A stretch of DNA of 64,000 nt. Origin: Candidatus Pacearchaeota archaeon (lineage in GTDB: Archaea > Nanobdellota > Nanobdellia > Pacearchaeales > GW2011-AR1). The notes beneath the pieces were generated by a model, which made no database searches, was not told where the DNA came from, and saw only the letters and a list, made by a program, of their open reading frames with translations. Every line of letters begins with the position of its first letter. Position 1 is the first letter of the stretch. The translations under genes and the position numbers were made by a program. This document shows positions 1-64,000 of the stretch, piece after piece. The stretch lies in assembly GCA_018303755.1 (NCBI GenBank), contig JAGVXO010000007.1, positions 295 to 64,294 of the forward strand, in the 5' to 3' direction.

Positions 1-1
1 G

Positions 2-499
2 ATGCCAAAAGAAGAAAAAATGGCGGGTGTGAAATGCAGCGTTTGCATGAAAGATATGCAGATGCCTGAATCTTTTTTGAAAGCAGGAAAGGAAAGAGGA
101 GTTGATGCAATGAAGATGCCGCATATATGTTCTTATTGTACGGGTAAAATGGGAGATGTTCTGGGAGATAAGAAGATGAAGGGTTTTATGGAAGATGTTA
201 ATAAGCAGATGGAGAAGATGGGAAAGAATAATGAAATAGCAGAGAAGCTGGCTGAAGAGATAACTTATGGAAATATTGATGCTTTAATAGCCGAGCTTGA
301 TGAGTCTGATGCCTCTGAAGAAGACAAGATAAAAGAGGCATTTTATAGGGGCGCATGGATGACTTTATTTTTAATAGGGAATAATCATGAGCCTGGCTTC
401 TTGGAGAAAGAAGCTGTGAGCATTAAGGATTTTCACGAGAAGATGAAAGAAAGGGAAGAACAAGAAGCGGAGATGGAAGAGGATGATGGAAGAGGATGA
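2..499 (+). CDS. hypothetical zinc-ribbon protein (CxxC...CxxC) with acidic C-terminus; possibly 5'-partial
   Basis: ORF with two Cys pairs (CSVC, CSYC) and a Glu/Asp-rich tail; no recognisable family. Confidence 0.3.
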   Translation: MPKEEKMAGVKCSVCMKDMQMPESFLKAGKERGVDAMKMPHICSYCTGKMGDVLGDKKMKGFMEDVNKQMEKMGKNNEIAEKLAEEITYGNIDALIAELDESDASEEDKIKEAFYRGAWMTLFLIGNNHEPGFLEKEAVSIKDFHEKMKEREEQEAEMEEDDGRG

Positions 500-903
500 T
501 GAAGAGGAGAATGACGATGAGCAGGTATAAATTAAATATGTCTGATGCAAGGAATATGCAAAAATGGGCATTAGAAGTGAGCGGAGCTAGAAAATATCTT
601 AAAACCCTTCCTGAATTACCAAAAACGAAGAAGATAATCCCTGGAATTTATGTTGGTTACGACATTGATGAAAATGAATTAGAAGATGACGGGCTCGATT
701 ATTGTACTCCCGAAATTGCTTCTATTTGGGCAATTGATTCAAATGGAGAAGAAACTAATTTGGGTGGAATTAGGGCATATAATTGGGAAACTTTTTGGCT
801 AGAAATTGGTGAGGATTGTGAGGTTGATACTGCCGAGAACTGGTTTGATTTAATAAAAAAAGAATACGAAAAGATAACAAAATCTGATAGAGAAAAAACA
901 TGA
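496..903 (+). CDS. hypothetical protein
   Basis: ORF overlapping upstream stop (operon-like); no motif recognised. Confidence 0.3.
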   Translation: MMKRRMTMSRYKLNMSDARNMQKWALEVSGARKYLKTLPELPKTKKIIPGIYVGYDIDENELEDDGLDYCTPEIASIWAIDSNGEETNLGGIRAYNWETFWLEIGEDCEVDTAENWFDLIKKEYEKITKSDREKT

Positions 904-1589
904 AGATAAAAAAGGTTGTAAAATATAATTATGAACTAACAGAAGAGACTCTTGAGAAAGATATAGATAAATTTATCCAGAATGCGAAAAAAGGCGATTA
1001 TCACATGGATAAGATGTATGGTAATGAGGGATTAAAGATAATAAAGCAATATCTTAAAATATTAAATGAGAAATTTAAAAATAATGAATTGGAAGAATGC
1101 AAGAATTGTTATCATAAACTGATACCTTTCTTACTCATATCCTCATCTGCTGATGGAGATTTATTTGATTATAATGATATGCTAGCAATGTTAAGTAAAG
1201 ATTTTGACGATTATGTTAGAAATTATTTTATTTGTCTTGTAAAGACCTGTAGCATAGATGAATTAGCAGATAAAATCTCAGAATACGCTTCTAGCCTTGA
1301 TGTTTATGGTTTTGATTCTGATAAAGAAATTATGTTAAATAATTTAAACAAAGAGCAATTAAATCAGCTTGAAGAAAAGATGCTTGTGAAAACTCATGGA
1401 ATGACAAAAAAAGATGAAAAAAAGCATGAAATTGTTTATTTTTTAATGGAGATAGCTCAAATACAAAATGATAAAGAAAAATATCTTGAGTTATGCGAGA
1501 AATTCAAAGGAGTTTTAGACAATAAAGAATATGAATATATTAAGAGAGAATACAATAACTCAACAAATGAGGAGAATGAAAATGGATGA
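900..1589 (+). CDS. hypothetical protein
   Basis: ORF with ATGA start/stop overlap with upstream gene. Confidence 0.3.
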   Translation: MKIKKVVKYNYELTEETLEKDIDKFIQNAKKGDYHMDKMYGNEGLKIIKQYLKILNEKFKNNELEECKNCYHKLIPFLLISSSADGDLFDYNDMLAMLSKDFDDYVRNYFICLVKTCSIDELADKISEYASSLDVYGFDSDKEIMLNNLNKEQLNQLEEKMLVKTHGMTKKDEKKHEIVYFLMEIAQIQNDKEKYLELCEKFKGVLDNKEYEYIKREYNNSTNEENENG

Positions 1590-1959
1590 AGAAATTGGTA
1601 AAAAACTTGTTGATGAATTAGACAAATTGGAAATAACAAAGAAAGAAGTAGAATCTAAAATTAATAATTTAAAGTCAGAGATAGCTAATATTGCAAAGAT
1701 AGAGGGCAAGAACTTTATTAATGGAGCTCATAAAGGTTGTTCTGTAAAAGAATATGATAAGGTTATTTATCCTGAAGACAAGGATTATTTTGCTAAACTT
1801 ATTAGGGAAAAGGGAATTTATGATTATTTCTCACAAGTTAATTATTCTAGGTTGAGTCCGGCAATTATAAAGAAAGATATCAGTATCGATAAGGAAATAC
1901 TTGATAAAGTGAAAATAACAAAGAGCTTTAGGGTGGTCTTAATTGACAAAGGTGTTTAA
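1582..1959 (+). CDS. hypothetical coiled-coil protein
   Basis: ORF (track start 1531; ATG at 1582 overlaps upstream stop); heptad-like charged repeats. Confidence 0.3.
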   Translation: MDEEIGKKLVDELDKLEITKKEVESKINNLKSEIANIAKIEGKNFINGAHKGCSVKEYDKVIYPEDKDYFAKLIREKGIYDYFSQVNYSRLSPAIIKKDISIDKEILDKVKITKSFRVVLIDKGV

Positions 1960-2188
1960 AATGACAGAAACATGCAAGATTTGCAGGAAGAAGTTTGACT
2001 CTGGAATTTGGATAGCTCCGCAATTTGTAGATGAGCGTGTTTTATTATTTTGCTCAGAGAAATGCAAGAAAGAATATCTTAAGAAGAAGTTCAATAGAAT
2101 AAAAACAGAGTATCCAAAATATTATGACAAAATAATGAAATCCTCAAGAGATGCGAGAGAATCCTTTTTGGATACCTCAAAATTCTAA
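1943..2188 (+). CDS. small zinc-ribbon protein
   Basis: CKICRKKF...CSEKCKKEY: two CxxC pairs in an 81-aa basic protein. Confidence 0.3.
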   Translation: MTKVFKMTETCKICRKKFDSGIWIAPQFVDERVLLFCSEKCKKEYLKKKFNRIKTEYPKYYDKIMKSSRDARESFLDTSKF

Positions 2189-2461
2189 CAATTTTGATGG
2201 TCGTAGAAATCCAAACAATTAGAGAAAATTTCTGAGAAAAAAGAAAAATTAAATTTTAATCCCTCTCTTTTTCATCTCCTCTTCTAACTTCTTAGGAAAT
2301 CCTAAGGACATGAGCAGTTCTTGTTATGCTCTTTATCCCATTTAACTCTTTCTTCAAAAGAGATGTTTTTGGGCATCTTGTTTTTCTCGTGCCATTCTTT
2401 GTTTATGTCAAGATGTTTATTGTCTTTCGTTACATCTTGATCATCCAAAAGTCCAGACAAT

Positions 2462-3007
2462 TCATACAAGGACTTTTTGATTTTCATTTTTCAACTCTTG
2501 ATTATGATAACTAAACCAATTGTAATACATATCCTTTTCTATAGGTGGTCTTGAGCTAACAAAACCTAATAATTTTCCTATATATCTCAGATCCATTTTA
2601 AAAGGAACCCTCTCTTTTAATTCCAATACCCCGATTATTTCTACATCTTTAGAGCCTTCATCCCTCATTTTCCGAGTTATTTTTATTATAGTATTTTGAT
2701 TGTATTTTGACTTTTTGTATAAATCAACCACTGCCTGAACTTCACAGCCTTGACCGGCATGCTTTATTAGATTGCACATCTGACAAATTACTTGCATATT
2801 GCTATCCGAGTTATTCTCAGGGTTTCCATCAATATGATCAACTATTTGATATTTCTGAGATTTATATCCGCAGTATGCACATGTGTAATTATCTCTGTTC
2901 AAAATCTTATTTCTAAATTCTTGCCATTTCTCTCCTTCTAACTTTTTTGTTTGTCCGGGATTTCTCCATTTTTCAGGAGGGACGAATGATAAAACTAATT
3001 GTTTCAT
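2462..3007 (-). CDS. HNH endonuclease
   Basis: CAYCGYKSQ...IVDHIDGNPENNSDSNMQVICQMCN matches the HNH motif (CxxC..H..N..H/C..CxxC). Confidence 0.6.
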   Translation of the reverse strand: MKQLVLSFVPPEKWRNPGQTKKLEGEKWQEFRNKILNRDNYTCAYCGYKSQKYQIVDHIDGNPENNSDSNMQVICQMCNLIKHAGQGCEVQAVVDLYKKSKYNQNTIIKITRKMRDEGSKDVEIIGVLELKERVPFKMDLRYIGKLLGFVSSRPPIEKDMYYNWFSYHNQELKNENQKVLV

Positions 3008-3019
3008 GATTATGCAGTA

Positions 3020-3376
3020 TTATTCGTAATCTTCCTTGATAAATTTCAGATAATCGTTAATAACCGTATTGTTGGAAGATTTCTTATCTAAAGGCTCAAT
3101 TTCTGTCAAAGGCATTCTTGATCTTATTCCTTCTTCAAATTCTATTTCGCATACAACTCTGTGAGAAACAATTGAAGTAAATCTTAATACCTTAAAATTT
3201 TTGGAATTCTTCTCATTTTTTATCTTTGCTTCAAAAGGGAATTTAATATAATCTTCAAGATAGCAGCAGAATGCTGTTTGCATCTCATCTTCGCCATAAG
3301 CATCTGTTAAGATAATCTCAATTCTTTTGTCCTGATTCAGTTCATCTAAAATATTTTCGTATTCTGCCATTTTCAA
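3020..3376 (-). CDS. hypothetical protein
   Basis: ORF, overlaps downstream gene start (operon with 3373..3891). Confidence 0.3.
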   Translation of the reverse strand: MKMAEYENILDELNQDKRIEIILTDAYGEDEMQTAFCCYLEDYIKFPFEAKIKNEKNSKNFKVLRFTSIVSHRVVCEIEFEEGIRSRMPLTEIEPLDKKSSNNTVINDYLKFIKEDYE

Positions 3377-3891
3377 TAATTGTTCTTATCAAAGTTCTTT
3401 GGTATTTGATAAGTTTCATTAGTTATTTTAGCAGATGAAATTCTGCTTGTCCGGAATTTTCTGATGTCTTTTCTTAAATGACAATAACCAATAACATATT
3501 TGCTTGATTTATAATAAATATCTAATTTTCTCGTGCTGAATTCTGCGCTTTCCATACTGAAATATTTTATTTCGACCGTTCTCAATTGTGAGAATGCTTT
3601 TTCAATTGCAGAATAAACTTTATCATCAATTTCGTTGTTAAAAGTATGATATTTCTTTCTTAGAAAGTCTTTATCGATTTCTACTTTTTGTTTTTCAGGG
3701 AGAAAAGCACTAATTTTTTTAATTACTGATTGAATTATCTTTTTCTTTATTGGAGTTTCATATTCATCATAGTAATCATCATAATATTCCTTATCATTTT
3801 CGGGAGCGTTTTTCTCGTATTCCTTTATTATTTTGTATAATGATTCTGCTTCTTCTTTGCTAAAGTTTGTAGATTTCTCTTTTTTATCCAT
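3373..3891 (-). CDS. hypothetical protein
   Basis: ORF; acidic/Tyr-rich N-terminus; no family recognised. Confidence 0.3.
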   Translation of the reverse strand: MDKKEKSTNFSKEEAESLYKIIKEYEKNAPENDKEYYDDYYDEYETPIKKKIIQSVIKKISAFLPEKQKVEIDKDFLRKKYHTFNNEIDDKVYSAIEKAFSQLRTVEIKYFSMESAEFSTRKLDIYYKSSKYVIGYCHLRKDIRKFRTSRISSAKITNETYQIPKNFDKNNY

Positions 3892-3932
3892 ATTCTTTTA
3901 TTGTTTTTAGGATATTTTATACTTTTTGGATT

Positions 3933-4727
3933 TCATTCTGATTCCTTGTAGAGTTTACTAACTTCTTTAGGTGTTAAATCTCTGTCATAAATTCTTAAAT
4001 CATCCATTTCCCATTCAATATCTTTTAATGGGGCGTATGAAATTCCTATAAAAAAATGCGTGTCATTGTAGGATTTTGGGATAATCACAGAGATATTTTT
4101 GCTTTCAGCAACGGAGAGATTATTTAAGTAAAATTTCCAGGAAGTTTTATTCCAGGTCATTGTATAAAGAGACCATTCATTTATTTTGATGCTTTTGTTA
4201 AGCTCGCCTAAATACAATCTGCATCCTTCTGTGCCAATATCTGTGTAGTCGTTCTGGAATTTTCCACAGACAGTTCCGTTGGCAAGTATTTTTATAAATG
4301 AATCATTATTCCAAAACTGCTTGTCTATTCCAAATGTCCTTAAATCTGGCTGGCTTTCCCAATTGTCTTGCGCATTTCCCCATAGGTTTATTTTAAGCCA
4401 GTAGCTCCATGTACCCTCGCCTTCTGTTTTAAGCTCAATTTCATTTGTCGGAGACTGCATTGCAAGAATACCCTCATCTTTGTATGAAATTGCCTTTCCT
4501 ATTTTTCCATTTTCAATTTGCGCGACATTTGAATCATAATATGTCCAGTTGTATCTTCCAGTTGTATCTGCAGCTATGCTGCCATCAAATGTCCAGCGGA
4601 CGATATAATCATTTGTTCTATTAAAAACTAAATGGGGTTTTATTATTAGAATTAATAAAATAAATAAAACCAGAATTAAAGATATCTCTTTTATTTTTTT
4701 GTTCATTTTATTATTCTCTTTATGCAA
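3933..4727 (-). CDS. membrane-anchored secreted protein with ConA-like/LamG jelly-roll domain
   Basis: N-terminal TM (ISLILVLFILLILII); C-terminal ...HFFIGIS..PLKDIEWEMDDLRIYDRDLTPKEVSKL resembles the LamG/ConA-like lectin fold signature. Confidence 0.5.
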   Translation of the reverse strand: MHKENNKMNKKIKEISLILVLFILLILIIKPHLVFNRTNDYIVRWTFDGSIAADTTGRYNWTYYDSNVAQIENGKIGKAISYKDEGILAMQSPTNEIELKTEGEGTWSYWLKINLWGNAQDNWESQPDLRTFGIDKQFWNNDSFIKILANGTVCGKFQNDYTDIGTEGCRLYLGELNKSIKINEWSLYTMTWNKTSWKFYLNNLSVAESKNISVIIPKSYNDTHFFIGISYAPLKDIEWEMDDLRIYDRDLTPKEVSKLYKESE

Positions 4728-5089
4728 ATAAATTTATTTAATCATTCTCTTATATAAACTATTCCCTAATGGGATTATCAAGATATTTGGAGACTGGACA
4801 TTTAAAGTTTAATCTTGATTGATGCAGCTTAATTAATTTTTCTGACATCCCATAATTTTCCCTTATTTTACACATTTTATTTTTTAATTTTGCTGTTTAC
4901 ATTAATCCTTTTATCTTTAATATAAATTAAATTTTATAAAGAACCAATAAACCATTGGACGAAGAGTTTGAGAATAAATATAAGTAAACACGAAGATTAT
5001 AACCAAGGAGACCATTATGCATCTTTAATCTGATAACCTTTTTTTAATAAAGATTTAAAAAGAGAAGGAGATTATTATGTTTACCTGCA

Positions 5090-6049
5090 ATGGGGGACAG
5101 AAGATTAAGCAGACTTATGGCGCAAGAGACAGAACCTGAAAATGAGGCGGCGATAAAAAGGGGATTGAATATTTATCTTTATTACTGGACAATACCTGTT
5201 TTTTTAATTTTCATCCTGATTAATTATTACACTCCTATTTTGAAAATTGGCTCACTTGACATAGGGCTGATGATTTCAATTGTAACTTTTTTATTCGGCT
5301 TCCTTATTACTGTTACTTTTTCAATGCTTCTTACAAGGGTGTCTTCTCTTAAAGATGCATTAGCAACAGAAACAGGAAGATTGGCCAGTATTTTTCTGCT
5401 GTCAAAACATCTCGGAACAAAGTTTAATCAAGCAGTCAGGCAGAGAATTGACGATTACACTATTTTTACTTTAAGGGAATACACTAATTATTCCTTAAGC
5501 AGAGAGTCAATTTATGGAATTCACGAGGATATTTCTTTGATGGAGCTGAAAACATCAAATCAGCAGGCAGCTGCAAATTCTTTTCTTTATATTCTTGGAG
5601 AGCTTGAACCGATAAGAGAAAAGCTGGAATATCTTACTGGAAGAAGAGTTGAATGGTCTTTAAGATTTACTAATTTAATTCTCGGGACAATCTTAATAAT
5701 TCTTCTTTTTCTTAACAGAGGAGATGCATTTTCAAATGCGCTTTTTGTGATACTTTCCACAATTATAATATTCATTTTATTTATCCTTGAGGATTATGAT
5801 AATCTTAAAATTGGGGATTATATCACAAATATAAGCAACTCAGAACAGCTTTTTGATTTAATAGGAACTGAAAGATATTATCCGGAATTTGTGCTAAGGG
5901 GTGTTAAATTAGAACGGGGGAAAACATATAGAATCGGGATTTATGACCCCTCTGCAAAGGCAGAAAAAATATTTAGAATAACTTATAATCCGAAATTCTT
6001 TTTTAGGGTATCTGAAATTATCCGAAGAGTAAGAAGAAAATCCGTTTAA
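5090..6049 (+). CDS. integral membrane protein
   Basis: several hydrophobic helices; no catalytic motif. Confidence 0.35.
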   Translation: MGDRRLSRLMAQETEPENEAAIKRGLNIYLYYWTIPVFLIFILINYYTPILKIGSLDIGLMISIVTFLFGFLITVTFSMLLTRVSSLKDALATETGRLASIFLLSKHLGTKFNQAVRQRIDDYTIFTLREYTNYSLSRESIYGIHEDISLMELKTSNQQAAANSFLYILGELEPIREKLEYLTGRRVEWSLRFTNLILGTILIILLFLNRGDAFSNALFVILSTIIIFILFILEDYDNLKIGDYITNISNSEQLFDLIGTERYYPEFVLRGVKLERGKTYRIGIYDPSAKAEKIFRITYNPKFFFRVSEIIRRVRRKSV

Positions 6050-6501
6050 CAAGGGATTATTTCTTTTTCTGCAATAGGACAATTCCCTATTGAGAGATGA
6101 ACTTTTTCAAATTGTTCCGATGAATCAACATAGTAACTTTTTGAATTTCCTTTTGGCAGAATTGCACAATTTTTGCAGTCTGAAGAGCAGACAAATTTAT
6201 TTATTAATTCTCCTTTTTTTAATTCAAATACAAGAAAATTTATTTCAGGAGAATTTTCATTGCGAATTAAACTTGTTTTTGTTTCTTGCGAACTTTTGTT
6301 AAAGCAGGCAGATTCTATTTTAATCGGATCTTTTAACTGCATACTAATGCAGGATTTTTCGTAATCTGTATTTTCTTTTACATACTTTGATAAAAAGACG
6401 GCTAATATTGTTATGGAGGATATTGCCAGGAATATTATTAAAATTGTTACAACTATATTTGAAATTGCTTTTTTATCCAGCTCATTAGTTATATTTTGCA
6501 T
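6046..6501 (-). CDS. membrane-anchored Cys-rich extracellular protein
   Basis: N-terminal TM anchor then eight Cys in a 100-aa ectodomain; ATGC overlap with the upstream metalloprotease gene. Confidence 0.3.
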   Translation of the reverse strand: MQNITNELDKKAISNIVVTILIIFLAISSITILAVFLSKYVKENTDYEKSCISMQLKDPIKIESACFNKSSQETKTSLIRNENSPEINFLVFELKKGELINKFVCSSDCKNCAILPKGNSKSYYVDSSEQFEKVHLSIGNCPIAEKEIIPC

Positions 6502-7616
6502 GGCATTGCTCCTGCATGGCTTAAATCAATTTCTGCCATCGTTGCACCATTCTTTGTGATTGCAATTATTTCCCCCTGGTTTTTTGAAACAGGGATTCTA
6601 AGAATAAATGGTAATTCTGAAAAGAAAACTGTTCCATTGATTTCCCCTCCAAGAGATACGCCTTTTAGAGAATCTGTAAATATCAGCCCGGGATTAAATT
6701 CTATGCCCGAATAATTCTCGTCTGGATTTATGAAATTATATTCAAATTCTCCAGAGCCGCCATTTCCAGCACATCCTTTTTCAATAGAAGTATTTAAGAG
6801 AGTAATTTTTTCAGGCAATGTTAAATTTCCCGGGTTGTAAATTCCTTCAATTAAGTAATAGGCTGCATCATTGCACTCTGCAAATTCAGCTATTGCTTTT
6901 GAGGTTATTCCCTGAAAGTTTTTTGGCATCTTTTCCAATATTAAGTTATTGTTAAATTTCCCATATTCTTTAGAGGATAAAGTTCTCATTACCCCTTCAT
7001 CTATTGAACGATAGTACACCTCTTTTGAACAACCTTCGAAGCATCCATTAGTTTCCCAAGCGAATTTTGAGCATGAAGAAACGCAGTTTTTCGAATTTTT
7101 CGGGATTGTTGCAGGAGTGTATTCGTCTGCGAAGTTTGCAAATGCGTGCCCAAATTCATGAATAAGGACGCTTTTAGGATGATTTGAATTAATGCTCATA
7201 ACTTCCATGTAAGCAGAGCTTCGAATCTCGGCAGATTTTTCTTTAATTACAATAATATAATCGCTTGGGCAGGATGATGCCTTTTTTATAATCTTTTTTG
7301 AATAGCATACTAATGCGATTCCTTTGTATAATTCACATTCGGGAGTATAACTATCAATATAATAAAAATTAAATGCTTCTTTATTTTCATCAAAAGGCTG
7401 CACCTGAAGAAAAAAGTCAGAATATTCTTTTGCCTGCTCTTTTGTTGAAAAAAATAAGATATTCACCGCGTCTGCAGAATTGAATTTTAATTCATTGCAT
7501 TTTTCCAAGGCATCATTTGGCGGGCTCAGGTTATTTGTTGTTATAATAATAGATATTATTGAAGCAATTACCACAATTGCTCCAACCATTGAAAAAAGGA
7601 CATAGTTTTTATCCAT
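6489..7616 (-). CDS. membrane-anchored zinc metallopeptidase-like protein (HExxH)
   Basis: N-terminal TM anchor; HEFGHAFANFADEY contains the zincin HExxH motif followed by a downstream E/D. Confidence 0.5.
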   Translation of the reverse strand: MDKNYVLFSMVGAIVVIASIISIIITTNNLSPPNDALEKCNELKFNSADAVNILFFSTKEQAKEYSDFFLQVQPFDENKEAFNFYYIDSYTPECELYKGIALVCYSKKIIKKASSCPSDYIIVIKEKSAEIRSSAYMEVMSINSNHPKSVLIHEFGHAFANFADEYTPATIPKNSKNCVSSCSKFAWETNGCFEGCSKEVYYRSIDEGVMRTLSSKEYGKFNNNLILEKMPKNFQGITSKAIAEFAECNDAAYYLIEGIYNPGNLTLPEKITLLNTSIEKGCAGNGGSGEFEYNFINPDENYSGIEFNPGLIFTDSLKGVSLGGEINGTVFFSELPFILRIPVSKNQGEIIAITKNGATMAEIDLSHAGAMPCKI

Positions 7617-7646
7617 TTTTTTAATAAGGAAAGCACATTTAAATAA

Positions 7647-8105
7647 CTATCCTGCTGAGAGGCTATTAGGATACCTGTTTTTAAGAGTAATTTTAATTGA
7701 GAGTGAATAAATAAATTGATAGCCGATTTGCATAATAAATAGGAATAAACAAAGTTTATCTGCTATTAACAAAGTTCCTTGATTATCTTTTACTATGCGG
7801 ATTTGCGCAGAGACCTTTTGGCCATATGCCTCTTTTATTTTTTCAGAACAGATTTTGTCTTTGCATTCAAGGAATATTCTTGCAGAAGAATTTTGATTGT
7901 GAATTGTAATCCAAATTCCTGAACTGCTGTTGCTTATTTTTTCAACAATTCCTAAAATAAATACTTTTGAACCACCTGGCAATTCGCTGATTTTTTCCAA
8001 AGGCGTTTCTTTAGGGGAGATTAAAACTGAGGCAGAGTATAGAGAAAATATTCCAATCAGCGAAATTAGCAAGGCAAAGAGTTTTAATAGGTTTTCTTTA
8101 GTCAT
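7647..8105 (-). CDS. membrane-anchored OB-fold-like protein
   Basis: signal/TM anchor followed by a beta-rich domain (KVFILGIVEKISN...IRIVKDNQG). Confidence 0.3.
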   Translation of the reverse strand: MTKENLLKLFALLISLIGIFSLYSASVLISPKETPLEKISELPGGSKVFILGIVEKISNSSSGIWITIHNQNSSARIFLECKDKICSEKIKEAYGQKVSAQIRIVKDNQGTLLIADKLCLFLFIMQIGYQFIYSLSIKITLKNRYPNSLSAG

Positions 8106-8300
8106 TTTAAGGATAAATCACCAGAGGATTATTAAGTTAACGCACTATGCCTTTTGAATTTTTAAATAGCTCGTTTATTTTTCTTATTTTAGGTTTGTTT
8201 ATTGGTGTTTTATTTTTTGATTTAAGATATGTAAATTATGATTTGTAAGGGATTATTGACTTATGGAAAACTTTAATAATAAACCTTTTCTTCTTCTTTT

Positions 8301-9317
8301 ATGGATAGTGAAGAAAGATTTAAGCTGATAAAAAGAAATACTGAAGAGATTATTGGAGAGGAAGAGTTGAAAAAGAAGCTGGCTTTAAAAAAACAACTGG
8401 TTGTTTATTGGGGTACCGCACCAACAGGAAGGCCGCACGTGGGTTATTTTCTTCCAATGCTTAAAATTTCTGACTTGCTAAAAGCAGGATTTAAAGTAAA
8501 AATTCTTCTTGCAGATTTGCATGCAGCCCTTGATAATACTCCCTGGATAATTCTTGAAAAAAGATACGAGTATTATGCTGCAGTTATTCCCATGATTATT
8601 GGAGCAATAGGCGTAAATGTTAAAAATCTTGAAATTGTCAAGGGAAGCGACTTTCAGCTAAAACCCGAGTATATGTATGATGTTCTGCAGATGTCGAGCT
8701 ATGTTTCTGTTCATGATGCAAACAAAGCAGCTTCTGAAGTTGTTAAATTAGGAGATAATCCCAAACTCTCTGGCTTGATATATCCGATAATGCAGGCAAT
8801 TGATGAACAATATCTTGGAGTTGATGCACAGCTTGGAGGAACAGACCAGAGAAAGATAATGGTTCTTGCAAGAGAAACTCTGCCTAAACTCGGTTATGAT
8901 TCAAGAATTGAAATTCTTAATCCGCTTGTTCCTGGGCTTATAGGGAAAAAAATGAGTTCAAGTGATGAAAAATCAAAAATTGATTTGATTGATGATGAAA
9001 AATCTGTTTTTTCAAAGATAAATAATGCAGAATGCATTGCAGGAGATTCAAACAATGGGCTTATGGCGTTTCTGAAATATGTTATAATGACGATTAAATC
9101 AGACAAGAAAGAAAAGTTTGTGATTAAGCGAGATAAAAAATACGGAGGAGATTTAAGTTATTTCAATTATGCAGATATTGAGAAAGATTTTATTGCAAAG
9201 AAGATTCACCCTCTTGATTTGAAGAATGCAGTTGCAGTTGAGATAAATTCTCTTCTCGCAGTTTTCAGAAAGAATATTAAAAAGCTTGAAAAGCTCTCAG
9301 AAGAGGCGTATGAGTAA
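8301..9317 (+). CDS. tyrS: tyrosyl-tRNA synthetase (archaeal type)
   Basis: class I motifs P-T-G-R-P-H-V-G-Y (HIGH variant) and KMSSS; C-terminal GGDL...HPLDLKNAVA typical of archaeal TyrRS. Confidence 0.85.
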   Translation: MDSEERFKLIKRNTEEIIGEEELKKKLALKKQLVVYWGTAPTGRPHVGYFLPMLKISDLLKAGFKVKILLADLHAALDNTPWIILEKRYEYYAAVIPMIIGAIGVNVKNLEIVKGSDFQLKPEYMYDVLQMSSYVSVHDANKAASEVVKLGDNPKLSGLIYPIMQAIDEQYLGVDAQLGGTDQRKIMVLARETLPKLGYDSRIEILNPLVPGLIGKKMSSSDEKSKIDLIDDEKSVFSKINNAECIAGDSNNGLMAFLKYVIMTIKSDKKEKFVIKRDKKYGGDLSYFNYADIEKDFIAKKIHPLDLKNAVAVEINSLLAVFRKNIKKLEKLSEEAYE

Positions 9318-9324
9318 AACCTCC

Positions 9325-10245
9325 TTATTTAAACTTAAACTCCACAATGTCCTTGTCTTTTAATATATGCGAGATGCTTACAATTTGATTTGGGAATTTG
9401 CTTGAGGGGCCTGTAATTCTTGCCTCTTTTATTTTTTCTGACAGCCCTTTTTTTATTTTTTCAGCTATATCTTTTATATTTGTGTTTTGAGGCATAATTA
9501 TGGGTTCTTTGCTTACGGACTTACCTGGCTCTTTTGTGTAAACTCTTATTTTATTAAAGCTATGAAAAATCTTTTCTTTTAATTCTTCAATCCCTTCTTT
9601 AGTTATTTGGGAGATTAAAACAAATGAAACTCGTTTAGATTTGAGCGTTTCTGATATTTTTCTTTTTTCGTTTTCAGACAGCAAGTCACATTTTGAAAAG
9701 GCGATTATCCTTTTTCCAACCGCCCTTGGAATTGATTTTTCTATTTCCTCTATTTCTTTTATTGAGGTTATTGCATAAATTAATGTGTCTGCAGAGTTTG
9801 CAATGCCTATATCAAAATATTCACTGTTTATTGGAGGATTTTCTATAATTTGCACTTTGATATCTTCGTAATCCATCATGCCTACTTCAGGCAAAATTGT
9901 TGAAATGTACCCTCCTGTTATAATTGGTTTTGCATTTGTCAAAGCTGTGAGAAGGGAGGACTTTCCCGAGTTTGCTATTCCTATTAAAACTGCCTGCATA
10001 TCTGCTTTTTTTATAGAGTCTTTTCTTGATTTCCCGCCTTTTTTTGATTTTTTAATTCTATCAATTTTCTCGATAAGTTTTATTCTTCTTGTTTTAAGAT
10101 TAGCAAGCATTTTTTCAGAGGATTTGTGCTTAGGACATTCTTTAATCATTTCTTCAAGAAAATAAAGGCGCTCTTCATCTGTCTGTGCATTCAGAAAATT
10201 TTCTTCTGCTTTTTTATAAAAGGGTGACTGGTTTGTGCTCGCCAT
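9325..10245 (-). CDS. DRG/Obg-family GTPase with C-terminal TGS domain
   Basis: P-loop GIANSGKSSLL; C-terminal VYTKEPGK...IVEF resembles a TGS domain. Confidence 0.6.
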   Translation of the reverse strand: MASTNQSPFYKKAEENFLNAQTDEERLYFLEEMIKECPKHKSSEKMLANLKTRRIKLIEKIDRIKKSKKGGKSRKDSIKKADMQAVLIGIANSGKSSLLTALTNAKPIITGGYISTILPEVGMMDYEDIKVQIIENPPINSEYFDIGIANSADTLIYAITSIKEIEEIEKSIPRAVGKRIIAFSKCDLLSENEKRKISETLKSKRVSFVLISQITKEGIEELKEKIFHSFNKIRVYTKEPGKSVSKEPIIMPQNTNIKDIAEKIKKGLSEKIKEARITGPSSKFPNQIVSISHILKDKDIVEFKFK

Positions 10246-10261
10246 ATAAAGATGAATTCTG

Positions 10262-10440
10262 CATTATTTATCAAACTTTGCTTTTTAGGATTACTTTGCT
10301 CGCTCGTTTCACTCGCTCTGCTCGCGATTGTGCTCACATTGTTTAAAACTTTAATTACATTCGTCCAATCGCTCGCCCAACGATTTTGGCTCGCTCCGCT
10401 CACTTATTTATTCTCCTGCAAACCCTTAATCCCTTGGCAC
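10262..10440 (-). repeat. composite intergenic repeat R1 (minus orientation)
   Basis: reverse complement: aagtgagcggagcgagccaaaatcgttgggcgagcgattggacg...gagcacaatcgcgagcagagcgagtgaaacgagcgagc. Confidence 0.65.
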
Positions 10441-10565
10441 ATTGGAATTTATGTATATCACAAAACCCTTTGAGTATACTCCACACTAAAGTGTGGAGTT
10501 TGTGTTTGGGTTTTGGGAGAACCGGGAAAAATCTATACATTTTAACTCCAATCTATGAACAAAGG
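10441..10565 (-). repeat. repeat D (double-hairpin element), copy 3, 5'-truncated
   Basis: reverse complement matches copies 1 and 2 from agattggagttaaaatgtatagatttttcccggttctcccaaaaccc...ctccacactttagtgtggag (perfect 9-bp stem). Confidence 0.75.
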
Positions 10566-10656
10566 TAAAATAAGGAAAAGTTATAGGGTGTTAGAAGAAT
10601 TAAATATCCTTAATCCTTCTAAGAATGTTTAAAAACATCCTTGTCTTTTTGAGGCT

Positions 10657-11856
10657 ATGGTCCAAAGGAAAATTCTGAAAAACGGAATGACTGTGCTTTT
10701 TAAGAAGAAAAGAGGAGGAGTTGTAAGTGTTGCTTTTGCTGTTAGAAACGGCGGAAGAAATGAGGTTGCTAAGGAAAAAGGAATATCTCATTTTATTGAG
10801 CATATGCTTTACAAAGGTACGCCAAAAAGGAACAGCATGCAGATTTCAGCAGAGATTGAGAAAAATGGAGGGGAGCTAAACGGATTTACGAGCGAGAGGA
10901 TGACGGCTTTCTGGTGCAAGATGCCGAGCAGGCATATTAAGGTTGCTCTTGATGTTTTAAGTGATATGGTGAAAAATCCGCTTTTTGATGAAAATGAATT
11001 GAATAAAGAGCGGAAGGTTATTTTTGAAGAAATGAAATTATACCACGATACACCAAGCAGGTATACTGCTGAAAAAATAAAATCTTTGATGTATAGAGGA
11101 GATTTTTCAGTTCCAATCATAGGCACAGAAAGCTCAATGAATTCTATTTCCAGAAAAAAACTTACTGAATTCTTTAAAAAAGTTTATGCCAGCGAGAACA
11201 TGATTCTTTGTGTTGTCGGAGATACAGATTTTAGAAAAGTATGCAGTTTTGCAGAAAATAATTTTATCAAAAAAAGCGGGAAAGTTGCAAAGCCAAAAAT
11301 AATCCTTTCAAATAGTAAACAAATAGAGAGAAGAAATGGAATTGACCAGGCGAATCTTGTTTTTGCCCACCATATTCCTCTTCCAAATAAAAAAGGATAT
11401 TATTCTGCACAGGTATTGAATATGATTATGGCCGGCGGCATGTCTTCAAGGCTTTTTTCAGAAATACGCGAGAAAAGAAATCTTGCATATTCTATAAGAG
11501 GAGAGACAGATTCAGAGGGAGAGTATGCTTATAGTCTTATTGCTGTTGGAACTCCTCCAGAAAATGTTCAAAAAATTGAAAGGCTGATAGTTGAAGAGTT
11601 TAAGAAAGTCTCTGAAAAGCTTTCAGAAAAAGAGCTGTCAGAAGTTAAGGAGCAAATTATCGGGAATTATCTGATTTATCAGGAAGATTCTTTTAATGTT
11701 CTTGCAAATTTGCTTATGGAAGAGATAAAAGGGAATGCGCTTAATGCTGAGAAGTTCATTGACAATATAAAGAAAGTGAAACTAAGTGAAGTTAAAAAAC
11801 TTGCAAAAATTAAAAAATATAGTTTTTTTGCGCTTGTGCCTGATAAGCACAAGTAA
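10657..11856 (+). CDS. M16 (pitrilysin/insulinase) family zinc peptidase
   Basis: inverted zinc motif HFIEH (HxxEH) near the N-terminus; about 400 aa, consistent with two M16 domains. Confidence 0.75.
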   Translation: MVQRKILKNGMTVLFKKKRGGVVSVAFAVRNGGRNEVAKEKGISHFIEHMLYKGTPKRNSMQISAEIEKNGGELNGFTSERMTAFWCKMPSRHIKVALDVLSDMVKNPLFDENELNKERKVIFEEMKLYHDTPSRYTAEKIKSLMYRGDFSVPIIGTESSMNSISRKKLTEFFKKVYASENMILCVVGDTDFRKVCSFAENNFIKKSGKVAKPKIILSNSKQIERRNGIDQANLVFAHHIPLPNKKGYYSAQVLNMIMAGGMSSRLFSEIREKRNLAYSIRGETDSEGEYAYSLIAVGTPPENVQKIERLIVEEFKKVSEKLSEKELSEVKEQIIGNYLIYQEDSFNVLANLLMEEIKGNALNAEKFIDNIKKVKLSEVKKLAKIKKYSFFALVPDKHK

Positions 11857-11914
11857 ATTTGTCCTATTTTTAATGAACCAAAAGGTTTAAACTTGTTCTT
11901 GTATATGTGCTTCT

Positions 11915-12154
11915 ATGGCAATTAAGAATATCTCTATAACTAAAGAGGCATATAGCAGGCCTGCTCGTCTTAAAAAGAACAAGGAACGTTTTTCAGAAAT
12001 TATAGTAAAGATTACCCGAAAAACGAGATTAGAAGATTTTTTTGGAATTTTGTCTAAAGATGCAGGCAGAAAATTAGGAGAGAATATACTTTTTTTAAAA
12101 ACAGAAAGAATAAGAGAATATCAAAAACGACACAAGAAATATAATTCATTTTGA
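11915..12154 (+). CDS. small basic protein, function unknown
   Basis: 79-aa Lys/Arg-rich ORF. Confidence 0.2.
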   Translation: MAIKNISITKEAYSRPARLKKNKERFSEIIVKITRKTRLEDFFGILSKDAGRKLGENILFLKTERIREYQKRHKKYNSF

Positions 12155-12192
12155 GAAAATAAACGGATTAAAAATTGAAGGATATTAAATAT

Positions 12193-12561
12193 TCATTTAT
12201 TCGCATCAGTCAATCCGATTATTCCACCAATTAATGCAAGGATTCCTATAATATTTCCGATTCCAATTACTCCTATGATTATTGCCCAGATTGCGCCGTT
12301 TCTGGCAGTTTTGGCATTAAGCATTTTTCTTGATGAAATCAGCAGAATACATCCGATAAGAATGATTACTAGAGAAATTAATATGCCCAAGATAAATATG
12401 GCTATTGGAAGAAAGGGATGAGAAACTTCTGCATTCGGAAGTTTTCTTATATAATTAATAAATAATGAAATTACCAGGGCTACAAAGAGAACTATTCCTG
12501 CAATTACAAAATTAATAATTGCAGCGATTTTTGTCAGCGAAGCACCTGTTTCGCTTTTCAT
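12193..12561 (-). CDS. small integral membrane protein
   Basis: three to four hydrophobic helices, Gly/Ile-rich. Confidence 0.3.
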   Translation of the reverse strand: MKSETGASLTKIAAIINFVIAGIVLFVALVISLFINYIRKLPNAEVSHPFLPIAIFILGILISLVIILIGCILLISSRKMLNAKTARNGAIWAIIIGVIGIGNIIGILALIGGIIGLTDANK

Positions 12562-12611
12562 AAATAGGTTAATAAACAGAAGTTTATAAATTCTTTTAAT
12601 TTGAATTTAAG

Positions 12612-13427
12612 ATGATGTTGGTTAAAATTCCTATTGAAAGCAGTAAAGAATCTGCTGGATGCAGAGAGGCGGGAAATGCAGTTATTTCCCAGATACCTGC
12701 AAATTATTCAAATGAGACTGGCAAAAATTTTTCCAAATTTGATTTAAATATTGAAGAAATCCACTTAGATAATTCAAAACTTAAACAGGCGCATGCGCTT
12801 ATTTATGAAAATTCTATTGAGCTGATAGAAACAAATAAAAAAGTGGTTTTTCTCGGAGGAGACCACTCACTGACTTTTTCAACTGCTCTTGCATTTAAAG
12901 AGGTTTGTGATAATGAAAACAAGCAGAATAGAGAGGATAAAGAGCCATTTTTAATTATTTTTGACGCCCATGCTGATTGCGAAGAGTATTCGGGCATTCC
13001 GAACAGCAGGCAGTGGCTTAGAGCCTTAATTGAAAAAGGGTTTAATGCAGAGAAAATTATCTTAGCAGGATTTAGAACCGGAGATTCTGAAGAAATAGCT
13101 TTTTTAAAAAGTGCAGGAGCCAGAATTTATGCAATGAAAGATATGAACGATTTTGAAGAATTATGCGATATTATTATGGAGCTTGCGAGAGAGAATAATA
13201 TTTATCTTTCAATTGATATTGATGCTGCTGATGCTGTTTTTGTTCCAGGCACGGCTCATCCCGAAAGCGCAGGACTTACTTCAAGACAGCTCGTTTATTT
13301 TGTGCAAAGGATTAGTATGCTTAAAAATCTGAGAGTTGTTGATATTACTGAGATTAATCCTAAGAAAGATATAAAAGAAGCAACGGTTAAATTTGGAGCA
13401 AAAATCGCAATTGAGGTTTTAAATTGA
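12612..13427 (+). CDS. ureohydrolase (agmatinase/arginase family)
   Basis: GGDHSLT, DAHAD and SIDIDAAD manganese-binding motifs of the arginase fold. Confidence 0.7.
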   Translation: MMLVKIPIESSKESAGCREAGNAVISQIPANYSNETGKNFSKFDLNIEEIHLDNSKLKQAHALIYENSIELIETNKKVVFLGGDHSLTFSTALAFKEVCDNENKQNREDKEPFLIIFDAHADCEEYSGIPNSRQWLRALIEKGFNAEKIILAGFRTGDSEEIAFLKSAGARIYAMKDMNDFEELCDIIMELARENNIYLSIDIDAADAVFVPGTAHPESAGLTSRQLVYFVQRISMLKNLRVVDITEINPKKDIKEATVKFGAKIAIEVLN

Positions 13428-13963
13428 GGGCGTTTATATCCCTCGAACTTCCCGAAAATATAAAAAAAGAAATTGTAAAAATACAGAAATATATTGAGAA
13501 ACTTGGGATTTTAAAAGGAAAATACACTGAAGAGGAAAATTTGCATCTTACTTTAAAATTTTTGGGAGAGATTGATGAAAAAGAAGCTGAAAGAGCGGCA
13601 AATCTTTTGAAAAATGTTAAATTCAAAAAGTTTAAGAGTAAATTAGGGCTTTTGGGAGTTTTTTCAGAACAGGAGATTAGAATTGTTTGGATCGAACTCA
13701 AAGGAGAAGGAATTTTGGAATTGCAGAAACAGATAGATGATGTGTTATCTCCTATGTTTCCTAGAGAAGAAAGATTTATGCCCCATATTACAGTAATAAG
13801 GCCGAAGTATGTTGAAAACAGAAGAGTTTTTTTGGATAAGTTAAAAGAGATAAAATTTGAAAAATCAGAGTTTGAGGCAGATAGTTTCTGTTTTAAAAAA
13901 TCTGAACTCAATAAAAAAGGCGCAGTTTATTCAGATTTTGGTGTGTTTAAAACTACAGATTGA
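13424..13963 (+). CDS. thpR: 2'-5' RNA ligase / 2H phosphoesterase (LigT/ThpR)
   Basis: two H-x-T/S-x motifs (HLTLKF and HITVIR) at the spacing typical of LigT. Confidence 0.7.
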   Translation: MRAFISLELPENIKKEIVKIQKYIEKLGILKGKYTEEENLHLTLKFLGEIDEKEAERAANLLKNVKFKKFKSKLGLLGVFSEQEIRIVWIELKGEGILELQKQIDDVLSPMFPREERFMPHITVIRPKYVENRRVFLDKLKEIKFEKSEFEADSFCFKKSELNKKGAVYSDFGVFKTTD

Positions 13964-14329
13964 AAAATATAATTAATAAAGAATTTCTTGATTTATAAGT
14001 TTATTGGAATTTAATAAATATTTTCTACTGCATATTATTTTTTATACTCCTACTATTTTTAATTATTTTAATGTTTTGTTGTGATAATGCAAACCTTTTA
14101 AGGAGTTTAAATCACGAAGGATATGATTGCAGGGGATTTGTTTTTTATGGGGGTTCTGCTGAAATCCGTCAGCAGTTTGAATCTGAAATGAGAAAACAAC
14201 TTGCTGGAAGAGAATCAGAATATGTTGTTTTATGCTCTGAAGTCCGTCCATTTGATTACCTTATTAAATGGTTTAATCCTAAGGAACCAAAAAATCCCGG
14301 TGTAATGGGGGTTGATGTTGGTTATTTTA

Positions 14330-15037
14330 TTAAGAATGGCGTTCCGTTGATGAATCATACAGATATCCAGAGAGTCCAAAGATAAACGCTTTTTTCCCTA
14401 TAACTTTTTCCAGTTCTTCTTTTGAGGCATTTATTATATTCTTTATTGAGCCGAAATGCTCGAGAAGCTTTTTTGCATTTTTCGGGCCTATGCCTGGAAA
14501 ACTTTCTATGATATATTGAGTTTGCTCTTTTGGATTTCTTGATTTTCTTTTTAGGTTTGCGCTTTTTTCAGAAGAATTTTCTTTTTTATTGTATAAAACC
14601 TTTATGAATTCTGCTGTATCTTCATAATCTTTTGTGAAAATAATCGGAATTTTTCTTTTTAGCAGAATTGAGAGAATAAAGCCCCTTACTGCATTTTCAT
14701 TTATTCCAGAAGAGTATAAATCTTTTTCATCTGTGCCTTCAATTATCAGAAGCTTTTCTTTGTTTTCATATTGCATAAGAGTATCTAACTGGGATTCCAT
14801 TCTTTTGTTTATCATTGAAGAGAGAAAATCACCGATTGTTTTTCTTTCGATTATTACTTCTTTTACAATATAATCCCCTACTTCAAGATGCACAAAGTTT
14901 ATTTGACATCCTAAGCGCACGAGCTCGCTTGCAACAAGCGCGTTTTTTTCCCTATCATCAATTAGAATTTCCGGTTTATCCAAATCCTGTTCTTCTAGTT
15001 TTCTTTTCTCAGATTTTTCAAATATATTCTCGAACAT
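14330..15037 (-). CDS. XPF/Hef-type ERCC4 nuclease with C-terminal (HhH)2
   Basis: ERCC4 signature IDDREK...ERKTIGDF and a C-terminal FPGIGPKNAKKLLEHFGS helix-hairpin-helix. Confidence 0.7.
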   Translation of the reverse strand: MFENIFEKSEKRKLEEQDLDKPEILIDDREKNALVASELVRLGCQINFVHLEVGDYIVKEVIIERKTIGDFLSSMINKRMESQLDTLMQYENKEKLLIIEGTDEKDLYSSGINENAVRGFILSILLKRKIPIIFTKDYEDTAEFIKVLYNKKENSSEKSANLKRKSRNPKEQTQYIIESFPGIGPKNAKKLLEHFGSIKNIINASKEELEKVIGKKAFIFGLSGYLYDSSTERHS

Positions 15038-15084
15038 TTTTTTAAGAAGGGTTATGCCTTTTTATCTTTAACTGCACTTTTTAT

Positions 15085-15350
15085 TTTTTAAACATCCCCA
15101 TAACTTTTCCTTATTTTACATCTTTTCATTAAAGTTTTCTTTTTTATTTAATATCTCATTAAAAATCATAAAGTCTAATGAACAAATGGACGACAGATTT
15201 GCAGAATTAGATAAGTGAGCGGAGCGAACCAAATTAAGGCGAGCCCGAATGGGCGAGCCGATAATTCCATTATTCAAATAAAAAATCACAACCGAAATAT
15301 TTATAACTCCCCCCCTTAAATTGTTAATCTTGCTTTCATAACGATAAAGC
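15085..15350 (+). repeat. composite intergenic repeat R1 (AT block + GCGAGC block + conserved promoter-like leader)
   Basis: near-identical to 29700-29960 and related to 11+ other copies; contains gtgagcggagcgaaccaaattaaggcgagcccgaatgggcgagc. Confidence 0.8.
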
Positions 15351-15385
15351 AGGAATTTTAAAATTGAGTGAAAGGAGGTGATAAA

Positions 15386-16540
15386 ATGAAAAGCAAAGAA
15401 TGGGTTGGAGTGATTGCTGTTGTTGCAGTTGCGTTTGCAATTGCTTGGGTTTCTGCGAATTTAGATGTTTTAACTAATTCAGGAATACTGCAAAGCCCGC
15501 CTTCTGGTAATGATATAAATGTGACTCCGAGAGAGAATCAGACATATTCCTTTATTATGGGGGGAGATAGGTATGATTATAGATTTGGGATGAATAGTGT
15601 TAAGATTCCATATAGTATTGACTTGTCTATTAATGATCCTTTTGCTCAGGAATCCTTTATGAAAAGATTATCTTTTGCAGGGAATGATACTAATAATTTG
15701 AGTTATGCTTATTTTGGATTCCAAAAGATAATAATAAAGGCAAATCTTGTAAAAGTTCATGATACTTGGGCGAAGAAATGGTTTGTTAATTTAACCTTTA
15801 AAGATGCAACAAATGATCCGAATGCACCTTATACGAAAATTGATGGATGTAATCGTATAGATGAAGTAATCATTGATAAAACTCAGGAGCTTACTGATAA
15901 AGGAAGGATTGTTGTGATAGAAGAAATGAGCCCGGTATATTACGGGAATTACTTTATTGCTCCTGGAGATACTAATGGAACTGACGCAGGGATATATAAA
16001 ATAACTACACTTTCAAACTCTTCTACAGAATTCCATTTAGTGCTTACTGATGTGTTTGACACAGCAAATACTTTTGAGGTTACTGACTCTACTGGAGATG
16101 GAATTGCAAGTATCTATATAATGGGAAAACAATATGAGGTTTACTATGCATTTACTTCCTCAACCCTTCCAATTGAAAGGGCTGTTAAATTTGATTTTTC
16201 GCAAACAATAGGACATCAGATTATGGATTTCAGCAAGTGTGCTAATGCACAAGAGAATTATGTTGGTGTTTTGAAAATGTTGAATGAGTGCGATTTAAGA
16301 TTCGTAGACGATTCTTTTTTTAGAAATCAAACGGCTCACATTTCTTGCGATCAAAAATGCCGAGAATCTGGTCAAGTATGTACTGAAGCATATGGTTATC
16401 TATTTAATGGGACAGATGAAGATTCAGAAGATTTTAGAGTAATAACTACTAGGGTTCTTTGTCAGGCACAGGCTTCATCTTCTGATGTTCTGGGTGGGTA
16501 TCCTTTTTTAGAATTAATGTGCAACTGCTGTGGAGATTAA
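15386..16540 (+). CDS. secreted Cys-rich protein (paralog of 30025..30831 at the 5' end)
   Basis: perfect SD AAGGAGGTGA 4 nt upstream of ATG 15386 (track used GTG 15368); signal peptide ...AFAIAWVSA; C-terminal 9-Cys module. Confidence 0.5.
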   Translation: MKSKEWVGVIAVVAVAFAIAWVSANLDVLTNSGILQSPPSGNDINVTPRENQTYSFIMGGDRYDYRFGMNSVKIPYSIDLSINDPFAQESFMKRLSFAGNDTNNLSYAYFGFQKIIIKANLVKVHDTWAKKWFVNLTFKDATNDPNAPYTKIDGCNRIDEVIIDKTQELTDKGRIVVIEEMSPVYYGNYFIAPGDTNGTDAGIYKITTLSNSSTEFHLVLTDVFDTANTFEVTDSTGDGIASIYIMGKQYEVYYAFTSSTLPIERAVKFDFSQTIGHQIMDFSKCANAQENYVGVLKMLNECDLRFVDDSFFRNQTAHISCDQKCRESGQVCTEAYGYLFNGTDEDSEDFRVITTRVLCQAQASSSDVLGGYPFLELMCNCCGD

Positions 16541-16616
16541 TTAATCTTTAATTTTTATTTTTCTTCTTTTCTTTTTTATTCAATCAGCTTCTGCTGTGCG
16601 TCTTTTTCTCTTTTTT

Positions 16617-19600
16617 TTATATTAATTTTTTTTGTATTTCTTCTTCATCTTTTTTATTTTCGTCTGCGCTTTTTCCTTCACTTTCTATTTCTTCATCCTG
16701 CGCTTTTGCATTAAATGTTCCGTCCTGCATTTCCTGTTTTATTGAGCTTATGGCGTTGTGCATTCTTTTTTCCTTGTGATAAGCGGCCCAGTAATATGCT
16801 TCGTCTCTTGTGTCTTTTGTTATAAGCATTATCAACTCTCCTGGCATTAATCTTGCTGTTCTTCCTGCTCTCTGAATTTTTCTTATTGCGCTTGGAACTG
16901 GCTCGTAAAAAATAACTGTATCAACTTCAGGTATATCAAGCCCCTCTTCTCCTATCTGGGTGCTGACTAAGACATTGAATTTTCCGTCGGAAAAGTCAGA
17001 GATTATTTCTCTTTGCTCTTTTTGGCTTAGTCCTGTATCTCCTTTTTTTGCCTGCCCTACAAAAACTTTTGCACTTGCATTTTCAATCGAATTAATTTCC
17101 TTGCATATTTTTGTCACGCTGTCACGATACTGCGAAAAAACAATTATTTTCGGGTTTTTGATTGAGCTTATTTTTGATTCTATAATTGCTTTTAGCTGAA
17201 GAAGTTTCGGATGCTCTAAATTTTCATTTATCATCTGCTTTATTTTTTCATATGCAATTGTAAAATCAGGATTGCTGACAAGCTTTTTTACAGCTCTGCT
17301 TTTATTCTGCCTTGCCTGTTCATTCAGAGATTCAATATAATTATTTAATCCATAAAGTGTTTGGGTTTCAAGAAGTTCAATTGCATGTCCGATTTTTATT
17401 GCCTGTGCGCATAATGACGCTCCATAGAACAAATTAAAATTTTTACTTCCTCTTGAAATCATAGCCATTATTCTTTTCTGGCAGTCTAACAAAGCGATTT
17501 TGTTTGCGGGCCCATTAAGGATATTTTTTTCTTTAAGCGAATTTATGTTTTTATCATAAATGTTTTTCAAATGAACTTTAATTTCTTTGAATTTTTGCGG
17601 AAATTCCACTTTTATTGTGTTTATGTCAAGTTCCTGCAAATATTCTTTCAAGTCTTCGCTTTCTCGTGTTCTTATTTCAACTTCTTCAATATTCAGATTT
17701 TCACAAATGAGTTTTATTGACTTTTTGTCTGCGCCAGGCGAGGCAGTAAGTCCCAAAATCCTCGCATTTTTCGCCTGCTCGATATACTTTTTCGCAACAT
17801 AAGTGTAGCTGTAATTTTTCACGCATTTATGCGCTTCGTCTTCTATAAGCAGAGAAACTCCTTCTAAATCATATAGTTTTTTCTTTAAATCATTGGCAAT
17901 GCAATTATGGTTTACTAAATAATTTGCTATAAAATTATGGTGTTTATCAACGCTTAAATCATACACTTCTCTTTTTTCTCGACACCCTCTTTTTTCTTTA
18001 ATCTTCACCCACCTTATTGGAAGGTTGAGAAGTTCTTTCAATTTATTGGCACTTTCTCCCTCTAAACAAGAGGATAGCTTTTTTAAATTATCCAAGGACA
18101 GGCAACTAAATTTATAATATTCTGCTTTGCTCATATTAGACTTATGAATTTTTTTCATTAATTCTGGAATAGGCAGTATTTCTTTTGAGCGTGTTTCTGG
18201 TCTTTTTGTATTGTTTAAGGTTTCTATTAGTTTTTTACATTTTTCTTTGTTTGGAGAGGACTCAAGAAATTTTTTTAAATTCAGCCTTCCTGTGAATTTG
18301 AATGTAAAAATTTCAGATTCTTTTAAATGTCTTCCATTTATCGTTCCATGAGATTTTGTTTTTTCAATATTGCCAAGAATGCCTATTCTTAAAAATAGCC
18401 ACTTTAGTCCCTGCACAAATTTTTCGCTTACACTGGATATTGATACTCCGTATTTTGATGCATGGCCATCTGTGTCAAATATTCCTTTGATAAATCCATT
18501 TATAGAATCTTTATCTGCGAAAAATAAAAATTTTGGAATTTCAATTCTTCTTGCTTTTTTTCCTTTTGGGATTCCAAGATGCGAGAAGAAATGTGCGAGA
18601 GCAGAGTTATAAGCAATAAGCCCTTTAGTTTTATCTTTCTTCATTTCAATTCCAAAAACTTCTTTAACTGCCTCTTTAAATTCTTGAGAGATTGATTCTC
18701 TTTCTAATTCTGAGAGGACCACTTCAGACCCATGACCTATCCTATCTCCAATATGTCCATCACCAAACATCGCACCTAAGATATATGCTAATTTATTGTC
18801 TAACTTTTTAGGGAGCTTTATTGGAGAACTTTTTCCGCAGCTATCTGTAAGTGTCAATAAGCTATAATCAAAATCTATTTTTTTTGATAGTTCTAGGAAA
18901 AGTTTTATGGGCATGAAGTTATAAAAATATCTTGAATAAGGCGAGGTTTTAATTTTCTTCTCTTTTAACTTCTTTATTAAGTCTTTTGTAAGAGCAGTAT
19001 CTGCTATTTTTAAACATTCACTCGAAGAGAGGAGATTTAAAATGTCGAGATTTTTTTCTTCTATATCTATCTTCTTTGAAGATGCAATGTAATCTCCTTT
19101 ATTTAGGCTTGACGCTTCCTTCCAAATTAATTCTCCACATGGGCTTATTGTTAAAAGAGGGTGGTCTTTTGTACACAAGAGGGTATTTCCTATTTCGGTT
19201 TTTATATTAATTACTTCTTCGGTTGTCCTTTTCCATGCTTTTGTTGCCTTTAAGAAATCAATTTTTTGCCCATTGTAACCCAGAATTTTTTCATTTATCT
19301 CAGCGACTTCTATTTTTCCATTTAGATAGTTCTTTTCTTCGAAATTAAATTGTTTGAAGAAATCTGAAATTTTTATCGGACCTTCTCCAGTGAATATTAA
19401 TGTTCCGCCATCAATGCACTGCGGAGTTGAAAATATAATGTCTGTTCTCTGCCATATTTTTTTTCTTTTTTCTGCATCAACTTTTCCTGTAAAAAGCTCC
19501 ATTTGAGCAAACAGCTCTGGAAGATATTTTTTAAAATAAGCAATATGCTGTTCTGCGAGCGGGCGTGTTGGAGCAAGAAAAAGAATTTTCTCCTCTGGAA

Positions 19601-19760
19601 ATTTCTGCATCCTATGTATTGTGAGAAGCAATGCAACAAGAGTTTTTCCTATGCCTGTAGGCAGGACTACTAAACAGTTTTTTTCTTTGCATTTTTCAAA
19701 TATCTTTTTTTGATATTCTCTTGGATTTATATCTTTTAAAAATTTCTCTTCTGGCATCAT
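16617..19760 (-). CDS. Hef/RIG-I-like SF2 helicase (nuclease-less) containing one LAGLIDADG intein
   Basis: motifs PTGIGKT, FSTPQ, (intein), EDEAHK, LTASPG, QRAGRTAR; extein about 540 aa plus intein about 505 aa. Confidence 0.8.
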   Translation of the reverse strand: MMPEEKFLKDINPREYQKKIFEKCKEKNCLVVLPTGIGKTLVALLLTIHRMQKFPEEKILFLAPTRPLAEQHIAYFKKYLPELFAQMELFTGKVDAEKRKKIWQRTDIIFSTPQCIDGGTLIFTGEGPIKISDFFKQFNFEEKNYLNGKIEVAEINEKILGYNGQKIDFLKATKAWKRTTEEVINIKTEIGNTLLCTKDHPLLTISPCGELIWKEASSLNKGDYIASSKKIDIEEKNLDILNLLSSSECLKIADTALTKDLIKKLKEKKIKTSPYSRYFYNFMPIKLFLELSKKIDFDYSLLTLTDSCGKSSPIKLPKKLDNKLAYILGAMFGDGHIGDRIGHGSEVVLSELERESISQEFKEAVKEVFGIEMKKDKTKGLIAYNSALAHFFSHLGIPKGKKARRIEIPKFLFFADKDSINGFIKGIFDTDGHASKYGVSISSVSEKFVQGLKWLFLRIGILGNIEKTKSHGTINGRHLKESEIFTFKFTGRLNLKKFLESSPNKEKCKKLIETLNNTKRPETRSKEILPIPELMKKIHKSNMSKAEYYKFSCLSLDNLKKLSSCLEGESANKLKELLNLPIRWVKIKEKRGCREKREVYDLSVDKHHNFIANYLVNHNCIANDLKKKLYDLEGVSLLIEDEAHKCVKNYSYTYVAKKYIEQAKNARILGLTASPGADKKSIKLICENLNIEEVEIRTRESEDLKEYLQELDINTIKVEFPQKFKEIKVHLKNIYDKNINSLKEKNILNGPANKIALLDCQKRIMAMISRGSKNFNLFYGASLCAQAIKIGHAIELLETQTLYGLNNYIESLNEQARQNKSRAVKKLVSNPDFTIAYEKIKQMINENLEHPKLLQLKAIIESKISSIKNPKIIVFSQYRDSVTKICKEINSIENASAKVFVGQAKKGDTGLSQKEQREIISDFSDGKFNVLVSTQIGEEGLDIPEVDTVIFYEPVPSAIRKIQRAGRTARLMPGELIMLITKDTRDEAYYWAAYHKEKRMHNAISSIKQEMQDGTFNAKAQDEEIESEGKSADENKKDEEEIQKKLI
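17904..19418 (-). other. intein in helicase (between FSTPQ and CIANDL)
   Basis: starts with Cys (CIDGGTL), ends HN followed by +1 Cys; internal LAGLIDADG blocks (LAYILGAMFGDGH, DKDSINGFIKGIFDTDGH). Confidence 0.75.
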
Positions 19761-19776
19761 TTTAAGGATTAGAAAA

Positions 19777-20427
19777 TTAAATCAGTAAAAAAGAATATGA
19801 AAGGAATATTGCGGTTATTGATGCTAAGATTATCCATAAAAGAGCTCTTTTTGATGCAAAAAATATTTTTGTTCCGTCGAGGTTGCTGAATGGAATCAAG
19901 GAAAATGCCGCGTAGTAAATACCTACTCTTGCAATCTCTGGAAAGTTTACAAGATATGCCAGAATCGAGAGCGCCAAACAGGCAATTACTCCTGATGCAG
20001 CAATAAGCCCGAGATGAATGTCAGTTATTTCTGTAAAGCTGAATAATCCATGCCTTTTGCTTGCTCTTGCACTTGTTCCTTCTGCGTCAAATTCCAGAAC
20101 TGCCATCCAGATTAATTTTCCAAAAGAGATTATTGGAATTATAAATGCGAGAATTATTCCGATAGGAATAGGCGTTTTGAGATATGCATCTCTTCTAAGT
20201 CCAAACCTTTGGAAATTCCAGGATTTATGCTCTATTGTAATTTCATAATAATAGGCAGTTATTTTTTTTGCAACAATACTTGTGAAAGCAACAAGTACAA
20301 TGCCTATAAGACTAAGAAAAATTGAGGCATAGTCTGGAGTTCGCGAGATAAACTGGAGATAATTAAATGTAAATAAAAGAACAATTATTGCCAAGAAAAT
20401 ATGCCCTCCTTCTTTTAGTTTAATCAT
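19777..20427 (-). CDS. integral membrane protein
   Basis: 5-6 hydrophobic helices; no catalytic motif recognised. Confidence 0.3.
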   Translation of the reverse strand: MIKLKEGGHIFLAIIVLLFTFNYLQFISRTPDYASIFLSLIGIVLVAFTSIVAKKITAYYYEITIEHKSWNFQRFGLRRDAYLKTPIPIGIILAFIIPIISFGKLIWMAVLEFDAEGTSARASKRHGLFSFTEITDIHLGLIAASGVIACLALSILAYLVNFPEIARVGIYYAAFSLIPFSNLDGTKIFFASKRALLWIILASITAIFLSYSFLLI

Positions 20428-20564
20428 TATACTACTTGGAAGAGATTTTTTATAAACCTTGTTATTGCCAAAAATTTAGGTATTTTTTCCGGGAAGGTTT
20501 TTATTCTGCTGTTTTTTACATATTTTTCCGGTATAGAAAAGTATATAAATCAAATCTTTTTGAA

Positions 20565-20852
20565 ATGGGTATGTTAAACATAAAAAAGCTCAGCGAGGTG
20601 CTGAACAAGAAGGTGTATACTGATTCCGGCAATTTCTTTGGAGAGATAGAAGAGGTTAATTTAGTGAATAATCGGGTGGACAGCTGGAGAATAAGAGTTG
20701 CAGGAAGTGTCAGCAGGACATTTAATGGCGCGAGAGGAGTAATAATCCCCCATAATTTTGTTCGTTCTGTTGGAGATGTTTTTGTAGTAAGCCAAATGGC
20801 TCTGCCTTCACAAAGCGAACTGCCTGAAATTTCAACAGAAGAGTTTAATTAG
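20565..20852 (+). CDS. PRC-barrel domain protein
   Basis: LNIKKLSEVLNKKVYTDSGNFFGEIEEV...VDSWRIRVAG resembles the PRC barrel; probable start ATG 20565 (track 20436). Confidence 0.4.
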   Translation: MGMLNIKKLSEVLNKKVYTDSGNFFGEIEEVNLVNNRVDSWRIRVAGSVSRTFNGARGVIIPHNFVRSVGDVFVVSQMALPSQSELPEISTEEFN

Positions 20853-20887
20853 GTTGAAATTTATATAATATAAACAAAAAGGGGAAA

Positions 20888-21409
20888 ATGGCTTTTGAAA
20901 CAATTCTAATGCACGCTTTTGCAGTTCAGATAATTTATCCTTTTTTGCTTATTTTTACATTGGTTTTTGCAATTCTTCAGAAATCAAAAATTTTAGGAGA
21001 TGAGAAGAAACAGATTGATGCGCTTGTAGCTTTTTCAATTGCATTAATCACTGTTGCTTTTTCATGGGCAACAAACATTATTACTTCCTTAATGCCTTTT
21101 CTTGCAGTTTCAGTTGTTATACTTTTAGTATTCATGATTCTTTATGGTTTTGTTGGAAGCACTTCTGAAAAAGAATTTTCTCTGCCTAAACGCGTTCAGG
21201 TTGGAATTGTGATTATTGCAGGAATTGCATTGATAATTGCTGTTCTTGTTGCAACAGGACAATGGGATAAAGTTCATAATGCCTTGTTTATTAATGGCAA
21301 TCCAACGAATTTATTTTCAAATGTTCTTCTTATTGCGATTATTGCGGGTGCTTTGATTATTGTGGTAATGCCGTTTAAAAGTTCTGGCGGAAAAAAGAAG
21401 GACGAATAA
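20888..21409 (+). CDS. 4-TM membrane protein, paralog family M (member 1)
   Basis: shares the YPFLLIFTLVFAILQKSKILG... pattern with 21810 and 22368. Confidence 0.45.
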   Translation: MAFETILMHAFAVQIIYPFLLIFTLVFAILQKSKILGDEKKQIDALVAFSIALITVAFSWATNIITSLMPFLAVSVVILLVFMILYGFVGSTSEKEFSLPKRVQVGIVIIAGIALIIAVLVATGQWDKVHNALFINGNPTNLFSNVLLIAIIAGALIIVVMPFKSSGGKKKDE

Positions 21410-21534
21410 TCTTCTTTTGCGATCATCCAATAATCTTGCCTTATTTTAAGTTTGTTCATGGGCGTTTTTTATTTTTAATATAAATGAATCTTATTCAAAT
21501 TTATAAAAGAAATAGATTGCCTTTGTATGAATGT

Positions 21535-21725
21535 ATGGCGGATTAGCAGATTTGAAGAAAAATAAATATGAGTGAGCAGAGCGAACCAAATTAAGGCGAG
21601 CCCGAATGGGCGAGCATATTACTTATTTTGCTAACACCCTCCATACTTTTTTCCACATTTTACCTCTTTTCATTAAATTTTTTTTATTTAATATTTCATT
21701 AAAAATATAACTTCTAATAAACAAG
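21535..21725 (+). repeat. composite intergenic repeat R1
   Basis: gagtgagcagagcgaaccaaattaaggcgagcccgaatgggcgagc followed by tattttgctaacaccc...ttttcattaaa...ttatttaatat block. Confidence 0.75.
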
Positions 21726-21809
21726 TGGATTAAGAATTTAAGAAATGCCTTTTAAATACCTTTTAGAAAGGTATTTAAATAATGCTGGTTTTTTATTGGG
21801 GTTATTAAA

Positions 21810-22352
21810 ATGGGGCAATCAATAGGAACAATTCTTCAGCAGTGGGAGCAATTAGGGATATTTTATTATGCACTTCCTTTTCTTTTAATATTTGCGCTTG
21901 TATTTGCTGTTTTGCAGAAAGTAAAATTAATGGGCGGAGATGACGATAGGGCAAGAGGAGTTAATGCAATAATTGCTCTTGCTGTTGCACTAATGGCTTT
22001 GCAGTATAATAAAGTGCCAATATTTTTTCAGGTGATATTTCCTAAATTAGGAATTGCAATTTCAATACTTCTTGTTGCAATTATCCTTGTCGGGCTTTTT
22101 GTTGATTTTTCAAAGCACGAAGGCGCGGCAGTTATATTCTTTGGAATCGGAGGAGTTTCATTTATAGTAATTTTGTTGAGCTCTTTTGAAGATTATTCTT
22201 GGTGGAGTGGAGGCTGGTGGTATAATAATATGTCTGCTATAATTGCGGGAATTATTTTATTAGTTTTTGTAATGGTGATAATAAATTCAGGAAAAGTAAG
22301 AGAGAAAGGGACTCCTAACTGGCTTTTTAAACCGATTTCCGGAGGACATTGA
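21810..22352 (+). CDS. 4-TM membrane protein, paralog family M (member 2)
   Basis: LPFLLIFALVFAVLQKVKLMG...; tandem paralog. Confidence 0.45.
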   Translation: MGQSIGTILQQWEQLGIFYYALPFLLIFALVFAVLQKVKLMGGDDDRARGVNAIIALAVALMALQYNKVPIFFQVIFPKLGIAISILLVAIILVGLFVDFSKHEGAAVIFFGIGGVSFIVILLSSFEDYSWWSGGWWYNNMSAIIAGIILLVFVMVIINSGKVREKGTPNWLFKPISGGH

Positions 22353-22367
22353 GGATTATAAACAGAG

Positions 22368-22892
22368 ATGGCAGCAGCAGTTGATATTTCGTGGCTTGCA
22401 TATTTTATGCCGATAGTCGGCTTCTTTTTTGTATTTATTGTAATGTATGCAATTTTGGCAAAGACAAAATTATTAGGAGAGTCAAATTTTGTTAATTTGT
22501 TTTTATCATTTATTTTTGCAACGATTTTCGTGACTTTTTCTCCAGGAGTTGATTATGTTACAACAATCACCCCCTGGTTTGTGATATTAATTATTTCCCT
22601 TTTATTTGTTATGATGATAATCGGCTTTTCACAGAAAGAAATTGACAAGATGATGAAGCCGGGATTTTCATGGTTTTTTATTGTGGTTCTTGGAATTATA
22701 TTTTTAATATCTGCAATTAATGTTTTTCATCCAATACTCGCGCCTTATCTTCCTGGAGCATCTGACAGCGGAGGAGAAGACACTCTTTTATCTCTGAAGC
22801 ATTTTGTTTATTCTTCCAGATTCTTGGGGGCTGCGCTTCTGCTTATAATCGGCGCCTTGGCTTCGTGGATTATAACGAAAGGGAAGAAATAG
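22368..22892 (+). CDS. 4-TM membrane protein, paralog family M (member 3)
   Basis: GFFFVFIVMYAILAKTKLLG...; tandem paralog. Confidence 0.45.
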   Translation: MAAAVDISWLAYFMPIVGFFFVFIVMYAILAKTKLLGESNFVNLFLSFIFATIFVTFSPGVDYVTTITPWFVILIISLLFVMMIIGFSQKEIDKMMKPGFSWFFIVVLGIIFLISAINVFHPILAPYLPGASDSGGEDTLLSLKHFVYSSRFLGAALLLIIGALASWIITKGKK

Positions 22893-22978
22893 TTTTTGCT
22901 TAAGTCCATTTACCTTTGAAGAAAATCCGCTGAAATAAGAATAGAAACCCTTTTAAACCCATTATCTTTTAAAAGATA

Positions 22979-23632
22979 ATGGGAATAATAAACGAGATAA
23001 CCTTGAGCATAATAAAAAATGCTGAAGATGGAGAGAGCATTCACAGCTTGGCCTCTAAATTGGGATTTGCTTATTCAGCAGTGTACAGATGGATTTTGGA
23101 ATTAGAAAAATACGGAGTAATTGGTTTAATAAGAAATGGAAATAGGGATGTTATTAAGATTAATGAGAATTTAATATATAAAAAGTTTAAAGAGTTGGAT
23201 GGGGCTGTTTCTGTTATTGAAAAAGACAATAATTTTTGGGAGTTGGTTAAAACTTTAAAATTGAAAATAAGGTTTGTAAAGGGAACAGCCGCAGTTATCT
23301 GGACTCAGGGAAGTTTTATAACAGGAGACTTTTATGATAGAATTTATTTCTTGGAAGTTGAAAAGAAAGATGCTGATAGTTTAAAGAATGCTTTAAGGGA
23401 AAATGGAATTGCATATACTAGAGGAGAGATTAACAACAAAAGGCCTTTGATTTGGATTATCCAAAAACAAAGTTTTAAGACAGAAAGAAGAGAAGGCTTG
23501 CCTGTTATGCCTTTAAGAGAATTAGTAAAATGGGGAAAAGAATTGCATTTGGAAAATATTTTGGAACATTTGGATATTTTATATAATTTGAAATTAAATG
23601 TCAGATATTCGGAGGTTTTAACAAATGTTTAA
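22979..23632 (+). CDS. winged-HTH-like protein, upstream partner of a nucleotidyltransferase
   Basis: N-terminal ASKLGFAYSAVYRWILELEKYGVIGL HTH-like segment; overlaps the start of 23625. Confidence 0.35.
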   Translation: MGIINEITLSIIKNAEDGESIHSLASKLGFAYSAVYRWILELEKYGVIGLIRNGNRDVIKINENLIYKKFKELDGAVSVIEKDNNFWELVKTLKLKIRFVKGTAAVIWTQGSFITGDFYDRIYFLEVEKKDADSLKNALRENGIAYTRGEINNKRPLIWIIQKQSFKTERREGLPVMPLRELVKWGKELHLENILEHLDILYNLKLNVRYSEVLTNV

Positions 23633-24326
23633 AATGGATTCAAGAGCAGGTTTGCTTGAAAGAGAACAGGAGATTATAAAATTGCTTAATTTATTTTTGG
23701 ATAAAGAATTAGAGTTTATTGTTGTCGGAGGATATGCGGTTTCAACGTATAAAAAAAGATTCTCAATAGATTTGGATATCGTAATTCGCGAGGATAATTT
23801 TCTTCAATTTGAAAAAATATTAGAAAAAGAGGGTTTTGCTTTGCATTATGAAAAGAAAATTGCCCTGCTTTATGGAGAGAATTTTAAAAGATTTACAAAA
23901 AAGATGAAAAATTTGCCTGTTGATATTGATTTGTTAGTTAATGGGCTAGTTTCGCGAACAACAGATGCAAGTTGGGGATTTGATCATATCAGAAGAAATT
24001 CTATAAAAAGAAAGTTAAATGAATCCGAATTTTTAACTCCAGAAAAAGAGCTGCTTATTGCAATGAAATTTCATAGCGGAAGATTATCCGACATTCGGGA
24101 TATTGTTGCATTGATGCCCTGCAACAAAGAAAAACTTAAAGCTCATTTGTTAAAAGGGGATCTCAGCAAACTTAAACAATCTATGAAAAATCAAACATCT
24201 CTTCTAAATAACTCTCAATTTGATGATAGCTTTAAAGGGATATTTGGGCCATTTTCATATAATAATGAAGTTGTACAAGCAACTAAGGAGCTAATTGAAG
24301 GTATTTTAAAAGAAATGGATAAATAG
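23625..24326 (+). CDS. minimal nucleotidyltransferase (Pol-beta superfamily), paralog N1
   Basis: FIVVGGYAVS...SIDLDIVI = G[GS]x9-13 D x D NTase motif. Confidence 0.55.
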   Translation: MFKMDSRAGLLEREQEIIKLLNLFLDKELEFIVVGGYAVSTYKKRFSIDLDIVIREDNFLQFEKILEKEGFALHYEKKIALLYGENFKRFTKKMKNLPVDIDLLVNGLVSRTTDASWGFDHIRRNSIKRKLNESEFLTPEKELLIAMKFHSGRLSDIRDIVALMPCNKEKLKAHLLKGDLSKLKQSMKNQTSLLNNSQFDDSFKGIFGPFSYNNEVVQATKELIEGILKEMDK

Positions 24327-24342
24327 AAGTATTTTGTTAATC

Positions 24343-25200
24343 TTATTTTCTTCTCGTGCTTTTTGTTTGCACTTCTCTCGCACCATCTATCAATGGATTA
24401 ATAACTTTTCTAAATCCATCCTGCATCTGCCTCATTTCTGTTTTTATGTCCCCTATGTTCTGTTCTTGCTCAGATGCTTTTCTTATTAGTGATGCCTGCA
24501 AAGAATCTATTATTGATTCTATTTTTTCAAGGCGCGAATTTAGTTTTTCAAGTTGCGCAGATGCCATAATTTTAAATTCTGAAACATCTTTTACGGATTT
24601 TGACATCTTGGATGTTTTTTCTTCAATCAGCTGATTTGCAACTTCACTTATTGTTTCTGTGCTTGCTTGAGAATATCCTGCTCCGTACTCTGTTCCATAT
24701 TGCCCATTATTTTGTTCATATTGACCATACTCTGCTGTTTGAGGAATTGTCTGCGGGGCATATTGTTCTGGTTGTTGATTCCAGTATTGCGGCTCTTGCT
24801 GCTGAGGCATTTGTTGAGGAGGATATGCTTGTTGCTGTGGTTGAGCAGTATATTGTTCGTATTGTTCTTGCTGAGGAGGATATTGCTCTTGAGGTATTGT
24901 TTGTTGGCCATATTGCTCTTGTTGTCCTTGTTGCTCAAATTCTGTTTGCTGAAAATTTGATTGTTGTTTTGGAGTCATTATTGATGTTTCCATACCTTCA
25001 GTAATCATTGAATCTTCTTCATATTCCTTACTATTATCTCCTACTGCCTGTTTTATGCTTGACTGCGCCATTGCTTCATTTATATCTCTCGGAGATATTC
25101 CTTTTTCTTGAAGTGAGCGTATTACATCACTGTTTGAGTATCCCTGCTGTTTCATTATTTTTATTATATCTAGTGTTGCCATTATACTTTTCCTGCCCAA
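24343..25200 (-). CDS. Q/P/Y-rich low-complexity protein with C-terminal coiled coil
   Basis: central about 120 aa of QQEQY/PQQ repeats; helical heptads at the C-terminus. Confidence 0.4.
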   Translation of the reverse strand: MGRKSIMATLDIIKIMKQQGYSNSDVIRSLQEKGISPRDINEAMAQSSIKQAVGDNSKEYEEDSMITEGMETSIMTPKQQSNFQQTEFEQQGQQEQYGQQTIPQEQYPPQQEQYEQYTAQPQQQAYPPQQMPQQQEPQYWNQQPEQYAPQTIPQTAEYGQYEQNNGQYGTEYGAGYSQASTETISEVANQLIEEKTSKMSKSVKDVSEFKIMASAQLEKLNSRLEKIESIIDSLQASLIRKASEQEQNIGDIKTEMRQMQDGFRKVINPLIDGAREVQTKSTRRK

Positions 25201-25613
25201 AAAGCGTGTTTTGAATCTGAATTTTCTAATTCTTCTTTTTGTGAATGTTTTTTTCCTTTTCCTAATTTTTCGTCAATAATTTCTTCAACATCTTCTATTC
25301 TTGCATAATTTAACGGCTCAAACATTTTATACTGGCGCGAGAGTATTGCTAACTCTTCTTTTCTTGCACTTTTTGAAACTTCTTCTGAAAGCGACTCAAT
25401 TATACTTTTTATTCTTTTTACATCTGTTTTCATTTCCTGGACTTCTTTTTTTATTTCTGTTATCTCTGCACTGCTTTTTTCTTCAAATTCTATGAGATTT
25501 TTTCCAATTAGAAGAACTCGGTCTTTCATCAGTTTCTGCCCCTGCTCTAAATCACGAAGCTTTATTGCAACTTCATAGGAAATTTGCTGCTGAGTTTGAA
25601 ATTCCTGCACCAT
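25182..25613 (-). CDS. coiled-coil protein
   Basis: charged heptad repeats throughout. Confidence 0.35.
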   Translation of the reverse strand: MVQEFQTQQQISYEVAIKLRDLEQGQKLMKDRVLLIGKNLIEFEEKSSAEITEIKKEVQEMKTDVKRIKSIIESLSEEVSKSARKEELAILSRQYKMFEPLNYARIEDVEEIIDEKLGKGKKHSQKEELENSDSKHAFWAGKV

Positions 25614-25649
25614 CTTTATTTTATTATTAAATAACGAAGGGAGGGTTTA

Positions 25650-25790
25650 AATTTGTTTGCACGTGCAGATAAATTGAGCGTTTTAAGGGATGTTTTGCTC
25701 GCTTCGCTCGCCTTTTTATTTTTCAAATTTGTTAATCTATTGATACATTGGTTTTCAGGAATTTAATTTGTATTAATAATAAAATAATAA
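25650..25790 (-). repeat. composite intergenic repeat R1 (minus orientation)
   Basis: reverse complement contains aaaaccaatgtatcaa...ggcgagcgaagcgagcaaaacatccc. Confidence 0.6.
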
Positions 25791-25796
25791 ATTTTT

Positions 25797-25925
25797 AATA
25801 CTCGTGAAAAATCTCCAATCTTTAGATTGGAGTTAAAGTGTATAGATTTTTCCCGGTTCTCCCAAAACCCAAACACAAACTTCACACTTTAGTGTAGAGT
25901 ATCCTCAAATGGTTTTGTGATTAAA
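25797..25925 (+). repeat. repeat D (125-bp double-hairpin element), copy 1
   Basis: about 95% identical to 45017-45140; hairpins ctccaatctttagattggag and cttcacactttagtgtagag. Confidence 0.8.
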
Positions 25926-26023
25926 CAGATATTAAATAAGAGAAAGTTATTAGATGTTAGAGAATAAGCTACTTTAATCATATTTAGCATCACAGAAAAC
26001 TATTTTAATCGTCTTTTGGTTTT

Positions 26024-28285
26024 ATGGTTATGTTATTTAAAAAAGGGGCTGTGCTTTATTCATATGAAGTTCAGAGAGAGTCAGGAGAGAATGTTATTTA
26101 TGTAAACTATCTTGGAGCGCCTGATATTCCAAGCATCGCAAAATCTCCTGAAGTTATGACAAGAGCAATTGATTTATTTATTGAATCTCCTAATGCTTCG
26201 AGATTAGTATTAGTCCAGCAGAGAAATTACAGCTATAATTCAGAGCAGGTTGAAATGCTTGTTGAAATTGCACAATTATATACTTTTCTTTTAAAGCAGG
26301 AAAGAGTGCTTTCTCCAGAAATGTTGTCAAGTAATCCAAGGGAGTTATCATCAAGATATGCTTTTATGAATTATTTTATGACTATTTTAAGACAGAACCC
26401 ATTTTTAGCATACAGAAAGATTAAAAATGCCTTAATTGAAGAAAAATCAAAGAGTGGGCACGATATTCTTTACATTGGGCTTCTTGAAAAAATTGTTTCA
26501 TTACTCTTAAAAACAAAACTTATTTTAAAAATAGAAAAATATGCAGAGGATTATGCTTTTGAAAGCAGGGAAATATACGAAAAACTTTTTTCTCCAAATA
26601 TAATCCCTAATTATGCTTTTGCAAGGCTTGCTTCTGAGCTTCCGGAAAATGCGAAAATAATATCGCAATATGCTATTGGAAGTGGAGATGATAAAAGCAC
26701 AGTAACTATCTTAAAAAAAGAAAATGAATTAAAATATATTTATCATTTAATGCCTCCTGAATATTTTCTTAATGAGGATTTTCAGATGCTTCTTAATCTT
26801 GCGAGAAATGTTCTTATAGAGCACCAGCCAAAGGCAGAAGAGTTTACAGATACTGAAAGAACAAGGCAGGTTTTTTTTAATGTTGCGCGCGATTTATTGA
26901 GGGAGCTTGCAGAAGAAAAACATATAACTTTTTCTTATGAAGAGCTTGGCAAACTCGCGATGATTCTTGTAAGACATACAATTGGCTTTGGCTTGTTAGA
27001 GGTTCTTTTGCAGGACAGTAATTTGCAGGATATTGTTCTTAATGCTCCGATAAGCATGAATACAATTTTTGTAAGGCATGGAAAATATGATGAGTGTTCT
27101 ACGAATATTATTCTTAGCCAGGAAGATGGAGAATCGTGGGCCGCGAAATTCAGAATGATTTCAGGAAGGCCGCTTGATGAGGCAAATCCTGTTCTCGATA
27201 CTGATTTATTGATTGAAGGCGCGAGAGCAAGAGTTTCAATTGTGCAGAGGCCTTTATCTCCTCACGGACTTGCATATGCTGTAAGAAGACACAGAGATTA
27301 TCCTTGGACACTTCCTTTGTTTATTGAAAATAAAATGCTTAATCCATTTACTGCTGGATTATTAAGTTTTCTTATTGATGGGAGCAGGACACTTCTTGTG
27401 GCAGGAACAAGAAGCTCTGGAAAAACTTCGCTTCTTGGAGCTTTAATGCTTGAAATAAAACCAAAATATAGAATTATCCTTATAGAAGATACTCTTGAAA
27501 TTCCTGCAGATTATTTGAGAAAAATGGGTTATGATATTTTAAGTATGAAGGTGCGTTCTTCGCTGACTGAAACAAGCAACGAAGTTACAGCAGAAGAGGG
27601 AATAAGAACAAGTTTGAGATTAGGAGACAGCTCTTTAATTGTCGGCGAGATAAGAAGCAATGAAGCAAAAGCATTATATGAGGCAATGAGAGTAGGAGCA
27701 CTTGCAAATGTTGTTGCAGGAACGGTTCATGGAAACTCTCCTTATGGTGTTTTTGACAGAATTGTAAATGATTTGCAAGTTCCGATTACAAGTTTTAAAG
27801 CAACTGATTTAGTTCTTGTTGCAAATCCTGTTAAAAGTCCTGATGGATTACATTCTGCGAGGAGAGTTGTTCAATTAACAGAGGTAAGAAAGCACTGGAC
27901 AAAAGATCCTCTTGAAGAAAAAGGATTTGTTGATTTGGTTAATTATAATGTTGAGAAAGATGAATTAGAGCCGAGTGATGAATTGATTAACGGGAATTCT
28001 GAAGTTATAAAAGCAATTGCTTCAGGAGTTAAGGGATGGGCAGGAAACTGGGATGCTGTTTATGATAATATTATTTTAAGAGGGATGGTTAAACAGGAGC
28101 AGGTTGAATTAGCACATAGGTTGAACAGGCCAGAACTACTTGAGGCAAATTTTTCCCTTCTTGCAAATACTTTATTTCATAACATTTCTGAAGAAGTTAC
28201 AAAAGAGTTAGGATTTCCTGATTCCAAGATTGTTTTTCCTAAATGGAAAAAGGACGTTGAGAAACTTGCGCAGGATTTTTCTTAA
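26024..28285 (+). CDS. type IV pilus/archaellum-type secretion ATPase (GspE/FlaI/PilB family)
   Basis: Walker A VAGTRSSGKTS, Walker B IILIEDTLEI, downstream Asp/His boxes; large N-terminal domain. Confidence 0.75.
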   Translation: MVMLFKKGAVLYSYEVQRESGENVIYVNYLGAPDIPSIAKSPEVMTRAIDLFIESPNASRLVLVQQRNYSYNSEQVEMLVEIAQLYTFLLKQERVLSPEMLSSNPRELSSRYAFMNYFMTILRQNPFLAYRKIKNALIEEKSKSGHDILYIGLLEKIVSLLLKTKLILKIEKYAEDYAFESREIYEKLFSPNIIPNYAFARLASELPENAKIISQYAIGSGDDKSTVTILKKENELKYIYHLMPPEYFLNEDFQMLLNLARNVLIEHQPKAEEFTDTERTRQVFFNVARDLLRELAEEKHITFSYEELGKLAMILVRHTIGFGLLEVLLQDSNLQDIVLNAPISMNTIFVRHGKYDECSTNIILSQEDGESWAAKFRMISGRPLDEANPVLDTDLLIEGARARVSIVQRPLSPHGLAYAVRRHRDYPWTLPLFIENKMLNPFTAGLLSFLIDGSRTLLVAGTRSSGKTSLLGALMLEIKPKYRIILIEDTLEIPADYLRKMGYDILSMKVRSSLTETSNEVTAEEGIRTSLRLGDSSLIVGEIRSNEAKALYEAMRVGALANVVAGTVHGNSPYGVFDRIVNDLQVPITSFKATDLVLVANPVKSPDGLHSARRVVQLTEVRKHWTKDPLEEKGFVDLVNYNVEKDELEPSDELINGNSEVIKAIASGVKGWAGNWDAVYDNIILRGMVKQEQVELAHRLNRPELLEANFSLLANTLFHNISEEVTKELGFPDSKIVFPKWKKDVEKLAQDFS

Positions 28286-28292
28286 ATCTTAT

Positions 28293-28470
28293 TTTTAAAC
28301 ATCCCATAATTTTGCCTTATTTTTACATCTTTTCATTGAAGTCTTCTTTTTTATTTAATATCCCATTAAAAATCATAAAGTCTAATGAACAAATAGACGA
28401 CAGATTTGCAGAATAAAACAAGCGCGAAGCGCACTAATGTCGTTATTAATGTGAGCGAGCGAAAGATTTA
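28293..28470 (+). repeat. composite intergenic repeat R1
   Basis: aaacatcccataattttgccttatttttacatcttttcat...gacagatttgcagaataaaacaagcgcgaagcgcac...gtgagcgagcgaaag. Confidence 0.75.
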
Positions 28471-28489
28471 AATATCCATATACTTCTAT

Positions 28490-29095
28490 ATGATAAGGTG
28501 TATAAATATGTATGAAAATAAATATAAAAATGAGCCTCTTACGAGATTAGAAGATTTAGATATTCTTTTAAATCTTTTGGCAGATTTAAATGAGCCGTTG
28601 GAATTGTTTGCAATAGGAGGAACTGCAATGGTTTTAAAAAGAATTAAAGAATCTACAAAGGATATAGATTTTTTGACTGCTGAAAAATATGAGAAAATTA
28701 AAAAGCTATTTACTTTAGCAGGTTTAAAAGAAGAAAGTTCTAATAAACTTTGTAACATTTGGAAATTAGGCAATATTCGGATAGATATTTTTTATGATGG
28801 TTTTATTATGGGCATAAGATTTCCTGATGATTGGAGAAAGTTATCTGAAAAAGTAAAAGAAATTGGAAAAATTAAGCTATATATTCTTAATTGGTATGAT
28901 TTGATTATCACGAAAATTTCAAGGGCTGAGAAAAGAGATATTGAAGATATAATTGCAATAATAAAAAGCCAAAAGTTAGATTTTGGTTTTTTGAAAAAGA
29001 GATATTATTCTTTTGCCGAAACTGCACTTATTTCAGATTTTGATTATAAATTTAAACATTTGGAAAGGGAATATGCCAAGCGCAAAATTGATTAA
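28490..29095 (+). CDS. nucleotidyltransferase, paralog N2
   Basis: LFAIGGTAMVLK...DIDFLT NTase motif; same architecture as 23625 and 43554. Confidence 0.5.
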   Translation: MIRCINMYENKYKNEPLTRLEDLDILLNLLADLNEPLELFAIGGTAMVLKRIKESTKDIDFLTAEKYEKIKKLFTLAGLKEESSNKLCNIWKLGNIRIDIFYDGFIMGIRFPDDWRKLSEKVKEIGKIKLYILNWYDLIITKISRAEKRDIEDIIAIIKSQKLDFGFLKKRYYSFAETALISDFDYKFKHLEREYAKRKID

Positions 29096-29693
29096 GGCAC
29101 TTGAAAAAGAAGGCTTTTTTTTGGAGTTTCCAGAATATTATTCAAATGAAGAAATTGTTTTTGAGATATTAAAGGAGGACAATCCGAGAATAACTCTCTG
29201 CCTGCCGCTTTTTTTAAGAAAAGGAATAGATTACAAAACGATTTCCTCGAAATTAAATCCCAAAAAGAAAAAAGAATTAAATAGGGCAATTGCTATCAGT
29301 GATAAAATCTACAAAAAAGAAAAAATTGAGAATACTCTTTCAGGCATTATAAAACAAAATAGAATAAAAGTAAACTTCTCAGAACAGGAATTCAAAGAGT
29401 TTTATGATTCTTTTAAAGAGAGTCGAGCAAGATTAAAAGAAAATGAACAAAAAATTATTGAAAAGCAGTCTAAACTGCGGCTTAATCTTGATTTAAACAA
29501 ATGCATGTCTGTTTTATTTTCTCCAGCAAAGATAAAAATAATGGAGAAAATATTCAATCATAAACTGCTTACGAATACAGAATTAAAGTATTATTATAAA
29601 TCCATTTCAAATATAAACAAGGCAGTTTTAAATCCAAATTTGCAGGATTATTTAAGGATAATTGAGATTACGAAGAAGATTGCGGAGAAATGA
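29013..29693 (+). CDS. hypothetical protein, downstream partner of NTase N2
   Basis: overlaps the NTase gene 3' end; Lys-rich helical protein. Confidence 0.3.
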   Translation: MPKLHLFQILIINLNIWKGNMPSAKLIKALEKEGFFLEFPEYYSNEEIVFEILKEDNPRITLCLPLFLRKGIDYKTISSKLNPKKKKELNRAIAISDKIYKKEKIENTLSGIIKQNRIKVNFSEQEFKEFYDSFKESRARLKENEQKIIEKQSKLRLNLDLNKCMSVLFSPAKIKIMEKIFNHKLLTNTELKYYYKSISNINKAVLNPNLQDYLRIIEITKKIAEK

Positions 29694-29699
29694 GCGAGC

Positions 29700-29960
29700 T
29701 AAATTAATTATTCTAACATCCTATAATTTTGCCTTATTTTAAGTTTGTTCATTGGTGCTTTTTATTTATTGATTTAAAACATAATGTAAATTCCAATCTG
29801 CTCACGGGTTTAGGATTTACAAAATAAATAAGTGAGCGAAGCGAACCAAAATTGTGGGGCGAGCCCGCAGGGCGAGCCGATAATTCCATTATTCAAATAA
29901 AAAATCACAACCGAAATATTTATAACTCCCCCCCCCTTGGATTGTTAATCTTTCAATAAG
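29700..29960 (+). repeat. composite intergenic repeat R1 with promoter-like leader (9-C tract)
   Basis: taagtgagcgaagcgaaccaaaattgtggggcgagcccgcagggcgagccgataattccattattcaaataaaaaatcacaaccgaaatatttataactccccccccc. Confidence 0.8.
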
Positions 29961-30024
29961 TTTTTAACACGAAAAAGAAAGATTGAACTAAAATAAAAAA
30001 TAGTGATTGAAAGGAGGTGATAAA

Positions 30025-30831
30025 ATGAATAGAAATTTAGTGATTGGACTTTCTGTTACTTTAGTTGCTGTTTTAATTGCAGGAAGCTTGAGCGGATGGT
30101 TTGGATTGACTGGAAACGTAATTTGGGGAAGTTCTCCCTATGCTGATAAGATTGCAAAATTAGGGAAAACATATACTCTAAATTTAGAAGGGAGTAGTCA
30201 TACATTTTTAGTTACCGATTATCAGAGAGAAAATTCTACTTCTGTAGGGTTTATCTGGTTAAATGTGGATGGAGAACTAAAAAAGGTAAGTTATGGGACA
30301 TCTGCTGTTAGATTTTGGGATAATATTGACGTGCAGATTTTACAGTTTTACAATTGGGCAGGAAGTTTTGTTCAAATAAGGTTTTTTTATCTTTACCCTG
30401 AATATACTGATATGAATGATTGTAGGTGGGAATATAATACTTATGATAATGAGTATCTCCCAGAATCTCGGGCGGTAATTTGCAGATATGGTGAAGAAGT
30501 ATTAGTCTCAACCGAATTTGTCACTTGTGATACTCCAAGGTTGGTTGAAACATGGAACTATTGGTGGCCTGGATTTAAAGGTGCACCAACCTTTGGAAGA
30601 GGGTATACTTGTTATGACTCTTCTTCAAATACTGTTTTTAAGCCAGGGTATGTATCTGGAGTATGTTGTAAAGTAAGAAGTACAAATGGATCTCCAGGAG
30701 TAATCTCTTCATTGAAGTCTGGTGCTGAAAATGGAGAAATCTTGGCAAAGGTAAATCAATTGACTTCAGATAATAAAATAATAGAAAGAGATTTAACTTC
30801 TGAAGAAATAGAAGTGACTTTATCTGCTTAA
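30025..30831 (+). CDS. secreted protein (5' paralog of 15386..16540)
   Basis: identical SD and leader; N-terminal hydrophobic signal; Cys, Trp and Tyr-rich. Confidence 0.45.
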   Translation: MNRNLVIGLSVTLVAVLIAGSLSGWFGLTGNVIWGSSPYADKIAKLGKTYTLNLEGSSHTFLVTDYQRENSTSVGFIWLNVDGELKKVSYGTSAVRFWDNIDVQILQFYNWAGSFVQIRFFYLYPEYTDMNDCRWEYNTYDNEYLPESRAVICRYGEEVLVSTEFVTCDTPRLVETWNYWWPGFKGAPTFGRGYTCYDSSSNTVFKPGYVSGVCCKVRSTNGSPGVISSLKSGAENGEILAKVNQLTSDNKIIERDLTSEEIEVTLSA

Positions 30832-30913
30832 GCAATTTATTTTTTATTTTCTTTTTATTTTCTTTTTTCAATACCTTTATTAATTCTTTTTTTCTTATTT
30901 CTATAAGGAATAA

Positions 30914-33130
30914 GTGAAAGAGGGAATAATGGCGGATGTTAATGAGATTTTAAAAAAGTATGGGGGCAAGCTTTCAGAGGGGATTAATGAAGAGTATAAA
31001 TCCGGGGATATAAGCAAAGAGTATATACATTTCAAACAGGATATGATGCCACAGCTTTCAAGATATGAAAAGCTTGCAAAGACGTTTTCTCTTTTAAAAC
31101 TTAAAATGGGAAAAAAGAGCGAGGAGAGAATGAAGAAAAATCTTGATTCTGCGCATCTTGACTTGACTCCTTCTGATGTTGCGACTTTTTCTTTTTTTTC
31201 TGCAGTAATGGTTTTTATGCTCGGACTTGTAATTTATGTTGTTGTTTATATGAATACAGATGAACTTTCTGGCGCAAATGGATTATTTTTAGCGCTTATG
31301 TTTATTGCATCTCTTTTTGTTTTTTATTTTGTATATACCTCTCCTGAAAGAATGGCGAATATGTGGAGATTAAAAGCTGGTTCGCAAATGGTGCCGTGCA
31401 TACTTTATATTGTAGTTTATATGAAGCACACTTCAAATTTGGAAAGAGCAATACATTTTGCATCTCAGAATTTAAAAGCGCCTCTTTCGCTTGATTTGAA
31501 AAAGATTTTCTGGGATGTGGAAACTGGGAGATTCAGCACAATAAAAGAGAGTTTGGATAATTATCTTAAAACATGGGAAAAATACAGCATTGAATTTGTC
31601 GAGGCATTTCATCTTATTGAGAGCAGTTTGTATGAGTCGTCTGAATTAAGAAGAATTCAGATACTTGAAAAATCACTGCAGGTGATTCTTGACGGGGTTT
31701 ATGAAAAGATGCAGTCCTTTTCACGAGAAGTCCGCGGACCTTTGACAAATGTTTATATGCTGGGAGTTGTTCTGCCGACACTTGCGCTTGCACTTCTTCC
31801 TCTTGCTTCGACACTTTTAGGAGGAGTTATAAAAGTTTATCATGTGTTTATACTTTTCAATCTTATTGTTCCTTTTCTTGTGTTTTATATGACTAACAGC
31901 ATTATGCTTAAGCGTCCAGGAGGACATGGAGAGAGCGAGATTTTAGAAATGAATCCTGACTATCCTAAATATAAAAGCAAAAAACCATATTTTATTGCAG
32001 CATTATTTGCAGTTCCATTATTAATTATTGGCTTGATGCCATTGTTTTTTCAATGGGCTTGGTTTGTGCAGACATTTAATCTTGCTCCTGATTATAATCT
32101 TGGAGTTTTAGGCGGGAATTTTGAAGGAGCAGTTATGTTTGATTATAAAAATGCTGATTTAAGTTCTGGAAGCTCGATAATGACACTTGCAGAGCTTAAT
32201 TCTGCAAAAAATATTGCAGGGCCTTTTGGAATTGGCGCGCTTATTCTAAGCTTGTTTGTTCCTCTTTCTGTATGCCTTTTTTTTGCTATTTCTTTTTCTA
32301 TTAAAACAAAAGAGATGATAAAGGCAAGAAAAAATACACAGGAGCTTGAGAAAGAATTTACAAACTCGCTTTTTCAGCTTGGAAACAGGATTGGCGACGG
32401 GCTTCCTGCTGAAGTTGCATTTGCAAGAGTTGCAGAATCAACACGCGGACAGAGAACAGCAGAATTTTTTAGAAAGGTGAATCTTAATCTTCAGCAGTCA
32501 GGAATGTCACTTGAAAACTCTATTTTTCATCCGCGCAATGGGGCAATAATCTTCTTTCCATCACAGCTTATTGCTACGAGTATGAAAATTCTTGTTGAAT
32601 CAGTCAAGAAAGGGCTGAAAATTGCAGCACAGAGTTTAATGAGTATTTCAGAATATCTGAAAAATATAAATAAAGTTGAAGACAGGATGAAGGATTTGCT
32701 TGCAGAGGTTACAAGTGATATGAAAAGCAATATGGTATTTTTGGCGCCTCTTCTTGCAGGAATTGTTGTCGGACTTGCTGGTATGATTACTTCTATAATA
32801 AACAAACTGACTCTTCTAATAGATTCTATGGCTTCTGGACAGGAGATTCCCGGATTTGGAAATATTTCAAATATTGTAAATCTCTTTGAAATAACTAAAA
32901 TGGTTCCGCCTTATTATCTGCAGATTGCAATAGGAATTTATCTTATCGAGATTATTTTTATTCTTACAAAGGTTCTTGTTACAATTGATTCAGGAGAGGA
33001 CAAGTTAAGCACAACAAACAGAATTGGAAAGAATCTTTACACGGGATTATTCCTTTATTTTGTTGTGACTCTTGCAGCAGTCATTACTCTTTATATTCTT
33101 GCAACTGTTTCTTTGGGCGCGATTGGGTGA
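30914..33130 (+). CDS. type IV pilus platform membrane protein (FlaJ/TadC/GspF-like)
   Basis: 738 aa, multiple TM helices in two clusters separated by cytoplasmic domains; immediately downstream of the ATPase locus. Confidence 0.55.
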   Translation: MKEGIMADVNEILKKYGGKLSEGINEEYKSGDISKEYIHFKQDMMPQLSRYEKLAKTFSLLKLKMGKKSEERMKKNLDSAHLDLTPSDVATFSFFSAVMVFMLGLVIYVVVYMNTDELSGANGLFLALMFIASLFVFYFVYTSPERMANMWRLKAGSQMVPCILYIVVYMKHTSNLERAIHFASQNLKAPLSLDLKKIFWDVETGRFSTIKESLDNYLKTWEKYSIEFVEAFHLIESSLYESSELRRIQILEKSLQVILDGVYEKMQSFSREVRGPLTNVYMLGVVLPTLALALLPLASTLLGGVIKVYHVFILFNLIVPFLVFYMTNSIMLKRPGGHGESEILEMNPDYPKYKSKKPYFIAALFAVPLLIIGLMPLFFQWAWFVQTFNLAPDYNLGVLGGNFEGAVMFDYKNADLSSGSSIMTLAELNSAKNIAGPFGIGALILSLFVPLSVCLFFAISFSIKTKEMIKARKNTQELEKEFTNSLFQLGNRIGDGLPAEVAFARVAESTRGQRTAEFFRKVNLNLQQSGMSLENSIFHPRNGAIIFFPSQLIATSMKILVESVKKGLKIAAQSLMSISEYLKNINKVEDRMKDLLAEVTSDMKSNMVFLAPLLAGIVVGLAGMITSIINKLTLLIDSMASGQEIPGFGNISNIVNLFEITKMVPPYYLQIAIGIYLIEIIFILTKVLVTIDSGEDKLSTTNRIGKNLYTGLFLYFVVTLAAVITLYILATVSLGAIG

Positions 33131-33139
33131 TTTTTTCTG

Positions 33140-33545
33140 TTATTTTCTTTAAACACACTATAACTTTTCCTTATTTAACATCTTTTCATCTCACTTTTTT
33201 CTTAATATTATTAAAACAATCCAAAGGACAAATGTATCAATGGAGTCAGATTTGCAGAATAAAATAGGCGAGGCGAAGCCGAGCACAATATTTATTTTGT
33301 TAATATCCAATAATTTTCCCACATTTTACATCTTTTTAATTGCCTTTTTATTTTTTTAATTAGATTTTGATTTAATGCATTTAAACTTTATAAAAACCAA
33401 TGTATCAACGGATTAGGGGTTAGCAGAATAAAACGCGCGCCCGCAGGCGCGCGTTATCTCTCTATTAAACGAGCGAGGCGGAGCCGAGCGAAAATCGTGG
33501 GGTCGCAGGGCGAGCGAACCGAAGGTGAGCGAGCCGTTATACTCT
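33140..33545 (+). repeat. composite intergenic repeat R1, about 2 tandem units, with a perfect GC hairpin
   Basis: two A-blocks (33148-, 33300-) and GC blocks (33265-33290; 33430-33540); hairpin gcgcgcc-cgca-ggcgcgc at 33435-33452. Confidence 0.75.
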
Positions 33546-33605
33546 TCAGAAAGCCGTAGTTTAATTCAGAGATACATTTATTAATTATTCTTTGTTAATT
33601 GAATT

Positions 33606-33770
33606 ATGGTGGAAAGAGAGGATAAACGGGGCTTTGAAATGGATTTTCTTGCGTGGACTTTGCTTGCAATTGCAACTGTTGCAGTTGTTGTGATTATTTA
33701 TCTGGGCATTATCGGAAGACTTGATGGAATAGTTGAATATATAAAAAATGTTTTTACTTTTGGAATATGA
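33606..33770 (+). CDS. small type IV pilin-like protein (class III signal peptide)
   Basis: 54-aa ORF absent from the track: MVEREDKRG|FEMDFLAWTLLAIATVAVVVIIYLGI; ATGA overlap with the next gene. Confidence 0.5.
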   Translation: MVEREDKRGFEMDFLAWTLLAIATVAVVVIIYLGIIGRLDGIVEYIKNVFTFGI

Positions 33771-35065
33771 GGAAACTAAGTAAATCCGGAAAAAGAGGAG
33801 AGTTATCAAGCGACAAATTGCTTACAGTAATTCTTATTATAGTAACTTTGGCACTTGCATTTTATTTTTTGTTTGTGAGAAGCGAAATTAAAAGCCTGAT
33901 TAATATTTTTCCAGATTATACTCCAGGAGGAAATAACGAGATTGTTGTTGAAGAGGGAAGCCAGGTTGACAGCAACTGTGTAAATATTGGTGCTGTGCAA
34001 GTTGATAAAAGTAATTCTAAAGAATATCTTGTTGCAGTCAAACAGAATTTACAGAGTGATAGTTATAACTACCTTGGATTAAAGTATGATGAAAGTACAG
34101 AAACAATAATTTATCCAGTTAAATATTACAGCAAGCATAAAGGGTTTTCAGATATAACTGTTGGAAAAATTGAAGATTCAATAAATAAAGATGGAGAGAA
34201 AGAGAAAAGATTTATTGCAGATAAAAATATGTTTGATGCAAATTCCTTTATTCAAAGCCAAATTGCATTTCAACACGTTTTATCAGGGGTTATAAATCCT
34301 GAAGTTAAACAACAGGGGCTTGCTTATCAGTTATGGACTCTAAATAATGCAAAAGTTTCTTTGAAAGCAGTTTCATCTGATAATGTTTTATTCTTTTTGT
34401 GCAAGAGCAAAGATGAAATTAAGCCCTTGGAATATGTTCCAAGCAAAGTTGATGAAAATGCGCGGGTTTTGAGTTTGAAAGAAATTAATCCAAAATCAAT
34501 TCCAAGTAAGGGAACTATTTGGAATTTGTGGAATTTATTTTCACCTGGAAATCTTTTAGGATATGAAATTGTTTTGCCTTATGATGTTCATTCTAGGGGG
34601 GTTAGAGAATTATCTCAAGAGGATTTAAATTGGGTTAGGAATTATAAAATGTATAAAATTGAGAACTATCTTTTTGTAGGATATACGGATATTCCAGACT
34701 ATATGGCTGAACAATTTGCAAGGAAAGGGATTGGGTTTGATTTTAATGCTGCCACAGTTAGCAATTATTTTCCATTTACTAAGAGTTTTGTGCCTGTTGC
34801 ATTTATATTTCCTGACGGTTCTGTTTGGTTTTATAAAAGTTATTATGATGTTTTTATTGATGAATATAAAGTGATTATTAATGAAAATTTCTTTCTTAAA
34901 GGGGGTTATGCTCCTCACAAAACATTTTCTGGAGATATTGACTATCATTTTGGTTTTGAACCTGAACCAGGTGAAAAATATGGATTTCCTCGTGACTTTG
35001 TAAAATCAAATCTCCGCATAAGCCCTGAGGATTTTAAACTTCTGCATGATGGAATTGGAAAATGA
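33767..35065 (+). CDS. pilin-like protein with class III signal peptide (large)
   Basis: MRKLSKSGKRG|ELSSDKLLTVILIIVTLALAF. Confidence 0.5.
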   Translation: MRKLSKSGKRGELSSDKLLTVILIIVTLALAFYFLFVRSEIKSLINIFPDYTPGGNNEIVVEEGSQVDSNCVNIGAVQVDKSNSKEYLVAVKQNLQSDSYNYLGLKYDESTETIIYPVKYYSKHKGFSDITVGKIEDSINKDGEKEKRFIADKNMFDANSFIQSQIAFQHVLSGVINPEVKQQGLAYQLWTLNNAKVSLKAVSSDNVLFFLCKSKDEIKPLEYVPSKVDENARVLSLKEINPKSIPSKGTIWNLWNLFSPGNLLGYEIVLPYDVHSRGVRELSQEDLNWVRNYKMYKIENYLFVGYTDIPDYMAEQFARKGIGFDFNAATVSNYFPFTKSFVPVAFIFPDGSVWFYKSYYDVFIDEYKVIINENFFLKGGYAPHKTFSGDIDYHFGFEPEPGEKYGFPRDFVKSNLRISPEDFKLLHDGIGK

Positions 35066-35766
35066 GGGAAATAAAATTTGATAGTGATAAAATGAAAAAA
35101 GGAAAATTTAAATTTGGTAATGGTGAAATAAGTAAAAAAGATAGAGGGGATAAAAAAGCAATTCTCCTGCCAGAGGCGCTGAAGATAATTATTGCACTTG
35201 CGTGCCTTGTTCTGCTGGGTTATCTTGCAGTCGATTTGTATTCTTTATTTGCGTCTGCAAACCAAAAACAGCAGGTAAAAGTTCATCTTGATAATCTCAT
35301 TGAACTTTCAAATACAATCAAAGATGGTGAAAGCAAGGAATATGTGCTTATTTATCCTAAGGGATGGGCATTGACAAGCTGGCCTGCAAAAGGATATATT
35401 GAAACTCACCCTCCAACAAGGGTTGGCAATGAGTATATTTCTGGAGACATAGAGCAGATTCCTTATGGAGAAGAAGATGTTCCGGCAATTTGCAAGCAAA
35501 GCAACTGGAAGAGATGCATTTGTTTTTGTGAATGGAGTAACAGCAAAAATTATCTTCTTTGGTGTGAAGGTGAAAATACTATTTGTGACAGTGCTGAAGG
35601 AAAAGAGATTTTTGTAAATCCGCAATTAGATGATAAATTTAGGGATGGATACAGGAATTATTTAGTTATAGCTGATCTTGTTGATATGAAAACATCAGTA
35701 GTTTTATCTGCAAAAGATAATCAGATAACAATTAAACCTTCTGGTAAACCTGCAAAAATTGAATAA
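35062..35766 (+). CDS. pilin-like protein with class III signal peptide
   Basis: ...RGDKKA|ILLPEALKIIIALACLVLLGYLAV; Cys-rich C-terminal domain. Confidence 0.45.
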   Translation: MREIKFDSDKMKKGKFKFGNGEISKKDRGDKKAILLPEALKIIIALACLVLLGYLAVDLYSLFASANQKQQVKVHLDNLIELSNTIKDGESKEYVLIYPKGWALTSWPAKGYIETHPPTRVGNEYISGDIEQIPYGEEDVPAICKQSNWKRCICFCEWSNSKNYLLWCEGENTICDSAEGKEIFVNPQLDDKFRDGYRNYLVIADLVDMKTSVVLSAKDNQITIKPSGKPAKIE

Positions 35767-35929
35767 ATTAATAATGGAGAATAAAAATGCCTGAAAATCT
35801 GCCAATGGAAAATGTTGTGAGAATTTTATTCTGGATAATTTTGTTTATTTTTCTTGGGATAGGGGTTTATCTGATTTATAAAGGACTGACGAACGTATAA
35901 TATAAAAACTCTATTTTATTTGTTTTATA

Positions 35930-36976
35930 ATGGTGCAAAATACCAAGAAAAGAGGCGAGATTTCAATGTCTTTTGTTGCAGGAATTGTTCTTCTGCTTAT
36001 TGGCTTTGGAATTTTATTTTTATTTTATCAGTCTTTGTATAAAGCAGTTGACATTAATAGAACTGCGTGCCATACTTCTGTTATTGGAAGGGCAACGCTT
36101 CCTGCTCTGGCACAGGGATATGTTCCTCTTAAATGCACAACTGCAAAAATATGCATTACTGGAAAGAAAAGCGAGAAATGTGAAGAATTTCTTAACAGCG
36201 AAAGCGTTACAACTGCAGTAGTCAAAAATAGTCCAGAAGGAATTAATCAGATACAGGCAATTTATGCAAATGAAATTATAAGTTGCTGGGCAGCAATGGG
36301 AGAGGGCAGAGTTGATGTTTTTCCTGATTATGTTCAATCACAATTAGGGCTTGGAAATAATGAGCCTGGATGTGTAATCTGCTCGAGGATTGCAATAGAT
36401 AAAGATAGTTTAAATCAGGTGGATTTTTCTAAAATGGACCTTGTCAAATATATGGATAGTCATACTCTTCCTGGAAAAAAAGAGACTTATGTAGAGTATC
36501 TTTCTAAAAATAAAAATGCAGCGCCTGTAAGAATTGGAGAGGATGTACAAATTGTTGATGCAGAAGGAAATATTATTGATAGTGATGATAAATGGAATAA
36601 TAATAAAGAAGCTGAATACGAAGAAACAGCAATTTTATTTGCTCAGCTTAGTGATACTCCTGGCTATTTTGAGGGTCCTTTAAATGGTTTAAAGACTATT
36701 TTTAAGGGAGCTACTATTTCAACAGTTATTTCTCCTTTGGCTACTGTTTATATTGGAAAGACGATTATAACCGAACCTCTCGCATGGGTAGCGATTTTGG
36801 TTGCAGGAGGATATCAAGAATATTCAATTTATAAAAATCGTGCATTCAGCGCAGGATATTGCGGGGATGTTCAGTCAGCAGATAAAGATAAAACTGGGTG
36901 CTCTGCTATTAGAACCGTGCATTATAATGCTCCAGAGATATTAGAGTATTGTGGCACGATTGAAAGTATAGGATAG
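35930..36976 (+). CDS. pilin-like protein with class III signal peptide
   Basis: MVQNTKKRG|EISMSFVAGIVLLLIGFGILF. Confidence 0.5.
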   Translation: MVQNTKKRGEISMSFVAGIVLLLIGFGILFLFYQSLYKAVDINRTACHTSVIGRATLPALAQGYVPLKCTTAKICITGKKSEKCEEFLNSESVTTAVVKNSPEGINQIQAIYANEIISCWAAMGEGRVDVFPDYVQSQLGLGNNEPGCVICSRIAIDKDSLNQVDFSKMDLVKYMDSHTLPGKKETYVEYLSKNKNAAPVRIGEDVQIVDAEGNIIDSDDKWNNNKEAEYEETAILFAQLSDTPGYFEGPLNGLKTIFKGATISTVISPLATVYIGKTIITEPLAWVAILVAGGYQEYSIYKNRAFSAGYCGDVQSADKDKTGCSAIRTVHYNAPEILEYCGTIESIG

Positions 36977-37000
36977 TTATAAATTTTAATTTGTTGTGAA

Positions 37001-37447
37001 ATGAATAAAAAAGGTGAAGAGTTGGTTATTGAACAGGTTATTTTTATAGTTTTGAATATCGTGTTTGTGGGTTTGCTTTTAGCATTTGCTTATAAGACAT
37101 CATCTTCTGCATTTACTTTTGAGCAGAGATATGCAAAAGAAATCGCGCTTCTTATTGACAGCACAGCAGACAATTCTGCACTGAAATTAGATGTTACAGA
37201 AGCATATGAAATTGCCAAAAAAAATAATATTCCAAAAGAGGAGATGATTGTTATTTCTGACAAAGAGGTTATTTTAAAACTTTCTGGAGAAAAAGGATAT
37301 GCTTATCCATATTTTCATAAAGTGAGCATAGATAAAATTGGCGGAATTTCTTATGAAGATAAAAAAGAGGATTCTGGAAATGAGCGAGTTTTTGTCAATA
37401 TAATTCTTGGAAATGCCGGAGGAGAAAATGAGAATGGTCAAGATTAA
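37001..37447 (+). CDS. pilin-like protein with class III signal peptide
   Basis: MNKKG|EELVIEQVIFIVLNIVFVGLLLAFAY. Confidence 0.5.
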   Translation: MNKKGEELVIEQVIFIVLNIVFVGLLLAFAYKTSSSAFTFEQRYAKEIALLIDSTADNSALKLDVTEAYEIAKKNNIPKEEMIVISDKEVILKLSGEKGYAYPYFHKVSIDKIGGISYEDKKEDSGNERVFVNIILGNAGGENENGQD

Positions 37448-37928
37448 TGGAAAAAGAGCAAATTTGCTTTCTGCGTGGTGGATACTTGTGATTATTATAA
37501 TTGGCAGCGGGCTCGTTGCAGGAACACTGTTATTCTTTTTCAATTATGCAAATGTCTCTCTTGCAGAATCAGAGATTTTGGCAAATAATCTTGCAAGATG
37601 TATTTTTGAAAAATCTGTGAATGCAAACGAAGTTTTAGATGAAAATACAGATTTTCTTAATGAGTGCAGTATTAATTCTGAGTTATTCACAGGAAGTTCA
37701 CGTTATTTTGTAAAGATAAATGTAGATTACTCTGATTCTGAAAGAACAGATTTTGTTAAAAAGTATGGTGCAAATGCCTATGAAAAGGATTGCGAAATAA
37801 CACATGCAAAAATAAAGACAAAATATTTCTCCCAGTGTGATATTAAAAAGATAAAAGTACCTGATGAAAAAGGCGGAGCTGATGTTGAAATTACTGCCTC
37901 TTCTAAATCTTCTGGGAGGCAGATATGA
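37434..37928 (+). CDS. pilin-like protein with class III signal peptide
   Basis: MVKINGKRA|NLLSAWWILVIIIIGSGLVAG (ATG 37434 overlaps upstream stop; track start 37407). Confidence 0.5.
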   Translation: MVKINGKRANLLSAWWILVIIIIGSGLVAGTLLFFFNYANVSLAESEILANNLARCIFEKSVNANEVLDENTDFLNECSINSELFTGSSRYFVKINVDYSDSERTDFVKKYGANAYEKDCEITHAKIKTKYFSQCDIKKIKVPDEKGGADVEITASSKSSGRQI

Positions 37929-38560
37929 TAAGAAGCTTGATTAAAAATACGAGAGCACAAGTAGGAGACACTTTAACATGGATAGGCGTGACCATATTAA
38001 TAGTTTTTATAATGATGATTTTTTTGGCAGGAGTTGGATTTTTGTCATCTAAAAAATCAAGTGCTGAAGATGTGAGAGTTTATCCTGCTTCAGAGGAAAT
38101 TTTAATTGGGGATTATGAAACTGACTTGGTTATGATGAATTTTTTTCAGGAGCATAAAAAAGAGATTTTTGAGTGGGTAGATAATGCGCCGAGTTTTAAA
38201 TCTGCTGAAAATATGGAGGATTATTTTAATTTGCAGGATAATAGAGATAAGTATAAACTTTATGATAATTTAGGCAAGGCGTATGCAGGATTTATTTCTG
38301 ACAAAGGATTAGGAACACCGTATTTTTATATAAGAACTTCGGATAAAGAAATGTGGGCTATTTCAGAAGTTTTGAATCTGGAATTAAAATGGCTTTCAAA
38401 TAACAGAGAAAATATTTTTTTATTTAATTTTCAGCCAGGCTATGCTTACTCCTCAGGCACTGATTTGAATGCTCCGCGTTTTTTTGTTGTCACAGACAAA
38501 GGAACTCTTGCAATGATTGTTTTTGATTATGAAAGGGCGGGGAGGGTTGTTACAGGATGA
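37925..38560 (+). CDS. pilin-like protein with class III signal peptide
   Basis: MIRSLIKNTRA|QVGDTLTWIGVTILIVFIMMIFLAGVGFL. Confidence 0.5.
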   Translation: MIRSLIKNTRAQVGDTLTWIGVTILIVFIMMIFLAGVGFLSSKKSSAEDVRVYPASEEILIGDYETDLVMMNFFQEHKKEIFEWVDNAPSFKSAENMEDYFNLQDNRDKYKLYDNLGKAYAGFISDKGLGTPYFYIRTSDKEMWAISEVLNLELKWLSNNRENIFLFNFQPGYAYSSGTDLNAPRFFVVTDKGTLAMIVFDYERAGRVVTG

Positions 38561-39099
38561 GCAGAGAGTTGTTAAAACAGAATAAAAAAGCAATGTCTAT
38601 TCCTTCAACACTTTTGGTATTTCTTGCTTTGTTTCTGGTTGTGACTTTTTTGTTTTATTTTTCAGCAGAAAATGCGAAAAGCGTGAAAAATATTATTTAT
38701 TCTGTTAAATTAACTTCAGATTTATATGAAAGAACAAATTTGATTACATTTTATGTTCAGGATGCTTTGGAAAGAGGCGTGAACTCTGTTGATGTTTCTG
38801 CGAATAATAAAGAAGAATTAATTGCTGAGAAAATGAAGGAAACCCTTGATAAATATAGGTATCCTGACGGGATACTTATTTTTCCAGAATTTGAAAAAAT
38901 TATTGGGCAGATAAGCGCAGAGAAGATTGTTATAATAAATGGTGTTGATGGAACTCCTGAAAAAGCAGAGATTGAACTTGAGATAAGCGCAAAGGGAGGA
39001 ATAAATAGTGGAATAGGAGATAATTATAAAGAAATTGCAAGTGTGGAGAATTTTTATAAAAAGAAATTCAGCACTGAATTTCTTAAAGCGGGCAAATAG
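38557..39099 (+). CDS. pilin-like protein with class III signal peptide
   Basis: ...LKQNKKA|MSIPSTLLVFLALFLVVTFLFYF. Confidence 0.5.
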   Translation: MSRELLKQNKKAMSIPSTLLVFLALFLVVTFLFYFSAENAKSVKNIIYSVKLTSDLYERTNLITFYVQDALERGVNSVDVSANNKEELIAEKMKETLDKYRYPDGILIFPEFEKIIGQISAEKIVIINGVDGTPEKAEIELEISAKGGINSGIGDNYKEIASVENFYKKKFSTEFLKAGK

Positions 39100-39159
39100 G
39101 ATTTATAAATAGGTTGAGAAACATTTATAAATATAATCCCACTTAATAAATAATAAAAG

Positions 39160-39660
39160 ATGGTGAAAATGAATAAAAAAGCGCAGGAGACATCTCTTCT
39201 TGTCTGGATTGTCGGAATTGCTGCTGTTGTTATAATTATCATATTCCTTGCAGGAGGATTTGGATTTTTAGGGGATATATTTAATGTAGCTCCTGGAAAA
39301 GCACTTGAAGTAAGATTGGAAGCATGCAAGCTTGCAGTTAATACAAATAATCCCACTTCATTCTGCAGATTTGATTTAATAAAAGTCCCTGGATACAGCA
39401 ATGAGATTTATGTAAATTGTGAGTTTAGTGATTTGGCTTCAGGATTAGCAGAAAATCCTGATGTGGATACAACTGCATTGACAGAAATTAAAAAAAGCTG
39501 TGTAAATTCTGATGTAGAACTTTGCATAAGAAATTATAAGGACGATATGGATAAATTTACTAAGATAATTATTAATGGAAAGACTTGTGAAAAGACAAAT
39601 AATGGTTTAGAATTTGGCGGTGTTTGTGACTTAGATGCGAAAACTTGTGGAAACCCTTAA
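39160..39660 (+). CDS. pilin-like protein with class III signal peptide, Cys-rich
   Basis: MVKMNKKA|QETSLLVWIVGIAAVVIIIIFLAGG; 9 Cys in the ectodomain. Confidence 0.5.
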   Translation: MVKMNKKAQETSLLVWIVGIAAVVIIIIFLAGGFGFLGDIFNVAPGKALEVRLEACKLAVNTNNPTSFCRFDLIKVPGYSNEIYVNCEFSDLASGLAENPDVDTTALTEIKKSCVNSDVELCIRNYKDDMDKFTKIIINGKTCEKTNNGLEFGGVCDLDAKTCGNP

Positions 39661-39860
39661 AATTTTAAAATAACTTTAAAAACAATCTTTTCTTTAATAT
39701 TAAAATGTCAGACGACTACGGCTTTGAAGGAAAGAGAACAACAAAAAAGGATTTGAAGAGAAAGCGCAAGGCGCGAGTGTATAAAAGAGGTGGGCAGAAT
39801 AGGGTTGATGAAAAGAGATGGTGATTTTTGGGATATTGCTTTTTTATAATTCTTTTATTC

Positions 39861-40838
39861 TCACTTCGCCTTCGGCATGTTTTCTATTATCGTCACTAAG
39901 ATTGTAAGTATTAACGGGCCTATTATTAGTCCAATTATTCCAAAGAGTTTTATTCCTCCAATTATTCCAAACAGCATTATTGCAGGATGTGTTCCTGTTT
40001 TCTTGCTTAGTATTCTCGCGCGAAGAAGGTTGTCAATAAATAAGCTTAGAGTTATGCCCAATCCAATTATTCCTGCAGCTGCGAAATATTGTCCATAAAT
40101 TATTTTAATTATTGCAAGAGGAACCCAGATAATTGCAGGTCCGAGCGCAGGAATAAATGCGAGTATTCCTATTGCAAATGCAAGCACAAGATAAGCATCA
40201 ATTCCAAGAAGCTTGAAAACAACTGCACTTAGGATTATTTCTATTAATGCAATAAGGCATGTCCCCATTATTATATTCGATACCCTTTTCTTTATTTTAT
40301 CAACAATTTCTACTTTATTTTTAAATGGCAGTATATTGATAATTGCCTTTTCTATTTTATCCCAGTCAATTAAAAGATAATATGCAGTGAAAATTATTAT
40401 GAACAAATGAAGGATAAAAGAGGGAATGTAGCTTATTGTTTGAGGTATCAGGCTTATGAAATATTCCCCTATTCTAGAGATTATTGCTTCAAGATTATTA
40501 TTTATCAAAGGAATTTTGCTGATTTTTGATAGGCCTTCAAGTATAGCAGAGATATTGACAGGATTTAGGAATTTTGATAGCTGATTAATAAATGCTCCTG
40601 CAAAGGCGACGATAAATCCAATAATTATGGCTATTGCAAGGGAAATTATTGAAAATGCAGATATTCTTTTAGGTATTTTTTTAGAAAGTTTATCATGAAA
40701 GGGTTTAAGTGCATAGGCGAGAATTGCTCCAGTAATAATTGCAATAAGCATTTCATTAAGTATAAGATAAGAAAGTATAATCACTCCTGCAATTATACTC
40801 CAGAAGACATATTTTTTTGTCTGTTCGCTTTTCTCCAT
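39861..40838 (-). CDS. AI-2E family transporter (PerM/UPF0118)
   Basis: 8-TM architecture and sequence pattern (ITGAILAYALKPF...) typical of the AI-2E family. Confidence 0.55.
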   Translation of the reverse strand: MEKSEQTKKYVFWSIIAGVIILSYLILNEMLIAIITGAILAYALKPFHDKLSKKIPKRISAFSIISLAIAIIIGFIVAFAGAFINQLSKFLNPVNISAILEGLSKISKIPLINNNLEAIISRIGEYFISLIPQTISYIPSFILHLFIIIFTAYYLLIDWDKIEKAIINILPFKNKVEIVDKIKKRVSNIIMGTCLIALIEIILSAVVFKLLGIDAYLVLAFAIGILAFIPALGPAIIWVPLAIIKIIYGQYFAAAGIIGLGITLSLFIDNLLRARILSKKTGTHPAIMLFGIIGGIKLFGIIGLIIGPLILTILVTIIENMPKAK

Positions 40839-40899
40839 TTCTGCCTCTTTATAATTCTAATTTAAAAACATTAATAAAGCTTTTTGTTTAGGTTATAAT

Positions 40900-41763
40900 A
40901 TGGATATGTTTTTGGCAGTGCTTGGAATTGTGTGGATAGCTGCTGCAGTGATTCAGGACTTGAAATCACGCGAAGTTGCAAACTGGATAAATTTCAGCTT
41001 AGTTATTTTTGCACTTGCATACAGGTCATTTTACTGGATTTTTTCAGGAGAGCAGATGTTTTTTTTGTCTGGAATTTTAGGACTTGCAATTTTTTTTATA
41101 GTAGCACATCTCTTTTATTATCTTCGGCTTTTTGCAGGAGGAGATGCAAAATTGCTGATTGCGCTTGGGGCAATTCTTCCCACAGCAGGAGGATATTATG
41201 AAAATGCGCTGATAATGCTGTTTTTTATTCTTGTGCTTCTTGCAGGAGGGGGGGTATATTCGTTCTGTTACAGCATTCTTCTTTCTTTTATTTCGTGGAA
41301 TAAATTTTTAAAAGAATTCAAGGTTCAGGTAAGAAAGAATGCATTTTATTTGGTGATTGCTGCGATTGTTTCTGCAGTTCTTGCAACTTTTTCTATGTTT
41401 AGCGGAGATTTTGTTTCTGCTCTTGCCTCTGTTTTAATAATTCTTATTTCTGCACTTTATGTTTATGTAAAAGCAGTTGAAAGTGCGTGCCTTATTTATG
41501 AAGTTTCTCCTGATAAACTTTCTGAAGGTGATTGGCTGGCATCTGAATTGATTGTTAAAGGAAGAAAAATAAACCCTTTCTGGGAAGGAATTAGTCAAGA
41601 AGAAATAGAGTTTATTAAAAAGAATTATAAAAGCAAGGTAAAGATAAAAGGAGGAGTTCCATTTACTCCTGCATTTTTGATTGCATTTATTGCAGTTCTT
41701 TATGTAAGTTATTTTGTTGGTTTTGATTTTATGCTTGAAAGGCTGATGAGGTTTATTGCATAA
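40900..41763 (+). CDS. prepilin/prearchaellin peptidase (A24 family, PibD/FlaK-like)
   Basis: first catalytic Asp in TM1 context (AAVIQDLKSREVANWIN) and second in the AGGDAKLLIALG (GxGD-like) motif; polytopic. Confidence 0.65.
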   Translation: MDMFLAVLGIVWIAAAVIQDLKSREVANWINFSLVIFALAYRSFYWIFSGEQMFFLSGILGLAIFFIVAHLFYYLRLFAGGDAKLLIALGAILPTAGGYYENALIMLFFILVLLAGGGVYSFCYSILLSFISWNKFLKEFKVQVRKNAFYLVIAAIVSAVLATFSMFSGDFVSALASVLIILISALYVYVKAVESACLIYEVSPDKLSEGDWLASELIVKGRKINPFWEGISQEEIEFIKKNYKSKVKIKGGVPFTPAFLIAFIAVLYVSYFVGFDFMLERLMRFIA

Positions 41764-41799
41764 ATGCCCGCTCTGCTCATTCATCATTATTATTTCTTA

Positions 41800-41960
41800 A
41801 ATTTTACTCCATGAGAACATTGGGTATTCATATATTTTAATTCATATTAAAAATAAAGAGGATATAAAAGATAAACACCAATGAACAAACTTAAAATTAG
41901 GGAAAAGAATGGAGTGATAGCAAAATGTTGTTCATTTGCCTATGGCAGAAAGCAATAAGT
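41800..41960 (-). repeat. composite intergenic repeat R1 (minus orientation, partial)
   Basis: reverse complement: attttgctatcactccattcttttccctaattttaagtttgttcattggtgtttatcttt. Confidence 0.55.
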
Positions 41961-41989
41961 TTATAAATAGTCCGTACTAAGTACATACT

Positions 41990-42745
41990 ATGAAATTCGT
42001 GCATAAAGTGTCAAAAGGAAGCAGGTTTAATCAGATATACATTCCAAAAGAATTTGAAAATCATTTTGAAGTCGGAGATTTGGTGCAGGTGGAATTGCTG
42101 GAAAAAAATACAAAACTTTATTATTCTAAAAAAATAGAATTAAGTAGTTTTAAAAAAAGAATTATCCAAGAAATATTCAGTTGCCTTAACAACTTAAAAT
42201 CTATAAGCCAGATATTTGTTTTTGGCTCTTTTATTACAAAAAAAGCAGATTATAATGACATTGATCTTATAATCATTTCCGACATAATAACTGAAAAACA
42301 GGTTTATACCCTGCTATTGGAAAAATTAGAATTGAAATTCCACATTTTAATGATTCCAGAATCTAAATTAAAAGAACTTGAAAAAATATGTCCTTTGACA
42401 AGAAGTATGCTGTATTACAGCATTTCAAACAAGCCATTTTTCCTGGAAAAAGAGAGGGTTATTGACAAAAACCACATAAATTTTCTTTTAATGATGCCAG
42501 AAGATATACTTAAACTTAATGTAGATGGAAAAACAATTTACAATGCTCTAAGAAGATTAGAAACAATAGAGAATTTTCTTAATAACAAAGAAGAAAATCC
42601 TAGAAAAATAGAAAAAGATGTAGAAAAATTAATAGGAGAGAAAATATCATGCAAATTAAAAGAAAACACTCCTCTTGCACAAGAAGAAACAAAAAGATTA
42701 AATGAGATTATCAAATCCAAATTAGTAAAAATCAGGAAAAAATAA
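41990..42745 (+). CDS. nucleotidyltransferase (Pol-beta superfamily)
   Basis: IFVFGSFITKKADYNDIDLIIIS = GSx9-11 DxD motif. Confidence 0.55.
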   Translation: MKFVHKVSKGSRFNQIYIPKEFENHFEVGDLVQVELLEKNTKLYYSKKIELSSFKKRIIQEIFSCLNNLKSISQIFVFGSFITKKADYNDIDLIIISDIITEKQVYTLLLEKLELKFHILMIPESKLKELEKICPLTRSMLYYSISNKPFFLEKERVIDKNHINFLLMMPEDILKLNVDGKTIYNALRRLETIENFLNNKEENPRKIEKDVEKLIGEKISCKLKENTPLAQEETKRLNEIIKSKLVKIRKK

Positions 42746-42746
42746 A

Positions 42747-43061
42747 ATGAGCAAAAAAGACAAAATCAGCGAACTGACAAATATACTTTCAAAAGCATTG
42801 AGGCATAGAATTGGAAGCATAGTAAATGAACATGAAATTTACGCAGAAAGATATTCTAAAGATTCAGATACTCTGATAAAATCCGCCCAAGATATCTCTT
42901 TAGGAGAAAACTGGAGCATCTATGACAAGGCAGAAATAAAAACACTATTAAAGAAAAAACTCCAAAAAGAACTTGAAGAAAAAGAATTCATAAATGAAAA
43001 AAAGTTTAAGATTTTAGACAAAGAACTGGAAAAAGTGCTTCTCTTCTTAGAACTAAATTAA
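42747..43061 (+). CDS. small helical protein, downstream partner of NTase (possible HEPN-like)
   Basis: start 2 nt after the NTase stop; weak R-x7-H segment (RHRIGSIVNEH). Confidence 0.3.
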   Translation: MSKKDKISELTNILSKALRHRIGSIVNEHEIYAERYSKDSDTLIKSAQDISLGENWSIYDKAEIKTLLKKKLQKELEEKEFINEKKFKILDKELEKVLLFLELN

Positions 43062-43062
43062 T

Positions 43063-43341
43063 TTATTTTCCGGTTCTTCTAAATCCTACAACCTTCTTTC
43101 CCTGATAAATCGGAAGTTCAACAAGTTTTCCTCCTGAACTTCTTAAAGCACTCACGCCGAAAATTACAAAGGCAACTCCAATAACAATAAAATATACTCC
43201 ATGAATATTCATCAAAGGCAAAAATGCTGAAACTGCTTCTTTAATAGGCGCAACACTTAAAGCCATAAAAAATATTCCAATTGCACTTAAAAAATAACCT
43301 AATGTTCTTGACATTTTCACCTCAATACTAAATAATCGCAA
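43063..43341 (-). CDS. small 2-3 TM membrane protein
   Basis: hydrophobic helices. Confidence 0.3.
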   Translation of the reverse strand: MRLFSIEVKMSRTLGYFLSAIGIFFMALSVAPIKEAVSAFLPLMNIHGVYFIVIGVAFVIFGVSALRSSGGKLVELPIYQGKKVVGFRRTGK

Positions 43342-43348
43342 TTAGAAT

Positions 43349-43552
43349 TTATAAATCTTGTCCCATCTTCATCTCTTTAATTTTCAGAAGAGTTTGCCTG
43401 CCTTTTTCTGTTTTCATAAGTTCAGAATAAAATCTCCGTGCCATTATAATTTGCGCATCTAAAAATGGCTTTAATTTGCTCTTCCATTTTTCAGGATTTT
43501 CTCTGATATAATTTGCCCATCTTTCAATTTGTTCTGAATGTTCCTCACGCAT
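43349..43552 (-). CDS. small helical protein, downstream partner of NTase N3
   Basis: abuts the stop of 43554..44120. Confidence 0.25.
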   Translation of the reverse strand: MREEHSEQIERWANYIRENPEKWKSKLKPFLDAQIIMARRFYSELMKTEKGRQTLLKIKEMKMGQDL

Positions 43553-43553
43553 T

Positions 43554-44120
43554 TTATCTCCTCATTTTAATCATTTTTATTTTATCTTTTATTTTTTCTA
43601 TTTCTTCTAAATTAAGCTTGTCTTTATAAATAATTCTTAAATGCTTTGCATCTTCCATATCCTTATCTGATTTTAAATACTCTTCTTTAAAGGCAATATT
43701 CATTTCAATAGACGAAAAATAAACATTCAACCCTGTAAAAGGCAGTTTAACCCGAGTTTTAATCTGGTAGTCATCTAATTCATCTTTTACAAACTTAATT
43801 TCCATTTCAGGAAGGAATTCTCCTTTTTTTGTATACCTCACACTGGTTTTATGCAACAAATAATCCATGTAGATAATTTGAGGATTTTCAGACTGCATGC
43901 ATTCAAATCCATGTTCTATCAAATCATTATGCAACTCCTCAAATCTTTTTTCATCAATTTTTTCAATAATCATGTCTATATCTTCTGTTCCTCTGCTTCT
44001 TCCATGCGCAATTGCAACAAAACCAGACACAATGATATACCTGCAGTGCTTTTCTACAATTTTTGTAAAATCTTCTGCAAATTCCTCTAAAATCGTTCTG
44101 TCTTTGATTCCTCTCTCCAT
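43554..44120 (-). CDS. nucleotidyltransferase, paralog N3
   Basis: IIVSGFVAIAHGRSRGTEDIDMIIE NTase motif; architecture shared with 23625 and 28490. Confidence 0.5.
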   Translation of the reverse strand: MERGIKDRTILEEFAEDFTKIVEKHCRYIIVSGFVAIAHGRSRGTEDIDMIIEKIDEKRFEELHNDLIEHGFECMQSENPQIIYMDYLLHKTSVRYTKKGEFLPEMEIKFVKDELDDYQIKTRVKLPFTGLNVYFSSIEMNIAFKEEYLKSDKDMEDAKHLRIIYKDKLNLEEIEKIKDKIKMIKMRR

Positions 44121-44179
44121 TATACGGTATATCTCCAGGACTATATAATAATTTCTATAAACTCAAGCATCCTTAATAT

Positions 44180-44350
44180 GACTGATATCAGTTTTCTTCT
44201 TTAAACACTCGTAACTTTCTCACATTCATTATCTTTTCAAGGGTTTTCTTTTTTGATTGAATTTGTTTAATGTTAAATTAAAACATATAAAACCAATCTG
44301 CCCACAACGCCAGATTTCAAAAATAATAAAACAGGTACGAAGCGCACAAA
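44180..44350 (+). repeat. composite intergenic repeat R1
   Basis: tttaaacactcgtaactttctcacattcattatcttttcaa...aaccaatctgcccacaacgccagatttcaaaaataataaaacaggtacgaagcgcac. Confidence 0.6.
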
Positions 44351-44382
44351 AGTATTAAATACTCCAAAAACGGGAAATATCA

Positions 44383-45015
44383 ATGAGCAGTTTAAGAAAA
44401 GAACAGCTGAAACAGGCAAGAGAAGCGCTTTTAAAGCAGATTGAAAGCTGGAAAGGAGATCAGGAAGGCGCAAGAGAGCAGATTAATTCTTTATCAGATG
44501 AAGAGCTTGAAAGCTTTTTGATTAAAAATAAGATTATAAAACTGCCTTATGGCGAATCTGAAAATTCTGCAGAATCAAAAAGTCCGTTCAGAATGATTGT
44601 AGAAGGAAAAATTAAGAGTTATAAAATTTCAGAAAATGACAGTGCACTTGCAGTTCTTGAAATAAATCCTGTTTCAAAAGGGCACACAATTATAATTCAA
44701 AAATCGCCGTCTGAAGAAATCTTAGAGGGAACAGAAACTCTTGTAAAAGAAACTGCAGACAAATTAAAATACACGCTAAACTGCAGAAGAGTTGATGTTG
44801 CAGTTCAGGATGTTCTGGGAGAAAGAATAATTAATTTAATTCCAGTTCATAATGAAGAAAATATAAACTCAGAAAGAAAAAAAGCAAGTGATAACGAACT
44901 TAAAGACGTGCAAAAACAAATTCTGGAGAAAAAAGCTGAGGAAAAAACAGAGAAAAAATCTGAAAAAGAAATTCCAATAGAAAAGCTTCCAAAAGCGCCG
45001 AGGAGGATTCCTTAA
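44383..45015 (+). CDS. HIT-like protein (degenerate histidine triad) with Lys/Glu-rich tail
   Basis: SALAVLEINPVSKGHTIIIQK resembles the HIT N-terminal block; the canonical HxHxHxx triad is not intact (NLIPVHNEE). Confidence 0.35.
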   Translation: MSSLRKEQLKQAREALLKQIESWKGDQEGAREQINSLSDEELESFLIKNKIIKLPYGESENSAESKSPFRMIVEGKIKSYKISENDSALAVLEINPVSKGHTIIIQKSPSEEILEGTETLVKETADKLKYTLNCRRVDVAVQDVLGERIINLIPVHNEENINSERKKASDNELKDVQKQILEKKAEEKTEKKSEKEIPIEKLPKAPRRIP

Positions 45016-45016
45016 T

Positions 45017-45140
45017 ACTCGTGAAAAATCTCCAATCTTTAGATTGGAGTTAAAATGTATAGATTTTTCCCGGTTATCCCAAAACCCAAGCACAAACCCC
45101 ACACTTTAGTGTGGAGTATACTCAAAGGGTTTTGTGATTT
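45017..45140 (+). repeat. repeat D (double-hairpin element), copy 2
   Basis: perfect 9-bp stem ctccaatct-tt-agattggag (45030-45049) and ccccacact-tt-agtgtggag (45097-45116). Confidence 0.8.
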
Positions 45141-45333
45141 TATACAAAGCTCTGTAATCTCCAATTCGATAACGAAATATTTTATCAGAGTTTTCCCTGC
45201 CAATAAATTTTGCATCACTTGGTATAGGTTCTTGTTTCAACCTTTCAATTCTTTTGATTATCCTTTCAGTTACATGCAAATCAAGATTTTTTAAGAATTT
45301 TTTTGGTTGAGCTGCGAATTCAATAGAAAACAT
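45106..45333 (-). CDS. RelE/ParE-family toxin (apparently orphan)
   Basis: ...DKIFRYRIGDYRALYKI... matches the RelE/ParE core; no antitoxin ORF upstream; 3' end overlaps repeat D. Confidence 0.55.
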   Translation of the reverse strand: MFSIEFAAQPKKFLKNLDLHVTERIIKRIERLKQEPIPSDAKFIGRENSDKIFRYRIGDYRALYKITKPFEYTPH

Positions 45334-45443
45334 TTTAAATACTTAACTCTTTTTTTAAACATTCAATAGATGTATAGCATAAGACATTAATTATTCCCCA
45401 AGATTTATATACCCCTTATCTTTGTTTATTGGGAGGTAAAAAT

Positions 45444-46437
45444 ATGAACAATAAACAAATAGAATTTCTTAAGAAAGCTTATAAAAAAGAAAGAGATGCA
45501 AAAATAATAAAGAGAATTCTTATGATAATTTACACACTTCAAAAAGAAACTTTAAGAGAGATAGGTGAAAGACTTCATTGTGACCATAAACTTGTACTTT
45601 ATTGGAAAAGGAGATATGAAAAAGAAGGCTTAGAAGGTCTTAAAACAAGACCCAAAAGTGGAAAGCCGAGAAAGATTTCACGACGACAAGAAGCAAATTT
45701 AAAAAGAATCTTTTCTAAAGAAAATCCAGATAAACCTTGGACAACAAAAAGAGCTTTAGTATTAATTGCAGAAAAAACAGGTGTAGATTATTCACAACGT
45801 CAGACAACGAGAATTTTAAATCGCTGGAATTTTGGTCTCTCTACGGGTAGACCAATTTATTGGCATAAAGCTTCAGAGGAAGAAATAGCAAAATTCGGAA
45901 AAAAAAATTTGGTATTACAAAGATAAATATCCAAATCATCCATTATTTTGTGAAGATGAATCAACATTCCTTTATGATTCAATTTCCAGGAAAGTTTGGG
46001 TAGTAAAAGGCAGAGAATATAGACGATTAGTGACAGGTTCTCATAAGAAAGTACATGCATATGGCTTTCTTTCTGAAAATGGTAAAAAGATGTTTACATT
46101 AAGAAAAAACATGAATGCTGAAGAATTTGTTAAAGTTTTATCTAAATTCTTACACAAATTCAAAAGAGCAATACTAATTTTGGATAAGGCTCCTTGGCAT
46201 AAAAAGTCAAAGAAAGTTCAAAAATATTTGAAGGAACATCGACGAGAATTAAAGATAATTTGGTTTCCATCCGGATGCCCTGAAATGAATCCTGTTGAAG
46301 AATGTTGGAGACAAGCCAAAGGAGAAGTTAATGGTGGTAGAATTCATGAAAGTTTTGAAAGGATGGTGAAAGAACTAAGATATTTTATGAAATATACTGA
46401 ATTCAGGCAGAATATGGGGAAATACTTACGTCCTTAG
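45444..46437 (+). mobile_element. IS630/Tc1-mariner family transposase, split into two frames at an A9 tract
   Basis: ORF1 (HTH/CENP-B-like, ends 45926) and +1-frame ORF2 (reading back to 45898: KIWYYKDKYPNHPLFCEDESTF...; DDE with ...WFPSGCPEMNPVEECW) joined at ggAAAAAAAAAttt (45899-45907). Confidence 0.7.
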
Positions 46438-46520
46438 CCATAGCTTCTAAAATTTCTTTTATTTTTCCTGTTAGATATTTTTTATCATACTTGCTCTGTA
46501 TATATTCACTTACAAGTTCA

Positions 46521-46925
46521 TTAGTTAAGTTTTGTGTGCTTTGCATTATTAATAATCTCTATAATGTCTTTTTCCACTTCTTCAGCTTCCTCTTGACTTA
46601 CTTCTGGAAAAAACTGGGAAATCATTGTTGGTCTCATGCCAACAATTTTTACCTTACCATTTTCTTCCAAAACATTAATTTTGCATGGCATGCATAGAGA
46701 AATAAGCTTGTTCTTGTTCAAAAATTGGTTTGCATATTTTCCTGAACAAATTTCAATTATTTTTAGTGGTTTTTGACCAAATCCTTTTGCAGCCAATCTT
46801 TCTTTCATATCATAAATCTGAAATATTGTCCAATTTTTCTGCTCAACTACTTTCAGCACCGAAACAACTGCTTCATCGAAACTTTTTTCAGTCTCAACAA
46901 TATATGCAAAATTTTCTATTTTCAT
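46521..46925 (-). CDS. DUF302 domain protein
   Basis: ...KGFGQKPLKIIEICSGKYANQFL... matches the DUF302 core; last gene of a 4-gene operon with ATGA overlaps. Confidence 0.45.
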   Translation of the reverse strand: MKIENFAYIVETEKSFDEAVVSVLKVVEQKNWTIFQIYDMKERLAAKGFGQKPLKIIEICSGKYANQFLNKNKLISLCMPCKINVLEENGKVKIVGMRPTMISQFFPEVSQEEAEEVEKDIIEIINNAKHTKLN

Positions 46926-47158
46926 TTTTTACCTTCTTGTAACTGTTTAACTAACCATAGAATAAATAAAACTAAGGCTACTAAAATTAGAGTCATAAAT
47001 AAAAACCCAAAAATCCACATACCTCCAAAACCAAATCCCCAATTTCCCATCATGCCATAACTTCCACCAATCATTCCACCAAAACCAAACATTCCCAAGA
47101 GTAAGAATACAATTACAGCAATTATTATTCCAATGATTAAATTATTATTGTCTTTCAT
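46922..47158 (-). CDS. small Gly/Met-rich membrane protein
   Basis: GMFGFGGMIGGSYGMMGNWGFGFGGMW flanked by two TM helices. Confidence 0.3.
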   Translation of the reverse strand: MKDNNNLIIGIIIAVIVFLLLGMFGFGGMIGGSYGMMGNWGFGFGGMWIFGFLFMTLILVALVLFILWLVKQLQEGKK

Positions 47159-47727
47159 TTTGTTTTCTCCATTATGATGCCATAGTGATATGGTTTTAAA
47201 TCATATTTTTTTAGACTACTAAATCCAGCAAATTCTGCCCACTTAATGCATTGTTCAGGTTTTGGTCTCATTTCCATTGGAGGACCTCTTGGAGTTGTTG
47301 AATCATAGTTCCAGTGAATAATTCCAAGTTTCCCATTTATTTTCAAAATCCTATAAGCTTCTTTTAATAATTTTTCTGGATTTTTTGTGGTATACAATAT
47401 ATTGAAAAGAAAGACATAATCGACAATTTCATTTTCAAGACCAGAGCCTTCAGCCATAAAGTCACGAAGCCTTGCTTCTACATTATCCAGCCCGTTTTCT
47501 TTTGCTTTTCTTTTTACATTCTCTATCATTTCGGGCTCTATATCAATAGCATAAACTTTTCCTCTTATTATCTTGGCTGCAGGTATTGTGAAAGTTCCAT
47601 AACCACATCCTAAATCTGCCACACCCACTACACTGTTGCTTAAACCCAGAGTTTGAAGTATTTTATTGGGCTCAAAAAATCTACCCCACATCTCTTCTTC
47701 AGGCATGCCACTTTCTTTAAGTTTCAT
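47155..47727 (-). CDS. class I SAM-dependent methyltransferase
   Basis: motif I VADLGCGYGTF, post-I acidic residue (YAIDIEPEM), motif II/III present. Confidence 0.65.
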   Translation of the reverse strand: MKLKESGMPEEEMWGRFFEPNKILQTLGLSNSVVGVADLGCGYGTFTIPAAKIIRGKVYAIDIEPEMIENVKRKAKENGLDNVEARLRDFMAEGSGLENEIVDYVFLFNILYTTKNPEKLLKEAYRILKINGKLGIIHWNYDSTTPRGPPMEMRPKPEQCIKWAEFAGFSSLKKYDLKPYHYGIIMEKTK

Positions 47728-48050
47728 GCTTTCACCCCCACTAATATTTTTCTATTTTTTTCTAATCTTTCTGTCAAAACTTCTTTAATAATATCAAACG
47801 CCTTGAATATCTTTGGATTTGATAATTTATAATAAATCATTTTACCATCTCTTTTAGAGACAACAATACCTTTAGATTTCATTATTGACAAATGCTGGGA
47901 AATATTCGCTTGGCTTAATTTAGACATATTGATTAGTTCTGTAACAGACATTTCCTTATCTCTAAGAAGATTTAGAATTTCTAACCTTATTGGATTAGAG
48001 AACACCTTACACATTTCTGCATGTAGATTATAGATCTCTTTCATTAACAT
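47724..48050 (-). CDS. ArsR/SmtB family transcriptional regulator
   Basis: HTH region MSVTELINMSKLSQANISQHLSIMKSKGIV; 108 aa. Confidence 0.7.
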   Translation of the reverse strand: MLMKEIYNLHAEMCKVFSNPIRLEILNLLRDKEMSVTELINMSKLSQANISQHLSIMKSKGIVVSKRDGKMIYYKLSNPKIFKAFDIIKEVLTERLEKNRKILVGVKA

Positions 48051-48112
48051 ATTAGAATATTCTAATATATAAACTTTATGCTTCGGCTTTTTAATGCCTC
48101 ACCTCTTTTCTA

Positions 48113-48478
48113 ATGTTTCAAAAATATGAAATGTCTGCCAAACCTTCTAATTTAGCTCCCGTTAACTTTACAGCTCAAAGAAAACATAAAAATAAAGATG
48201 GAACATTTGATTTTGAAGTCAAAGGAGATGATATTTATCTTGCCAATGATTTGCTTGTCGGTGCTTATGAAAATCTTTATGATACGGCTATTTTAGTTTC
48301 AGGAGATGAAGATTTTATTCCAGTAATCCATACATTAAAAAGATTAAACAAAAAAACAGAAAATGTCTTTTTTTCAAAAACTTCTTCTAAAAAACTAAGA
48401 AAACTTTGTGATAAAGCAGTAAATATTTTAAGTATAATTGATAAAATAAGATTAAATAAAAAGTCCGGTATTGTCTAA
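48113..48478 (+). CDS. NYN/LabA-like domain protein
   Basis: AILVSGDEDFIPVI matches the LabA/NYN (PIN-like) signature block. Confidence 0.45.
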   Translation: MFQKYEMSAKPSNLAPVNFTAQRKHKNKDGTFDFEVKGDDIYLANDLLVGAYENLYDTAILVSGDEDFIPVIHTLKRLNKKTENVFFSKTSSKKLRKLCDKAVNILSIIDKIRLNKKSGIV

Positions 48479-48632
48479 AAGACCATACCGGGAAAGTTAT
48501 TAGTAATATAATAATTAAGTACTTTTTAAACTCTTTTCTCGCTTTTTTATGGGCAATTTCCCCTTTTTATAGACAAAAAGCCCATTTATGGAATGTGTCC
48601 CAGATGTTTAAAATTATTTAAGAATTACCTTT

Positions 48633-49451
48633 TTATTTCAGACGTCTTATTGCGTCTTCTAAGTTTTTCTCTTTCTTTTTCAGTTTTCTTGCTTCTGCGC
48701 CAGAAATATAAGGGCTTGCGAGAGCTGATTGAACTCGCTCTAATTCTTTGCTTAACTCTGCTTTATTAACAATATCATTCATATCATAGCCTGCCTTTAT
48801 AGCGCCAACAATTATTGCTTCTCTTATTGTTTTATCAAATGCCAGAGCAATTATTGAAATTGCTGCAACAGCTATGTAAATCCAGCCTAAATTAAATGGC
48901 TCTGCTTCTAATTCTGTCCAGCGCATTGCTGCTAAAAAGAAATAGATAACTCCGAATGCAGTCCAGCCGAATTTTCTTAGAACTGTGCTGTCCAAGCTTT
49001 CTATGAAAAAGAAGAATATAATTAAAGGAAGAAGTGAAGATAGTGCTATGCCTAAAACCCCGTAAGGGAGCCAGATAAATTGTATGAGCTCTTCTGCTGT
49101 GAGATAGCGCGCAGCCATTAAAGCAATGATTACAGAGAGAATTTTTCCAAGCTGAGGATTTTCATTTATTCCAGGAACTCTTTTAAGAGCAACAACACAA
49201 ATAGCTAAAATTAAAAGAAAAATAAGGAATTTTATAAATACAATATTCATATCCCCGCCTACATCTCCTAAGACAAAACTTATTGTCGGCTCAAGCTGGC
49301 GAAATCCTTCTTCAAGTGAAAAGCCGCCAAAATTTCTTCCAAAGAATTGTGCACTTGCAAAATTAATTTGAAACATTGAAACAAGGAAGATAAAAGATAA
49401 GATTAACAAAAGATAAATTTGACGAGCACCTCGTTGCGAATTGAATTTCAT
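48633..49451 (-). CDS. multipass membrane protein, paralog family S (member 1)
   Basis: signal peptide, 4-5 TM, C-terminal charged coiled tail; clearly alignable with 49536..50399. Confidence 0.45.
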   Translation of the reverse strand: MKFNSQRGARQIYLLLILSFIFLVSMFQINFASAQFFGRNFGGFSLEEGFRQLEPTISFVLGDVGGDMNIVFIKFLIFLLILAICVVALKRVPGINENPQLGKILSVIIALMAARYLTAEELIQFIWLPYGVLGIALSSLLPLIIFFFFIESLDSTVLRKFGWTAFGVIYFFLAAMRWTELEAEPFNLGWIYIAVAAISIIALAFDKTIREAIIVGAIKAGYDMNDIVNKAELSKELERVQSALASPYISGAEARKLKKKEKNLEDAIRRLK

Positions 49452-49535
49452 AACATATCAAACATAAAGGAATTTAAAAAGGTTGTTGTGAACCAAGTTT
49501 TTCATTAGAATAATCTTTTATTCAATTTTGTAGAT

Positions 49536-50399
49536 TTAATATAACTCTTTTATTCTTCTTTCAATATCTCTAATTCTTTTTTTTATTTTTGATGCTTCTT
49601 TATTATTTGGAGCATTTGCAAGGGCTGTTGATAATCTTTTGATTTCTTCTCTTAACTCTCCTCTTGCTGTAAGATTTGCAGCACCTCTAGTTGCTTCTGC
49701 TTGTGAGCCAATAATCATCTTTCTTACTGGACGATCTAAAAATACCGCTAAAATTGCTAATACTGCGGTTATAAGATATACCCACCCTAAATTTGCAAAT
49801 ACTGGATTCACTTCTAGTCCAAAAATGCCATTTTGTCCCGTTGCTAAATCTTTCCATCTTAACATTGCTAACATTATATATACCAATGTAAATAAAGACC
49901 AACCAACTTTTCTTACAAGGGAAGCATCAAAACTCTCAATAAAGTAGAAGAAGATTATGAAGGGGAGTATACAGATTAATGTAATTCCAAGAACTCCTGT
50001 TGGTAACCATATAAATTCTATTAAGTAACTTTCGGAAAGAAGTCTAATTGCAAGTATAGAAGTAATAATTGAAATAATCCATGTTACTCCTGAATTATCT
50101 CCGAGTGTTGGAACTTGTCTTACTGCATAATAAATAATTGCCAATAAAATTATAAAGAATAAGAATTTTACAAGCAAAAGTTCGCCTGTAGGCGTATCAC
50201 CGAGAAACCATTTTAATATCGGTTCTGTATTCATAGCTACACCATTAAGAAAAGTAGTAACTAAATTTGTGATTGCGCCAGGAGTATTTTTAACTCCTTG
50301 ATTTGAATTTTGCACATTTGTAGCAGCAAAAGCAAAAGACGAAGCTAATACAAGCATTAAGAAAAATCCGAAGATTGCCACACTCTTTTTTTTGCTCAT
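49536..50399 (-). CDS. multipass membrane protein, paralog family S (member 2)
   Basis: LLLVKFLFFIILLAIIYYAV...FIWLPTGVLGITL...FIESFDASLVRKVGW aligns with member 1. Confidence 0.45.
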   Translation of the reverse strand: MSKKKSVAIFGFFLMLVLASSFAFAATNVQNSNQGVKNTPGAITNLVTTFLNGVAMNTEPILKWFLGDTPTGELLLVKFLFFIILLAIIYYAVRQVPTLGDNSGVTWIISIITSILAIRLLSESYLIEFIWLPTGVLGITLICILPFIIFFYFIESFDASLVRKVGWSLFTLVYIMLAMLRWKDLATGQNGIFGLEVNPVFANLGWVYLITAVLAILAVFLDRPVRKMIIGSQAEATRGAANLTARGELREEIKRLSTALANAPNNKEASKIKKRIRDIERRIKELY

Positions 50400-50439
50400 G
50401 TTAATTCTATATCTTTATGCTTTATAAAGTTTTCTTTGT

Positions 50440-50940
50440 TTTTGGGCGTTTTTGGTTTTATCAATCAAAGATTTTCAAATGAATCAATGTACTTGCAAGT
50501 AGAGCGCAATATTTATTTTGCTAACATACCATAACTTTCCATTATTTTAAGTTTGTTCATTGGTGCTTTTTTTAATATCTCTCAGTTAAATCTCAGAAGA
50601 ACAAATGAATCAATTGGCGTAAGATTTGAGAAATAGATAAGTGAGTGAAGCGAACCAAAATAAAGCGAGCCCGAAGGGCGAGCGATTGCACGAGCTAAAA
50701 AAAGTTGATACAATGAGTGCAATCGTGAGCAGAGCACAATATTTATTTTATTAACATCCCATTCTTTTTACTTATTTTAAGTTTGTTCATGGGTGTTTTT
50801 TATTTAAGGCATGTAAATTTCAATCTGCTCATGGAAAAGGATTAGCAGAATAAAATAAGCGCGAAGCGCGAACCATTAATTGCACTTATGGCGAGCCCGC
50901 AGGCGAGCGAGTTTGCTTTTATTAGAAAAGTGCGAAATGT
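50440..50940 (+). repeat. composite intergenic repeat R1, about 2 tandem units between divergent genes
   Basis: two A/C blocks (ttattttaagtttgttcat at about 50545 and 50778) and GC blocks (50640-50700; 50855-50920). Confidence 0.75.
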
Positions 50941-50968
50941 TTATAAATATCTTATTTGTAGGTAAGTT

Positions 50969-51784
50969 ATGAAAAAAGAGAACAGGAATATTTATGTTAA
51001 TCTCCTTATCATAGTTTTGTTAATTTCTATGTTTGTTTTGAGTGTGGAGATGGTGAGTGCAGAAACTATCCTTCAAAAATTTGTTTCTGATATTTCTTTT
51101 GGAAATATAAACCTAACATTTTTAGATGAGGGTTTAAAATTTGGTGAAAATATTTGGTTTGTCAGAGTTTTATTTTTTCTATTAGTTGCTTTAATTATTT
51201 ATGCAGTTTCTGATTTTATTCCAATTTTCGAGGAGCATAAATATGCTGGAGGGATTGTTTCGGTTATTATTGCTATACTTGCTACTTTTTATTTATCAAA
51301 TCAAGAAGTTTATACTATTCTTTTATCTTATAATGCTTTGGGAATTGCTTTAACCTCAATTATTCCATTTATGGTAATTTTAGCAATTTCCAAAAAATTT
51401 CATGATAAAGGGCATACCTCTTTTAGCAAAGTTATTTGGATTTTTTTCATCGGTTTTCTATTTTACAGGTGGGCATTTGCAGATTCTACCGAACTTGGAA
51501 TTTTTGGAATGTATGCATATCCTGTAATAATTGGCTTGTCTTTTATTTTATTCTTATGGGAGAATAGACTTTGGTTCCTTCTTTTTAAAACGGAATTAAG
51601 AGGATATGCAGATACAGCTAGAGAAAATGCTGTAGCAAGAATAACTGCCGATTTGGATAGACTTGTTAAAAGAATTGAAGATACAGATAATAATACCGTT
51701 AAGGAGAGATTAATTTCTCAACACGATAAAATGGCAGAAAAGGCTAGAGAACTTGGGGTTCGGTGGAAAAATTGGGGACATTAA
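50969..51784 (+). CDS. multipass membrane protein, paralog family S (member 3, divergent)
   Basis: same architecture: signal, WFVRVLFFLLVALIIYAV..., C-terminal helical charged tail. Confidence 0.4.
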   Translation: MKKENRNIYVNLLIIVLLISMFVLSVEMVSAETILQKFVSDISFGNINLTFLDEGLKFGENIWFVRVLFFLLVALIIYAVSDFIPIFEEHKYAGGIVSVIIAILATFYLSNQEVYTILLSYNALGIALTSIIPFMVILAISKKFHDKGHTSFSKVIWIFFIGFLFYRWAFADSTELGIFGMYAYPVIIGLSFILFLWENRLWFLLFKTELRGYADTARENAVARITADLDRLVKRIEDTDNNTVKERLISQHDKMAEKARELGVRWKNWGH

Positions 51785-52170
51785 TGAATTCTTTTTTTTA
51801 ACAACCCTTAAACTCCTCCCTTATTAATCCAATTTTCGGCGTTTGGAAATCTAAACTCCACTCGTTCCTTTTTGTTCTCATCTTGTTTTTTGTTTTATTT
51901 TTGAAAGCCATGCTCCTATGCCTCGTGTCTCGTGCTGAGGCGCTTGCGCTTCGCTTAAAGGAACATTTATAACCATGTGTTAATATAATTTAACAGATGT
52001 TAAAAGAAATTAACAGGCTTGCTGTGTTTTTTGGGAATTGTTCTTTTTAATGGATGTATTGGCTTTGTCTAAAAGATTATATTCAGGATGTTTAATAGTT
52101 TATATTACCAATATACAATAGTTTATATTGAGAATAGAAAGCTTTAAAAATATGTGCTCTTATAATAATT

Positions 52171-53388
52171 ATGCTATCAAAAGAAATATTGAGCAATGTG
52201 ATTATTTCACAAAGAGAATTTTTGGATAGTTTAGAACAAGGGACTATAAGAGAAAAAAGCAGGGAAATAAATATAGAAGATTCTTTTGCATTGATAATTA
52301 CAGGAGTAAGAAGATGTGGAAAAAGCACCCTTCTTTATCAATTGCTGAAGAAACAAAAAAAAGGATATTATCTTAATTTAGAAGATCCCCGTTTAGGCGG
52401 ATTTGATTTTTCGGATTTTAATAAAGTTGAGATGATTATGAAAGAAATTTATGGCAATGGAGGAATTTATTTTTTTGATGAAATACAAGTTATTCCTGAA
52501 TGGGAGAGGTTTGTAAGATATTTAGTTGATAAAAAAGAGAAAGTTGTTTTAACCGGTTCTAATGCTTCTATACTCAGCAGAGAACTTGGAACAAAATTAA
52601 CTGGCAGGCATATCTCAATAGAGTTATTTCCATTTTCATTTAGAGAATTCCTTAATATTAAAAAACAGGAACCTTCAATTTATTCTTTTGAAGAATATCT
52701 GATTAAAGGAGGTTTCCCTGAATATCTCAAAAAAGAAAATCCTGAGATTCTTCATGAATTATTATCTGATGTTGTAATGAAAGATATTGCTGCGAGATTT
52801 AAAATAAAAAACACAGCAATTCTAAATAAGATAGTAATTTATTTAATAAGCAATATAGGAAAAGAATTTTCATATAATTCAATTAAGAAAATGTTTGAAA
52901 TTAAATCTATAAAAACAGTCATAGATTATATATCTTTTTTTGAGAATGCTTATCTTATTTTTACTATACCCAGATTTAGCTATTCATTCAAACAACAACA
53001 AGTAAATCCTAAAAAAGTTTACTCTATAGATAACGGCTTTTCTTTTAATAACTCCGCGTCATTTTCAAAGGATTATGGAAAAATGCTTGAAAATTTAGTA
53101 TTTTTGGATTTAAGGACAAAATATAAAGAAATTTTTTATTTTCAAGAAATGCAGGAATGTGACTTTATTATAAAAGAAAAAACAAAAGTCATAAAGGCAA
53201 TACAGGTATGCTTTGATTTTAATGAAGATAATAAAGATAGGGAAATAAACGGGCTAATAAAAGCAATGGAAAAATTTAATTTAAAAGAAGGAATAATTTT
53301 AACGAATAAGCAAGAAGATGAGTTTAAATTAAAAGATAAAACAATAAAGATTTTGCCTGTATGGAAATGGCTCCTGAAAAATAATTAA
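52171..53388 (+). CDS. AAA+ ATPase with C-terminal DUF4143-like domain
   Basis: Walker A GVRRCGKSTLL, Walker B IYFFDEIQ; length and C-terminal pattern typical of archaeal 'ATPase (AAA+ superfamily)' proteins. Confidence 0.55.
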   Translation: MLSKEILSNVIISQREFLDSLEQGTIREKSREINIEDSFALIITGVRRCGKSTLLYQLLKKQKKGYYLNLEDPRLGGFDFSDFNKVEMIMKEIYGNGGIYFFDEIQVIPEWERFVRYLVDKKEKVVLTGSNASILSRELGTKLTGRHISIELFPFSFREFLNIKKQEPSIYSFEEYLIKGGFPEYLKKENPEILHELLSDVVMKDIAARFKIKNTAILNKIVIYLISNIGKEFSYNSIKKMFEIKSIKTVIDYISFFENAYLIFTIPRFSYSFKQQQVNPKKVYSIDNGFSFNNSASFSKDYGKMLENLVFLDLRTKYKEIFYFQEMQECDFIIKEKTKVIKAIQVCFDFNEDNKDREINGLIKAMEKFNLKEGIILTNKQEDEFKLKDKTIKILPVWKWLLKNN

Positions 53389-53407
53389 ATACAGAGATTA
53401 AGATACT

Positions 53408-53692
53408 ATGAAAAAACAAACAGAAGATAAGAATTATGAAATTAAATTTTGGAAGGATTGGCTTAATGCAAATTTATTAGAAAGGGAAAAACTTGTTGAA
53501 AAACTCCCGATAGTTAAAAATATCTGGGGAATGGTAAAACTGCCAGAAAAACCAAGAAAACAATGCTTTGTTTCGATGCTTAATGGTTTTTTTGAAGATC
53601 TTGAATCAGCAGTTTATACTAAAATTAGAATTGAAAATAAAAAAGTATTAAAAAACAAAGGTATTAGAAAGCAGGATAATAAAAGAGAGTAA
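53408..53692 (+). CDS. small basic protein
   Basis: 94-aa Lys-rich ORF. Confidence 0.25.
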   Translation: MKKQTEDKNYEIKFWKDWLNANLLEREKLVEKLPIVKNIWGMVKLPEKPRKQCFVSMLNGFFEDLESAVYTKIRIENKKVLKNKGIRKQDNKRE

Positions 53693-53734
53693 AAATCATA
53701 ATATACCGAAAGAATTAAAAGATAATTTGATTAA

Positions 53735-54457
53735 TTGTATTGTAATGGAGAGGTATTTCAAGGTGATAAAATGAAAAAAAATTGGGCATTTATTTTATCT
53801 GTCGTGCTTTTTGCATTATTCTTTTCTTTTTCTGCAAGTGTGCAGGCATTAGAAGATATTAAAATTAATCCTGATGATCCGCTTGGCATAGGTATTAATT
53901 CTGATAATCTTAATTCTGGAGATCTTGTTGGAAGCGCAAGCGACAAATGGCAGTATCTTCAGCAGGAATGGACAAAGATTTTAATGCAGAATCCAGCAGT
54001 TGTTGGAATTGACACTTTTTTCAAGCAATTTAATATTGTATTTGTGATTTTATTTGCAGAGCAGTATGCTATGCTTTCTCCTGTTTTATGGCTTGTTGTT
54101 GTGCTTTGGATTTTGATTGCTGCAGGCACCAGTGATTTAATAAGAGGGCAATTTGGGATGGACTTTGTAATTTCATTTTTGCTTGGAGTTATCACAACAG
54201 TAATTTTTGCACAGATGAAAATTTTCCGCTTTTTTGCAGAGCTTATGCTGAAAGTTGCCTTTACACCAGAGTTATGGTATGTTCGCCTGATTGTATGGCT
54301 TATTATTTTTGCTGTTGTTTTTGCAATTTTTCAGGGTTTTAAGATTTTAAGCAAGCACCTTAAGGAATCACGGCTTGCAAAGGCTGAGAAAGAGACAGCA
54401 CACAGACAAAAAGAATTAAAAACATATACTGATGCAGCAAAAAAAGATAAAGCATAA
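53735..54457 (+). CDS. multipass membrane protein with C-terminal charged tail (possible family S relative)
   Basis: signal peptide (probable start MKKNWAFIL at 53771), 4 TM, Lys/Glu tail. Confidence 0.35.
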   Translation: MYCNGEVFQGDKMKKNWAFILSVVLFALFFSFSASVQALEDIKINPDDPLGIGINSDNLNSGDLVGSASDKWQYLQQEWTKILMQNPAVVGIDTFFKQFNIVFVILFAEQYAMLSPVLWLVVVLWILIAAGTSDLIRGQFGMDFVISFLLGVITTVIFAQMKIFRFFAELMLKVAFTPELWYVRLIVWLIIFAVVFAIFQGFKILSKHLKESRLAKAEKETAHRQKELKTYTDAAKKDKA

Positions 54458-54615
54458 AATAGAATTTGAAGATGAAGAATTAAGCAAAGAAGAGATTAAA
54501 GAGATAAAAATAGGTTTAAAAAATATTGAAAAAGGAGAGGTTCAGTCAATAGAACAAGTTGCAAAAGATATGGGTATTTTGCTTAAAGAGAAAAAGATTA
54601 GGTAATTTTAAAAAA

Positions 54616-55254
54616 CTAAGGGATTCTTGTTTCTTTGATTATTCTTGCTTCTGCATTCATCTGTGCAACATCTCTCCCTTTCATTTCTGCTTCTGCAAGT
54701 CCTGTTTTATGTTCTATTAATCTTATGATTATTGATAGTCCGTATGCCAGAAGCGCAACTATTCCAAGCGCAACCACAACTGCCAATGCAGGCCATTTGC
54801 TTAGAATATTAAACATATTTGCAAGATTGAGAAAAAATGTTGATACTTCAAGTATTGCTCCGCTTACACCAACAAGCGCAGTAACTATAAATGCAATTGC
54901 ATATCTTTGCAAACCTTCATTTGCAAAAGGCATTGATTTTAATATCTCTGAAATAAGGACAGCAAGACAAATAAAAACTCCAATTATGATAATTAGCAGC
55001 TGAAGAGGAATTTCTCCTTGTATCCCAAATAAGATTCTTGCAGGAATTTGATATTTTTCAGGCACTTGTATTGAGCGGTCAAAGTTGAAATCAATTTTGC
55101 CTATTGTAGAACTTAGGTCTACGCCCCTTGTAATTGAGGTATTGTTTGTAAGAGAATTATTTGTTTCATTTTGCGCACTGGCTAAATTTAGAACACTCAA
55201 AAAACTTAAAAGTAATATTGATAGAAACAAAAGGGATTGGATTTGCCTGTTCAT
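54616..55254 (-). CDS. multipass membrane protein with C-terminal charged tail (possible family S relative)
   Basis: signal peptide, N-rich ectodomain, 4 TM, LAEAEMKGRDVAQ tail. Confidence 0.35.
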   Translation of the reverse strand: MNRQIQSLLFLSILLLSFLSVLNLASAQNETNNSLTNNTSITRGVDLSSTIGKIDFNFDRSIQVPEKYQIPARILFGIQGEIPLQLLIIIIGVFICLAVLISEILKSMPFANEGLQRYAIAFIVTALVGVSGAILEVSTFFLNLANMFNILSKWPALAVVVALGIVALLAYGLSIIIRLIEHKTGLAEAEMKGRDVAQMNAEARIIKETRIP

Positions 55255-55289
55255 AGAATAAACAGCTTTTTTTTGTTTATATTTCTTTC

Positions 55290-55560
55290 TCTGCCTTGAT
55301 TTATATTGGCTCTGCTCGCGATTGCACTAATTGTATATTCTTCTTTGGCTTGTGTAATTGCTCGCCTGCTACTCGCGATTGCACTCATTATATCTCCTTC
55401 ATTAGCTCGTGCAATCGCTCGCCCTTCGGGCTCGCTATAAATGTACTTAATGGCTCGGCTTCGCCTCGCTTATTTTATTTTGCAAATCCCACTTCATGAG
55501 CACATTGATTATTGGGTGCTTTTAATTGATAATGTAAAAAAGAAAAGATAAATGAAAAGA
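55290..55560 (-). repeat. composite intergenic repeat R1 (minus orientation)
   Basis: reverse complement contains gagcgagcccgaagggcgagcgattgcacgagc and A-block aaacatgccattcctttcctgcattttacctcttttcat. Confidence 0.7.
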
Positions 55561-55599
55561 GGTAAAATGCAGGAAAGGAATGGCATGTTTAAAAAATAA

Positions 55600-55872
55600 C
55601 TAAAAGCTAATTCTTCTGAAGTCAATTATTTCTGTTGAGCTTACATTTTCTATTGCCCTTAGCGCCTCTTCCAAAGGATCCTGATCTGAATTTTCGTCCC
55701 AGGCAAATGTGATTATAATGGAATTAAGCCCAAATGCAATCGGCTCTTTTTCTGTTTTTGCCACCTTGCCGTGATATTCCATTATTATTTTTACTGCAGA
55801 ACTCTCTATGGCTTCCAGGTCTGCGTCTGGAGAAGTGGGCATTATCCTTATTTTTACTGCTGCGTCTCCCAT
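55600..55872 (-). CDS. translation elongation factor 1-beta (aEF-1beta)
   Basis: 89 aa; AVKIRIMPTSPDADLEAIE...EPIAFGL matches the archaeal EF-1beta signature. Confidence 0.7.
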   Translation of the reverse strand: MGDAAVKIRIMPTSPDADLEAIESSAVKIIMEYHGKVAKTEKEPIAFGLNSIIITFAWDENSDQDPLEEALRAIENVSSTEIIDFRRISF

Positions 55873-56165
55873 AGCTATTTGAGTTAAATTTGCTTTTTAA
55901 GGATTTTGGTTTAAACCGGCAACTTATCTTCTTGCAGAGTATCCTTAGTCAGTGCTTTTCTTTAGACTTCTTACACCTTTCTAATATTTTGGGTTTAATT
56001 GAAGTTTATCTAACTATCTATAATTGTATAAGTAAAAATAAATTCTAGATTTTTAAGTTTTTAATAAAACTCAGCTATCACAATACTTAAAAATGGCCGA
56101 TGTTTTTTTAAGGAGTTCTCTAAAAGAGCACGTTAAAAAAAGATTAAAATAAGGGGTAAAATAAA

Positions 56166-57101
56166 ATGCTTCAAAATTATCAGCAAATTGCGGAAAAGAT
56201 TTCAAGAGCATCAGGTTTATCTATAGATGAGATAGACAGGAGAGTTGAGGCAAAGTGCGCGAAACTTTCTGGATTGATTTCAAAAGAGGGAAGTGCGCAG
56301 ATTGTTGCATCTGAACTTGGAATTTCATTTGAAAAAGAAAAAATGAAGGTATCTGAGCTTGCAGCAGGAATGAAAAGAGTTAATATTTTGGGCAAAATAA
56401 TTACAGAGCCAATGATAAGGAGTTATTCTAAAAATGGGCGAGAGGGCAAGGTTGCATCTTTGACTGTTGCAGATGAGACAGGGAATATAAGGGTTGTTTT
56501 GTGGGATACAAATCACATAGGGCTGTTTGAATCAGGAAAAATAAAACAGGGCAATACTGTTGAAATATCAAATGCTGCGGTCAGAAATGATGAGCTGCAT
56601 TTATCCGGTTTTTCTTATATCAAGCCGAGCACAGAAAATATTGAAAATGTGAATACAGAAATAAGTGTGCATGAGAAAAAGATATCAGAACTTGCTTCTG
56701 GGCAGAATGCTGTTGTTCGGGCTTTTCTTGTCCAGATTTTTGAGCCGAGGTTTTTTGATGTCTGCCCAGAATGTGGAAAAAAAGCTGCGAATAATTTATG
56801 CGCTGTTCATGGGAATGTTATTTCAAGAAAAAGGGCGCTTGTGGGAGTTGTGCTTGATGACGGATATGAAAACATGAGGGGAGTGATGTTTAATGAGCAG
56901 ATAGAAAATTTAGGAATAACAAATGAAGAACTTGAAAATCCTGAGTTATTTTTCAAGAAAAGAGAGGCGCTTATTGGAGAAGAGGCGTTTTTTACAGTTA
57001 ATGTAAGAAATAACAACCTTTTTAATACAACAGAGCTTATTGTGAATAATATAGAGAGAATTGACATTGATAGATTGATTAACTCTCTGCAGACGAAGTA
57101 A
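56166..57101 (+). CDS. replication protein A-like ssDNA-binding protein (OB folds + zinc ribbon)
   Basis: OB-fold block VASLTVADETGNIRVVLWD and CPECGKK...C..H zinc ribbon. Confidence 0.5.
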   Translation: MLQNYQQIAEKISRASGLSIDEIDRRVEAKCAKLSGLISKEGSAQIVASELGISFEKEKMKVSELAAGMKRVNILGKIITEPMIRSYSKNGREGKVASLTVADETGNIRVVLWDTNHIGLFESGKIKQGNTVEISNAAVRNDELHLSGFSYIKPSTENIENVNTEISVHEKKISELASGQNAVVRAFLVQIFEPRFFDVCPECGKKAANNLCAVHGNVISRKRALVGVVLDDGYENMRGVMFNEQIENLGITNEELENPELFFKKREALIGEEAFFTVNVRNNNLFNTTELIVNNIERIDIDRLINSLQTK

Positions 57102-57116
57102 AGAGGTTGAAAGAAA

Positions 57117-57569
57117 ATGATGTTTAAAACTCATTTGGCAATTGGAATTTTTGCAATTATTTTGTTTTTACCAATCGTCAGCGATGTTTTTATTTTTGTG
57201 CCCATTGCCCTTGCAGCTTCTGTTCTTCCTGACATTGACACGAATTTTTCAAAAGTCGGGAAATCAAAGCCTGCCAAAGTTGTTCAGGTTTTTACAGAAC
57301 ACAGAGGTTTTTTACATAGCTTAACTATTTGCATTTTAATTTCTTTACTTCTTGCTGTCTTCCTCCCTGTTGCTGCTTTTGGTTTTTTTCTCGGATATTC
57401 GCTTCATTTAATATCAGACAGCTTTACTAAAATGGGCATAACTCCATTTTGGCCTTATTCAAAAAAAGCGCAGGGATTTATCAGCACAGGTGGAGTAACT
57501 GAAAAAACAATTTTTGTTATATTTGTGTTTATAGATATTATTGCTTTTGCAGTTTTGATGCTGAAGTAA
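57117..57569 (+). CDS. membrane-bound metal-dependent hydrolase (DUF457/YdjM-like)
   Basis: 4 TM with conserved D/H residues (DIDTNF, HRGFLHS, HLISD). Confidence 0.4.
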   Translation: MMFKTHLAIGIFAIILFLPIVSDVFIFVPIALAASVLPDIDTNFSKVGKSKPAKVVQVFTEHRGFLHSLTICILISLLLAVFLPVAAFGFFLGYSLHLISDSFTKMGITPFWPYSKKAQGFISTGGVTEKTIFVIFVFIDIIAFAVLMLK

Positions 57570-57800
57570 GTTATTTTGTAATGGTGCGCTTCGCGCACTT
57601 ATCAAATATTCTGCAAATCTGCTAATCCGCGGATACATTGATTCTTTATATTTTTAAAAGGATATTTAATTAAAATATGGGATAATTAAAATTAAAATAA
57701 TAAAACTTCAATAAAAAGATGTTAAATAAGGGAAAAGAATGGGATGTTAGAGACATTTAAGTTTATCTTGCTATTTTTAACACTATCCTGCGACTGAAAT
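57570..57800 (-). repeat. composite intergenic repeat R1 (minus orientation)
   Basis: reverse complement: ctaacatcccattcttttcccttatttaacatcttttt...aatcaatgtatccgcggattagcagatttgcagaatatttgataagtgcgcgaagcgcac. Confidence 0.7.
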
Positions 57801-57833
57801 AATCTTTATAAATGCGCGTTGTGAAGGGTATTT

Positions 57834-60800
57834 ATGGCTAAGGATAAAGAAGAGGAAGTTAAAGAAGCGGTTTCTGATGAAGGCAAAGGATTAAATGACT
57901 TGCCTGGAATAGGGCCTGCGGCAATTGCAAAGCTCGAGGCAGCAGGGGTATTTGATTTAATGGGTGTTGCAACAATGAGCCCGCCAATGCTTTCTGAAAT
58001 AAGCGGACTTGGAGAAGCAGTTGCAAGAAAGGCAATTCAGGCATCAAGAAAAATGCTTGATTTGGGATTTATGGACGCTTCTGAATTTGAGAAAAAACGC
58101 CTTGATATTCATCACATTACAACTGGCTCAAAAAATATTGATAATCTTCTTGGTGGAAAGGGAGTTGAGAGCAAGGCGATAACTGAACTATTTGGTGCTT
58201 TTGGCAGCGGGAAATGTGTGAGTAAAGATACAGAGGTTTGTTATTTTAATGATACAAGGATGCATGTTGAACAGATACAAGAAACTTATGAAAAATATAA
58301 AAAATTCAATGAAGAGTGTTTAGTTGATAGGGGTTATGCTGTGCCTGTTTCAACTGTAAAAGTATTGTCTTGGCATAATGGAATTTTAAGTGTTTTGAAA
58401 GCTTCCCACTTATATAAAGAAAAAGTTAATCAATTGTATATTATTAAAACAAGAAGAGGTAGAGTTCTTAAAACAACAGGAATGCATCAGATACTTAGTT
58501 TTGAAAATGGTGTTGCTTGGAAAAGAGTAGGATTGTTGAGCAAAGGAGATTTGATTGCCTCTCCAAAAGAAATTAGCATGATAACGGAAAATATTTATGA
58601 TGAAGATGACGCTTATTTTTTGGGATTATTTGTTGCAGAAGGCAGTTCAAATCCATTTTCAATTTCAATAAGTGAAAAAGAAATTAAAGATTGGTTGTGC
58701 AATTATATAACCAATAAATTTGGCTATTCTCCGACAGTCAGAGAAGACAGAAGACGAGAAAAAATTGTTTATCAAATACTATTAAGAAACAGCACAAAAA
58801 GAATTATGGACAATCTGGATAATTGCAATTCTTCCAATAAATTTATACCTGAAGGCATTTTTCTTTCATCAAAAGAAGTTGTTTTGTCATTTTTAGGGGG
58901 ATATTTAGATGGTGATGGTGAAGTTTCAAAAAGCGATATTTCTGCAACTACAAAAAGTATTAAACTTGCAACTCAATTGACTTATCTTTTTATGAGAATT
59001 GGAGTTTCTGCAAGTTTAAGAAATAGATTTGTTAATGGACAATTGTTTAAAATTATTCGGATTTCTGGAGAAGATAGAGAAAGGATGAAAGATGTGAAAT
59101 TTAAAATAAAAAGCTTTAATCCTAATATCTTAAATAGTTTTTATGGATATCCTAAAAAGATTATCGAGTTTATTTCTGATTTATACAAAGAAAGTATTGG
59201 GGGAAATAGAGGAAGGTTAAGAAAAGAATTTGGAAAAATAAGCGGCGGTTATGAACATAGGATTTTTACAAATTCCTCAACTCCATTTGTTATCAATACT
59301 AATACTCTAAATAAAATTGAGAAGGTTTTTATCAAACAGAAAGAAGAGTTTATTAAAATTATAAAATTATTAGAAGAAGAAAAATTTTCCACAGCATTCT
59401 TAAAAGAGATTTATCCAAAAATGCCCTTTGCTTTTAATAGTTTGGCTGAAAATATGGGGCTGAAGAAAAGCAGCATTCAAAATTATTACAGCAGAAAAAT
59501 TCCTGAAAATAAATCAGAGATTTTAAGAAATTTGATTTTAAATGAATTAAAAACAAGAGTCGATGTTATCTGTTTGGCTTTAGAAATGATTAGCGAGATA
59601 AGACTGTTTAATTGGGATGTTGTTGAAAGTATTGAGTTGGTGGATTATAATGATTTTGTGTATGATTTTGTTGTTCCAGAAGGGCATTCGTTTGTCGGAG
59701 GAAATATGCCTACAATGATGCATAATACTCAAATTGCACTTTCTCTTGCAGTTAATGTTCAGCTTCCTAAAGAAAACGGAGGAGCAAATGGAAAAGCAGT
59801 TTATATTGATACAGAAGGCACTTTTAGGCCAGAGAGAGTCAAGCAGTATGCTGCAGGAATCGGTGCAAATCCTGAAAAAGTGCTGAAAAATATCTTCGTA
59901 GCTCGCGCGTTTAATTCAGATCACCAGATTTTGCTTCTTGAAAAAATAAATGAAATGATTAAAGGTGGCGAACCTATTAAACTGCTGATTGTTGATTCTC
60001 TTACAGCGCATTTTAGGGCAGAGTATTCTGGAAGAGGACAGCTTGCAGACAGGCAGCAGAGATTAAATAGATATCTTCATGACTTAATGAAATTAGCAGA
60101 GCAGAGAAATCTTGCTGTGCTTGTTACAAATCAGGTTATGTCAAATCCTGCAATGATGTTTGGAGATCCAACAACTCCTATTGGCGGGAATATAGTCGGG
60201 CACGCATGTCTGACTGGAGACAGCTTAATTCAGCTTTCTGATGGAAGCATAAAACAAATTAAAACTATGCAACAAGAAAATGTGCTTTCAGGCAGTTTTA
60301 AAAATTTAAAAATTGAAAATGCTAAAAGTGAGAACTTGTTTATTAATAATAAAGTTGATAAGCTTTATAATATTAAGACAGATTGCCAGATTAATTGTTC
60401 TTCATTACACAGATTTTTTGCAATTGAAGATTTTAATGTTATTGAAAAAGAAGCTAAAGATTTAAAAGAAGGGGATTTTGTTGCGCAAGCAGGGAAAATT
60501 GAAGTGATTGGTGATGAACAAAAATTGCCTTTAGTCCATATCAAAAAAATAGCGAAACTCTCTGATGATTCTTCAAAACACTTAAAATTAGAGCTTGAAA
60601 AGGAAAATTCAACAAAAGAGGAAATTTGCAAAAAAATTGGCATAACAAAAAGGCAATTTAGAAGAGTTTTAAATCAGAGTTGGCCTACTTCTTGCGATGT
60701 TTTAAATAATCTGCAGGAGCATTTTTCTGGAAGATTGCAACTTCAAATGATTCCTGTTCAGACATATAAACATAGAGATTTAATAATTCCTGCTATGATG

Positions 60801-61832
60801 ACCACAGAATTTTCACAGATTTGTGGATATTTTATCGGAGATGGAAATTTTGAAGCAAGAGGGTTAAGATTTAAAGATGAGAGAATTGAAATTTTACAAA
60901 GTTATAATTCTTTATTTAAGGATATTTTTAATATAGTAGGAAGTATTACAAAGGTTAAAAATAAAAACTGCTATACTTTATATATTAATTCAAAAGAAAT
61001 TTCTGATTTCTTTAGACTTATTATCCCCGATGTTTTAGGCTATGTTGCAAAATCTAAAGATGAGGTAGTTGCAGGATTTATTAAGGGGTTTGTTGATGCT
61101 GAAGGGCACATTAACAAAGAAAGAGCGATGATAACTATTACTCAAAAGGAAAAAATGATCCTAAGGCATATTCAGATGTTTTTACTAAGGTTTGGTATAA
61201 GAGCAACTATTAAGTTTGATATTGGAATGAAGAAGATGAGCATTTTGAGGATTATTGGAAAGGATTGTTTGGATTATCTTCAGATTGGATTTACAGCTCA
61301 AGATAAACAGAAAGAGTTATTTAATTATAAGAGGCATTATTTGCGAACTTATTATAAAGAAATGATGCCTATGCAAAGAGAAGAGATTTGGAATTTATTA
61401 AAACAAGTTGGATTAAAATCCTCGCATTTTATGAAGCCAAGAGATAATAGTTATAAATGGGTAAATAGGAAGGAATTAGAAACGTGTTTTAAAGTTTTAA
61501 TGAATCAAAAAATAAATGACAGACAGATAAAACAAAAAATTGAGTTTATTTTTAAATTGATGAACGGCGATTTAAGGTTTGAAAAAATAAGAGAAATTAA
61601 AATTTCTGATAATATTAATAAAGAGTTGTTTTATGATTTCTCTGTTCCTTCTCATGAAAATTATATTGCTAACGGGTTTGTTGTGCATAATTCGACTTAC
61701 AGAATTTATCTTCGGAGAGGGAAGAAAGACACAAGGGTTGCAAAACTTATTGATTCTCCAAATCTTCCTGACAATGAAACTGTATTCATGGTTACAACTG
61801 ATGGATTAAAAGATGTTGTGCTGAAAGAGTAA
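57834..61832 (+). CDS. radA: RadA recombinase interrupted by two LAGLIDADG inteins
   Basis: N-terminal HhH (DLPGIGPAAIAKLEAAG), Walker A GAFGSGK|(intein)|TQIALSL, ...PIGGNIVGHA|(intein)|STYRIYLRRGKKDTRVAKLIDSPNLPDNE. Confidence 0.85.
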   Translation: MAKDKEEEVKEAVSDEGKGLNDLPGIGPAAIAKLEAAGVFDLMGVATMSPPMLSEISGLGEAVARKAIQASRKMLDLGFMDASEFEKKRLDIHHITTGSKNIDNLLGGKGVESKAITELFGAFGSGKCVSKDTEVCYFNDTRMHVEQIQETYEKYKKFNEECLVDRGYAVPVSTVKVLSWHNGILSVLKASHLYKEKVNQLYIIKTRRGRVLKTTGMHQILSFENGVAWKRVGLLSKGDLIASPKEISMITENIYDEDDAYFLGLFVAEGSSNPFSISISEKEIKDWLCNYITNKFGYSPTVREDRRREKIVYQILLRNSTKRIMDNLDNCNSSNKFIPEGIFLSSKEVVLSFLGGYLDGDGEVSKSDISATTKSIKLATQLTYLFMRIGVSASLRNRFVNGQLFKIIRISGEDRERMKDVKFKIKSFNPNILNSFYGYPKKIIEFISDLYKESIGGNRGRLRKEFGKISGGYEHRIFTNSSTPFVINTNTLNKIEKVFIKQKEEFIKIIKLLEEEKFSTAFLKEIYPKMPFAFNSLAENMGLKKSSIQNYYSRKIPENKSEILRNLILNELKTRVDVICLALEMISEIRLFNWDVVESIELVDYNDFVYDFVVPEGHSFVGGNMPTMMHNTQIALSLAVNVQLPKENGGANGKAVYIDTEGTFRPERVKQYAAGIGANPEKVLKNIFVARAFNSDHQILLLEKINEMIKGGEPIKLLIVDSLTAHFRAEYSGRGQLADRQQRLNRYLHDLMKLAEQRNLAVLVTNQVMSNPAMMFGDPTTPIGGNIVGHACLTGDSLIQLSDGSIKQIKTMQQENVLSGSFKNLKIENAKSENLFINNKVDKLYNIKTDCQINCSSLHRFFAIEDFNVIEKEAKDLKEGDFVAQAGKIEVIGDEQKLPLVHIKKIAKLSDDSSKHLKLELEKENSTKEEICKKIGITKRQFRRVLNQSWPTSCDVLNNLQEHFSGRLQLQMIPVQTYKHRDLIIPAMMTTEFSQICGYFIGDGNFEARGLRFKDERIEILQSYNSLFKDIFNIVGSITKVKNKNCYTLYINSKEISDFFRLIIPDVLGYVAKSKDEVVAGFIKGFVDAEGHINKERAMITITQKEKMILRHIQMFLLRFGIRATIKFDIGMKKMSILRIIGKDCLDYLQIGFTAQDKQKELFNYKRHYLRTYYKEMMPMQREEIWNLLKQVGLKSSHFMKPRDNSYKWVNRKELETCFKVLMNQKINDRQIKQKIEFIFKLMNGDLRFEKIREIKISDNINKELFYDFSVPSHENYIANGFVVHNSTYRIYLRRGKKDTRVAKLIDSPNLPDNETVFMVTTDGLKDVVLKE
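58215..59726 (+). other. RadA intein 1 (in P-loop)
   Basis: starts CVSKDTE, ends ...PTMMHN with +1 Thr; LAGLIDADG blocks YFLGLFVAEGSS and FLGGYLDGDGEV. Confidence 0.75.
60207..61691 (+). other. RadA intein 2
   Basis: starts CLTGDSL, ends ...GFVVHN with +1 Ser; LAGLIDADG blocks ICGYFIGDGNFE and AGFIKGFVDAEGHI. Confidence 0.75.
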
Positions 61833-62041
61833 AATGGATTTTCAAAAGGGAGTTTAATTACAACAAGTGTAATTGCTTTTTCAATTTCTTTAGGGTGTTA
61901 ATTACTTTGCTTGGATTTATCAATTCAATGAAAGAAGCTCATTTTTGAAAATAATTTTTTTATGTTTTTTATATGATATTTAAACTAACATCTTAATTCA
62001 ACAATCTTTTTATACGCGCTTAATTTCCCAATTAGGTTAAA

Positions 62042-63247
62042 ATGATAATCGTTGATTTGCATCTGCATTCAAAACATTCAAGGGCGACTTCCAAGAATCT
62101 TAGTTTTGAAAATCTTGTGAAATATGCACGGATTAAAGGAATTGATGTTTTGGGAACAGGAGATTTTACGCATCCAGAGCATTTCAAAGACATTAAAAAA
62201 TTAAAAGAGAAGAACAGTATTTATTATTGCAAGGATTTTCCATTTATCATAACAGGAGAAGTTTCTTTGATATATCACCAGGGAAGCAGTCGGAGAGTTC
62301 ATTTATTGATACTTGTTCCAGATATTGCAACTGCTGAAAAAATAAATGCTTATCTTGATACACTTGGAAGACGGGATTATGACGGCAGGCCGATATTCGG
62401 AATTTCGTGCATTGAATTCACGAAAAAAATGATGGAGATTTCAAGGGATATTGAAATAATTCCGGCGCATTGCTGGACCCCCTGGTTTGGAGTTTTTGGA
62501 AGCAAGTCAGGATTTAATTCCCTGAAAGAGGCATTTGGCGAACAGATAAGGAATATTCATGCAATTGAGACCGGACTGAGTTCAGATCCACCAATGAACT
62601 GGAGAATCTCAGAGCTTGATAATTTTGCAATATTAAGTTTTTCAGATTCTCATAGCTACTGGCCTTGGCGCCTGGGAAGGGAAGCAACTTTATTTGAGAT
62701 TAATAAAAAAGATATTTCTTATAAAAAAATAATTGATGCAATAAGAGAAAATAAAATTATGGGAACAATTGAAGTTGATCCTGCATATGGGATGTATCAT
62801 TTTGACGGACACAGGAACTGCAATTTTTCATGCTCTCCTGAAAAAACAAAAGAACTTAATAGAATATGCCCTGTTTGCAAAGAGTTATTAACTATCGGAG
62901 TAGATTATAGAGTAGGAGAGCTTGCAGAAAGAAAAGAGGGATTTATTCCTGAAAATGCAAAAAAATTTTATAAGGTGCTTCCTCTTCAGGAGATTATATG
63001 CCTTTATACTGGGAAAGGAATATCTTCAAAAGAAAACTGGGAGATTTATAATTCCATTATTGATAAATTCAGAACAGAATTTAATGTTTTGCTTGATGTT
63101 TCTTTGAATGATTTTCTATCAGCAGAGATTAATGAAAAACTTGCGCATCTGATAATAAAGAACAGGGAAGGAAAAATAAAAGTAAAGCCAGGATTTGACG
63201 GGGTTTATGGAGAGGCGGTTGTTGAAGAGCAGAAAAAGCTGTTTTAA
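62042..63247 (+). CDS. PHP-domain nuclease, endonuclease Q-like
   Basis: N-terminal DLHLHS PHP motif, additional His clusters, and a C-terminal CPVCKELL zinc-finger; size about 400 aa as in EndoQ. Confidence 0.45.
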   Translation: MIIVDLHLHSKHSRATSKNLSFENLVKYARIKGIDVLGTGDFTHPEHFKDIKKLKEKNSIYYCKDFPFIITGEVSLIYHQGSSRRVHLLILVPDIATAEKINAYLDTLGRRDYDGRPIFGISCIEFTKKMMEISRDIEIIPAHCWTPWFGVFGSKSGFNSLKEAFGEQIRNIHAIETGLSSDPPMNWRISELDNFAILSFSDSHSYWPWRLGREATLFEINKKDISYKKIIDAIRENKIMGTIEVDPAYGMYHFDGHRNCNFSCSPEKTKELNRICPVCKELLTIGVDYRVGELAERKEGFIPENAKKFYKVLPLQEIICLYTGKGISSKENWEIYNSIIDKFRTEFNVLLDVSLNDFLSAEINEKLAHLIIKNREGKIKVKPGFDGVYGEAVVEEQKKLF

Positions 63248-63248
63248 A

Positions 63249-63560
63249 ATGGTTGAGAAACTTTTGCATAAACTTGAAAGATTATTTTTAATGGACGAGG
63301 TTTTAGTTGATTCTGATGGAAATGAGGCTGCTGCATTTTTTGAAGGATTAGCTTCTATAAGAGCAAAGAACGAAGAGGAAATTGAAAATATTTTTAATGA
63401 ATTGGTTGGAAAGGAGTTTGAAGGATGTTTCAAAATAAGCACAAATTATGCAATACTTCTGGGAATTCCTGAAAGAGCAGACGCTTATGCAATTGGAAAA
63501 GGAACTGAATTTTTCAGCAGGCATAATTTATATCCTGTTGCTTACTGCAGAATTCTTTGA
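63249..63560 (+). CDS. hypothetical protein
   Basis: ATG 63249 one nt after upstream stop (track start 63195). Confidence 0.25.
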   Translation: MVEKLLHKLERLFLMDEVLVDSDGNEAAAFFEGLASIRAKNEEEIENIFNELVGKEFEGCFKISTNYAILLGIPERADAYAIGKGTEFFSRHNLYPVAYCRIL

Positions 63561-63653
63561 GAATATTAATTTAATTCTTAGATTAAATATTTATTTAATC
63601 TCTTGATTATTTTATTGCGGGGTTGTTTAGAGATTGTGCAAATATTTTGATGT

Positions 63654-63863
63654 TCATTTATTCCATCTTTTATCTAATTTATTGTCCCAATCTTTTTTGA
63701 GCGATTTTTCAGATGCGAGCATTGTCATAATTCCCTCTTTATTCAAATTTTTCATAAATTTCTCCCTGAATTTATATCCTGCGTCTTTTGTTTCTGAGGC
63801 GCATTTGAGGCATTTTTTCTCCATTGTGTATGCATTGCACTTTGCGCATTTTTTCAAGTTCAT
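63654..63863 (-). CDS. Nop10-like H/ACA RNP protein
   Basis: LKKCAKCNAYTMEKKCLKCASETKDAGYKFREKF resembles the Nop10 zinc ribbon (CxxC..YTL...CxxC..T...RF). Confidence 0.45.
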   Translation of the reverse strand: MNLKKCAKCNAYTMEKKCLKCASETKDAGYKFREKFMKNLNKEGIMTMLASEKSLKKDWDNKLDKRWNK

Positions 63864-64000
63864 TTTAATAATAAATTATTTTAATGTATTTAAATTTGTT
63901 TGGAAAGATATGCGAATAAATTCTTTTGCTAACACTCCAAATTTCCTTATTTTAAATTTGTTTCTTGGTGTTTTTTATCTTTAATATTTTAAAGTACAAT

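Follow-up and report, generated by a model that had tools for sequence, protein, structure and literature searches.

Locus and repeat family

The window, i.e. the whole 64-kb stretch of DNA from Candidatus Pacearchaeota, a DPANN archaeon, analyzed here, contains an abundant repeat, R1, whose copies all lie in spacers, among them spacers next to genes for a GTPase, an M16 peptidase, EF-1beta and a prepilin peptidase (Table 1). An nhmmer profile started from a 4-copy seed and then iterated delivered 17 significant copies (E 1e-7 to 1e-46) and 1-2 doubtful ones. R1 occupies approximately 4.4% of the window at a density of about one copy per 3.5 kb; the density is similar in L126 from the same population (3 copies in 9.3 kb), and the 7.3-kb non-window part of L161, also from this population, holds 2 copies. 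Of the 30 GCGAGC hexamers in the window, 24 fall within R1. Counted by the hairpin strand, 13 of 18 copies are on the (+) strand.

These results confirm R1 as a real, distinct modular repeat family of no known class, as the original prediction had held: comparisons with Rfam families and with tRNA, phage and plasmid sequences gave no match. All twelve sites listed there were recovered, but the list was incomplete (the copies at 4834 and 63922 were left out) and some extents need correction. The intervals 10262-10440 and 25650-25790 omitted box A, which lies beyond a nested repeat of 99-128 nt, and 21535-21725 runs across the border between two units in tandem. For 51840-51970, put forward as a possible degenerate copy, there is no support.

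Table 1. Copies and modules of R1 in the window
Position	Strand	Modules	Evidence	Remarks
4834-4986	+	A, spacer, B; no GC block	nhmmer E 4.4e-18	Spacer divergent
8165-8227	+	Doubtful partial copy, box-A-like only	nhmmer E 0.019; box A model alone E 0.67	
10290-10602	-	A, B, C, D-like hairpin, E	nhmmer E 6.8e-35 (10358-10602); sequence read	Reaches 10290 through module E; further GAGCGA hairpin arms; separates GTPase gene from M16 peptidase gene
15081-15262	+	A, B, C, D	nhmmer E 1e-46	With gene 15386-16540, splits ERCC4 from helicase
15251-15315	+	Optional module F	Repeat family D11, 100% over 65 nt; alignment	End of hairpin D, promoter CCGAAATATTTATAAC and poly-C run; identical to 29870-29934; third copy in L161
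21412-21619	+	A, B, C, D; tandem unit 1	nhmmer E 8.8e-35	Begins 2 nt past upstream stop codon
21623-21745	+	A, B; tandem unit 2	nhmmer E 7e-14	
25693-25961	-	A, B, C	nhmmer E 9.7e-13 and 4.6e-4 (two halves); sequence read	
28292-28475	+	A, B, C and GTGAGCGAGCG	nhmmer E 2e-35 (hit 28292-28467)	End overlaps BRE of NTase gene promoter (site 13.9 bits)
29705-29881	+	A, B, C, D	nhmmer E 1.4e-38; repeat family D2	E/junction-like remnant 29674-29700 forms 3' end of ORF 29073-29693
33145-33285	+	A, B, C; tandem unit 1	nhmmer E 5.6e-27	
33292-33550	+	A, B and hairpins; tandem unit	nhmmer E 2.9e-29; folds	10-bp hairpin AACGCGCGCC[CGCA]GGCGCGCGTT and three more tandem-GA hairpins
41765-41926	-	A, B, degenerate C	nhmmer E 2.5e-24	GC end adjoins 3' end of prepilin peptidase gene
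44194-44351	+	A, B, degenerate C	nhmmer E 1.2e-18	Spacer divergent
50513-50742	+	A, B, C, D, E; tandem full unit 1	nhmmer E 1.1e-40	Fold z-score -2.8 (G-rich strand); degenerate partial unit 50434-50492 ahead
50743-50916	+	A, B, C, D; tandem unit 2	nhmmer E 1.8e-35	
55285-55599	-	A, B, C, D, two E	nhmmer E 1.1e-37; repeat family D18 (two E)	Begins right behind EF-1beta stop codon
57580-57751	-	A, B, C	nhmmer E 1.2e-28	C stem perfect, GTGCGC[GAA]GCGCAC; GC end adjoins gene 3' end; box A toward RadA promoter
63922-63995	+	Box A and start of spacer only	nhmmer E 7e-8	

Unit architecture and hairpins

The modules of R1 follow a fixed order. Box A, approximately 50 nt long and rich in T-tracts, comes first; an AT spacer and then box B (CAATG...GATTTGCAGAATAAAATAAG) follow, and up to four G-rich hairpin modules of the types C, D and E, or none, close the unit. 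The units share a fixed box A end, whereas the opposite end may fall behind B, C, D or E. In each hairpin a C-GNA-G triloop joins GCGAGC-type arms that pair via tandem G·A mismatches; the cores are GCGAAGC, GCGGAGC or GCGCAGC-like in box C and CCCGAAGGG in box D. The original description of the sequence that joins tandem units, of the GCGAGC-type motifs and of the GCCC-N3-4-GGGC hairpins holds.

Across 18 copies, 13 different box C stems occur, such as GTGAGC/GCGAAC, GCGAGC/GCGAGC, GCGAGGC/GCCGAGC, GTGCGC/GCGCAC and GTGCGCC/GGCGCGC. A box C hairpin score of at least 4 was obtained for 83% of the copies and 18% of shuffles, and a score of at least 5 for 67% and 4.5%, respectively. Standard pairs occupy 78% of the cells, compared with 10-50% when the partner columns are slid; they are not significant in a pair-count shuffle control, because changes from G·A to G-C are not counted there. 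Compensatory changes maintain the hairpins, and no helix covariation was found in R1 beyond the GC block.

GCGNAGC and CCGAAGG are described as exceptionally stable DNA mini-hairpins, weaker as RNA, whose loop and closing-pair types occur at single-strand initiation sites (PMC13037366). The box C and D cores have these loop and closing-pair types, which make up a structural motif and not an element family. Given the C-GNA-G triloops and tandem G·A pairs, the G-rich strand of R1 should therefore fold better than its complement. In five of six blocks it folded at least as well as the C-rich strand, with modest fold z-scores of -0.7 to -2.9.

Mosaic structure and distribution

Comparison of the copies shows modules with mosaic histories, as module identities between pairs of copies are uncorrelated (Spearman about 0). 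Copies 15081 and 28292 share 94, 95 and 92% identity in A, spacer and B and 51% in C-D, whereas 15081 and 21412 share 67 and 62% in A and B and 94% in C-D. Units are also arrayed in tandem. Two copies contain another repeat, R2, as a nested insert of 99-128 nt between box A and the rest of R1: a truncated R2 lies at 10457-10555 (in 10290-10602), and R2 is present at 25797-25921 (in 25693-25961).

No R1 was found in five related Pacearchaeota (L127/L159, L129, L131, L157 and L160), in two of which the absence spans the syntenic TyrRS-helicase locus. A sixth relative, L158, carries one diverged full homologue and four box-A-only copies. The profile search overlooked the L158 homologue; motif counts and a second model were therefore also used to establish absence from the other relatives. 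R1 is absent from most relatives and inserted between conserved neighbours, and it is not a conserved regulatory region. The GTPase-peptidase spacer measures 412 nt in the window and 479 nt in public contigs, against 52 nt in L127. L127 and L157 have the ERCC4 and helicase genes side by side, which R1 and a gene separate in the window. The position behind the pilus ATPase gene, where R1 had been said to bracket a cassette, holds variable cassettes in relatives as well. The patchy occurrence, the insertion between conserved genes, the mosaic modules and the tandem arrays bear out the earlier description of R1 as a recombinogenic module. No presence/absence polymorphism appeared: more than 20 assemblies of the population, at least 99.6% identical, contain no R1 indel and no empty/filled site.

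Comparison with known repeats

BOX elements of Streptococcus pneumoniae consist of boxA, repeated boxB and boxC, reach roughly a hundred copies or more per small genome, are intergenic, are not known to encode a transposase and can influence the expression of adjacent genes. BOX and R1 are both non-coding with fixed module order, variable internal module number, truncated forms and predicted stable hairpins; BOX is however bacterial and R1 archaeal, without known sequence similarity, and BOX is not known to have the series of tandem-GA/GNA-loop hairpins or the T-tract block. Correia elements of Neisseria are likewise abundant intergenic repeats adjoining genes and may supply promoters, terminators or RNA processing sites, but they have terminal inverted repeats and a TA duplication, both missing in R1.

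REP/BIME/REPIN sequences, which go with RAYT transposases, resemble R1 as short GC-rich imperfect palindromes in spacers with mosaic clusters and compensatory hairpins; they have links to termination and to effects at mRNA 3' ends, and their recognition as single-strand DNA has been suggested. REPs are 20-40 nt long with a GTAG or CGTC head and usually form inverted pairs, whereas R1 measures 120-315 nt, lacks a GTAG head, includes a long AT-rich part that is conserved and has all hairpins in one orientation; no RAYT was seen. MITEs, among them archaeal MITEs and IS200/IS605-derived PATEs, are non-autonomous, intergenic, high-copy, patchy and nested like R1. The term MITE-like nevertheless does not fit, as terminal inverted repeats were looked for and not found and no consistent target duplication is visible; PATEs are further expected to have subterminal hairpins at both ends and a TnpA, neither of which was seen. 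R1 is best read as a new BOX/BIME-like mosaic repeat that matches no described family.

Possible roles

R1 copies could be genes or 5' leader modules for small structured RNAs, with a weak promoter in the AT spacer, a start near GATTTGCAG and an RNA comprising hairpins C to E. In agreement with this, the hairpins have compensatory changes, and the G-rich strand shows G·T (G·U) wobbles and folds slightly better. In about half of the copies a TATA-like AAAnnTTTATAAA precedes CCAATG by 4-8 nt (9.0 bits in copy 33292); by the 21-22 nt rule of the window genes, transcription would start close to the conserved GATTTGCAGAAT. The spacer site reaches however only 1-9 bits and mostly stays under 6, whereas real promoters have a median of about 10.5, and single copies have no conserved T-tract terminator behind the hairpins, which are wholly missing in several copies (4834, 21623, 63922). 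With the modest z-scores, the restriction of covariation to the GC block, the missing Rfam match and GNA triloops of the DNA mini-hairpin type rather than RNA-typical GNRA/UNCG (PMC13037366), this role is unlikely.

Less probable still is a partnership in single-strand DNA transposition of the IS200/IS605-PATE, REP-RAYT or rolling-circle type, with the one-strand hairpins as recognition or termination signals; this would be a specific version of the explanation preferred below. It would suit hairpins with DNA mini-hairpin loops that should form well on one strand only, the lack of terminal inverted repeats, the fixed box A end with its variable opposite end, and the G-rich hairpin strand being (+) in 13 of 18 copies within a uniformly positive GC skew. 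Against it, the called genes of the window include no Y1/HUH transposase or RAYT, the hairpins are confined to one end, the flanks showed no conserved tetranucleotide, and the orientation bias of R1 parallels the gene-strand bias.

The original prediction also saw in R1 a portable promoter or leader. A weight matrix from 34 gene upstream regions of the window found almost no site of at least 9 bits inside R1 copies, and all ten neighbouring genes checked have their own BRE/TATA outside R1, eight of them at the GC end. For eight downstream genes the matrix places these elements 0-63 nt beyond the GC end; for genes 15386 and 30025 they were located by eye approximately 30 nt beyond it. The GC block does lie 20-90 bp upstream of the start codon at most sites, though not at 15386 (124 nt) and 30025 (144 nt). 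gcgaaagATTTAAATAtcc, which had been likened to BRE+TATA in the unit, is a promoter that belongs to the downstream gene and adjoins one copy; it is no conserved part of R1. The two copies reported at gene 3' ends, 41765-41926 and 57580-57751, indeed have their GC ends there, and a copy in another contig of the population lies between the 3' ends of the GINS and tRNA-Thr genes; the spacer that holds the homologue in a relative is convergent as well. With the gene promoters outside the unit and copies facing 3' ends, the core unit is not a portable promoter. A promoter with leader occurs within R1 only in the optional 3' module F (15251-15315, 29870-29934 and once in L161).

That R1 supplies BRE/TATA or transcription factor sites to the gene its GC block faces is very improbable: the proximity of the GC end to promoters at most gene-start sites, the shared promoter of module F ahead of three different genes and a recurrent weak promoter-like site (6-9 bits) on the reverse strand of box A stand against promoters that differ from site to site, two window copies and two elsewhere facing gene 3' ends, downstream genes without common function, and orthologous genes in relatives without R1 upstream.

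Proposed explanation

R1 looks like a proliferating and recombining "junk-or-boundary" element and not like a portable promoter. It would spread through some agent, either in the manner of a non-autonomous element or via gene conversion and recombination, and the one-strand hairpins would suit a single-strand DNA route. No candidate mobilising enzyme was found in the window, whose only transposase is a split IS630-type gene; as R1 shows no terminal inverted repeats, no consistent target duplication and no site polymorphism, we infer its movement rather than see it. A function under selection could likewise explain why boxes A and B are conserved in primary sequence and why a second species has homologues.

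Once inserted, R1 probably serves as a boundary between transcription units, where hairpins followed by T-runs would stop transcription arriving from the other side. The T-tracts of box A lie 0-17 nt from the upstream stop codon at six of the seven sites measured, and by our reading, box A is the end that abuts at 10 of the 12 sites where a gene 3' end adjoins R1. Against such a role, seven copies are flanked by divergent genes and need no terminator. On balance we favour, with some reserve, the view that R1 is a high-copy non-coding modular repeat which has proliferated in one groundwater Pacearchaeota lineage, whose copies are still recombining and which probably acts as a boundary.

Copies and architecture

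R1, an intergenic repeat composed of box A, an AT spacer, box B and then none to four G-rich hairpin modules (C, D, E), is a real family that is not described in any library searched. A repeat search of the window returned families 60-131 nt in length, the largest with 11 members, and a profile seeded from four copies and then iterated detected 17 copies at E-values from 7e-8 to 1e-46 plus one weak copy, which bears out the recurring intergenic family of the original prediction. Its coordinates were mostly right, although box A had been omitted at 10262-10440 and 25650-25790; the site at 21535-21725 is genuine but had been read as one unit where two stand in tandem, copies 4834 and 63922 (named by their start coordinates) were absent from the list, and the degenerate copy proposed at 51840-51970 found no support on checking. 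The copies make up 2.8 kb or 4.4% of the window and lie outside called genes, except for an E/junction-like remnant, which supplies the final codons of ORF 29073-29693. At the same density, a genome of roughly 1 Mb would be expected to hold about 250-300 copies.

Separate models place box A at 17 sites, box B at 16 and boxes C-D at 8-9, always in the same order and orientation, and neither B nor C-D ever occurs alone. The consensus of box A is TTATTTTKCTAACATCCCATAAYTTTKCCTTATTTTA(CATCTTTTCAT or AGTTTGTTCAT), followed on its 3' side by an oligo-T run, an AT spacer with indels, box B (CCAATG..TGGA...GATTTGCAGAATAAAATAAG) and the hairpin modules. Box C reads GTGAGC[GAA]GCGAAC with variants, box D GGCGAGCCC[GAA, GCA or GAAT]GGGCGAGCC, and module E consists of GCGAGCGATTGCAC, a loop of about 24 nt and GTGCAATCGYGAGC. 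Units are 120-315 nt long with a large non-palindromic part; the left end is constant, the right end falls after B, C, D or E, and tandem junctions carry (A/G)CAATAT or ATATTAC and then TTATTTTG. Box A read on its reverse strand suggests a micro-ORF (M-N/K-K/R-L/C-K-I-R...), which was rejected by reading of the sequences: about 7 of 18 copies lack a start or contain early stops or frame shifts, and the differences between the two box A subfamilies are non-synonymous.

Coordinates of features in the window and in related loci
Feature	Locus	Coordinates	Strand	Remarks
R1 module E	window	50680-50735		one
R1 module E	window	near 10300-10360
R1 module E	window	55290-55420		two in tandem
Module F	window	15251-15315 and 29870-29934, plus 15360-15409 / 29999-30048		78-100% identity
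Module F	L161	4110-4240		78-100% identity
Diverged full R1 homologue	L158	4205-4455	-	box A, GATTTGCAAAAT, AATAAATAAG, hairpin GCGAGCGAGCC[CAAA]GGTGAGCGAGC
R2 copy	window	25797-25921	+
R2 copy	window	45014-45138	+
R2 copy	window	10457-10555	-
R2 copy	L001	~9740-9865
Split IS630/Tc1-type transposase, HTH part	window	45444-45926		~100 nt from DDE_3 part
Split IS630/Tc1-type transposase, DDE_3 part	window	46030-46437
ATPase slot	window	28286-30900		DUF6036 NTase pair and 268-aa gene
ATPase slot	L159	12257-13400		NTP_transf_2 pair
ATPase slot	L160	12245-15150		GH10 gene and small genes
Helicase (DEAD/Helicase_C)	window	16617-19760		one intein with LAGLIDADG endonuclease
RadA	window	57834-61832		two inteins
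Reverse transcriptase gene	L158	1078-2115		repeats at 460-543 and 964-1047

Hairpin modules

The GCGAGC motif recurs because the arms pair: two GCGAGC-type arms form G-C, C-G, G·A, A·G, G-C and C-G pairs around a C-GNA-G triloop. Among 18 copies of box C (14 from the window and four from L126 and L161, two loci of the same population) 13 different stems occur, and the changes between them preserve the helix: T-A is replaced by C-G via T·G intermediates, G-C/C-G (GTGCGC/GCGCAC) takes the place of the tandem G·A pair, and one-base insertions are matched in both arms (GCGAGGC/GCCGAGC, GTGCGCC/GGCGCGC). A stem score of at least 4 is reached by 83% of the copies versus 18% of the shuffles, and a score of at least 5 by 67% versus 4.5%. 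A pair-count test found 78% standard pairs versus 10-50% with the partners slid; its shuffle control was non-significant because changes from G·A to G-C are not counted there. Judged by these helix-preserving changes, the hairpins of R1 are real structures. A pairing of CATTGG with CCAATG, by which the AT spacer would be closed, is no more than suggestive; most copies have it, with one covarying pair, but it is short and AT-rich. RNAalifold returned no consensus hairpins on eight copies, owing to indels and the penalty on G·A pairs. Reading GUGAGC...GCGAAC as a C/D box or K-turn was discarded, as there is no 3-nt bulge and no D box.

Since the opposite strand would carry C·T and A·C in place of G·A and G·T, better folding is expected of the G-rich strand, an advantage that predicted energies show in five of six blocks and to a modest degree only. 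The loop and closing-pair types GCGAAGC, GCGGAGC, CCGAAGG and C-GCA-G are exceptionally stable as DNA mini-hairpins and weaker as RNA (PMC13037366; see also PMC3201870). The loops and closing pairs of the R1 hairpins are those reviewed types (PMC13037366).

The rival reading of the same hairpins is a small structured RNA, which would appear as a discrete transcript of about 80-150 nt beginning near GATTTGCAG in most R1 copies; we consider it unlikely. Stacked covarying pairs were not found in box A, the spacer or box B. The Rfam check of the original prediction held, with no match at the gathering threshold over the whole window (Rfam 15 including tmRNA); the best E-values on R1 and R2 regions were 1.9-8 at 14-18 bits, far under gathering, and the window contains no tRNA.

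Promoters and gene context

A promoter matrix built from the upstream regions of 34 window genes yielded a sharp motif, AAAGnTTTATAAAnAn, most commonly starting 34 nt ahead of the ATG, a distance indicative of leaderless mRNAs. R1 had been suggested as a possible portable promoter, a reading that, for a core promoter, did not survive scoring with this matrix. Only two sites of at least 9 bits lie inside the 18 copies, the best recurrent promoter-like site (box A, reverse strand) scores 6-9 bits and the TATA-like stretch ahead of box B 1-9 bits, and no archaeal core promoter (BRE/TATA) matching the organism's own matrix was found at a fixed position in the 18 copies. Eight genes downstream of the R1 GC end were scored, and all have a site of their own 0-63 nt beyond that end; the two genes facing box A (41990 and RadA) likewise have their own sites, and the stretch likened to BRE+TATA, gcgaaagATTTAAATAtcc, is the NTase gene's own promoter adjoining one R1 copy.

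A portable promoter plus leader holds for the optional 3' module F, but not for the R1 core unit. Module F comprises the promoter CCGAAATATTTATAAC, a poly-C run, TTGTTAATCTT, a leader with GGAGGTGAT and a hydrophobic N-terminus, and recurs before three genes with otherwise unrelated products. These genes may be pilin-like paralogues whose 5' ends were homogenized by gene conversion. The length of the poly-C run at 29936 differs between assemblies.

Of the window's spacers, R1 occupies seven divergent and seven co-directional ones, and the roughly nine convergent spacers have no copy. Elsewhere in the same population one copy lies between the 3' ends of GINS and tRNA-Thr, and the homologue in the related locus L158 sits in a convergent spacer, so a neighboring gene start is not required. 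Where a gene 3' end adjoins R1, the adjacent part of R1 is box A at 10 of 12 sites by reading, and the gap is 0-17 nt at six of the seven sites measured. From this placement R1 is probably a boundary between transcription units. The slot between the pilus ATPase gene and a gene of about 733 aa holds different accessory genes in each relative and looks like a conserved cassette hot spot.

Distribution

The window is archaeal, with a G+C content of about 32%, and encodes RadA, the helicase with its intein, an ATPase of the type IV pilus/archaellum type and a prepilin peptidase. Exact protein matches identify the locus with groundwater metagenome contig Ga0208375_1000360, and more than 20 other assemblies carry it at an identity of at least 99.6%; the presence/absence polymorphism that had been suggested as a check was not seen among them. 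The nearest TyrRS and ATPase relatives are 73-80% identical and labeled Candidatus Pacearchaeota or Nanoarchaeota. The helicases of five relatives are 514-524 aa long and without intein. Compared with all six public assemblies of the locus, the window shows three differences: a 66-nt gap at 10555 takes out part of R2 and of the R1 spacer, a 59-nt gap at 14073 takes out the start of a 124-aa gene, and 7338 has a single G-to-T change; they may reflect a strain variant, or an assembly or editing difference.

R1 was not found in 17-35 kb each of five other organisms (L127/L159, L129, L131, L157 and L160), as assessed by the profile, by a broadened box A profile without filters and by motif counts (GCGAGC 0-4 times per relative locus versus 30 in the window). 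In L127/L159 and L157 the TyrRS-GTPase-peptidase-arginase-LigT-ERCC4-helicase locus is complete, has the same gene order and shows no R1; the GTPase-peptidase spacer measures 52 nt in L127 versus 412-479 nt here, and ERCC4 and helicase are adjacent in L127 and L157, while here R1 and gene 15386-16540 intervene. The locus L158, whose TyrRS is 78% identical, contains the diverged full homologue and four box-A-only copies, three of them in tandem; the first R1 profile missed this homologue and is therefore of limited sensitivity. The R1 family thus predates this population; its occurrence among relatives is patchy, and here it has undergone a great expansion. L158 also carries a diversity-generating retroelement, with a template repeat 5' of the reverse transcriptase gene; the template shares 90% identity with a variable repeat located in the upstream gene's 3' end.

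A metagenome scan returned two loci only, L125 and L126. Scanning genome contigs with GCGAACCAA-N4-10-GCGAGCCCG gave 118 loci in GC-rich bacteria (median GC 65%), chance matches without R1; viral scans gave uninformative noise with GCGAGSCGAAGSCGAGC, and 10 chance matches but no R1 with the box A pattern.

Comparison with known repeat classes

By behavior the nearest analogues of R1 are pneumococcal BOX elements and enterobacterial BIME/REP mosaics, a likeness that does not amount to membership. Fixed module order, variable module number, predicted hairpins and the lack of coding capacity are BOX-like; there is no sequence relationship to BOX, and the likeness is therefore one of analogy and not of membership. 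R1 does not fit the elements derived from IS200/IS605 (PATE), which have subterminal hairpins at both ends and insert 3' of a fixed tetranucleotide: R1 hairpins occur at the GC end only, box A has no helix and no fixed flanking tetranucleotide is visible. A REP is an imperfect palindrome of 20-40 nt, far shorter than an R1 unit; R1 arms start with GTGAGC, GCGAGC or GGCGAGC, with no GTAG or CGTC head. The analysis covered about 80 kb of the genome, and none of the window genes with a Pfam annotation is a RAYT (Y1 transposase).

The label MITE-like was not sustained as regards terminal inverted repeats. Five copies searched with their flanks gave only internal AT-rich pairs and no terminal inverted repeats linking the ends, and the left end TTATTTTGCTAACATCC has no complement at any right end. 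The flanks show no consistent target duplication, with a variable right boundary and no empty site for comparison, and the sole transposase of the window, the split IS630-type gene, has no R1 profile match. R1 is not a CRISPR array or leader: the copies are dispersed 1.4-17 kb apart with no unique spacers, and tandem arrays do not exceed two or three units, each of about 150-230 nt. Phage and plasmid collections contain no similar DNA.

Recombination and the second repeat family

Per-module identities are uncorrelated across pairs of R1 copies (Spearman -0.08, -0.07 and -0.27), and striking mosaics occur among them. Together with the patchy distribution and the interruption of conserved neighbors, these module mosaics back the mobile or recombinogenic reading of the original prediction. 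L161 (Ga0103680_10004884, 1-11217) is identical to window 25819-29763; immediately past box A of copy 29705 it goes over to a different R1 body and a different locus (163-aa gene, SRP54, PAP2, FtsY, GINS, another R1 copy, tRNA-Thr). The switch reflects either rearrangement at R1 or an assembly made chimeric through R1. Several public contigs start in or next to R1 or module F, among them those starting at 29894-30000; with the switch inside a copy, this means that R1 explains assembly breaks.

R2, the second repeat family, is about 124 nt long with copies 94-97% identical, and contains two related perfect 8-bp hairpins, CTCCAATC[TTTA]GATTGGAG and CTCCACAC[TTTA]GTGTGGAG. Two copies are nested within R1 copies in opposite orientations, and the third overlaps the HIT-like gene at its stop codon. 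R2 has no Rfam or viral match and no clear terminal repeats or target duplication. One copy lies 300 nt upstream of the split IS630/Tc1-type transposase gene, which is either degenerate or in need of a frameshift. A derivation of R2 as a MITE from the ends of this gene was rejected, as no matching ends were found.

Implications

R1 is most likely a non-autonomous mosaic repeat with hairpin modules on one strand that colonizes spacers. Its movement, the agent of this movement and the action of its hairpins as DNA or RNA are matters of inference. A more far-reaching idea, which we hold to be quite improbable, is that the hairpin block would be a strand-specific single-stranded DNA signal of stacked GCGNAGC-type mini-hairpins with tandem G·A stems, read by an enzyme, and that R1 would be the first of a new archaeal class of single-strand-mobilized modular elements without terminal inverted repeats, co-opted as the standard transcription-unit boundary in a streamlined DPANN genome.

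The genomes of DPANN archaea are small and tightly packed, and their spacers measure some tens of bases. Against this background it is unexpected to find one repeat taking up about 4% of the DNA and lengthening many spacers to 200-570 nt, and R1 shows that repeats, whether selfish or co-opted, are able to expand even where a genome of the episymbiont type is streamlined. Its GNA triloops and tandem G·A stems on one strand provide a testable handle on archaeal boundary or mobility signals made of single-stranded DNA or RNA hairpins. Even as mere junk, R1 would be of use for marking strains and lineages.

Follow-up and report, generated by a model that had tools for sequence, protein, structure and literature searches.

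Closely similar copies of a short hairpin-bearing repeat, here called D, lie at three places in a 64-kb window (the whole stretch of DNA analysed, 64,000 nucleotides) from an uncultured groundwater DPANN archaeon. Genomes of DPANN archaea are tiny and densely packed with genes, their mobile DNA is poorly catalogued, and the question raised by the repeat is what it is and how it came to be where it is. D is a genuine dispersed, non-coding repeat of 122 nt. On our analysis, and with somewhat better than even confidence, it is probably a non-autonomous element of the PATE type (palindrome-associated transposable element), composed of the fused, gene-less ends of an insertion sequence of the IS200/IS605 type.

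Anatomy and distribution of the repeat

When the copies and their flanks are aligned, the ends of D are nucleotide-sharp across 11 unrelated flanks. Similarity sets in at (T)TAATACTCG and ceases at TTTTGTGAT, so that the repeat spans ACTCG...GTGAT and is inserted 3' of T[T/G]AAT. The preliminary description gave a length of 125 bp; this is revised to 122 nt, the first five bases (TTAAT) most likely belonging to the target. The three copies that it listed were recovered, at 25795–25921 (+) and 45012–45138 (+) with the pentanucleotide included and at 10457–10555 (-), and the identity among them, put at about 95%, is 94–98% (Table 1).

Table 1. Copies of D and adjoining features in the window
Feature	Position	Strand	Remarks
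D copy 1, complete, 122 nt	25800..25921	+	Hairpin 1 25813-25832, perfect; hairpin 2 25880-25899, imperfect
TTAAT left of copy 1, probable target pentanucleotide (host)	25795..25799	+	Repeat-free R1 paralogues
D copy 2, complete	45017..45138	+	Hairpin 1 45030-45049, perfect; hairpin 2 45097-45116
TTAAT, probable target of copy 2	45012..45016	+	Includes TAA stop of HIT-domain ORF (44383-45015)
D copy 3, 5'-truncated	10457..10555	-	Hairpin 1 right arm 10546-10554; hairpin 2 10479-10498, perfect
R1 module A (probable promoter module) abutting copy 3	10551..10598	+	27 nt from complete D in L045
Weak R1 module A directly 3' of copy 1	25922..25965	+	81% over 42 nt to 57712-57753
relE/parE toxin pseudogene	45106..45333	-	Interrupted by D after codon 65
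IS630-type element, split HTH and DDE_3 ORFs	45429..46437	+	Neighbour of copy 2

Terminal inverted repeats are absent from the 13 aligned copies and their flanks, and the 5' end ACTCGTGAAAAAT does not match the reverse complement of the 3' end ATCACAAAACCC. Among 11 flank pairs, in paralogous comparisons only, there is no target duplication beyond a possible AT. At 122 nt, D is too small to code for a transposase or other protein, and its only ORFs are those that cross it, which exit into different flanks at each locus. The core 19-mer occurs three times in the window, with none expected from 100 shuffles; the hairpin pattern CTCCANNCT..AGNNTGGAG is confined to D within the window, and again none would be expected. 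Among the 13 copies, the left 75 nt hardly vary. The repeat carries T5 tracts on both strands, and its TTAAAAT box is similar to the TATA-like core in R1 module A.

Two hairpins lie near the termini, on the same strand and in direct orientation. Hairpin 1 (CTCCAATCT-tt-AGATTGGAG) is located 13 nt from the 5' end, and hairpin 2, which in the consensus reads CTCCACACT-tt-AGTGTGGAG, 22 nt from the 3' end. The arms CTCCAATCT and CTCCACACT have seven of nine bases in common, and the loop is identical. Two perfect 9-bp hairpins had been assigned to every copy, which is true of the consensus but not of hairpin 2 in copy 1 (CTTCACACT tt AGTGTAGAG, imperfect) or copy 2 (CCCCACACT tt AGTGTGGAG, one mismatch). 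Overall, about half of the copies have a broken hairpin 2, the pair 90–101 is unpaired in six of 13, and three G>A changes affect hairpin 1 of the L032 copy. Folded as a whole, single-stranded D forms two long imperfect hairpins (-23.8 kcal/mol, z -5.6), and the RNA fold is strong for either strand (z -4.5 to -5.5).

Copy 3 had been described as lacking the first hairpin. Its left arm and loop are indeed gone, but the right arm is retained. The locus is complete in L045 and L046, both of which contain 67 nt that the window lacks at the 10555/10556 junction, and the deletion is therefore a strain-level event. The one other polymorphism of D that was observed concerns L025 and L028, which represent the same locus; an 11-nt patch in L025 is rewritten as the exact complement of the opposite arm. 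The patch reads as a template switch, by which hairpin 2 is perfected and its stem much lengthened. Together with this patch, the 67-nt deletion, which terminates in the loop of hairpin 1, shows that the hairpins act at the DNA level.

The search for further copies was successful, with eight additional distinct loci in aquifer metagenome contigs, at least 11 in total, and all copies are 93–100% identical. D is absent from the 185,579 representative genomes searched, which leaves no relative for comparison, and a search for sequence similarity to annotated elements returned none. The repeat is present in all 13 other fetched assemblies of the three window loci. Because no orthologous empty site was seen among the fetched assemblies, nor any presence/absence polymorphism, the mobility of D is argued from paralogous comparisons only. 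One copy is located 98 nt downstream of a split reverse-transcriptase gene (L013/L021); the other ten loci have no reverse transcriptase nearby.

Target sequence and the interrupted toxin gene

The left flank of D is TTAAT at eight loci, TGAAT at two and CTAAT at one, that is, T[T/G]AAT at ten of 11, and the right flank is not conserved. Paralogous R1 copies that are free of the repeat read ...AAATTTAAT|TAAAAGATG across the site occupied by copy 1, with ...TTTAAT|TAAAAGAT at the homologous place, and both TTAAT and TGAAT are found in such repeat-free sites.

Copy 2 provides a coding context. The ORF at 45106–45333 matches ParE_toxin over profile positions 2–72 of 89, and the overlap of D with the 3' end of this relE gene, noted earlier, is borne out: the last nine codons (TKPFEYTPH*) are read from D, and the remnant is without 20 C-terminal residues present in 86-aa homologues. 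On the opposite strand, the TTAAT of copy 2 supplies codons 66–67 (ATT AAg) of the remnant. Excision of exactly ACTCG...GTGAT restores ...YRALYK-IKE, where homologues have YK[ILV]KE; the chance of such a restored frame is about 1 in 64, as estimated given the fixed ATTAA. Considering the repeat-free R1 paralogues and the interrupted relE frame, the leading TTAAT is most likely host target sequence and not part of the element. For annotation, D makes false ORF extensions, as in the relE tail and possibly at the stop codon of the HIT gene. TTAAT is itself frequent, with 540 occurrences on the two strands of the window, and the commonness of T-rich pentamers in a genome of 32% GC counts against the PATE reading.

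Dispersal of the repeat and alternative readings

The PATE reading rests on the sharp ends of a dispersed unit, the lack of inverted ends and target duplication, the similar hairpins on one strand, and T[T/G]AAT on the left side only. A paired protein-binding site or transposase recognition hairpin, one of the options in the preliminary description, is thus the one that we favour. For the transposase, the strand that is active and the points of cleavage, we infer the following. When the top strand becomes single-stranded, for instance at a replication fork, it would fold into hairpin 1 at the left end and hairpin 2 at the right end. A Y1 HUH transposase (TnpA), with its gene elsewhere in the genome, could then bind both similar hairpins as a dimer. 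Cuts by this enzyme on the 3' side of the flanking TTAAT and of the terminal ...TGAT would free a single-stranded circle. Another T[T/G]AAT would receive the circle on its 3' side, and the target would not be duplicated. Since 87% of the genome is coding, copies would persist nowhere but between genes and in dead genes such as relE. When the 64-kb window and the fetched related contigs were scanned in six frames for the N-terminal motif of TnpA and the RuvC-III motif of TnpB, no tnpA or tnpB came to light; these sequences also contain no full-length insertion sequence with D ends, and nhmmer detected neither end of D on its own. PATE-type membership is unproven, as neither gene and no full-length parent was found.

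An alternative, which we regard as unlikely, is that D is mobile by another mechanism: an unknown HUH enzyme, a serine or tyrosine recombinase, an IS110-like enzyme, or retro-mobilisation by resident reverse transcriptases. The lack of an IS200/IS605 gene in the sequences scanned and the end-to-hairpin distances, which are unlike those of IS608, would both be in keeping with this. The overall anatomy, however, is that of a PATE. An IS110-like mechanism is difficult to reconcile with a 5-nt motif on the left side in place of a long two-sided target, and IS607 ends have a GG core, which those of D appear to lack. Retro-mobilisation would account for the copy beside the split reverse-transcriptase gene, but not for the ten loci without one, and neither poly-A nor another hallmark of retro-elements is present.

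It is improbable that D is a multi-copy small structured RNA gene or a cis-regulatory RNA module, with copies kept alike by selection. The strong predicted RNA fold, the nearly invariant left 75 nt, the TTAAAAT box and T5 tracts, and the six of 11 copies that point towards a downstream gene could all be read in this way. However, the structured RNA put forward earlier finds no match in Rfam 15 at gathering scores over the window, and a relaxed scan of one D copy gave a best E of 0.68, and its bit scores fell well short of the cut-offs. Compensatory changes are seen in none of the 34 stem pairs of the 13 copies, where 15 cells are unpaired, and the changes that did occur break pairs. In addition, the flanks differ and thus provide no common upstream promoter, gene context varies and orientation relative to the neighbouring genes is about 50:50, both of which speak against a leader, and copies have been truncated or rewritten yet not lost.

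Equally improbable, in our view, is that D never transposed and was spread with the R1 mosaic by segmental duplication, recombination or gene conversion. Several copies are in or beside R1 modules, and the copies at 25797 and L012 share about 85 nt upstream, as do those at 10441 and L024 about 55 nt downstream. R1 copies also mediate indels; L037 is without window positions 28356–29699. The preliminary description went further and had every copy abutting an R1 repeat. This holds for copy 3 and for copy 1, which sits at the 5' edge of a module A, whereas copy 2 and its R1 are separated by the whole 633-nt HIT gene. The adjacency is close to chance, since random intergenic placement already puts about 31% of the window's intergenic DNA within 70 nt of a module A. 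Where the two do meet, their placement varies (abutting or about 6–70 nt apart, on either side and in either orientation), and at least three loci (45017, L020 and L028) have no R1 at the junction. Moreover, the surrounding R1 modules are 70–85% alike, compared with 93–100% for D, and this homogeneity points to a recent spread of D.

We assign a slightly lower likelihood still to D as a mobile, self-contained nucleic acid of the guide or scaffold type in place of a passive transposon relic. It could be similar to an orphan omega-RNA, or be another two-domain RNA, and be used by a TnpB/IscB-like or unknown nuclease, or it could be a hairpin element moved by an HUH enzyme of a kind so far undescribed in DPANN archaea. 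The left 75 nt would then be nearly invariant through function and not youth. In the RNA version, the transcript would run through the right end of D into the flank, and act in trans. Finally, a bidirectional transcription terminator or insulator between genes, the terminator module considered earlier, is very improbable. The hairpins and the T5 tracts present on each strand would suit it, as would the location of five of the 11 copies between convergent genes and the start of two right at a stop codon. Against it, copies in either orientation also occupy tandem regions and divergent promoter regions (10441, 25797 and L033), that at L032 is antisense to both neighbours, a near-identical, sharp-ended 122-nt unit is unlike terminator evolution, and archaeal termination depends mainly on oligo-T, with no need for hairpins.

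If the PATE reading is true, single-strand ('peel and paste') transposition is active, or was so very recently, in a DPANN lineage, and a trans-acting HUH transposase is predicted somewhere in the genome. In practical terms, D breaks metagenome assemblies, with several contigs ending inside or right beside it, and marks sites of strain-level rearrangement.

Comparison with known mobile elements

The REP and REPIN sequences associated with RAYT (TnpA-REP) in bacteria are, like D, short intergenic repeats that form hairpins; a domesticated Y1 HUH enzyme is believed to move or process them. REPs differ in that they are 20–40 nt long, G+C-rich and carry a conserved 5' tetranucleotide, and a REPIN consists of two inverted REPs. 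Assignment of D to this group was rejected, given its direct hairpins, its fixed 122-nt unit, and the absence of a discernible RAYT/Y1 motif from the sequences scanned.

Classical MITEs (IS630/Tc1-derived, Correia, Sulfolobus SM) resemble D in being small, non-coding, intergenic, multi-copy and structured. Unlike D, they have inverted repeats at their termini and, as a rule, a duplicated target (TA for IS630). A classical or IS630-derived MITE was rejected because D has no inverted ends and TA follows GTGAT at only two of 11 loci. The adjoining IS630-type element, to which a link had been suggested, shows no similarity to the D ends and is single-copy in all sequence examined; D is not part of it. 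An IS110-type or bridge-RNA module was also rejected, since conservation is confined to the 5-nt left motif and the right flanks bear no relation to one another.

A likeness is also seen to IS608 and ISDra2, of the IS200/IS605 family with its 'peel and paste' single-strand transposition. On one strand they carry a subterminal hairpin at each end, and they show neither target duplication nor inverted ends. They insert 3' of TTAC or TTGAT, which is left outside the element, as TTAAT most likely is by D. The boundary-to-hairpin distances of IS608 are 19 and 10 nt (PMC3201880), whereas cleavage-to-hairpin distances in D would be 13 and 18–22 nt, and D encodes nothing.

PATEs, found in Haloquadratum walsbyi and other haloarchaea, lack inverted terminal repeats and target duplication, are too short for a transposase, and have similar palindromes close to the termini and a targeting sequence of 4–6 nt (PMC3119063). 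PATE-like elements of Geobacillus stearothermophilus are mobilised in trans (PMC10055086). Like D, PATEs are gene-less, measure about 50 to a few hundred nt, have neither inverted ends nor duplication, and follow a target oligonucleotide in the 5' flank. Their families are likewise homogeneous (>90% identity), with core or partial deletions and insertions of one mobile element into another being common. Differences are apparent as well. No cognate IS605-type transposon, tnpA or tnpB was found for D. The hairpin of D is nearer the 5' end than the 3' end, the reverse of the published description, in which the boundary-to-palindrome distance is longer at the 5' end (PMC3119063). Lastly, D resides in a DPANN archaeon whose genome is AT-rich and very compact. 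D does not appear to represent a new type of biology, but an ordinary kind of element in an unusual host.

Copies, distribution and host of repeat D

The three copies of the 122-nt non-coding dispersed repeat D that had been proposed for the window are present. Its core 19-mer GTATAGATTTTTCCCGGTT was counted three times, as compared with 0 in 100 shuffles, and the pattern CTCCANNCT(2-5)AGNNTGGAG, for which 0 occurrences are expected, is confined to D in the window. A metagenome scan, which was non-exhaustive and missed a contig known to carry copy 2, gave at least 15 true copies, corresponding to at least eight distinct loci beyond the three in the window. Every copy is 93-100% identical to the D consensus, and an nhmmer search of the window and every fetched locus with a D profile detected neither diverged copies nor stand-alone ends or halves. 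Dispersed repeats aside, the D loci are non-syntenic with the window and with each other.

Scanning the GTDB representative genomes with the 19-mer gave eight matches, all by chance, with similarity stopping at the 19-mer. The left and right ends of D each gave 0 matches in IMG/VR, and the 22 matches of a degenerate hairpin scan in IMG/VR were judged to be at about chance level, none being D-like; blastn with D against phage and plasmid collections returned no match. Judged by the Rfam, IMG/VR and phage/plasmid searches, D appears to be without a match among known elements, RNA families, phages and plasmids. A recurrent hairpin unrelated to D, CTCCAYCCTTTAGGGTGGAG, is common to the IMG/VR phage contigs L053, L056, L063, L071; L054, L068; and L060, L065, L070, L074, where it lies within longer conserved palindromic blocks, with the same block in different contigs and twice in one 262-kb contig.

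The window is about 87% coding with 32% GC (8.0 kb of intergenic DNA per 64 kb), and its proteins recur with identical sequence on many groundwater metagenome contigs (PRJNA268031, PRJNA292723, JGI Ga0208245). Its archaeal genes encode the long RadA-like ORF, a T2SSE/FlaI-type ATPase and a class Ib aminoacyl-tRNA synthetase, to which related contigs add L15e and a TFS-like protein, and the nearest named relE homologues are from Nanoarchaeota and Woesearchaeota MAGs. This gene content and the relE relatives point to an AT-rich DPANN-type archaeon as host. The RadA-like and helicase ORFs are both far longer than usual, contain LAGLIDADG-like stretches and are probably intein-bearing. Two further repeats were observed: a perfect repeat of 65 nt with a C7-8 tract as its end, located upstream of two paralogous secreted-protein genes in an upstream block that recurs in loci L025 and L028, and two tandem, GCTCGCGATTGCAC-rich 55-nt units, 82% identical, in the intergenic region upstream of an EF-1-beta-like gene.

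Repeat D and neighbouring features (window positions unless a locus is named; L0xx, fetched metagenome or IMG/VR loci)
Feature	Position	Strand	Remark
D copy 1	25795-25921	+	including left pentamer
D copy 2	45012-45138	+	including left pentamer
D copy 3	10457-10555	-	5'-truncated
Further D loci	L012; L013=L021=L026; L014=L018=L020; L019=L033; L024; L025=L028; L027; L011=L032		same-locus assemblies joined by =
relE gene, truncated	45106-45333	-	ParE_toxin profile positions 2-72 of 89
IS630-type element	45429-46437	+	HTH ORF and DDE_3 ORF
RVT_1 gene	L013 2171-3315(-) = L021 11719-12246		split into two ORFs
Module A, examples	4838-4879(-), 15086-15142(-), 29711-29765(-), 41871-41924(+), 50517-50573(-), 57700-57751(+)		part of R1
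Segment missing from L037	28356-29699		breakpoints in module A copies 28293-28349 and 29711-29765
65-nt repeat	15251-15315 and 29870-29934		
Secreted-protein genes	15368-16540 and 30007-30831		paralogous
Tandem 55-nt units	55312-55423		
RadA-like ORF	57834-61832	+	1332 aa
Helicase ORF	16617-19760	-	1047 aa

Ends, insertion site and proposed mobilisation

When the copies are aligned with 60-nt flanks, similarity sets in sharply at (T)TAATACTCG and stops sharply at TTTTGTGAT. The left end, 3' of TTAAT, reads ACTCGTGAAAAATCTCCAATCT... and the right end ...CTCCACACTTTAGTGTGGAG...GGGTTTTGTGAT, and neither terminal inverted repeats nor, beyond a possible AT, flanking direct repeats are found in this alignment. 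The pentamer 5' of the initial ACTCG is TTAAT at eight loci, TGAAT at two and CTAAT at one, and the bases 3' of the final GTGAT are unconserved among loci. Repeat-free paralogous elements of R1, a separate intergenic mosaic repeat, span the insertion point of copy 1 and of the L012 copy, with ...AAATTTAAT on one side and TAAAAGATGTAAAATAAGG on the other. Excision of ACTCG...GTGAT makes these sites collinear with repeat-free R1, whereas excising the full 127 nt costs an extra 4-nt gap. Both TGAAT loci (L024, and L045 with the complete form of copy 3) lie, in our reading, at a homologous place in R1, between ...ATG(T)AAT and TTCAAT.... The second comparison is provided by the relE remnant, which after removal of exactly 122 nt reads ...GDYRALYK-IKE, as against YK[ILV]KE in homologues; with ATTAA taken as fixed, we put the probability that the rest agrees by accident at about 1 in 64. 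From these two independent comparisons, D is 122 nt long and inserted 3' of T[T/G]AAT without detectable target duplication, and the sequences indicate that the left pentamer is part of the host. No orthologous empty site was seen in other assemblies of the window loci or among relE homologues, the closest intact ones of which (77-79% identity) occur in unrelated contexts without synteny.

Relative to its 86-aa homologues, relE lacks 20 C-terminal residues, and in the D-excised form (...YRALYKIKE) similarity is lost after IKE. The HIT ORF closes with codons (ATT CCT TAA) that look like relE antisense (44990-45016 / 45139-45160), which suggests a second lesion, an older deletion that would have joined the ends of relE and the HIT gene, the latter at its 3' end. 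An IS630-type element, with its transposase split through a frameshift or programmed slippage, takes up the expected position of the relE antitoxin gene.

We consider it somewhat probable that D is a palindrome-associated transposable element (PATE), that is, of the gene-less type derived from IS200/IS605-type elements, and that a Y1 HUH transposase encoded elsewhere would mobilise it in trans. Motifs of TnpA (Y-H-[ILV]-V-x-x-x-K-Y-R type) and TnpB (D-x-N-A-A-x-N-I type) were absent from six-frame translations in a crude regular-expression scan of part of the genome, and nhmmer and motif scans found no parent element with D's ends in the window or fetched loci. Because no tnpA, tnpB or parent was found, no orthologous empty site was seen and the end-to-hairpin distances are reversed, we hold our confidence at this level, leaving some room for another mobilisation mechanism, which seems rather unlikely. 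The IS630-type element adjoining copy 2 shows no resemblance to D and occurs only once in the window and fetched loci; with no ends in common and no TA duplication, it was rejected as mobiliser. A reverse-transcriptase gene (RVT_1), apparently DGR-like in its ...RDRIVHHAI...-type N-terminus, ends 98 nt upstream of the D copy in L013/L021. A DGR template or variable repeat, prompted by this neighbour, was also rejected, since the copies do not differ specifically at adenines and no reverse transcriptase accompanies ten of the loci.

Hairpins and genomic neighbourhood

The preliminary description gave each copy two perfect hairpins with shared arms. The sharing is borne out (7/9 arm bases common, identical loop, same strand), and both complete copies have a perfect hairpin 1 (CTCCAATCT tt AGATTGGAG), but hairpin 2 is perfect only in copy 3, being imperfect in copy 1 (CTTCACACT/AGTGTAGAG) and carrying one mismatch in copy 2. 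Copy 3, described as lacking the first hairpin, retains its right arm; the rest is deleted. In L045 and L046, other assemblies of this locus, D is complete, and relative to both the window has lost 67 nt that start in the R1 spacer and reach into the hairpin 1 loop, a deletion with 1-nt microhomology. Both strands are predicted to fold as two long imperfect hairpins that fill nearly the whole unit; in each domain an outer stem of 8 bp leads through an internal loop to an inner hairpin of 8-9 bp.

That D is a multi-copy small RNA we regard as improbable. The predicted RNA fold is stable (-36 kcal/mol, z -4.5), as are the single-stranded DNA folds of the top (-23.8 kcal/mol, z -5.6) and bottom (-27.3 kcal/mol, z -8.1) strands. 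Rfam, proposed as a check, gave nothing at gathering scores over the window; for one copy scanned with relaxed settings the lowest E-value was 0.68, with bit scores far under family cut-offs. Compensatory changes in the stems, also to be looked for, numbered 0 among 34 pairs in 13 copies, with 15 cells unpaired; the copies have diverged too little for covariation to be tested fairly. In 6/13 copies pair 90-101 is broken, and its state varies even between two assemblies of one locus; three G>A changes disrupt hairpin 1 in L032, and hairpin 2 carries an indel in three copies. The existing changes appear to weaken the stems, not to maintain them. Alignment column 101 (hairpin 2 right arm, e.g. 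window 45112) is T, G or C depending on the copy and differs between L033 and L019, which are one locus; the position may be a hot spot of mutation, or the hairpin may have been sequenced poorly there. L025 and L028, also one locus, are 99.9% identical across 7.6 kb, but in L025 an 11-nt stretch, CAAACACAAAC, has given way to TTTGAGTATAC, which complements the opposite flank exactly and makes hairpin 2 a far longer, almost perfect stem. This patch bears the marks of an intramolecular template switch, though an assembly or amplification artefact might also account for it. Together, the patch and the deletion ending in the hairpin 1 loop show hairpins that apparently act in DNA. Two other identities were discarded: a tRNA-derived att site or SINE (none found in a tRNA/tmRNA scan), and a small protein (ORF MYRFFPVLPKPKHK...), with no stop inside D, a tail that differs per locus and a GTG start in one copy.

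Passive spread of D with R1 through recombination is likewise improbable. D lies within 70 nt of a strong module A, the recurrent part of R1, at four loci and of weaker ones at up to four more, in either orientation and with no constant distance; 31% of the window's intergenic bases are that close to a module A. Not every copy abuts R1 as first described, the whole HIT gene lying between copy 2 and its R1, and the link is weak overall. R1 itself is a mosaic. Module A (consensus ...AATGAACAAACTTAAAATAAGGAAAAGTTATGGGATGTTAG, also written AAAACACCAATGAACAAACTTAAAATAAGGAAAAGTTATGGGATGTTAGAA) occupies 16 sites, in about a quarter of the window's intergenic regions and mostly 50-120 nt upstream of a co-oriented gene, and probably represents a promoter module common to these genes, with BRE/TATA-like features. 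At some sites it is accompanied by a mini-ORF (MNKLKIRQNYRMLE*), and a second module, GTGAGCGAAGCGAACC...GGCGAGCCC, occurs about 100 nt from it. In L037, another assembly of a window locus, 1.3 kb with two genes, including a DUF6036 nucleotidyltransferase, are missing between two module A copies; by this comparison, either R1 mediated an indel or a cassette was gained.

We find it distinctly improbable that D works as a mobile guide or scaffold RNA, or that an enzyme of an undescribed kind moves it. All 11 loci are intergenic or within a dead gene, with convergent (5), divergent promoter (3), tandem (2) and doubly antisense (1) contexts and D pointing toward the downstream gene in six and not in five, and this mixture of contexts and orientations argues against a dedicated leader or terminator role, the terminator reading being very improbable. 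GC skew follows gene orientation and is uninformative on replication-strand bias.

Comparison with PATEs and IS608

PATEs are defined as transposase-less IS200/IS605 derivatives (PMC3119063; see also PMC10055086). In IS608, TnpA binds subterminal hairpins of single-stranded DNA and inserts the element 3' of a tetranucleotide left outside it; pairing between guide and cleavage site is non-canonical and not predictable from sequence alone (PMC3201880). The distance from end to hairpin is 13 nt on the left and 22 nt on the right in D, in reverse order to the 19 and 10 nt of IS608 (PMC3201880), and this asymmetry is also the reverse of that in the published PATE description (PMC3119063). As in PATEs, D is highly homogeneous, lacks inverted ends, coding capacity and any detectable target duplication, carries palindromes resembling each other close to its two termini on one strand, and has a fixed pentanucleotide confined to the left flank. 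Because this set of features matches the PATE definition and the IS608 mechanism, we take D to be a PATE-type element, a kind that is well known and hardly described in this group of hosts.

What the first reader, a model, noticed from the sequence alone, without database searches (positions are those of the whole stretch)
15260..15390. Poly-C tract of variable length (7 vs 9 C) inside a duplicated promoter/leader of two secreted-protein genes: a candidate phase-variation switch
The 130 bp upstream of genes 15386 and 30025 are near-identical: cgataattccattattcaaataaaaaatcacaaccgaaatatttataactCCCCCCCtt...gaaaggaggtgataaaATG. This segment holds a BRE/TATA-like ccgaaatatttataa box, then a homopolymeric C run directly downstream, then a perfect SD. 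The run is C7 at 15309-15315 and C9 at 29928-29936. Homopolymer length changes between a TATA box and the TSS or leader are a classic slipped-strand mechanism for switching surface-protein expression in bacteria. It is rarely documented in archaea. Here it sits in front of paralogous secreted Cys-rich proteins.
Basis: partly seen in the sequence, partly recalled or inferred. Interest (0 to 1): 0.7.

Follow-up and report, generated by a model that had tools for sequence, protein, structure and literature searches.

The report
Poly-C tract in shared archaeal promoter

Summary
C7 lies at 15309-15315 and C9 at 29928-29936, each 2 nt after an identical BRE/TATA (AACCGAAATATTTATAAC).

The two downstream proteins are not paralogs. 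Only the promoter, leader ends, SD and ATG are shared.

The module has at least four members in the same Candidatus Pacearchaeota genome: A C7, B C9, C C8 and D C7. Conservation starts sharply at the BRE. Most genes here are leaderless, with the TATA 29 nt before the ATG. That places the tract in the TATA-to-start-site spacer, at about -20 to -12.

Each locus keeps its own modal length across 31 metagenome contigs. Four contigs differ, by one nucleotide, and only at the C8 and C9 tracts. Control A/T runs of 8 nt gave 0 variants in 66 observations (Fisher p=0.002).

A distant relative has only C3 at this position.

Best reading: a propagated expression cassette with a slippage-prone spacer that probably tunes expression rather than toggling it. 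An ON/OFF switch is untested. The closest analogue is the C-stretch of the Bordetella fim promoters.

The parts
15072..15262 (+). Copy of a dispersed intergenic repeat of about 180 nt. It ends in GC mini-hairpins (GTGAGCGGAGCGAAC; GCGAGCCCGAATGGGCGAGC) and lies directly upstream of the promoter cassette. This is context, not part of the cassette.
15290..15307 (+). BRE/TATA box AACCGAAATATTTATAAC of locus A. Conservation across the four-member family starts here.
15309..15315 (+). [quoted passage not shown]
15316..15331 (+). Conserved initiator block TTAAATTGTTAATCTT. The predicted transcription start is about 15326-15329, taken from the -29 spacing seen at leaderless genes.
   Evidence: inferred; no 5'-end data
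15328..15354 (+). Predicted hairpin near the 5' end of leader A (CUUGCUUUC...AAAGCAGG). Support is weak.
15370..15385 (+). GAAAGGAGGTGATAAA, with a perfect SD (GGAGGTGAT at 15374-15382). In the window only genes A and B have it.
15386..16540 (+). Gene A: 384 aa, N-terminal signal or anchor MKSKEWVGVIAVV, Cys-rich C-terminus. Lineage-specific, with remote extracellular-domain relatives.
29696..29882 (+). Another copy of the dispersed intergenic repeat, upstream of the locus B cassette.
29909..29926 (+). BRE/TATA box of locus B, identical to that of locus A.
29928..29936 (+). C9 tract. The modal length is C9. Other metagenome contigs show C8 (twice) and A+C7 (once).
29937..29952 (+). Initiator block TTGGATTGTTAATCTT. 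The predicted start is about 29946-29948.
   Evidence: inferred
29945..29986 (+). Predicted hairpin near the 5' end of leader B (UUAAUCUUUC...GAAAGAUUGA). Support is weak.
30009..30024 (+). GAAAGGAGGTGATAAA, with a perfect SD at 30013-30021.
30025..30831 (+). Gene B: 268 aa, N-terminal signal or anchor MNRNLVIGLSV...LTGNVIW. It is an ORFan lying inside a Tad/type-IV-pilus-like locus.

Best explanation
The region is the core promoter and 5' leader of a reused expression cassette. Its order is: BRE/TATA, C tract, conserved initiator ATTGTTAATCTT, leader, perfect Shine-Dalgarno, ATG, and in three of four copies the same signal-anchor codons.

The cassette drives at least four different small secreted or membrane-anchored proteins in one Candidatus Pacearchaeota genome. 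That genome otherwise uses mostly leaderless transcripts. The copies have exchanged segments by recombination.

[quoted passage not shown] It was inherited with the cassette and changes by replication slippage. This gives locus-specific lengths (7, 9, 8, 7) and occasional variants one nucleotide shorter in natural populations.

Archaeal RNA polymerase starts at a set distance from the TATA box. A length change therefore moves the AT-rich melting region and initiator by 1-2 nt and changes the mRNA 5' end. The most likely result is a graded change in promoter strength or mRNA 5' end (a rheostat), not a full ON/OFF switch.

Shown here: the sequence, the cassette family, the position of the tract relative to the TATA box, and the hotspot of variation. 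Inferred: the start site, slippage as the cause of the variation, and any effect on expression.
For: Four-member family:
- A: T-C7-TTAA.
- B: T-C9-TTGG.
- C: G-C8-TTTGG (P0003, beside SRP54).
- D: G-C7-TTAA (P0004).
- The C and D genes occur in the same samples, and C lies on the same 97.5-kb contig as locus B.
- In alignment A2, conservation begins exactly at AACCGAAATATTTATAAC.

Position of the tract:
- The genome is mostly leaderless. The TTTA[TA]A hexamer peaks at -29 from the ATG, with 17 of 66 genes at -30 to -27.
- The start site is therefore about 27-29 nt after the start of the TATA box, which falls inside the conserved GTTAATC.

Strong-expression features:
- The perfect SD GGAGGTGAT occurs only at genes A and B in the window.
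- The downstream proteins are unrelated.

Mosaicism implies recombination:
- Upstream flank: A = B.
- Base before the tract: A = B (T), C = D (G).
- Bases after the tract: A = D, and B is close to C.
- Long leader: shared by B, C and D.
- Signal peptide: shared by A, C and D.

Variation hotspot:
- In contigs L005, L008 and L055 the only differences over 3.2-6.8 kb lie at the tract.
- Variants: 4 of 19 observations for the C8/C9 tracts against 0 of 66 for eleven A/T runs of 8 nt, Fisher p=0.0019.
- Only the longer tracts vary.

Comparison with known systems:
- A distant family member (P0012, locus L064) keeps the BRE/TATA, leader and SD but has only C3. The long tract is therefore a lineage-specific expansion.
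- In Bordetella fimX, C7 against C8 changes transcript level about four-fold (PMC1891110).
Against: - No transcript 5' ends, expression data or read-level data were available.
- Each locus has one dominant tract length across samples (27 of 31 contigs). The population is not visibly mixed.
- Two of the four variants come from JGI assemblies that carry odd paired indels nearby. L005 has -C and +T 6 nt apart. L047 has +T and -A 24 nt apart inside gene B, which creates stop codons. Some variants may therefore be assembly errors.
- Several assemblies may be re-assemblies of the same Rifle aquifer reads, so the contigs are not all independent.
- All spacings seen (20-22 nt from the start of the TATA box to ATTG) lie within the known tolerance. 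The effect on expression could be nil.
- A-rich TATA-like stretches about 30 nt before both ATGs could act as secondary promoters.
Confidence: 0.55

Rival explanations
1. True phase variation. Slippage in the C tract switches each cassette between ON and OFF, so the population shows combinatorial sets of surface proteins. These would be contingency loci, as in the Mycoplasma hyorhinis vlp genes or the Bordetella fim genes.
For: - A multi-locus family of signal-peptide proteins shares one promoter with a G/C homopolymer of 7-9 nt.
- Different loci vary independently in different samples: B in three contigs, C in one.
- L008 carries an interrupted allele, A+C7, which would lock the length.
- A 2025 review of phase variation, as read here by keyword search only, mentions archaea once, as a group whose phase-variation loci remain to be surveyed (PMC11868660).
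Against: - Only changes of one nucleotide were seen, and one modal length per locus holds in 27 of 31 contigs.
- Archaeal start-site choice is measured from the TATA box and tolerates about +/-2 nt (PMC2699501). There is no second fixed promoter element whose spacing would break.
- Tract lengths of 7-9 are at the low end for high-rate slippage.
- There are no expression data.
Confidence: 0.2
2. Neutral passenger. The C tract has no regulatory role. It was copied with the cassette, and its length differences are neutral slippage, with some assembly or sequencing error at a G/C homopolymer.
For: - The distant relative works with only C3 at this position, so a long tract is not needed.
- All observed spacings lie within the tolerated range.
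- Two of the four variants sit in contigs with suspicious paired indels.
- The four copies are too little diverged to show selection for keeping the tract.
Against: - Lengths are reproducible per locus across many assemblies, so the differences between loci are real.
- In L005 the lost C is matched by an extra T 6 nt downstream. This restores the distance from the TATA box to GTTAATC and hints that spacing is under selection.
- In the analogous Bordetella fimX promoter, a single-C change from C7 to C8 alters transcription about four-fold.
Confidence: 0.2
3. The tract is transcribed and acts in the mRNA leader, for example as an anti-SD (CUCC pairing with GGAG) or as the target of a small RNA, as with RepG and the Helicobacter tlpB G-repeat.
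For: - If transcription began at or before the TATA box, folding pairs CUCC of the tract region with GGAG of the SD.
- A small RNA that targets a variable homopolymer in a leader is known in H. pylori (abstract of PMC8295292, listed).
Against: - Conservation among the four copies starts at the BRE/TATA. There is no shared promoter further upstream.
- The TATA box lies only 2 nt from the tract, and the genome's TATA-to-start distance is about 29 nt.
- CUCC becomes CGCC in copies C and D, which abolishes the pairing.
- The folds are no better than shuffled sequence (z = -1.75 and -0.2).
- There is no Rfam match.
Confidence: 0.04

Closest known systems
Bordetella pertussis fim promoters (fim2, fim3, fimX, fimN): conserved 'fim box' plus 'C-stretch'
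   Same: - A family of genes for secreted surface subunits shares one conserved promoter that contains a poly-C tract.
- Tract length differs between the paralogous promoters and changes by slippage.
- Even C7 against C8 at fimX changes transcript level about four-fold (PMC1891110).
   Different: - The Bordetella case is a bacterial sigma-70 promoter. There the tract sets the distance between the BvgA activator site and the -10 box.
[quoted passage not shown] No second fixed element is known.
- The downstream genes here are not homologous to one another.
- No expression data exist for this case.
Mycoplasma hyorhinis vlp genes
   Same: - Multiple surface-protein genes have a highly conserved 5' region.
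- Each has a homopolymer in its promoter, and insertions or deletions there switch transcription (PMC10502178).
- Conserved 5' ends are joined to variable gene bodies.
   Different: - The vlp tract is poly(A) in a bacterial promoter spacer, and the proteins are lipoproteins.
- High-frequency ON/OFF switching was shown experimentally there. Here only variants one nucleotide shorter were seen in assemblies.
Putative mobile promoters / promoter propagation (Matus-Garcia, Nijveen and van Passel 2012, PMC3488235)
   Same: Highly similar upstream regions (at least 50 nt at 80% identity or more) lie in front of non-homologous coding sequences within one genome. The A/B pair meets this definition.
   Different: - That survey does not concern homopolymer tracts.
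- Here the cassette also carries the leader, the SD and, in three copies, the signal-peptide codons.
Canonical archaeal BRE/TATA promoters (for example Methanocaldococcus jannaschii, PMC2699501)
   Same: BRE plus a TATA box, an AT-rich proximal element and an initiator at a set distance. [quoted passage not shown]
   Different: A G/C homopolymer of 7-9 nt directly after the TATA box is not a described element. The other promoters in this window are AT-rich at that position.

Membership tests
Simple-sequence-repeat (homopolymer) promoter phase variation / contingency locus | A G/C homopolymer long enough to slip (about 7 nt or more) | tested here: met
   C7, C9, C8 and C7 at loci A-D. The only C runs of 6 or more in the window are at these promoters.
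Simple-sequence-repeat (homopolymer) promoter phase variation / contingency locus | The tract lies inside the core promoter, between elements whose geometry matters | tested here: inconclusive
   The tract starts 2 nt after the TATA box and ends about 12-14 nt before the predicted start site. The start site is inferred. Archaeal promoters have no second fixed element comparable to the -35/-10 pair.
Simple-sequence-repeat (homopolymer) promoter phase variation / contingency locus | Tract-length polymorphism within or between populations above background | tested here: met
   4 of 19 against 0 of 66 control A/T runs, p=0.0019. In three contigs the tract holds the only difference over 3-7 kb. Caveats: assembly consensus only, possible artefacts, non-independent assemblies.
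Simple-sequence-repeat (homopolymer) promoter phase variation / contingency locus | Reversible ON/OFF or graded change in expression that tracks tract length | not testable with these tools
   No reads, transcriptomes or reporters were available.
Simple-sequence-repeat (homopolymer) promoter phase variation / contingency locus | The controlled genes encode surface-exposed or secreted products | tested here: met
   N-terminal hydrophobic signal or anchor in A, B, C and D. Relatives of A's middle domain sit in large proteins with Big_13, Laminin_G_3 and DUF4215 domains. Localisation is inferred, not shown.
Putative mobile promoter (promoter propagation) | [quoted passage not shown] | tested here: met
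   65-nt exact repeat. A against B gives BLASTP E>1. Upstream neighbours differ: ERCC4 nuclease against a 206-aa protein. Definition from PMC3488235.
Archaeal BRE/TATA promoter | A BRE plus TATA motif that matches the organism's own consensus, at the proper distance from a start site | tested here: met
   The motif matches GAAA-N2-3-TTTATAA, which is seen 29 nt before the ATG of many leaderless genes in the window. The start site itself was not mapped.
Known structured RNA leader or riboswitch (Rfam) | Match to an Rfam covariance model | tested here: not met
   No hits at gathering score over the whole window, and none at E<=1 over 15040-15420.

The most novel reading that the evidence does not exclude
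These are the first contingency loci described in Archaea. A DPANN (Pacearchaeota) cell would vary the output of a family of surface proteins, each on its own, through slippage of a poly-C tract in the TATA-to-start-site spacer of a shared, recombining promoter cassette. The mechanism would work through placement of the initiator and melting region, not through -35/-10 spacing.
Probability: 0.25. Interest if true: 0.8.

Novelty: new variant of a known kind. Interest (0 to 1): 0.55.

Why it matters
Phase variation through simple repeats is a textbook bacterial strategy. A 2025 review, read here only by keyword search, mentions archaea once, as a group still to be surveyed for such loci (PMC11868660).

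DPANN archaea live attached to host cells and depend on their surface proteins. A family of strongly expressed, lineage-specific surface proteins is a natural place to look for bet-hedging, especially when all share one promoter cassette whose only unstable spot lies inside the core promoter.

Even if the tract proves neutral, two findings stand. First, a promoter, leader and signal-peptide cassette is reused and shuffled in front of unrelated genes. Second, this happens in an otherwise leaderless genome. Both are useful for annotating these poorly understood genomes.

Tried and rejected
Searches that led nowhere:
- Exact-pattern scans for the promoter (20-mer in genome contigs and metagenome contigs, 18-mer in viral contigs) gave only chance hits in unrelated bacteria and a giant virus.
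- Word-indexed homolog searches for proteins A and B found only themselves. Pfam and NCBIfam gave nothing for A, B, C or D.
- An AlphaFold model of protein C from a 4-sequence alignment was unusable (pLDDT 40), so no fold search was run.
- Rfam gave no hits.

Ideas considered and rejected:
- Paralogous genes: rejected.
- An anti-SD role for the tract: rejected.
- A conserved leader structure: the folds are weak (z between +0.7 and -2.5). Two candidate structures remain, a 5' hairpin and a long-range CUUUCAAU/AUUGAAAG helix next to the SD. Neither is established.
- Small ORFs inside the dispersed repeat: rejected, because reading frames and stops are not conserved between copies (read directly).
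- The dispersed repeat as an integron attC site: considered only because one gene pair is present or absent between two copies. Not pursued, because most flanking genes are housekeeping genes in both orientations.

Not usable: contig L042 first looked like a diverged strain. It is in fact a join of the upstream flank of locus B to locus C through the repeat.

Full report
1. The observation

The sequence is as described. C7 lies at 15309-15315 and C9 at 29928-29936. Each tract lies 2 nt after CCGAAATATTTATAA, at 15292-15306 and 29911-29925. An exact 65-nt repeat joins 15251-15315 to 29870-29934. After the tract, TT-NN-ATTGTTAATCTT is shared. The last 21 nt, GAAAGGAGGTGATAAAATGAA, are identical and occur nowhere else in the window.

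The middle of the two leaders differs in sequence and in length: 38 nt in A against 56 nt in B. The claim of '130 bp near-identical' is therefore only partly right.

The window is about 32% G+C. C runs of 6 or more occur only at these two sites, and C9 ties with one A9 as the longest homopolymer.

2. The genes

Gene A (15386-16540, 384 aa) and gene B (30025-30831, 268 aa) each begin with a hydrophobic signal or anchor and contain several cysteines. They show no similarity to each other (BLASTP E>1). Neither matches Pfam or NCBIfam.

The word-indexed search found no homologs for either protein. An exhaustive HMMER search did find remote relatives of A:
- A middle domain (residues about 147-286) recurs in large proteins that carry Big_13, Laminin_G_3 or DUF4215 domains.
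- A Cys-rich C-terminal domain recurs in small proteins of 150-169 aa.

The products are therefore probably extracellular. The two genes are not paralogs.

Gene B lies in a Tad/type-IV-pilus-like locus. This holds a FlaI/TadA-like ATPase (26024-28285), a 733-aa polytopic membrane protein (30929-33130) and a 54-aa ORF (33606-33770) with a prepilin-like KRG|F start.

3. The organism and its promoters

Identical proteins occur in many groundwater metagenome contigs. A source names family members 'Candidatus Pacearchaeota archaeon' J4463_01630 and J4463_03480.

I aligned the upstream regions of 66 gene starts in the window. The hexamer TTTA[TA]A peaks sharply at -29 from the ATG: nine genes at -29 and 17 within -30 to -27. 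The genome is therefore mainly leaderless, and its TATA box starts about 29 nt before the transcript start. The local consensus, GAAA-N2-3-TTTATAA, matches the motif at 15292-15306.

Genes A and B are exceptions. They have leaders of roughly 58 and 77 nt, and they carry the only perfect GGAGGTGAT Shine-Dalgarno sequences in the window.

Applying the genome's own spacing puts the start sites at about 15326-15329 and 29946-29948, inside the conserved GTTAATC. The tract then lies at about -20 to -12. This start site is inferred, not mapped.

4. A four-member cassette family

Contig L042 led to a 163-aa protein that has A's first 13 residues but B's type of leader. Searching with it returned P0003 (163 aa) and P0004 (145 aa). 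P0003 is found on contigs up to 97,525 bp long. That is the length of the contig that also carries locus B.

Their loci carry the same module:
- Locus C (beside SRP54): AACCGAAATATTTATAAC-G-C8-TTTGGATTGTTAATCTT.
- Locus D: AACCGAAATATTTATAAC-G-C7-TTAAATTGTTAATCTT.
- Both continue with the long leader, GAAAGGAGGTGATAAAATG and MKSKEW[VI]GVIAVV.

In the four-way alignment, conservation begins exactly at the BRE/TATA, and the upstream flanks of C and D are unrelated to those of A and B. This is what a promoter-defined module looks like. It argues against a start site upstream of the tract.

The similarities are mosaic:
- Upstream flank: A = B.
- Base before the tract: T in A and B, G in C and D.
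- Bases after the tract: A = D, and B is close to C.
- Long leader: shared by B, C and D.
- Signal peptide: shared by A, C and D.

No single tree fits this pattern. The copies must have exchanged segments by recombination or gene conversion.

The A/B pair meets the published definition of a putative mobile promoter (PMC3488235).

5. Is the tract variable?

Non-redundant contigs give the following:

| Locus | Modal length | Contigs with modal length | Variants |
|---|---|---|---|
| A | C7 | 5 of 5 | none |
| B | C9 | 9 of 12 | C8 in two contigs, A+C7 in one |
| C | C8 | 7 of 8 | C7 in one |
| D | C7 | 6 of 6 | none |

The differences between loci are therefore real and reproducible. Variation occurs only at the two longer tracts.

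In L005, L008 and L055 the tract region holds the only differences from the reference over 6.8, 6.5 and 3.2 kb. As a control, eleven A/T runs of 8 nt in the same contigs gave 0 variants in 66 observations, against 4 in 19 for the C8 and C9 tracts (Fisher p=0.0019).

Caveats:
- In L005 the lost C is accompanied by an extra T 6 nt downstream.
- L047 has two further indels, 24 nt apart, that break gene B. These may be assembly artefacts. In L005 the pair could instead be a real compensation that restores spacing.
- Some assemblies may derive from the same reads.
- Many contigs end inside the module, as expected for a repeat present in four copies.

6. Relatives elsewhere

Two distant members of the C/D protein family could be examined.
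- P0008 (locus L063) follows another gene with no promoter of its own, but keeps GAAAGGAGGT.
- P0012 (locus L064) has CCGAAAGGTATATATATA-TT-CCC-ATT, a leader and ATGAAAGGAGGT.

The strong promoter, leader and SD design is therefore a family trait. The long C tract is not: it is C3 in that relative. The C7-C9 tract is a lineage-specific expansion and is not needed for the promoter to work.

7. Mechanism

[quoted passage not shown] Mutations in the AT-rich proximal element can change transcription efficiency strongly (PMC2699501).

Here the distance from the start of the TATA box to ATTGTTAATC is 20 nt in A and D and 22 nt in B and C, with variants at 21 nt. In B and C this places the AA of GTTAAT at +28/+29, which is the genome's optimum. 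In A and D it lies at +26/+27.

All of these lie inside the tolerated window. An archaeal promoter also has no second fixed element whose spacing would be broken by a change in length. I therefore favour a graded effect on promoter strength, start-site choice or the mRNA 5' end over an ON/OFF switch.

A graded effect from a single C is not far-fetched. At Bordetella fimX, C7 against C8 changes transcript level about four-fold (PMC1891110).

The idea that the tract is transcribed and acts as an anti-SD is disfavoured, for three reasons:
- There is no conserved promoter further upstream.
- CUCC becomes CGCC in copies C and D.
- The folds are no better than shuffled sequence.

8. Comparison and verdict

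The closest analogues are two bacterial systems.
- The Bordetella fim promoters are a family of promoters with a C-stretch of differing length.
- The Mycoplasma hyorhinis vlp genes have a conserved 5' region with a homopolymer whose indels switch transcription.

Both are bacterial and act through spacing between two promoter elements. This case is in an archaeal BRE/TATA promoter, and its effect is untested. A 2025 review of phase variation, which I read only by keyword search, mentions archaea once, as a group whose phase-variation loci remain to be surveyed.

The interpretation as a switch is partly supported. The location, mutability and type of gene fit, but switching itself is not shown. 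If the tract does affect expression, this is a new variant of a known kind.

Noticed in passing
window 4826-5000, 8151-8240, 10365-10612(-), 15072-15262, 21410-21620, 21615-21740, 25690-25730(-), 28284-28470, 29696-29882, 33132-33290, 33282-33540, 41770-41925(-), 50498-50700, 50733-50915, 55400-55607(-), 57570-57780(-), 63909-64000: A dispersed intergenic repeat of about 170-190 nt, with at least 14 copies in 64 kb, in both orientations. It starts with a conserved 5' box (YTAACATCCCATAAYTTTKCCTTATTTTA..TTCATTGG). An AT-rich stretch follows, then CAATG..GG, then GATTTGCAGAATAAA. It ends in 1-3 GC mini-hairpins closed by C(GNA)G triloops with a GCGAAGC core. In the stems, tandem G.A/A.G alternates with G:C/C:G between copies. 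The 5' end lies 5-15 nt after upstream stop codons, and the hairpins lie 30-50 nt before the next promoter. There is no Rfam match. Its function is unknown.
   Followed up: partly
window 28355-29700, compared with locus L007: One metagenome contig lacks the DUF6036 nucleotidyltransferase gene and its 206-aa partner. The missing segment lies exactly between two copies of the dispersed repeat. Other contigs join the same flank to locus C (L042) or to an rve integrase gene (L045). Either the repeat mediates rearrangements or it misleads assemblers.
   Followed up: partly
window 14071-14076: The window has a 60-nt in-frame deletion directly after the ATG of the gene at 14071-14385. The gene is 104 aa here and 124 aa in all metagenome contigs examined.
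   Followed up: partly
whole window: The genome is largely leaderless. A TTTA[TA]A box peaks at -29 from the ATG. A perfect SD is reserved for the cassette genes.
   Followed up: yes
window 26024-39100: A Tad/type-IV-pilus-like locus. It holds a FlaI/TadA-like ATPase (26024-28285), a 733-aa polytopic membrane protein with no family match (30929-33130) and a 54-aa ORF (33606-33770) with a prepilin-like KRG|FEMDFLAW N-terminus. Several uncharacterised genes follow.
   Followed up: partly
window 16617-19760 (-): A DEAD/Helicase_C helicase of 1047 aa interrupted by an intein with a LAGLIDADG domain. Contig L002 carries a cluster of indels inside it that splits the ORF.
   Followed up: no
locus L066 604-1061; locus L047 2540-2565: In one contig, gene A matches the window only as far as window position 15675 and then continues into unrelated sequence with its own ORF. 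In another contig, gene B carries a +T/-A pair of indels 24 nt apart that creates stop codons. Each is either real disruption of the cassette genes or an assembly artefact.
   Followed up: partly
proteins P0003, P0004, P0008, P0012 and window 30025-30140: A conserved N-terminal module runs across the small-protein family. It consists of a hydrophobic helix, then (I/L)(T/A)G(D/N)(V/T)I(K/R)(V/L), then G..(V/I)YT..E.D..L, and is followed by variable bodies that are often Cys-rich. Protein B shares LTGNVIW. The AlphaFold model was too poor to interpret.
   Followed up: partly
window 41248-41254: The only other G/C homopolymer of 7 nt or more in the window is a G7 run, inside the coding sequence of gene 40900-41763.
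   Followed up: no
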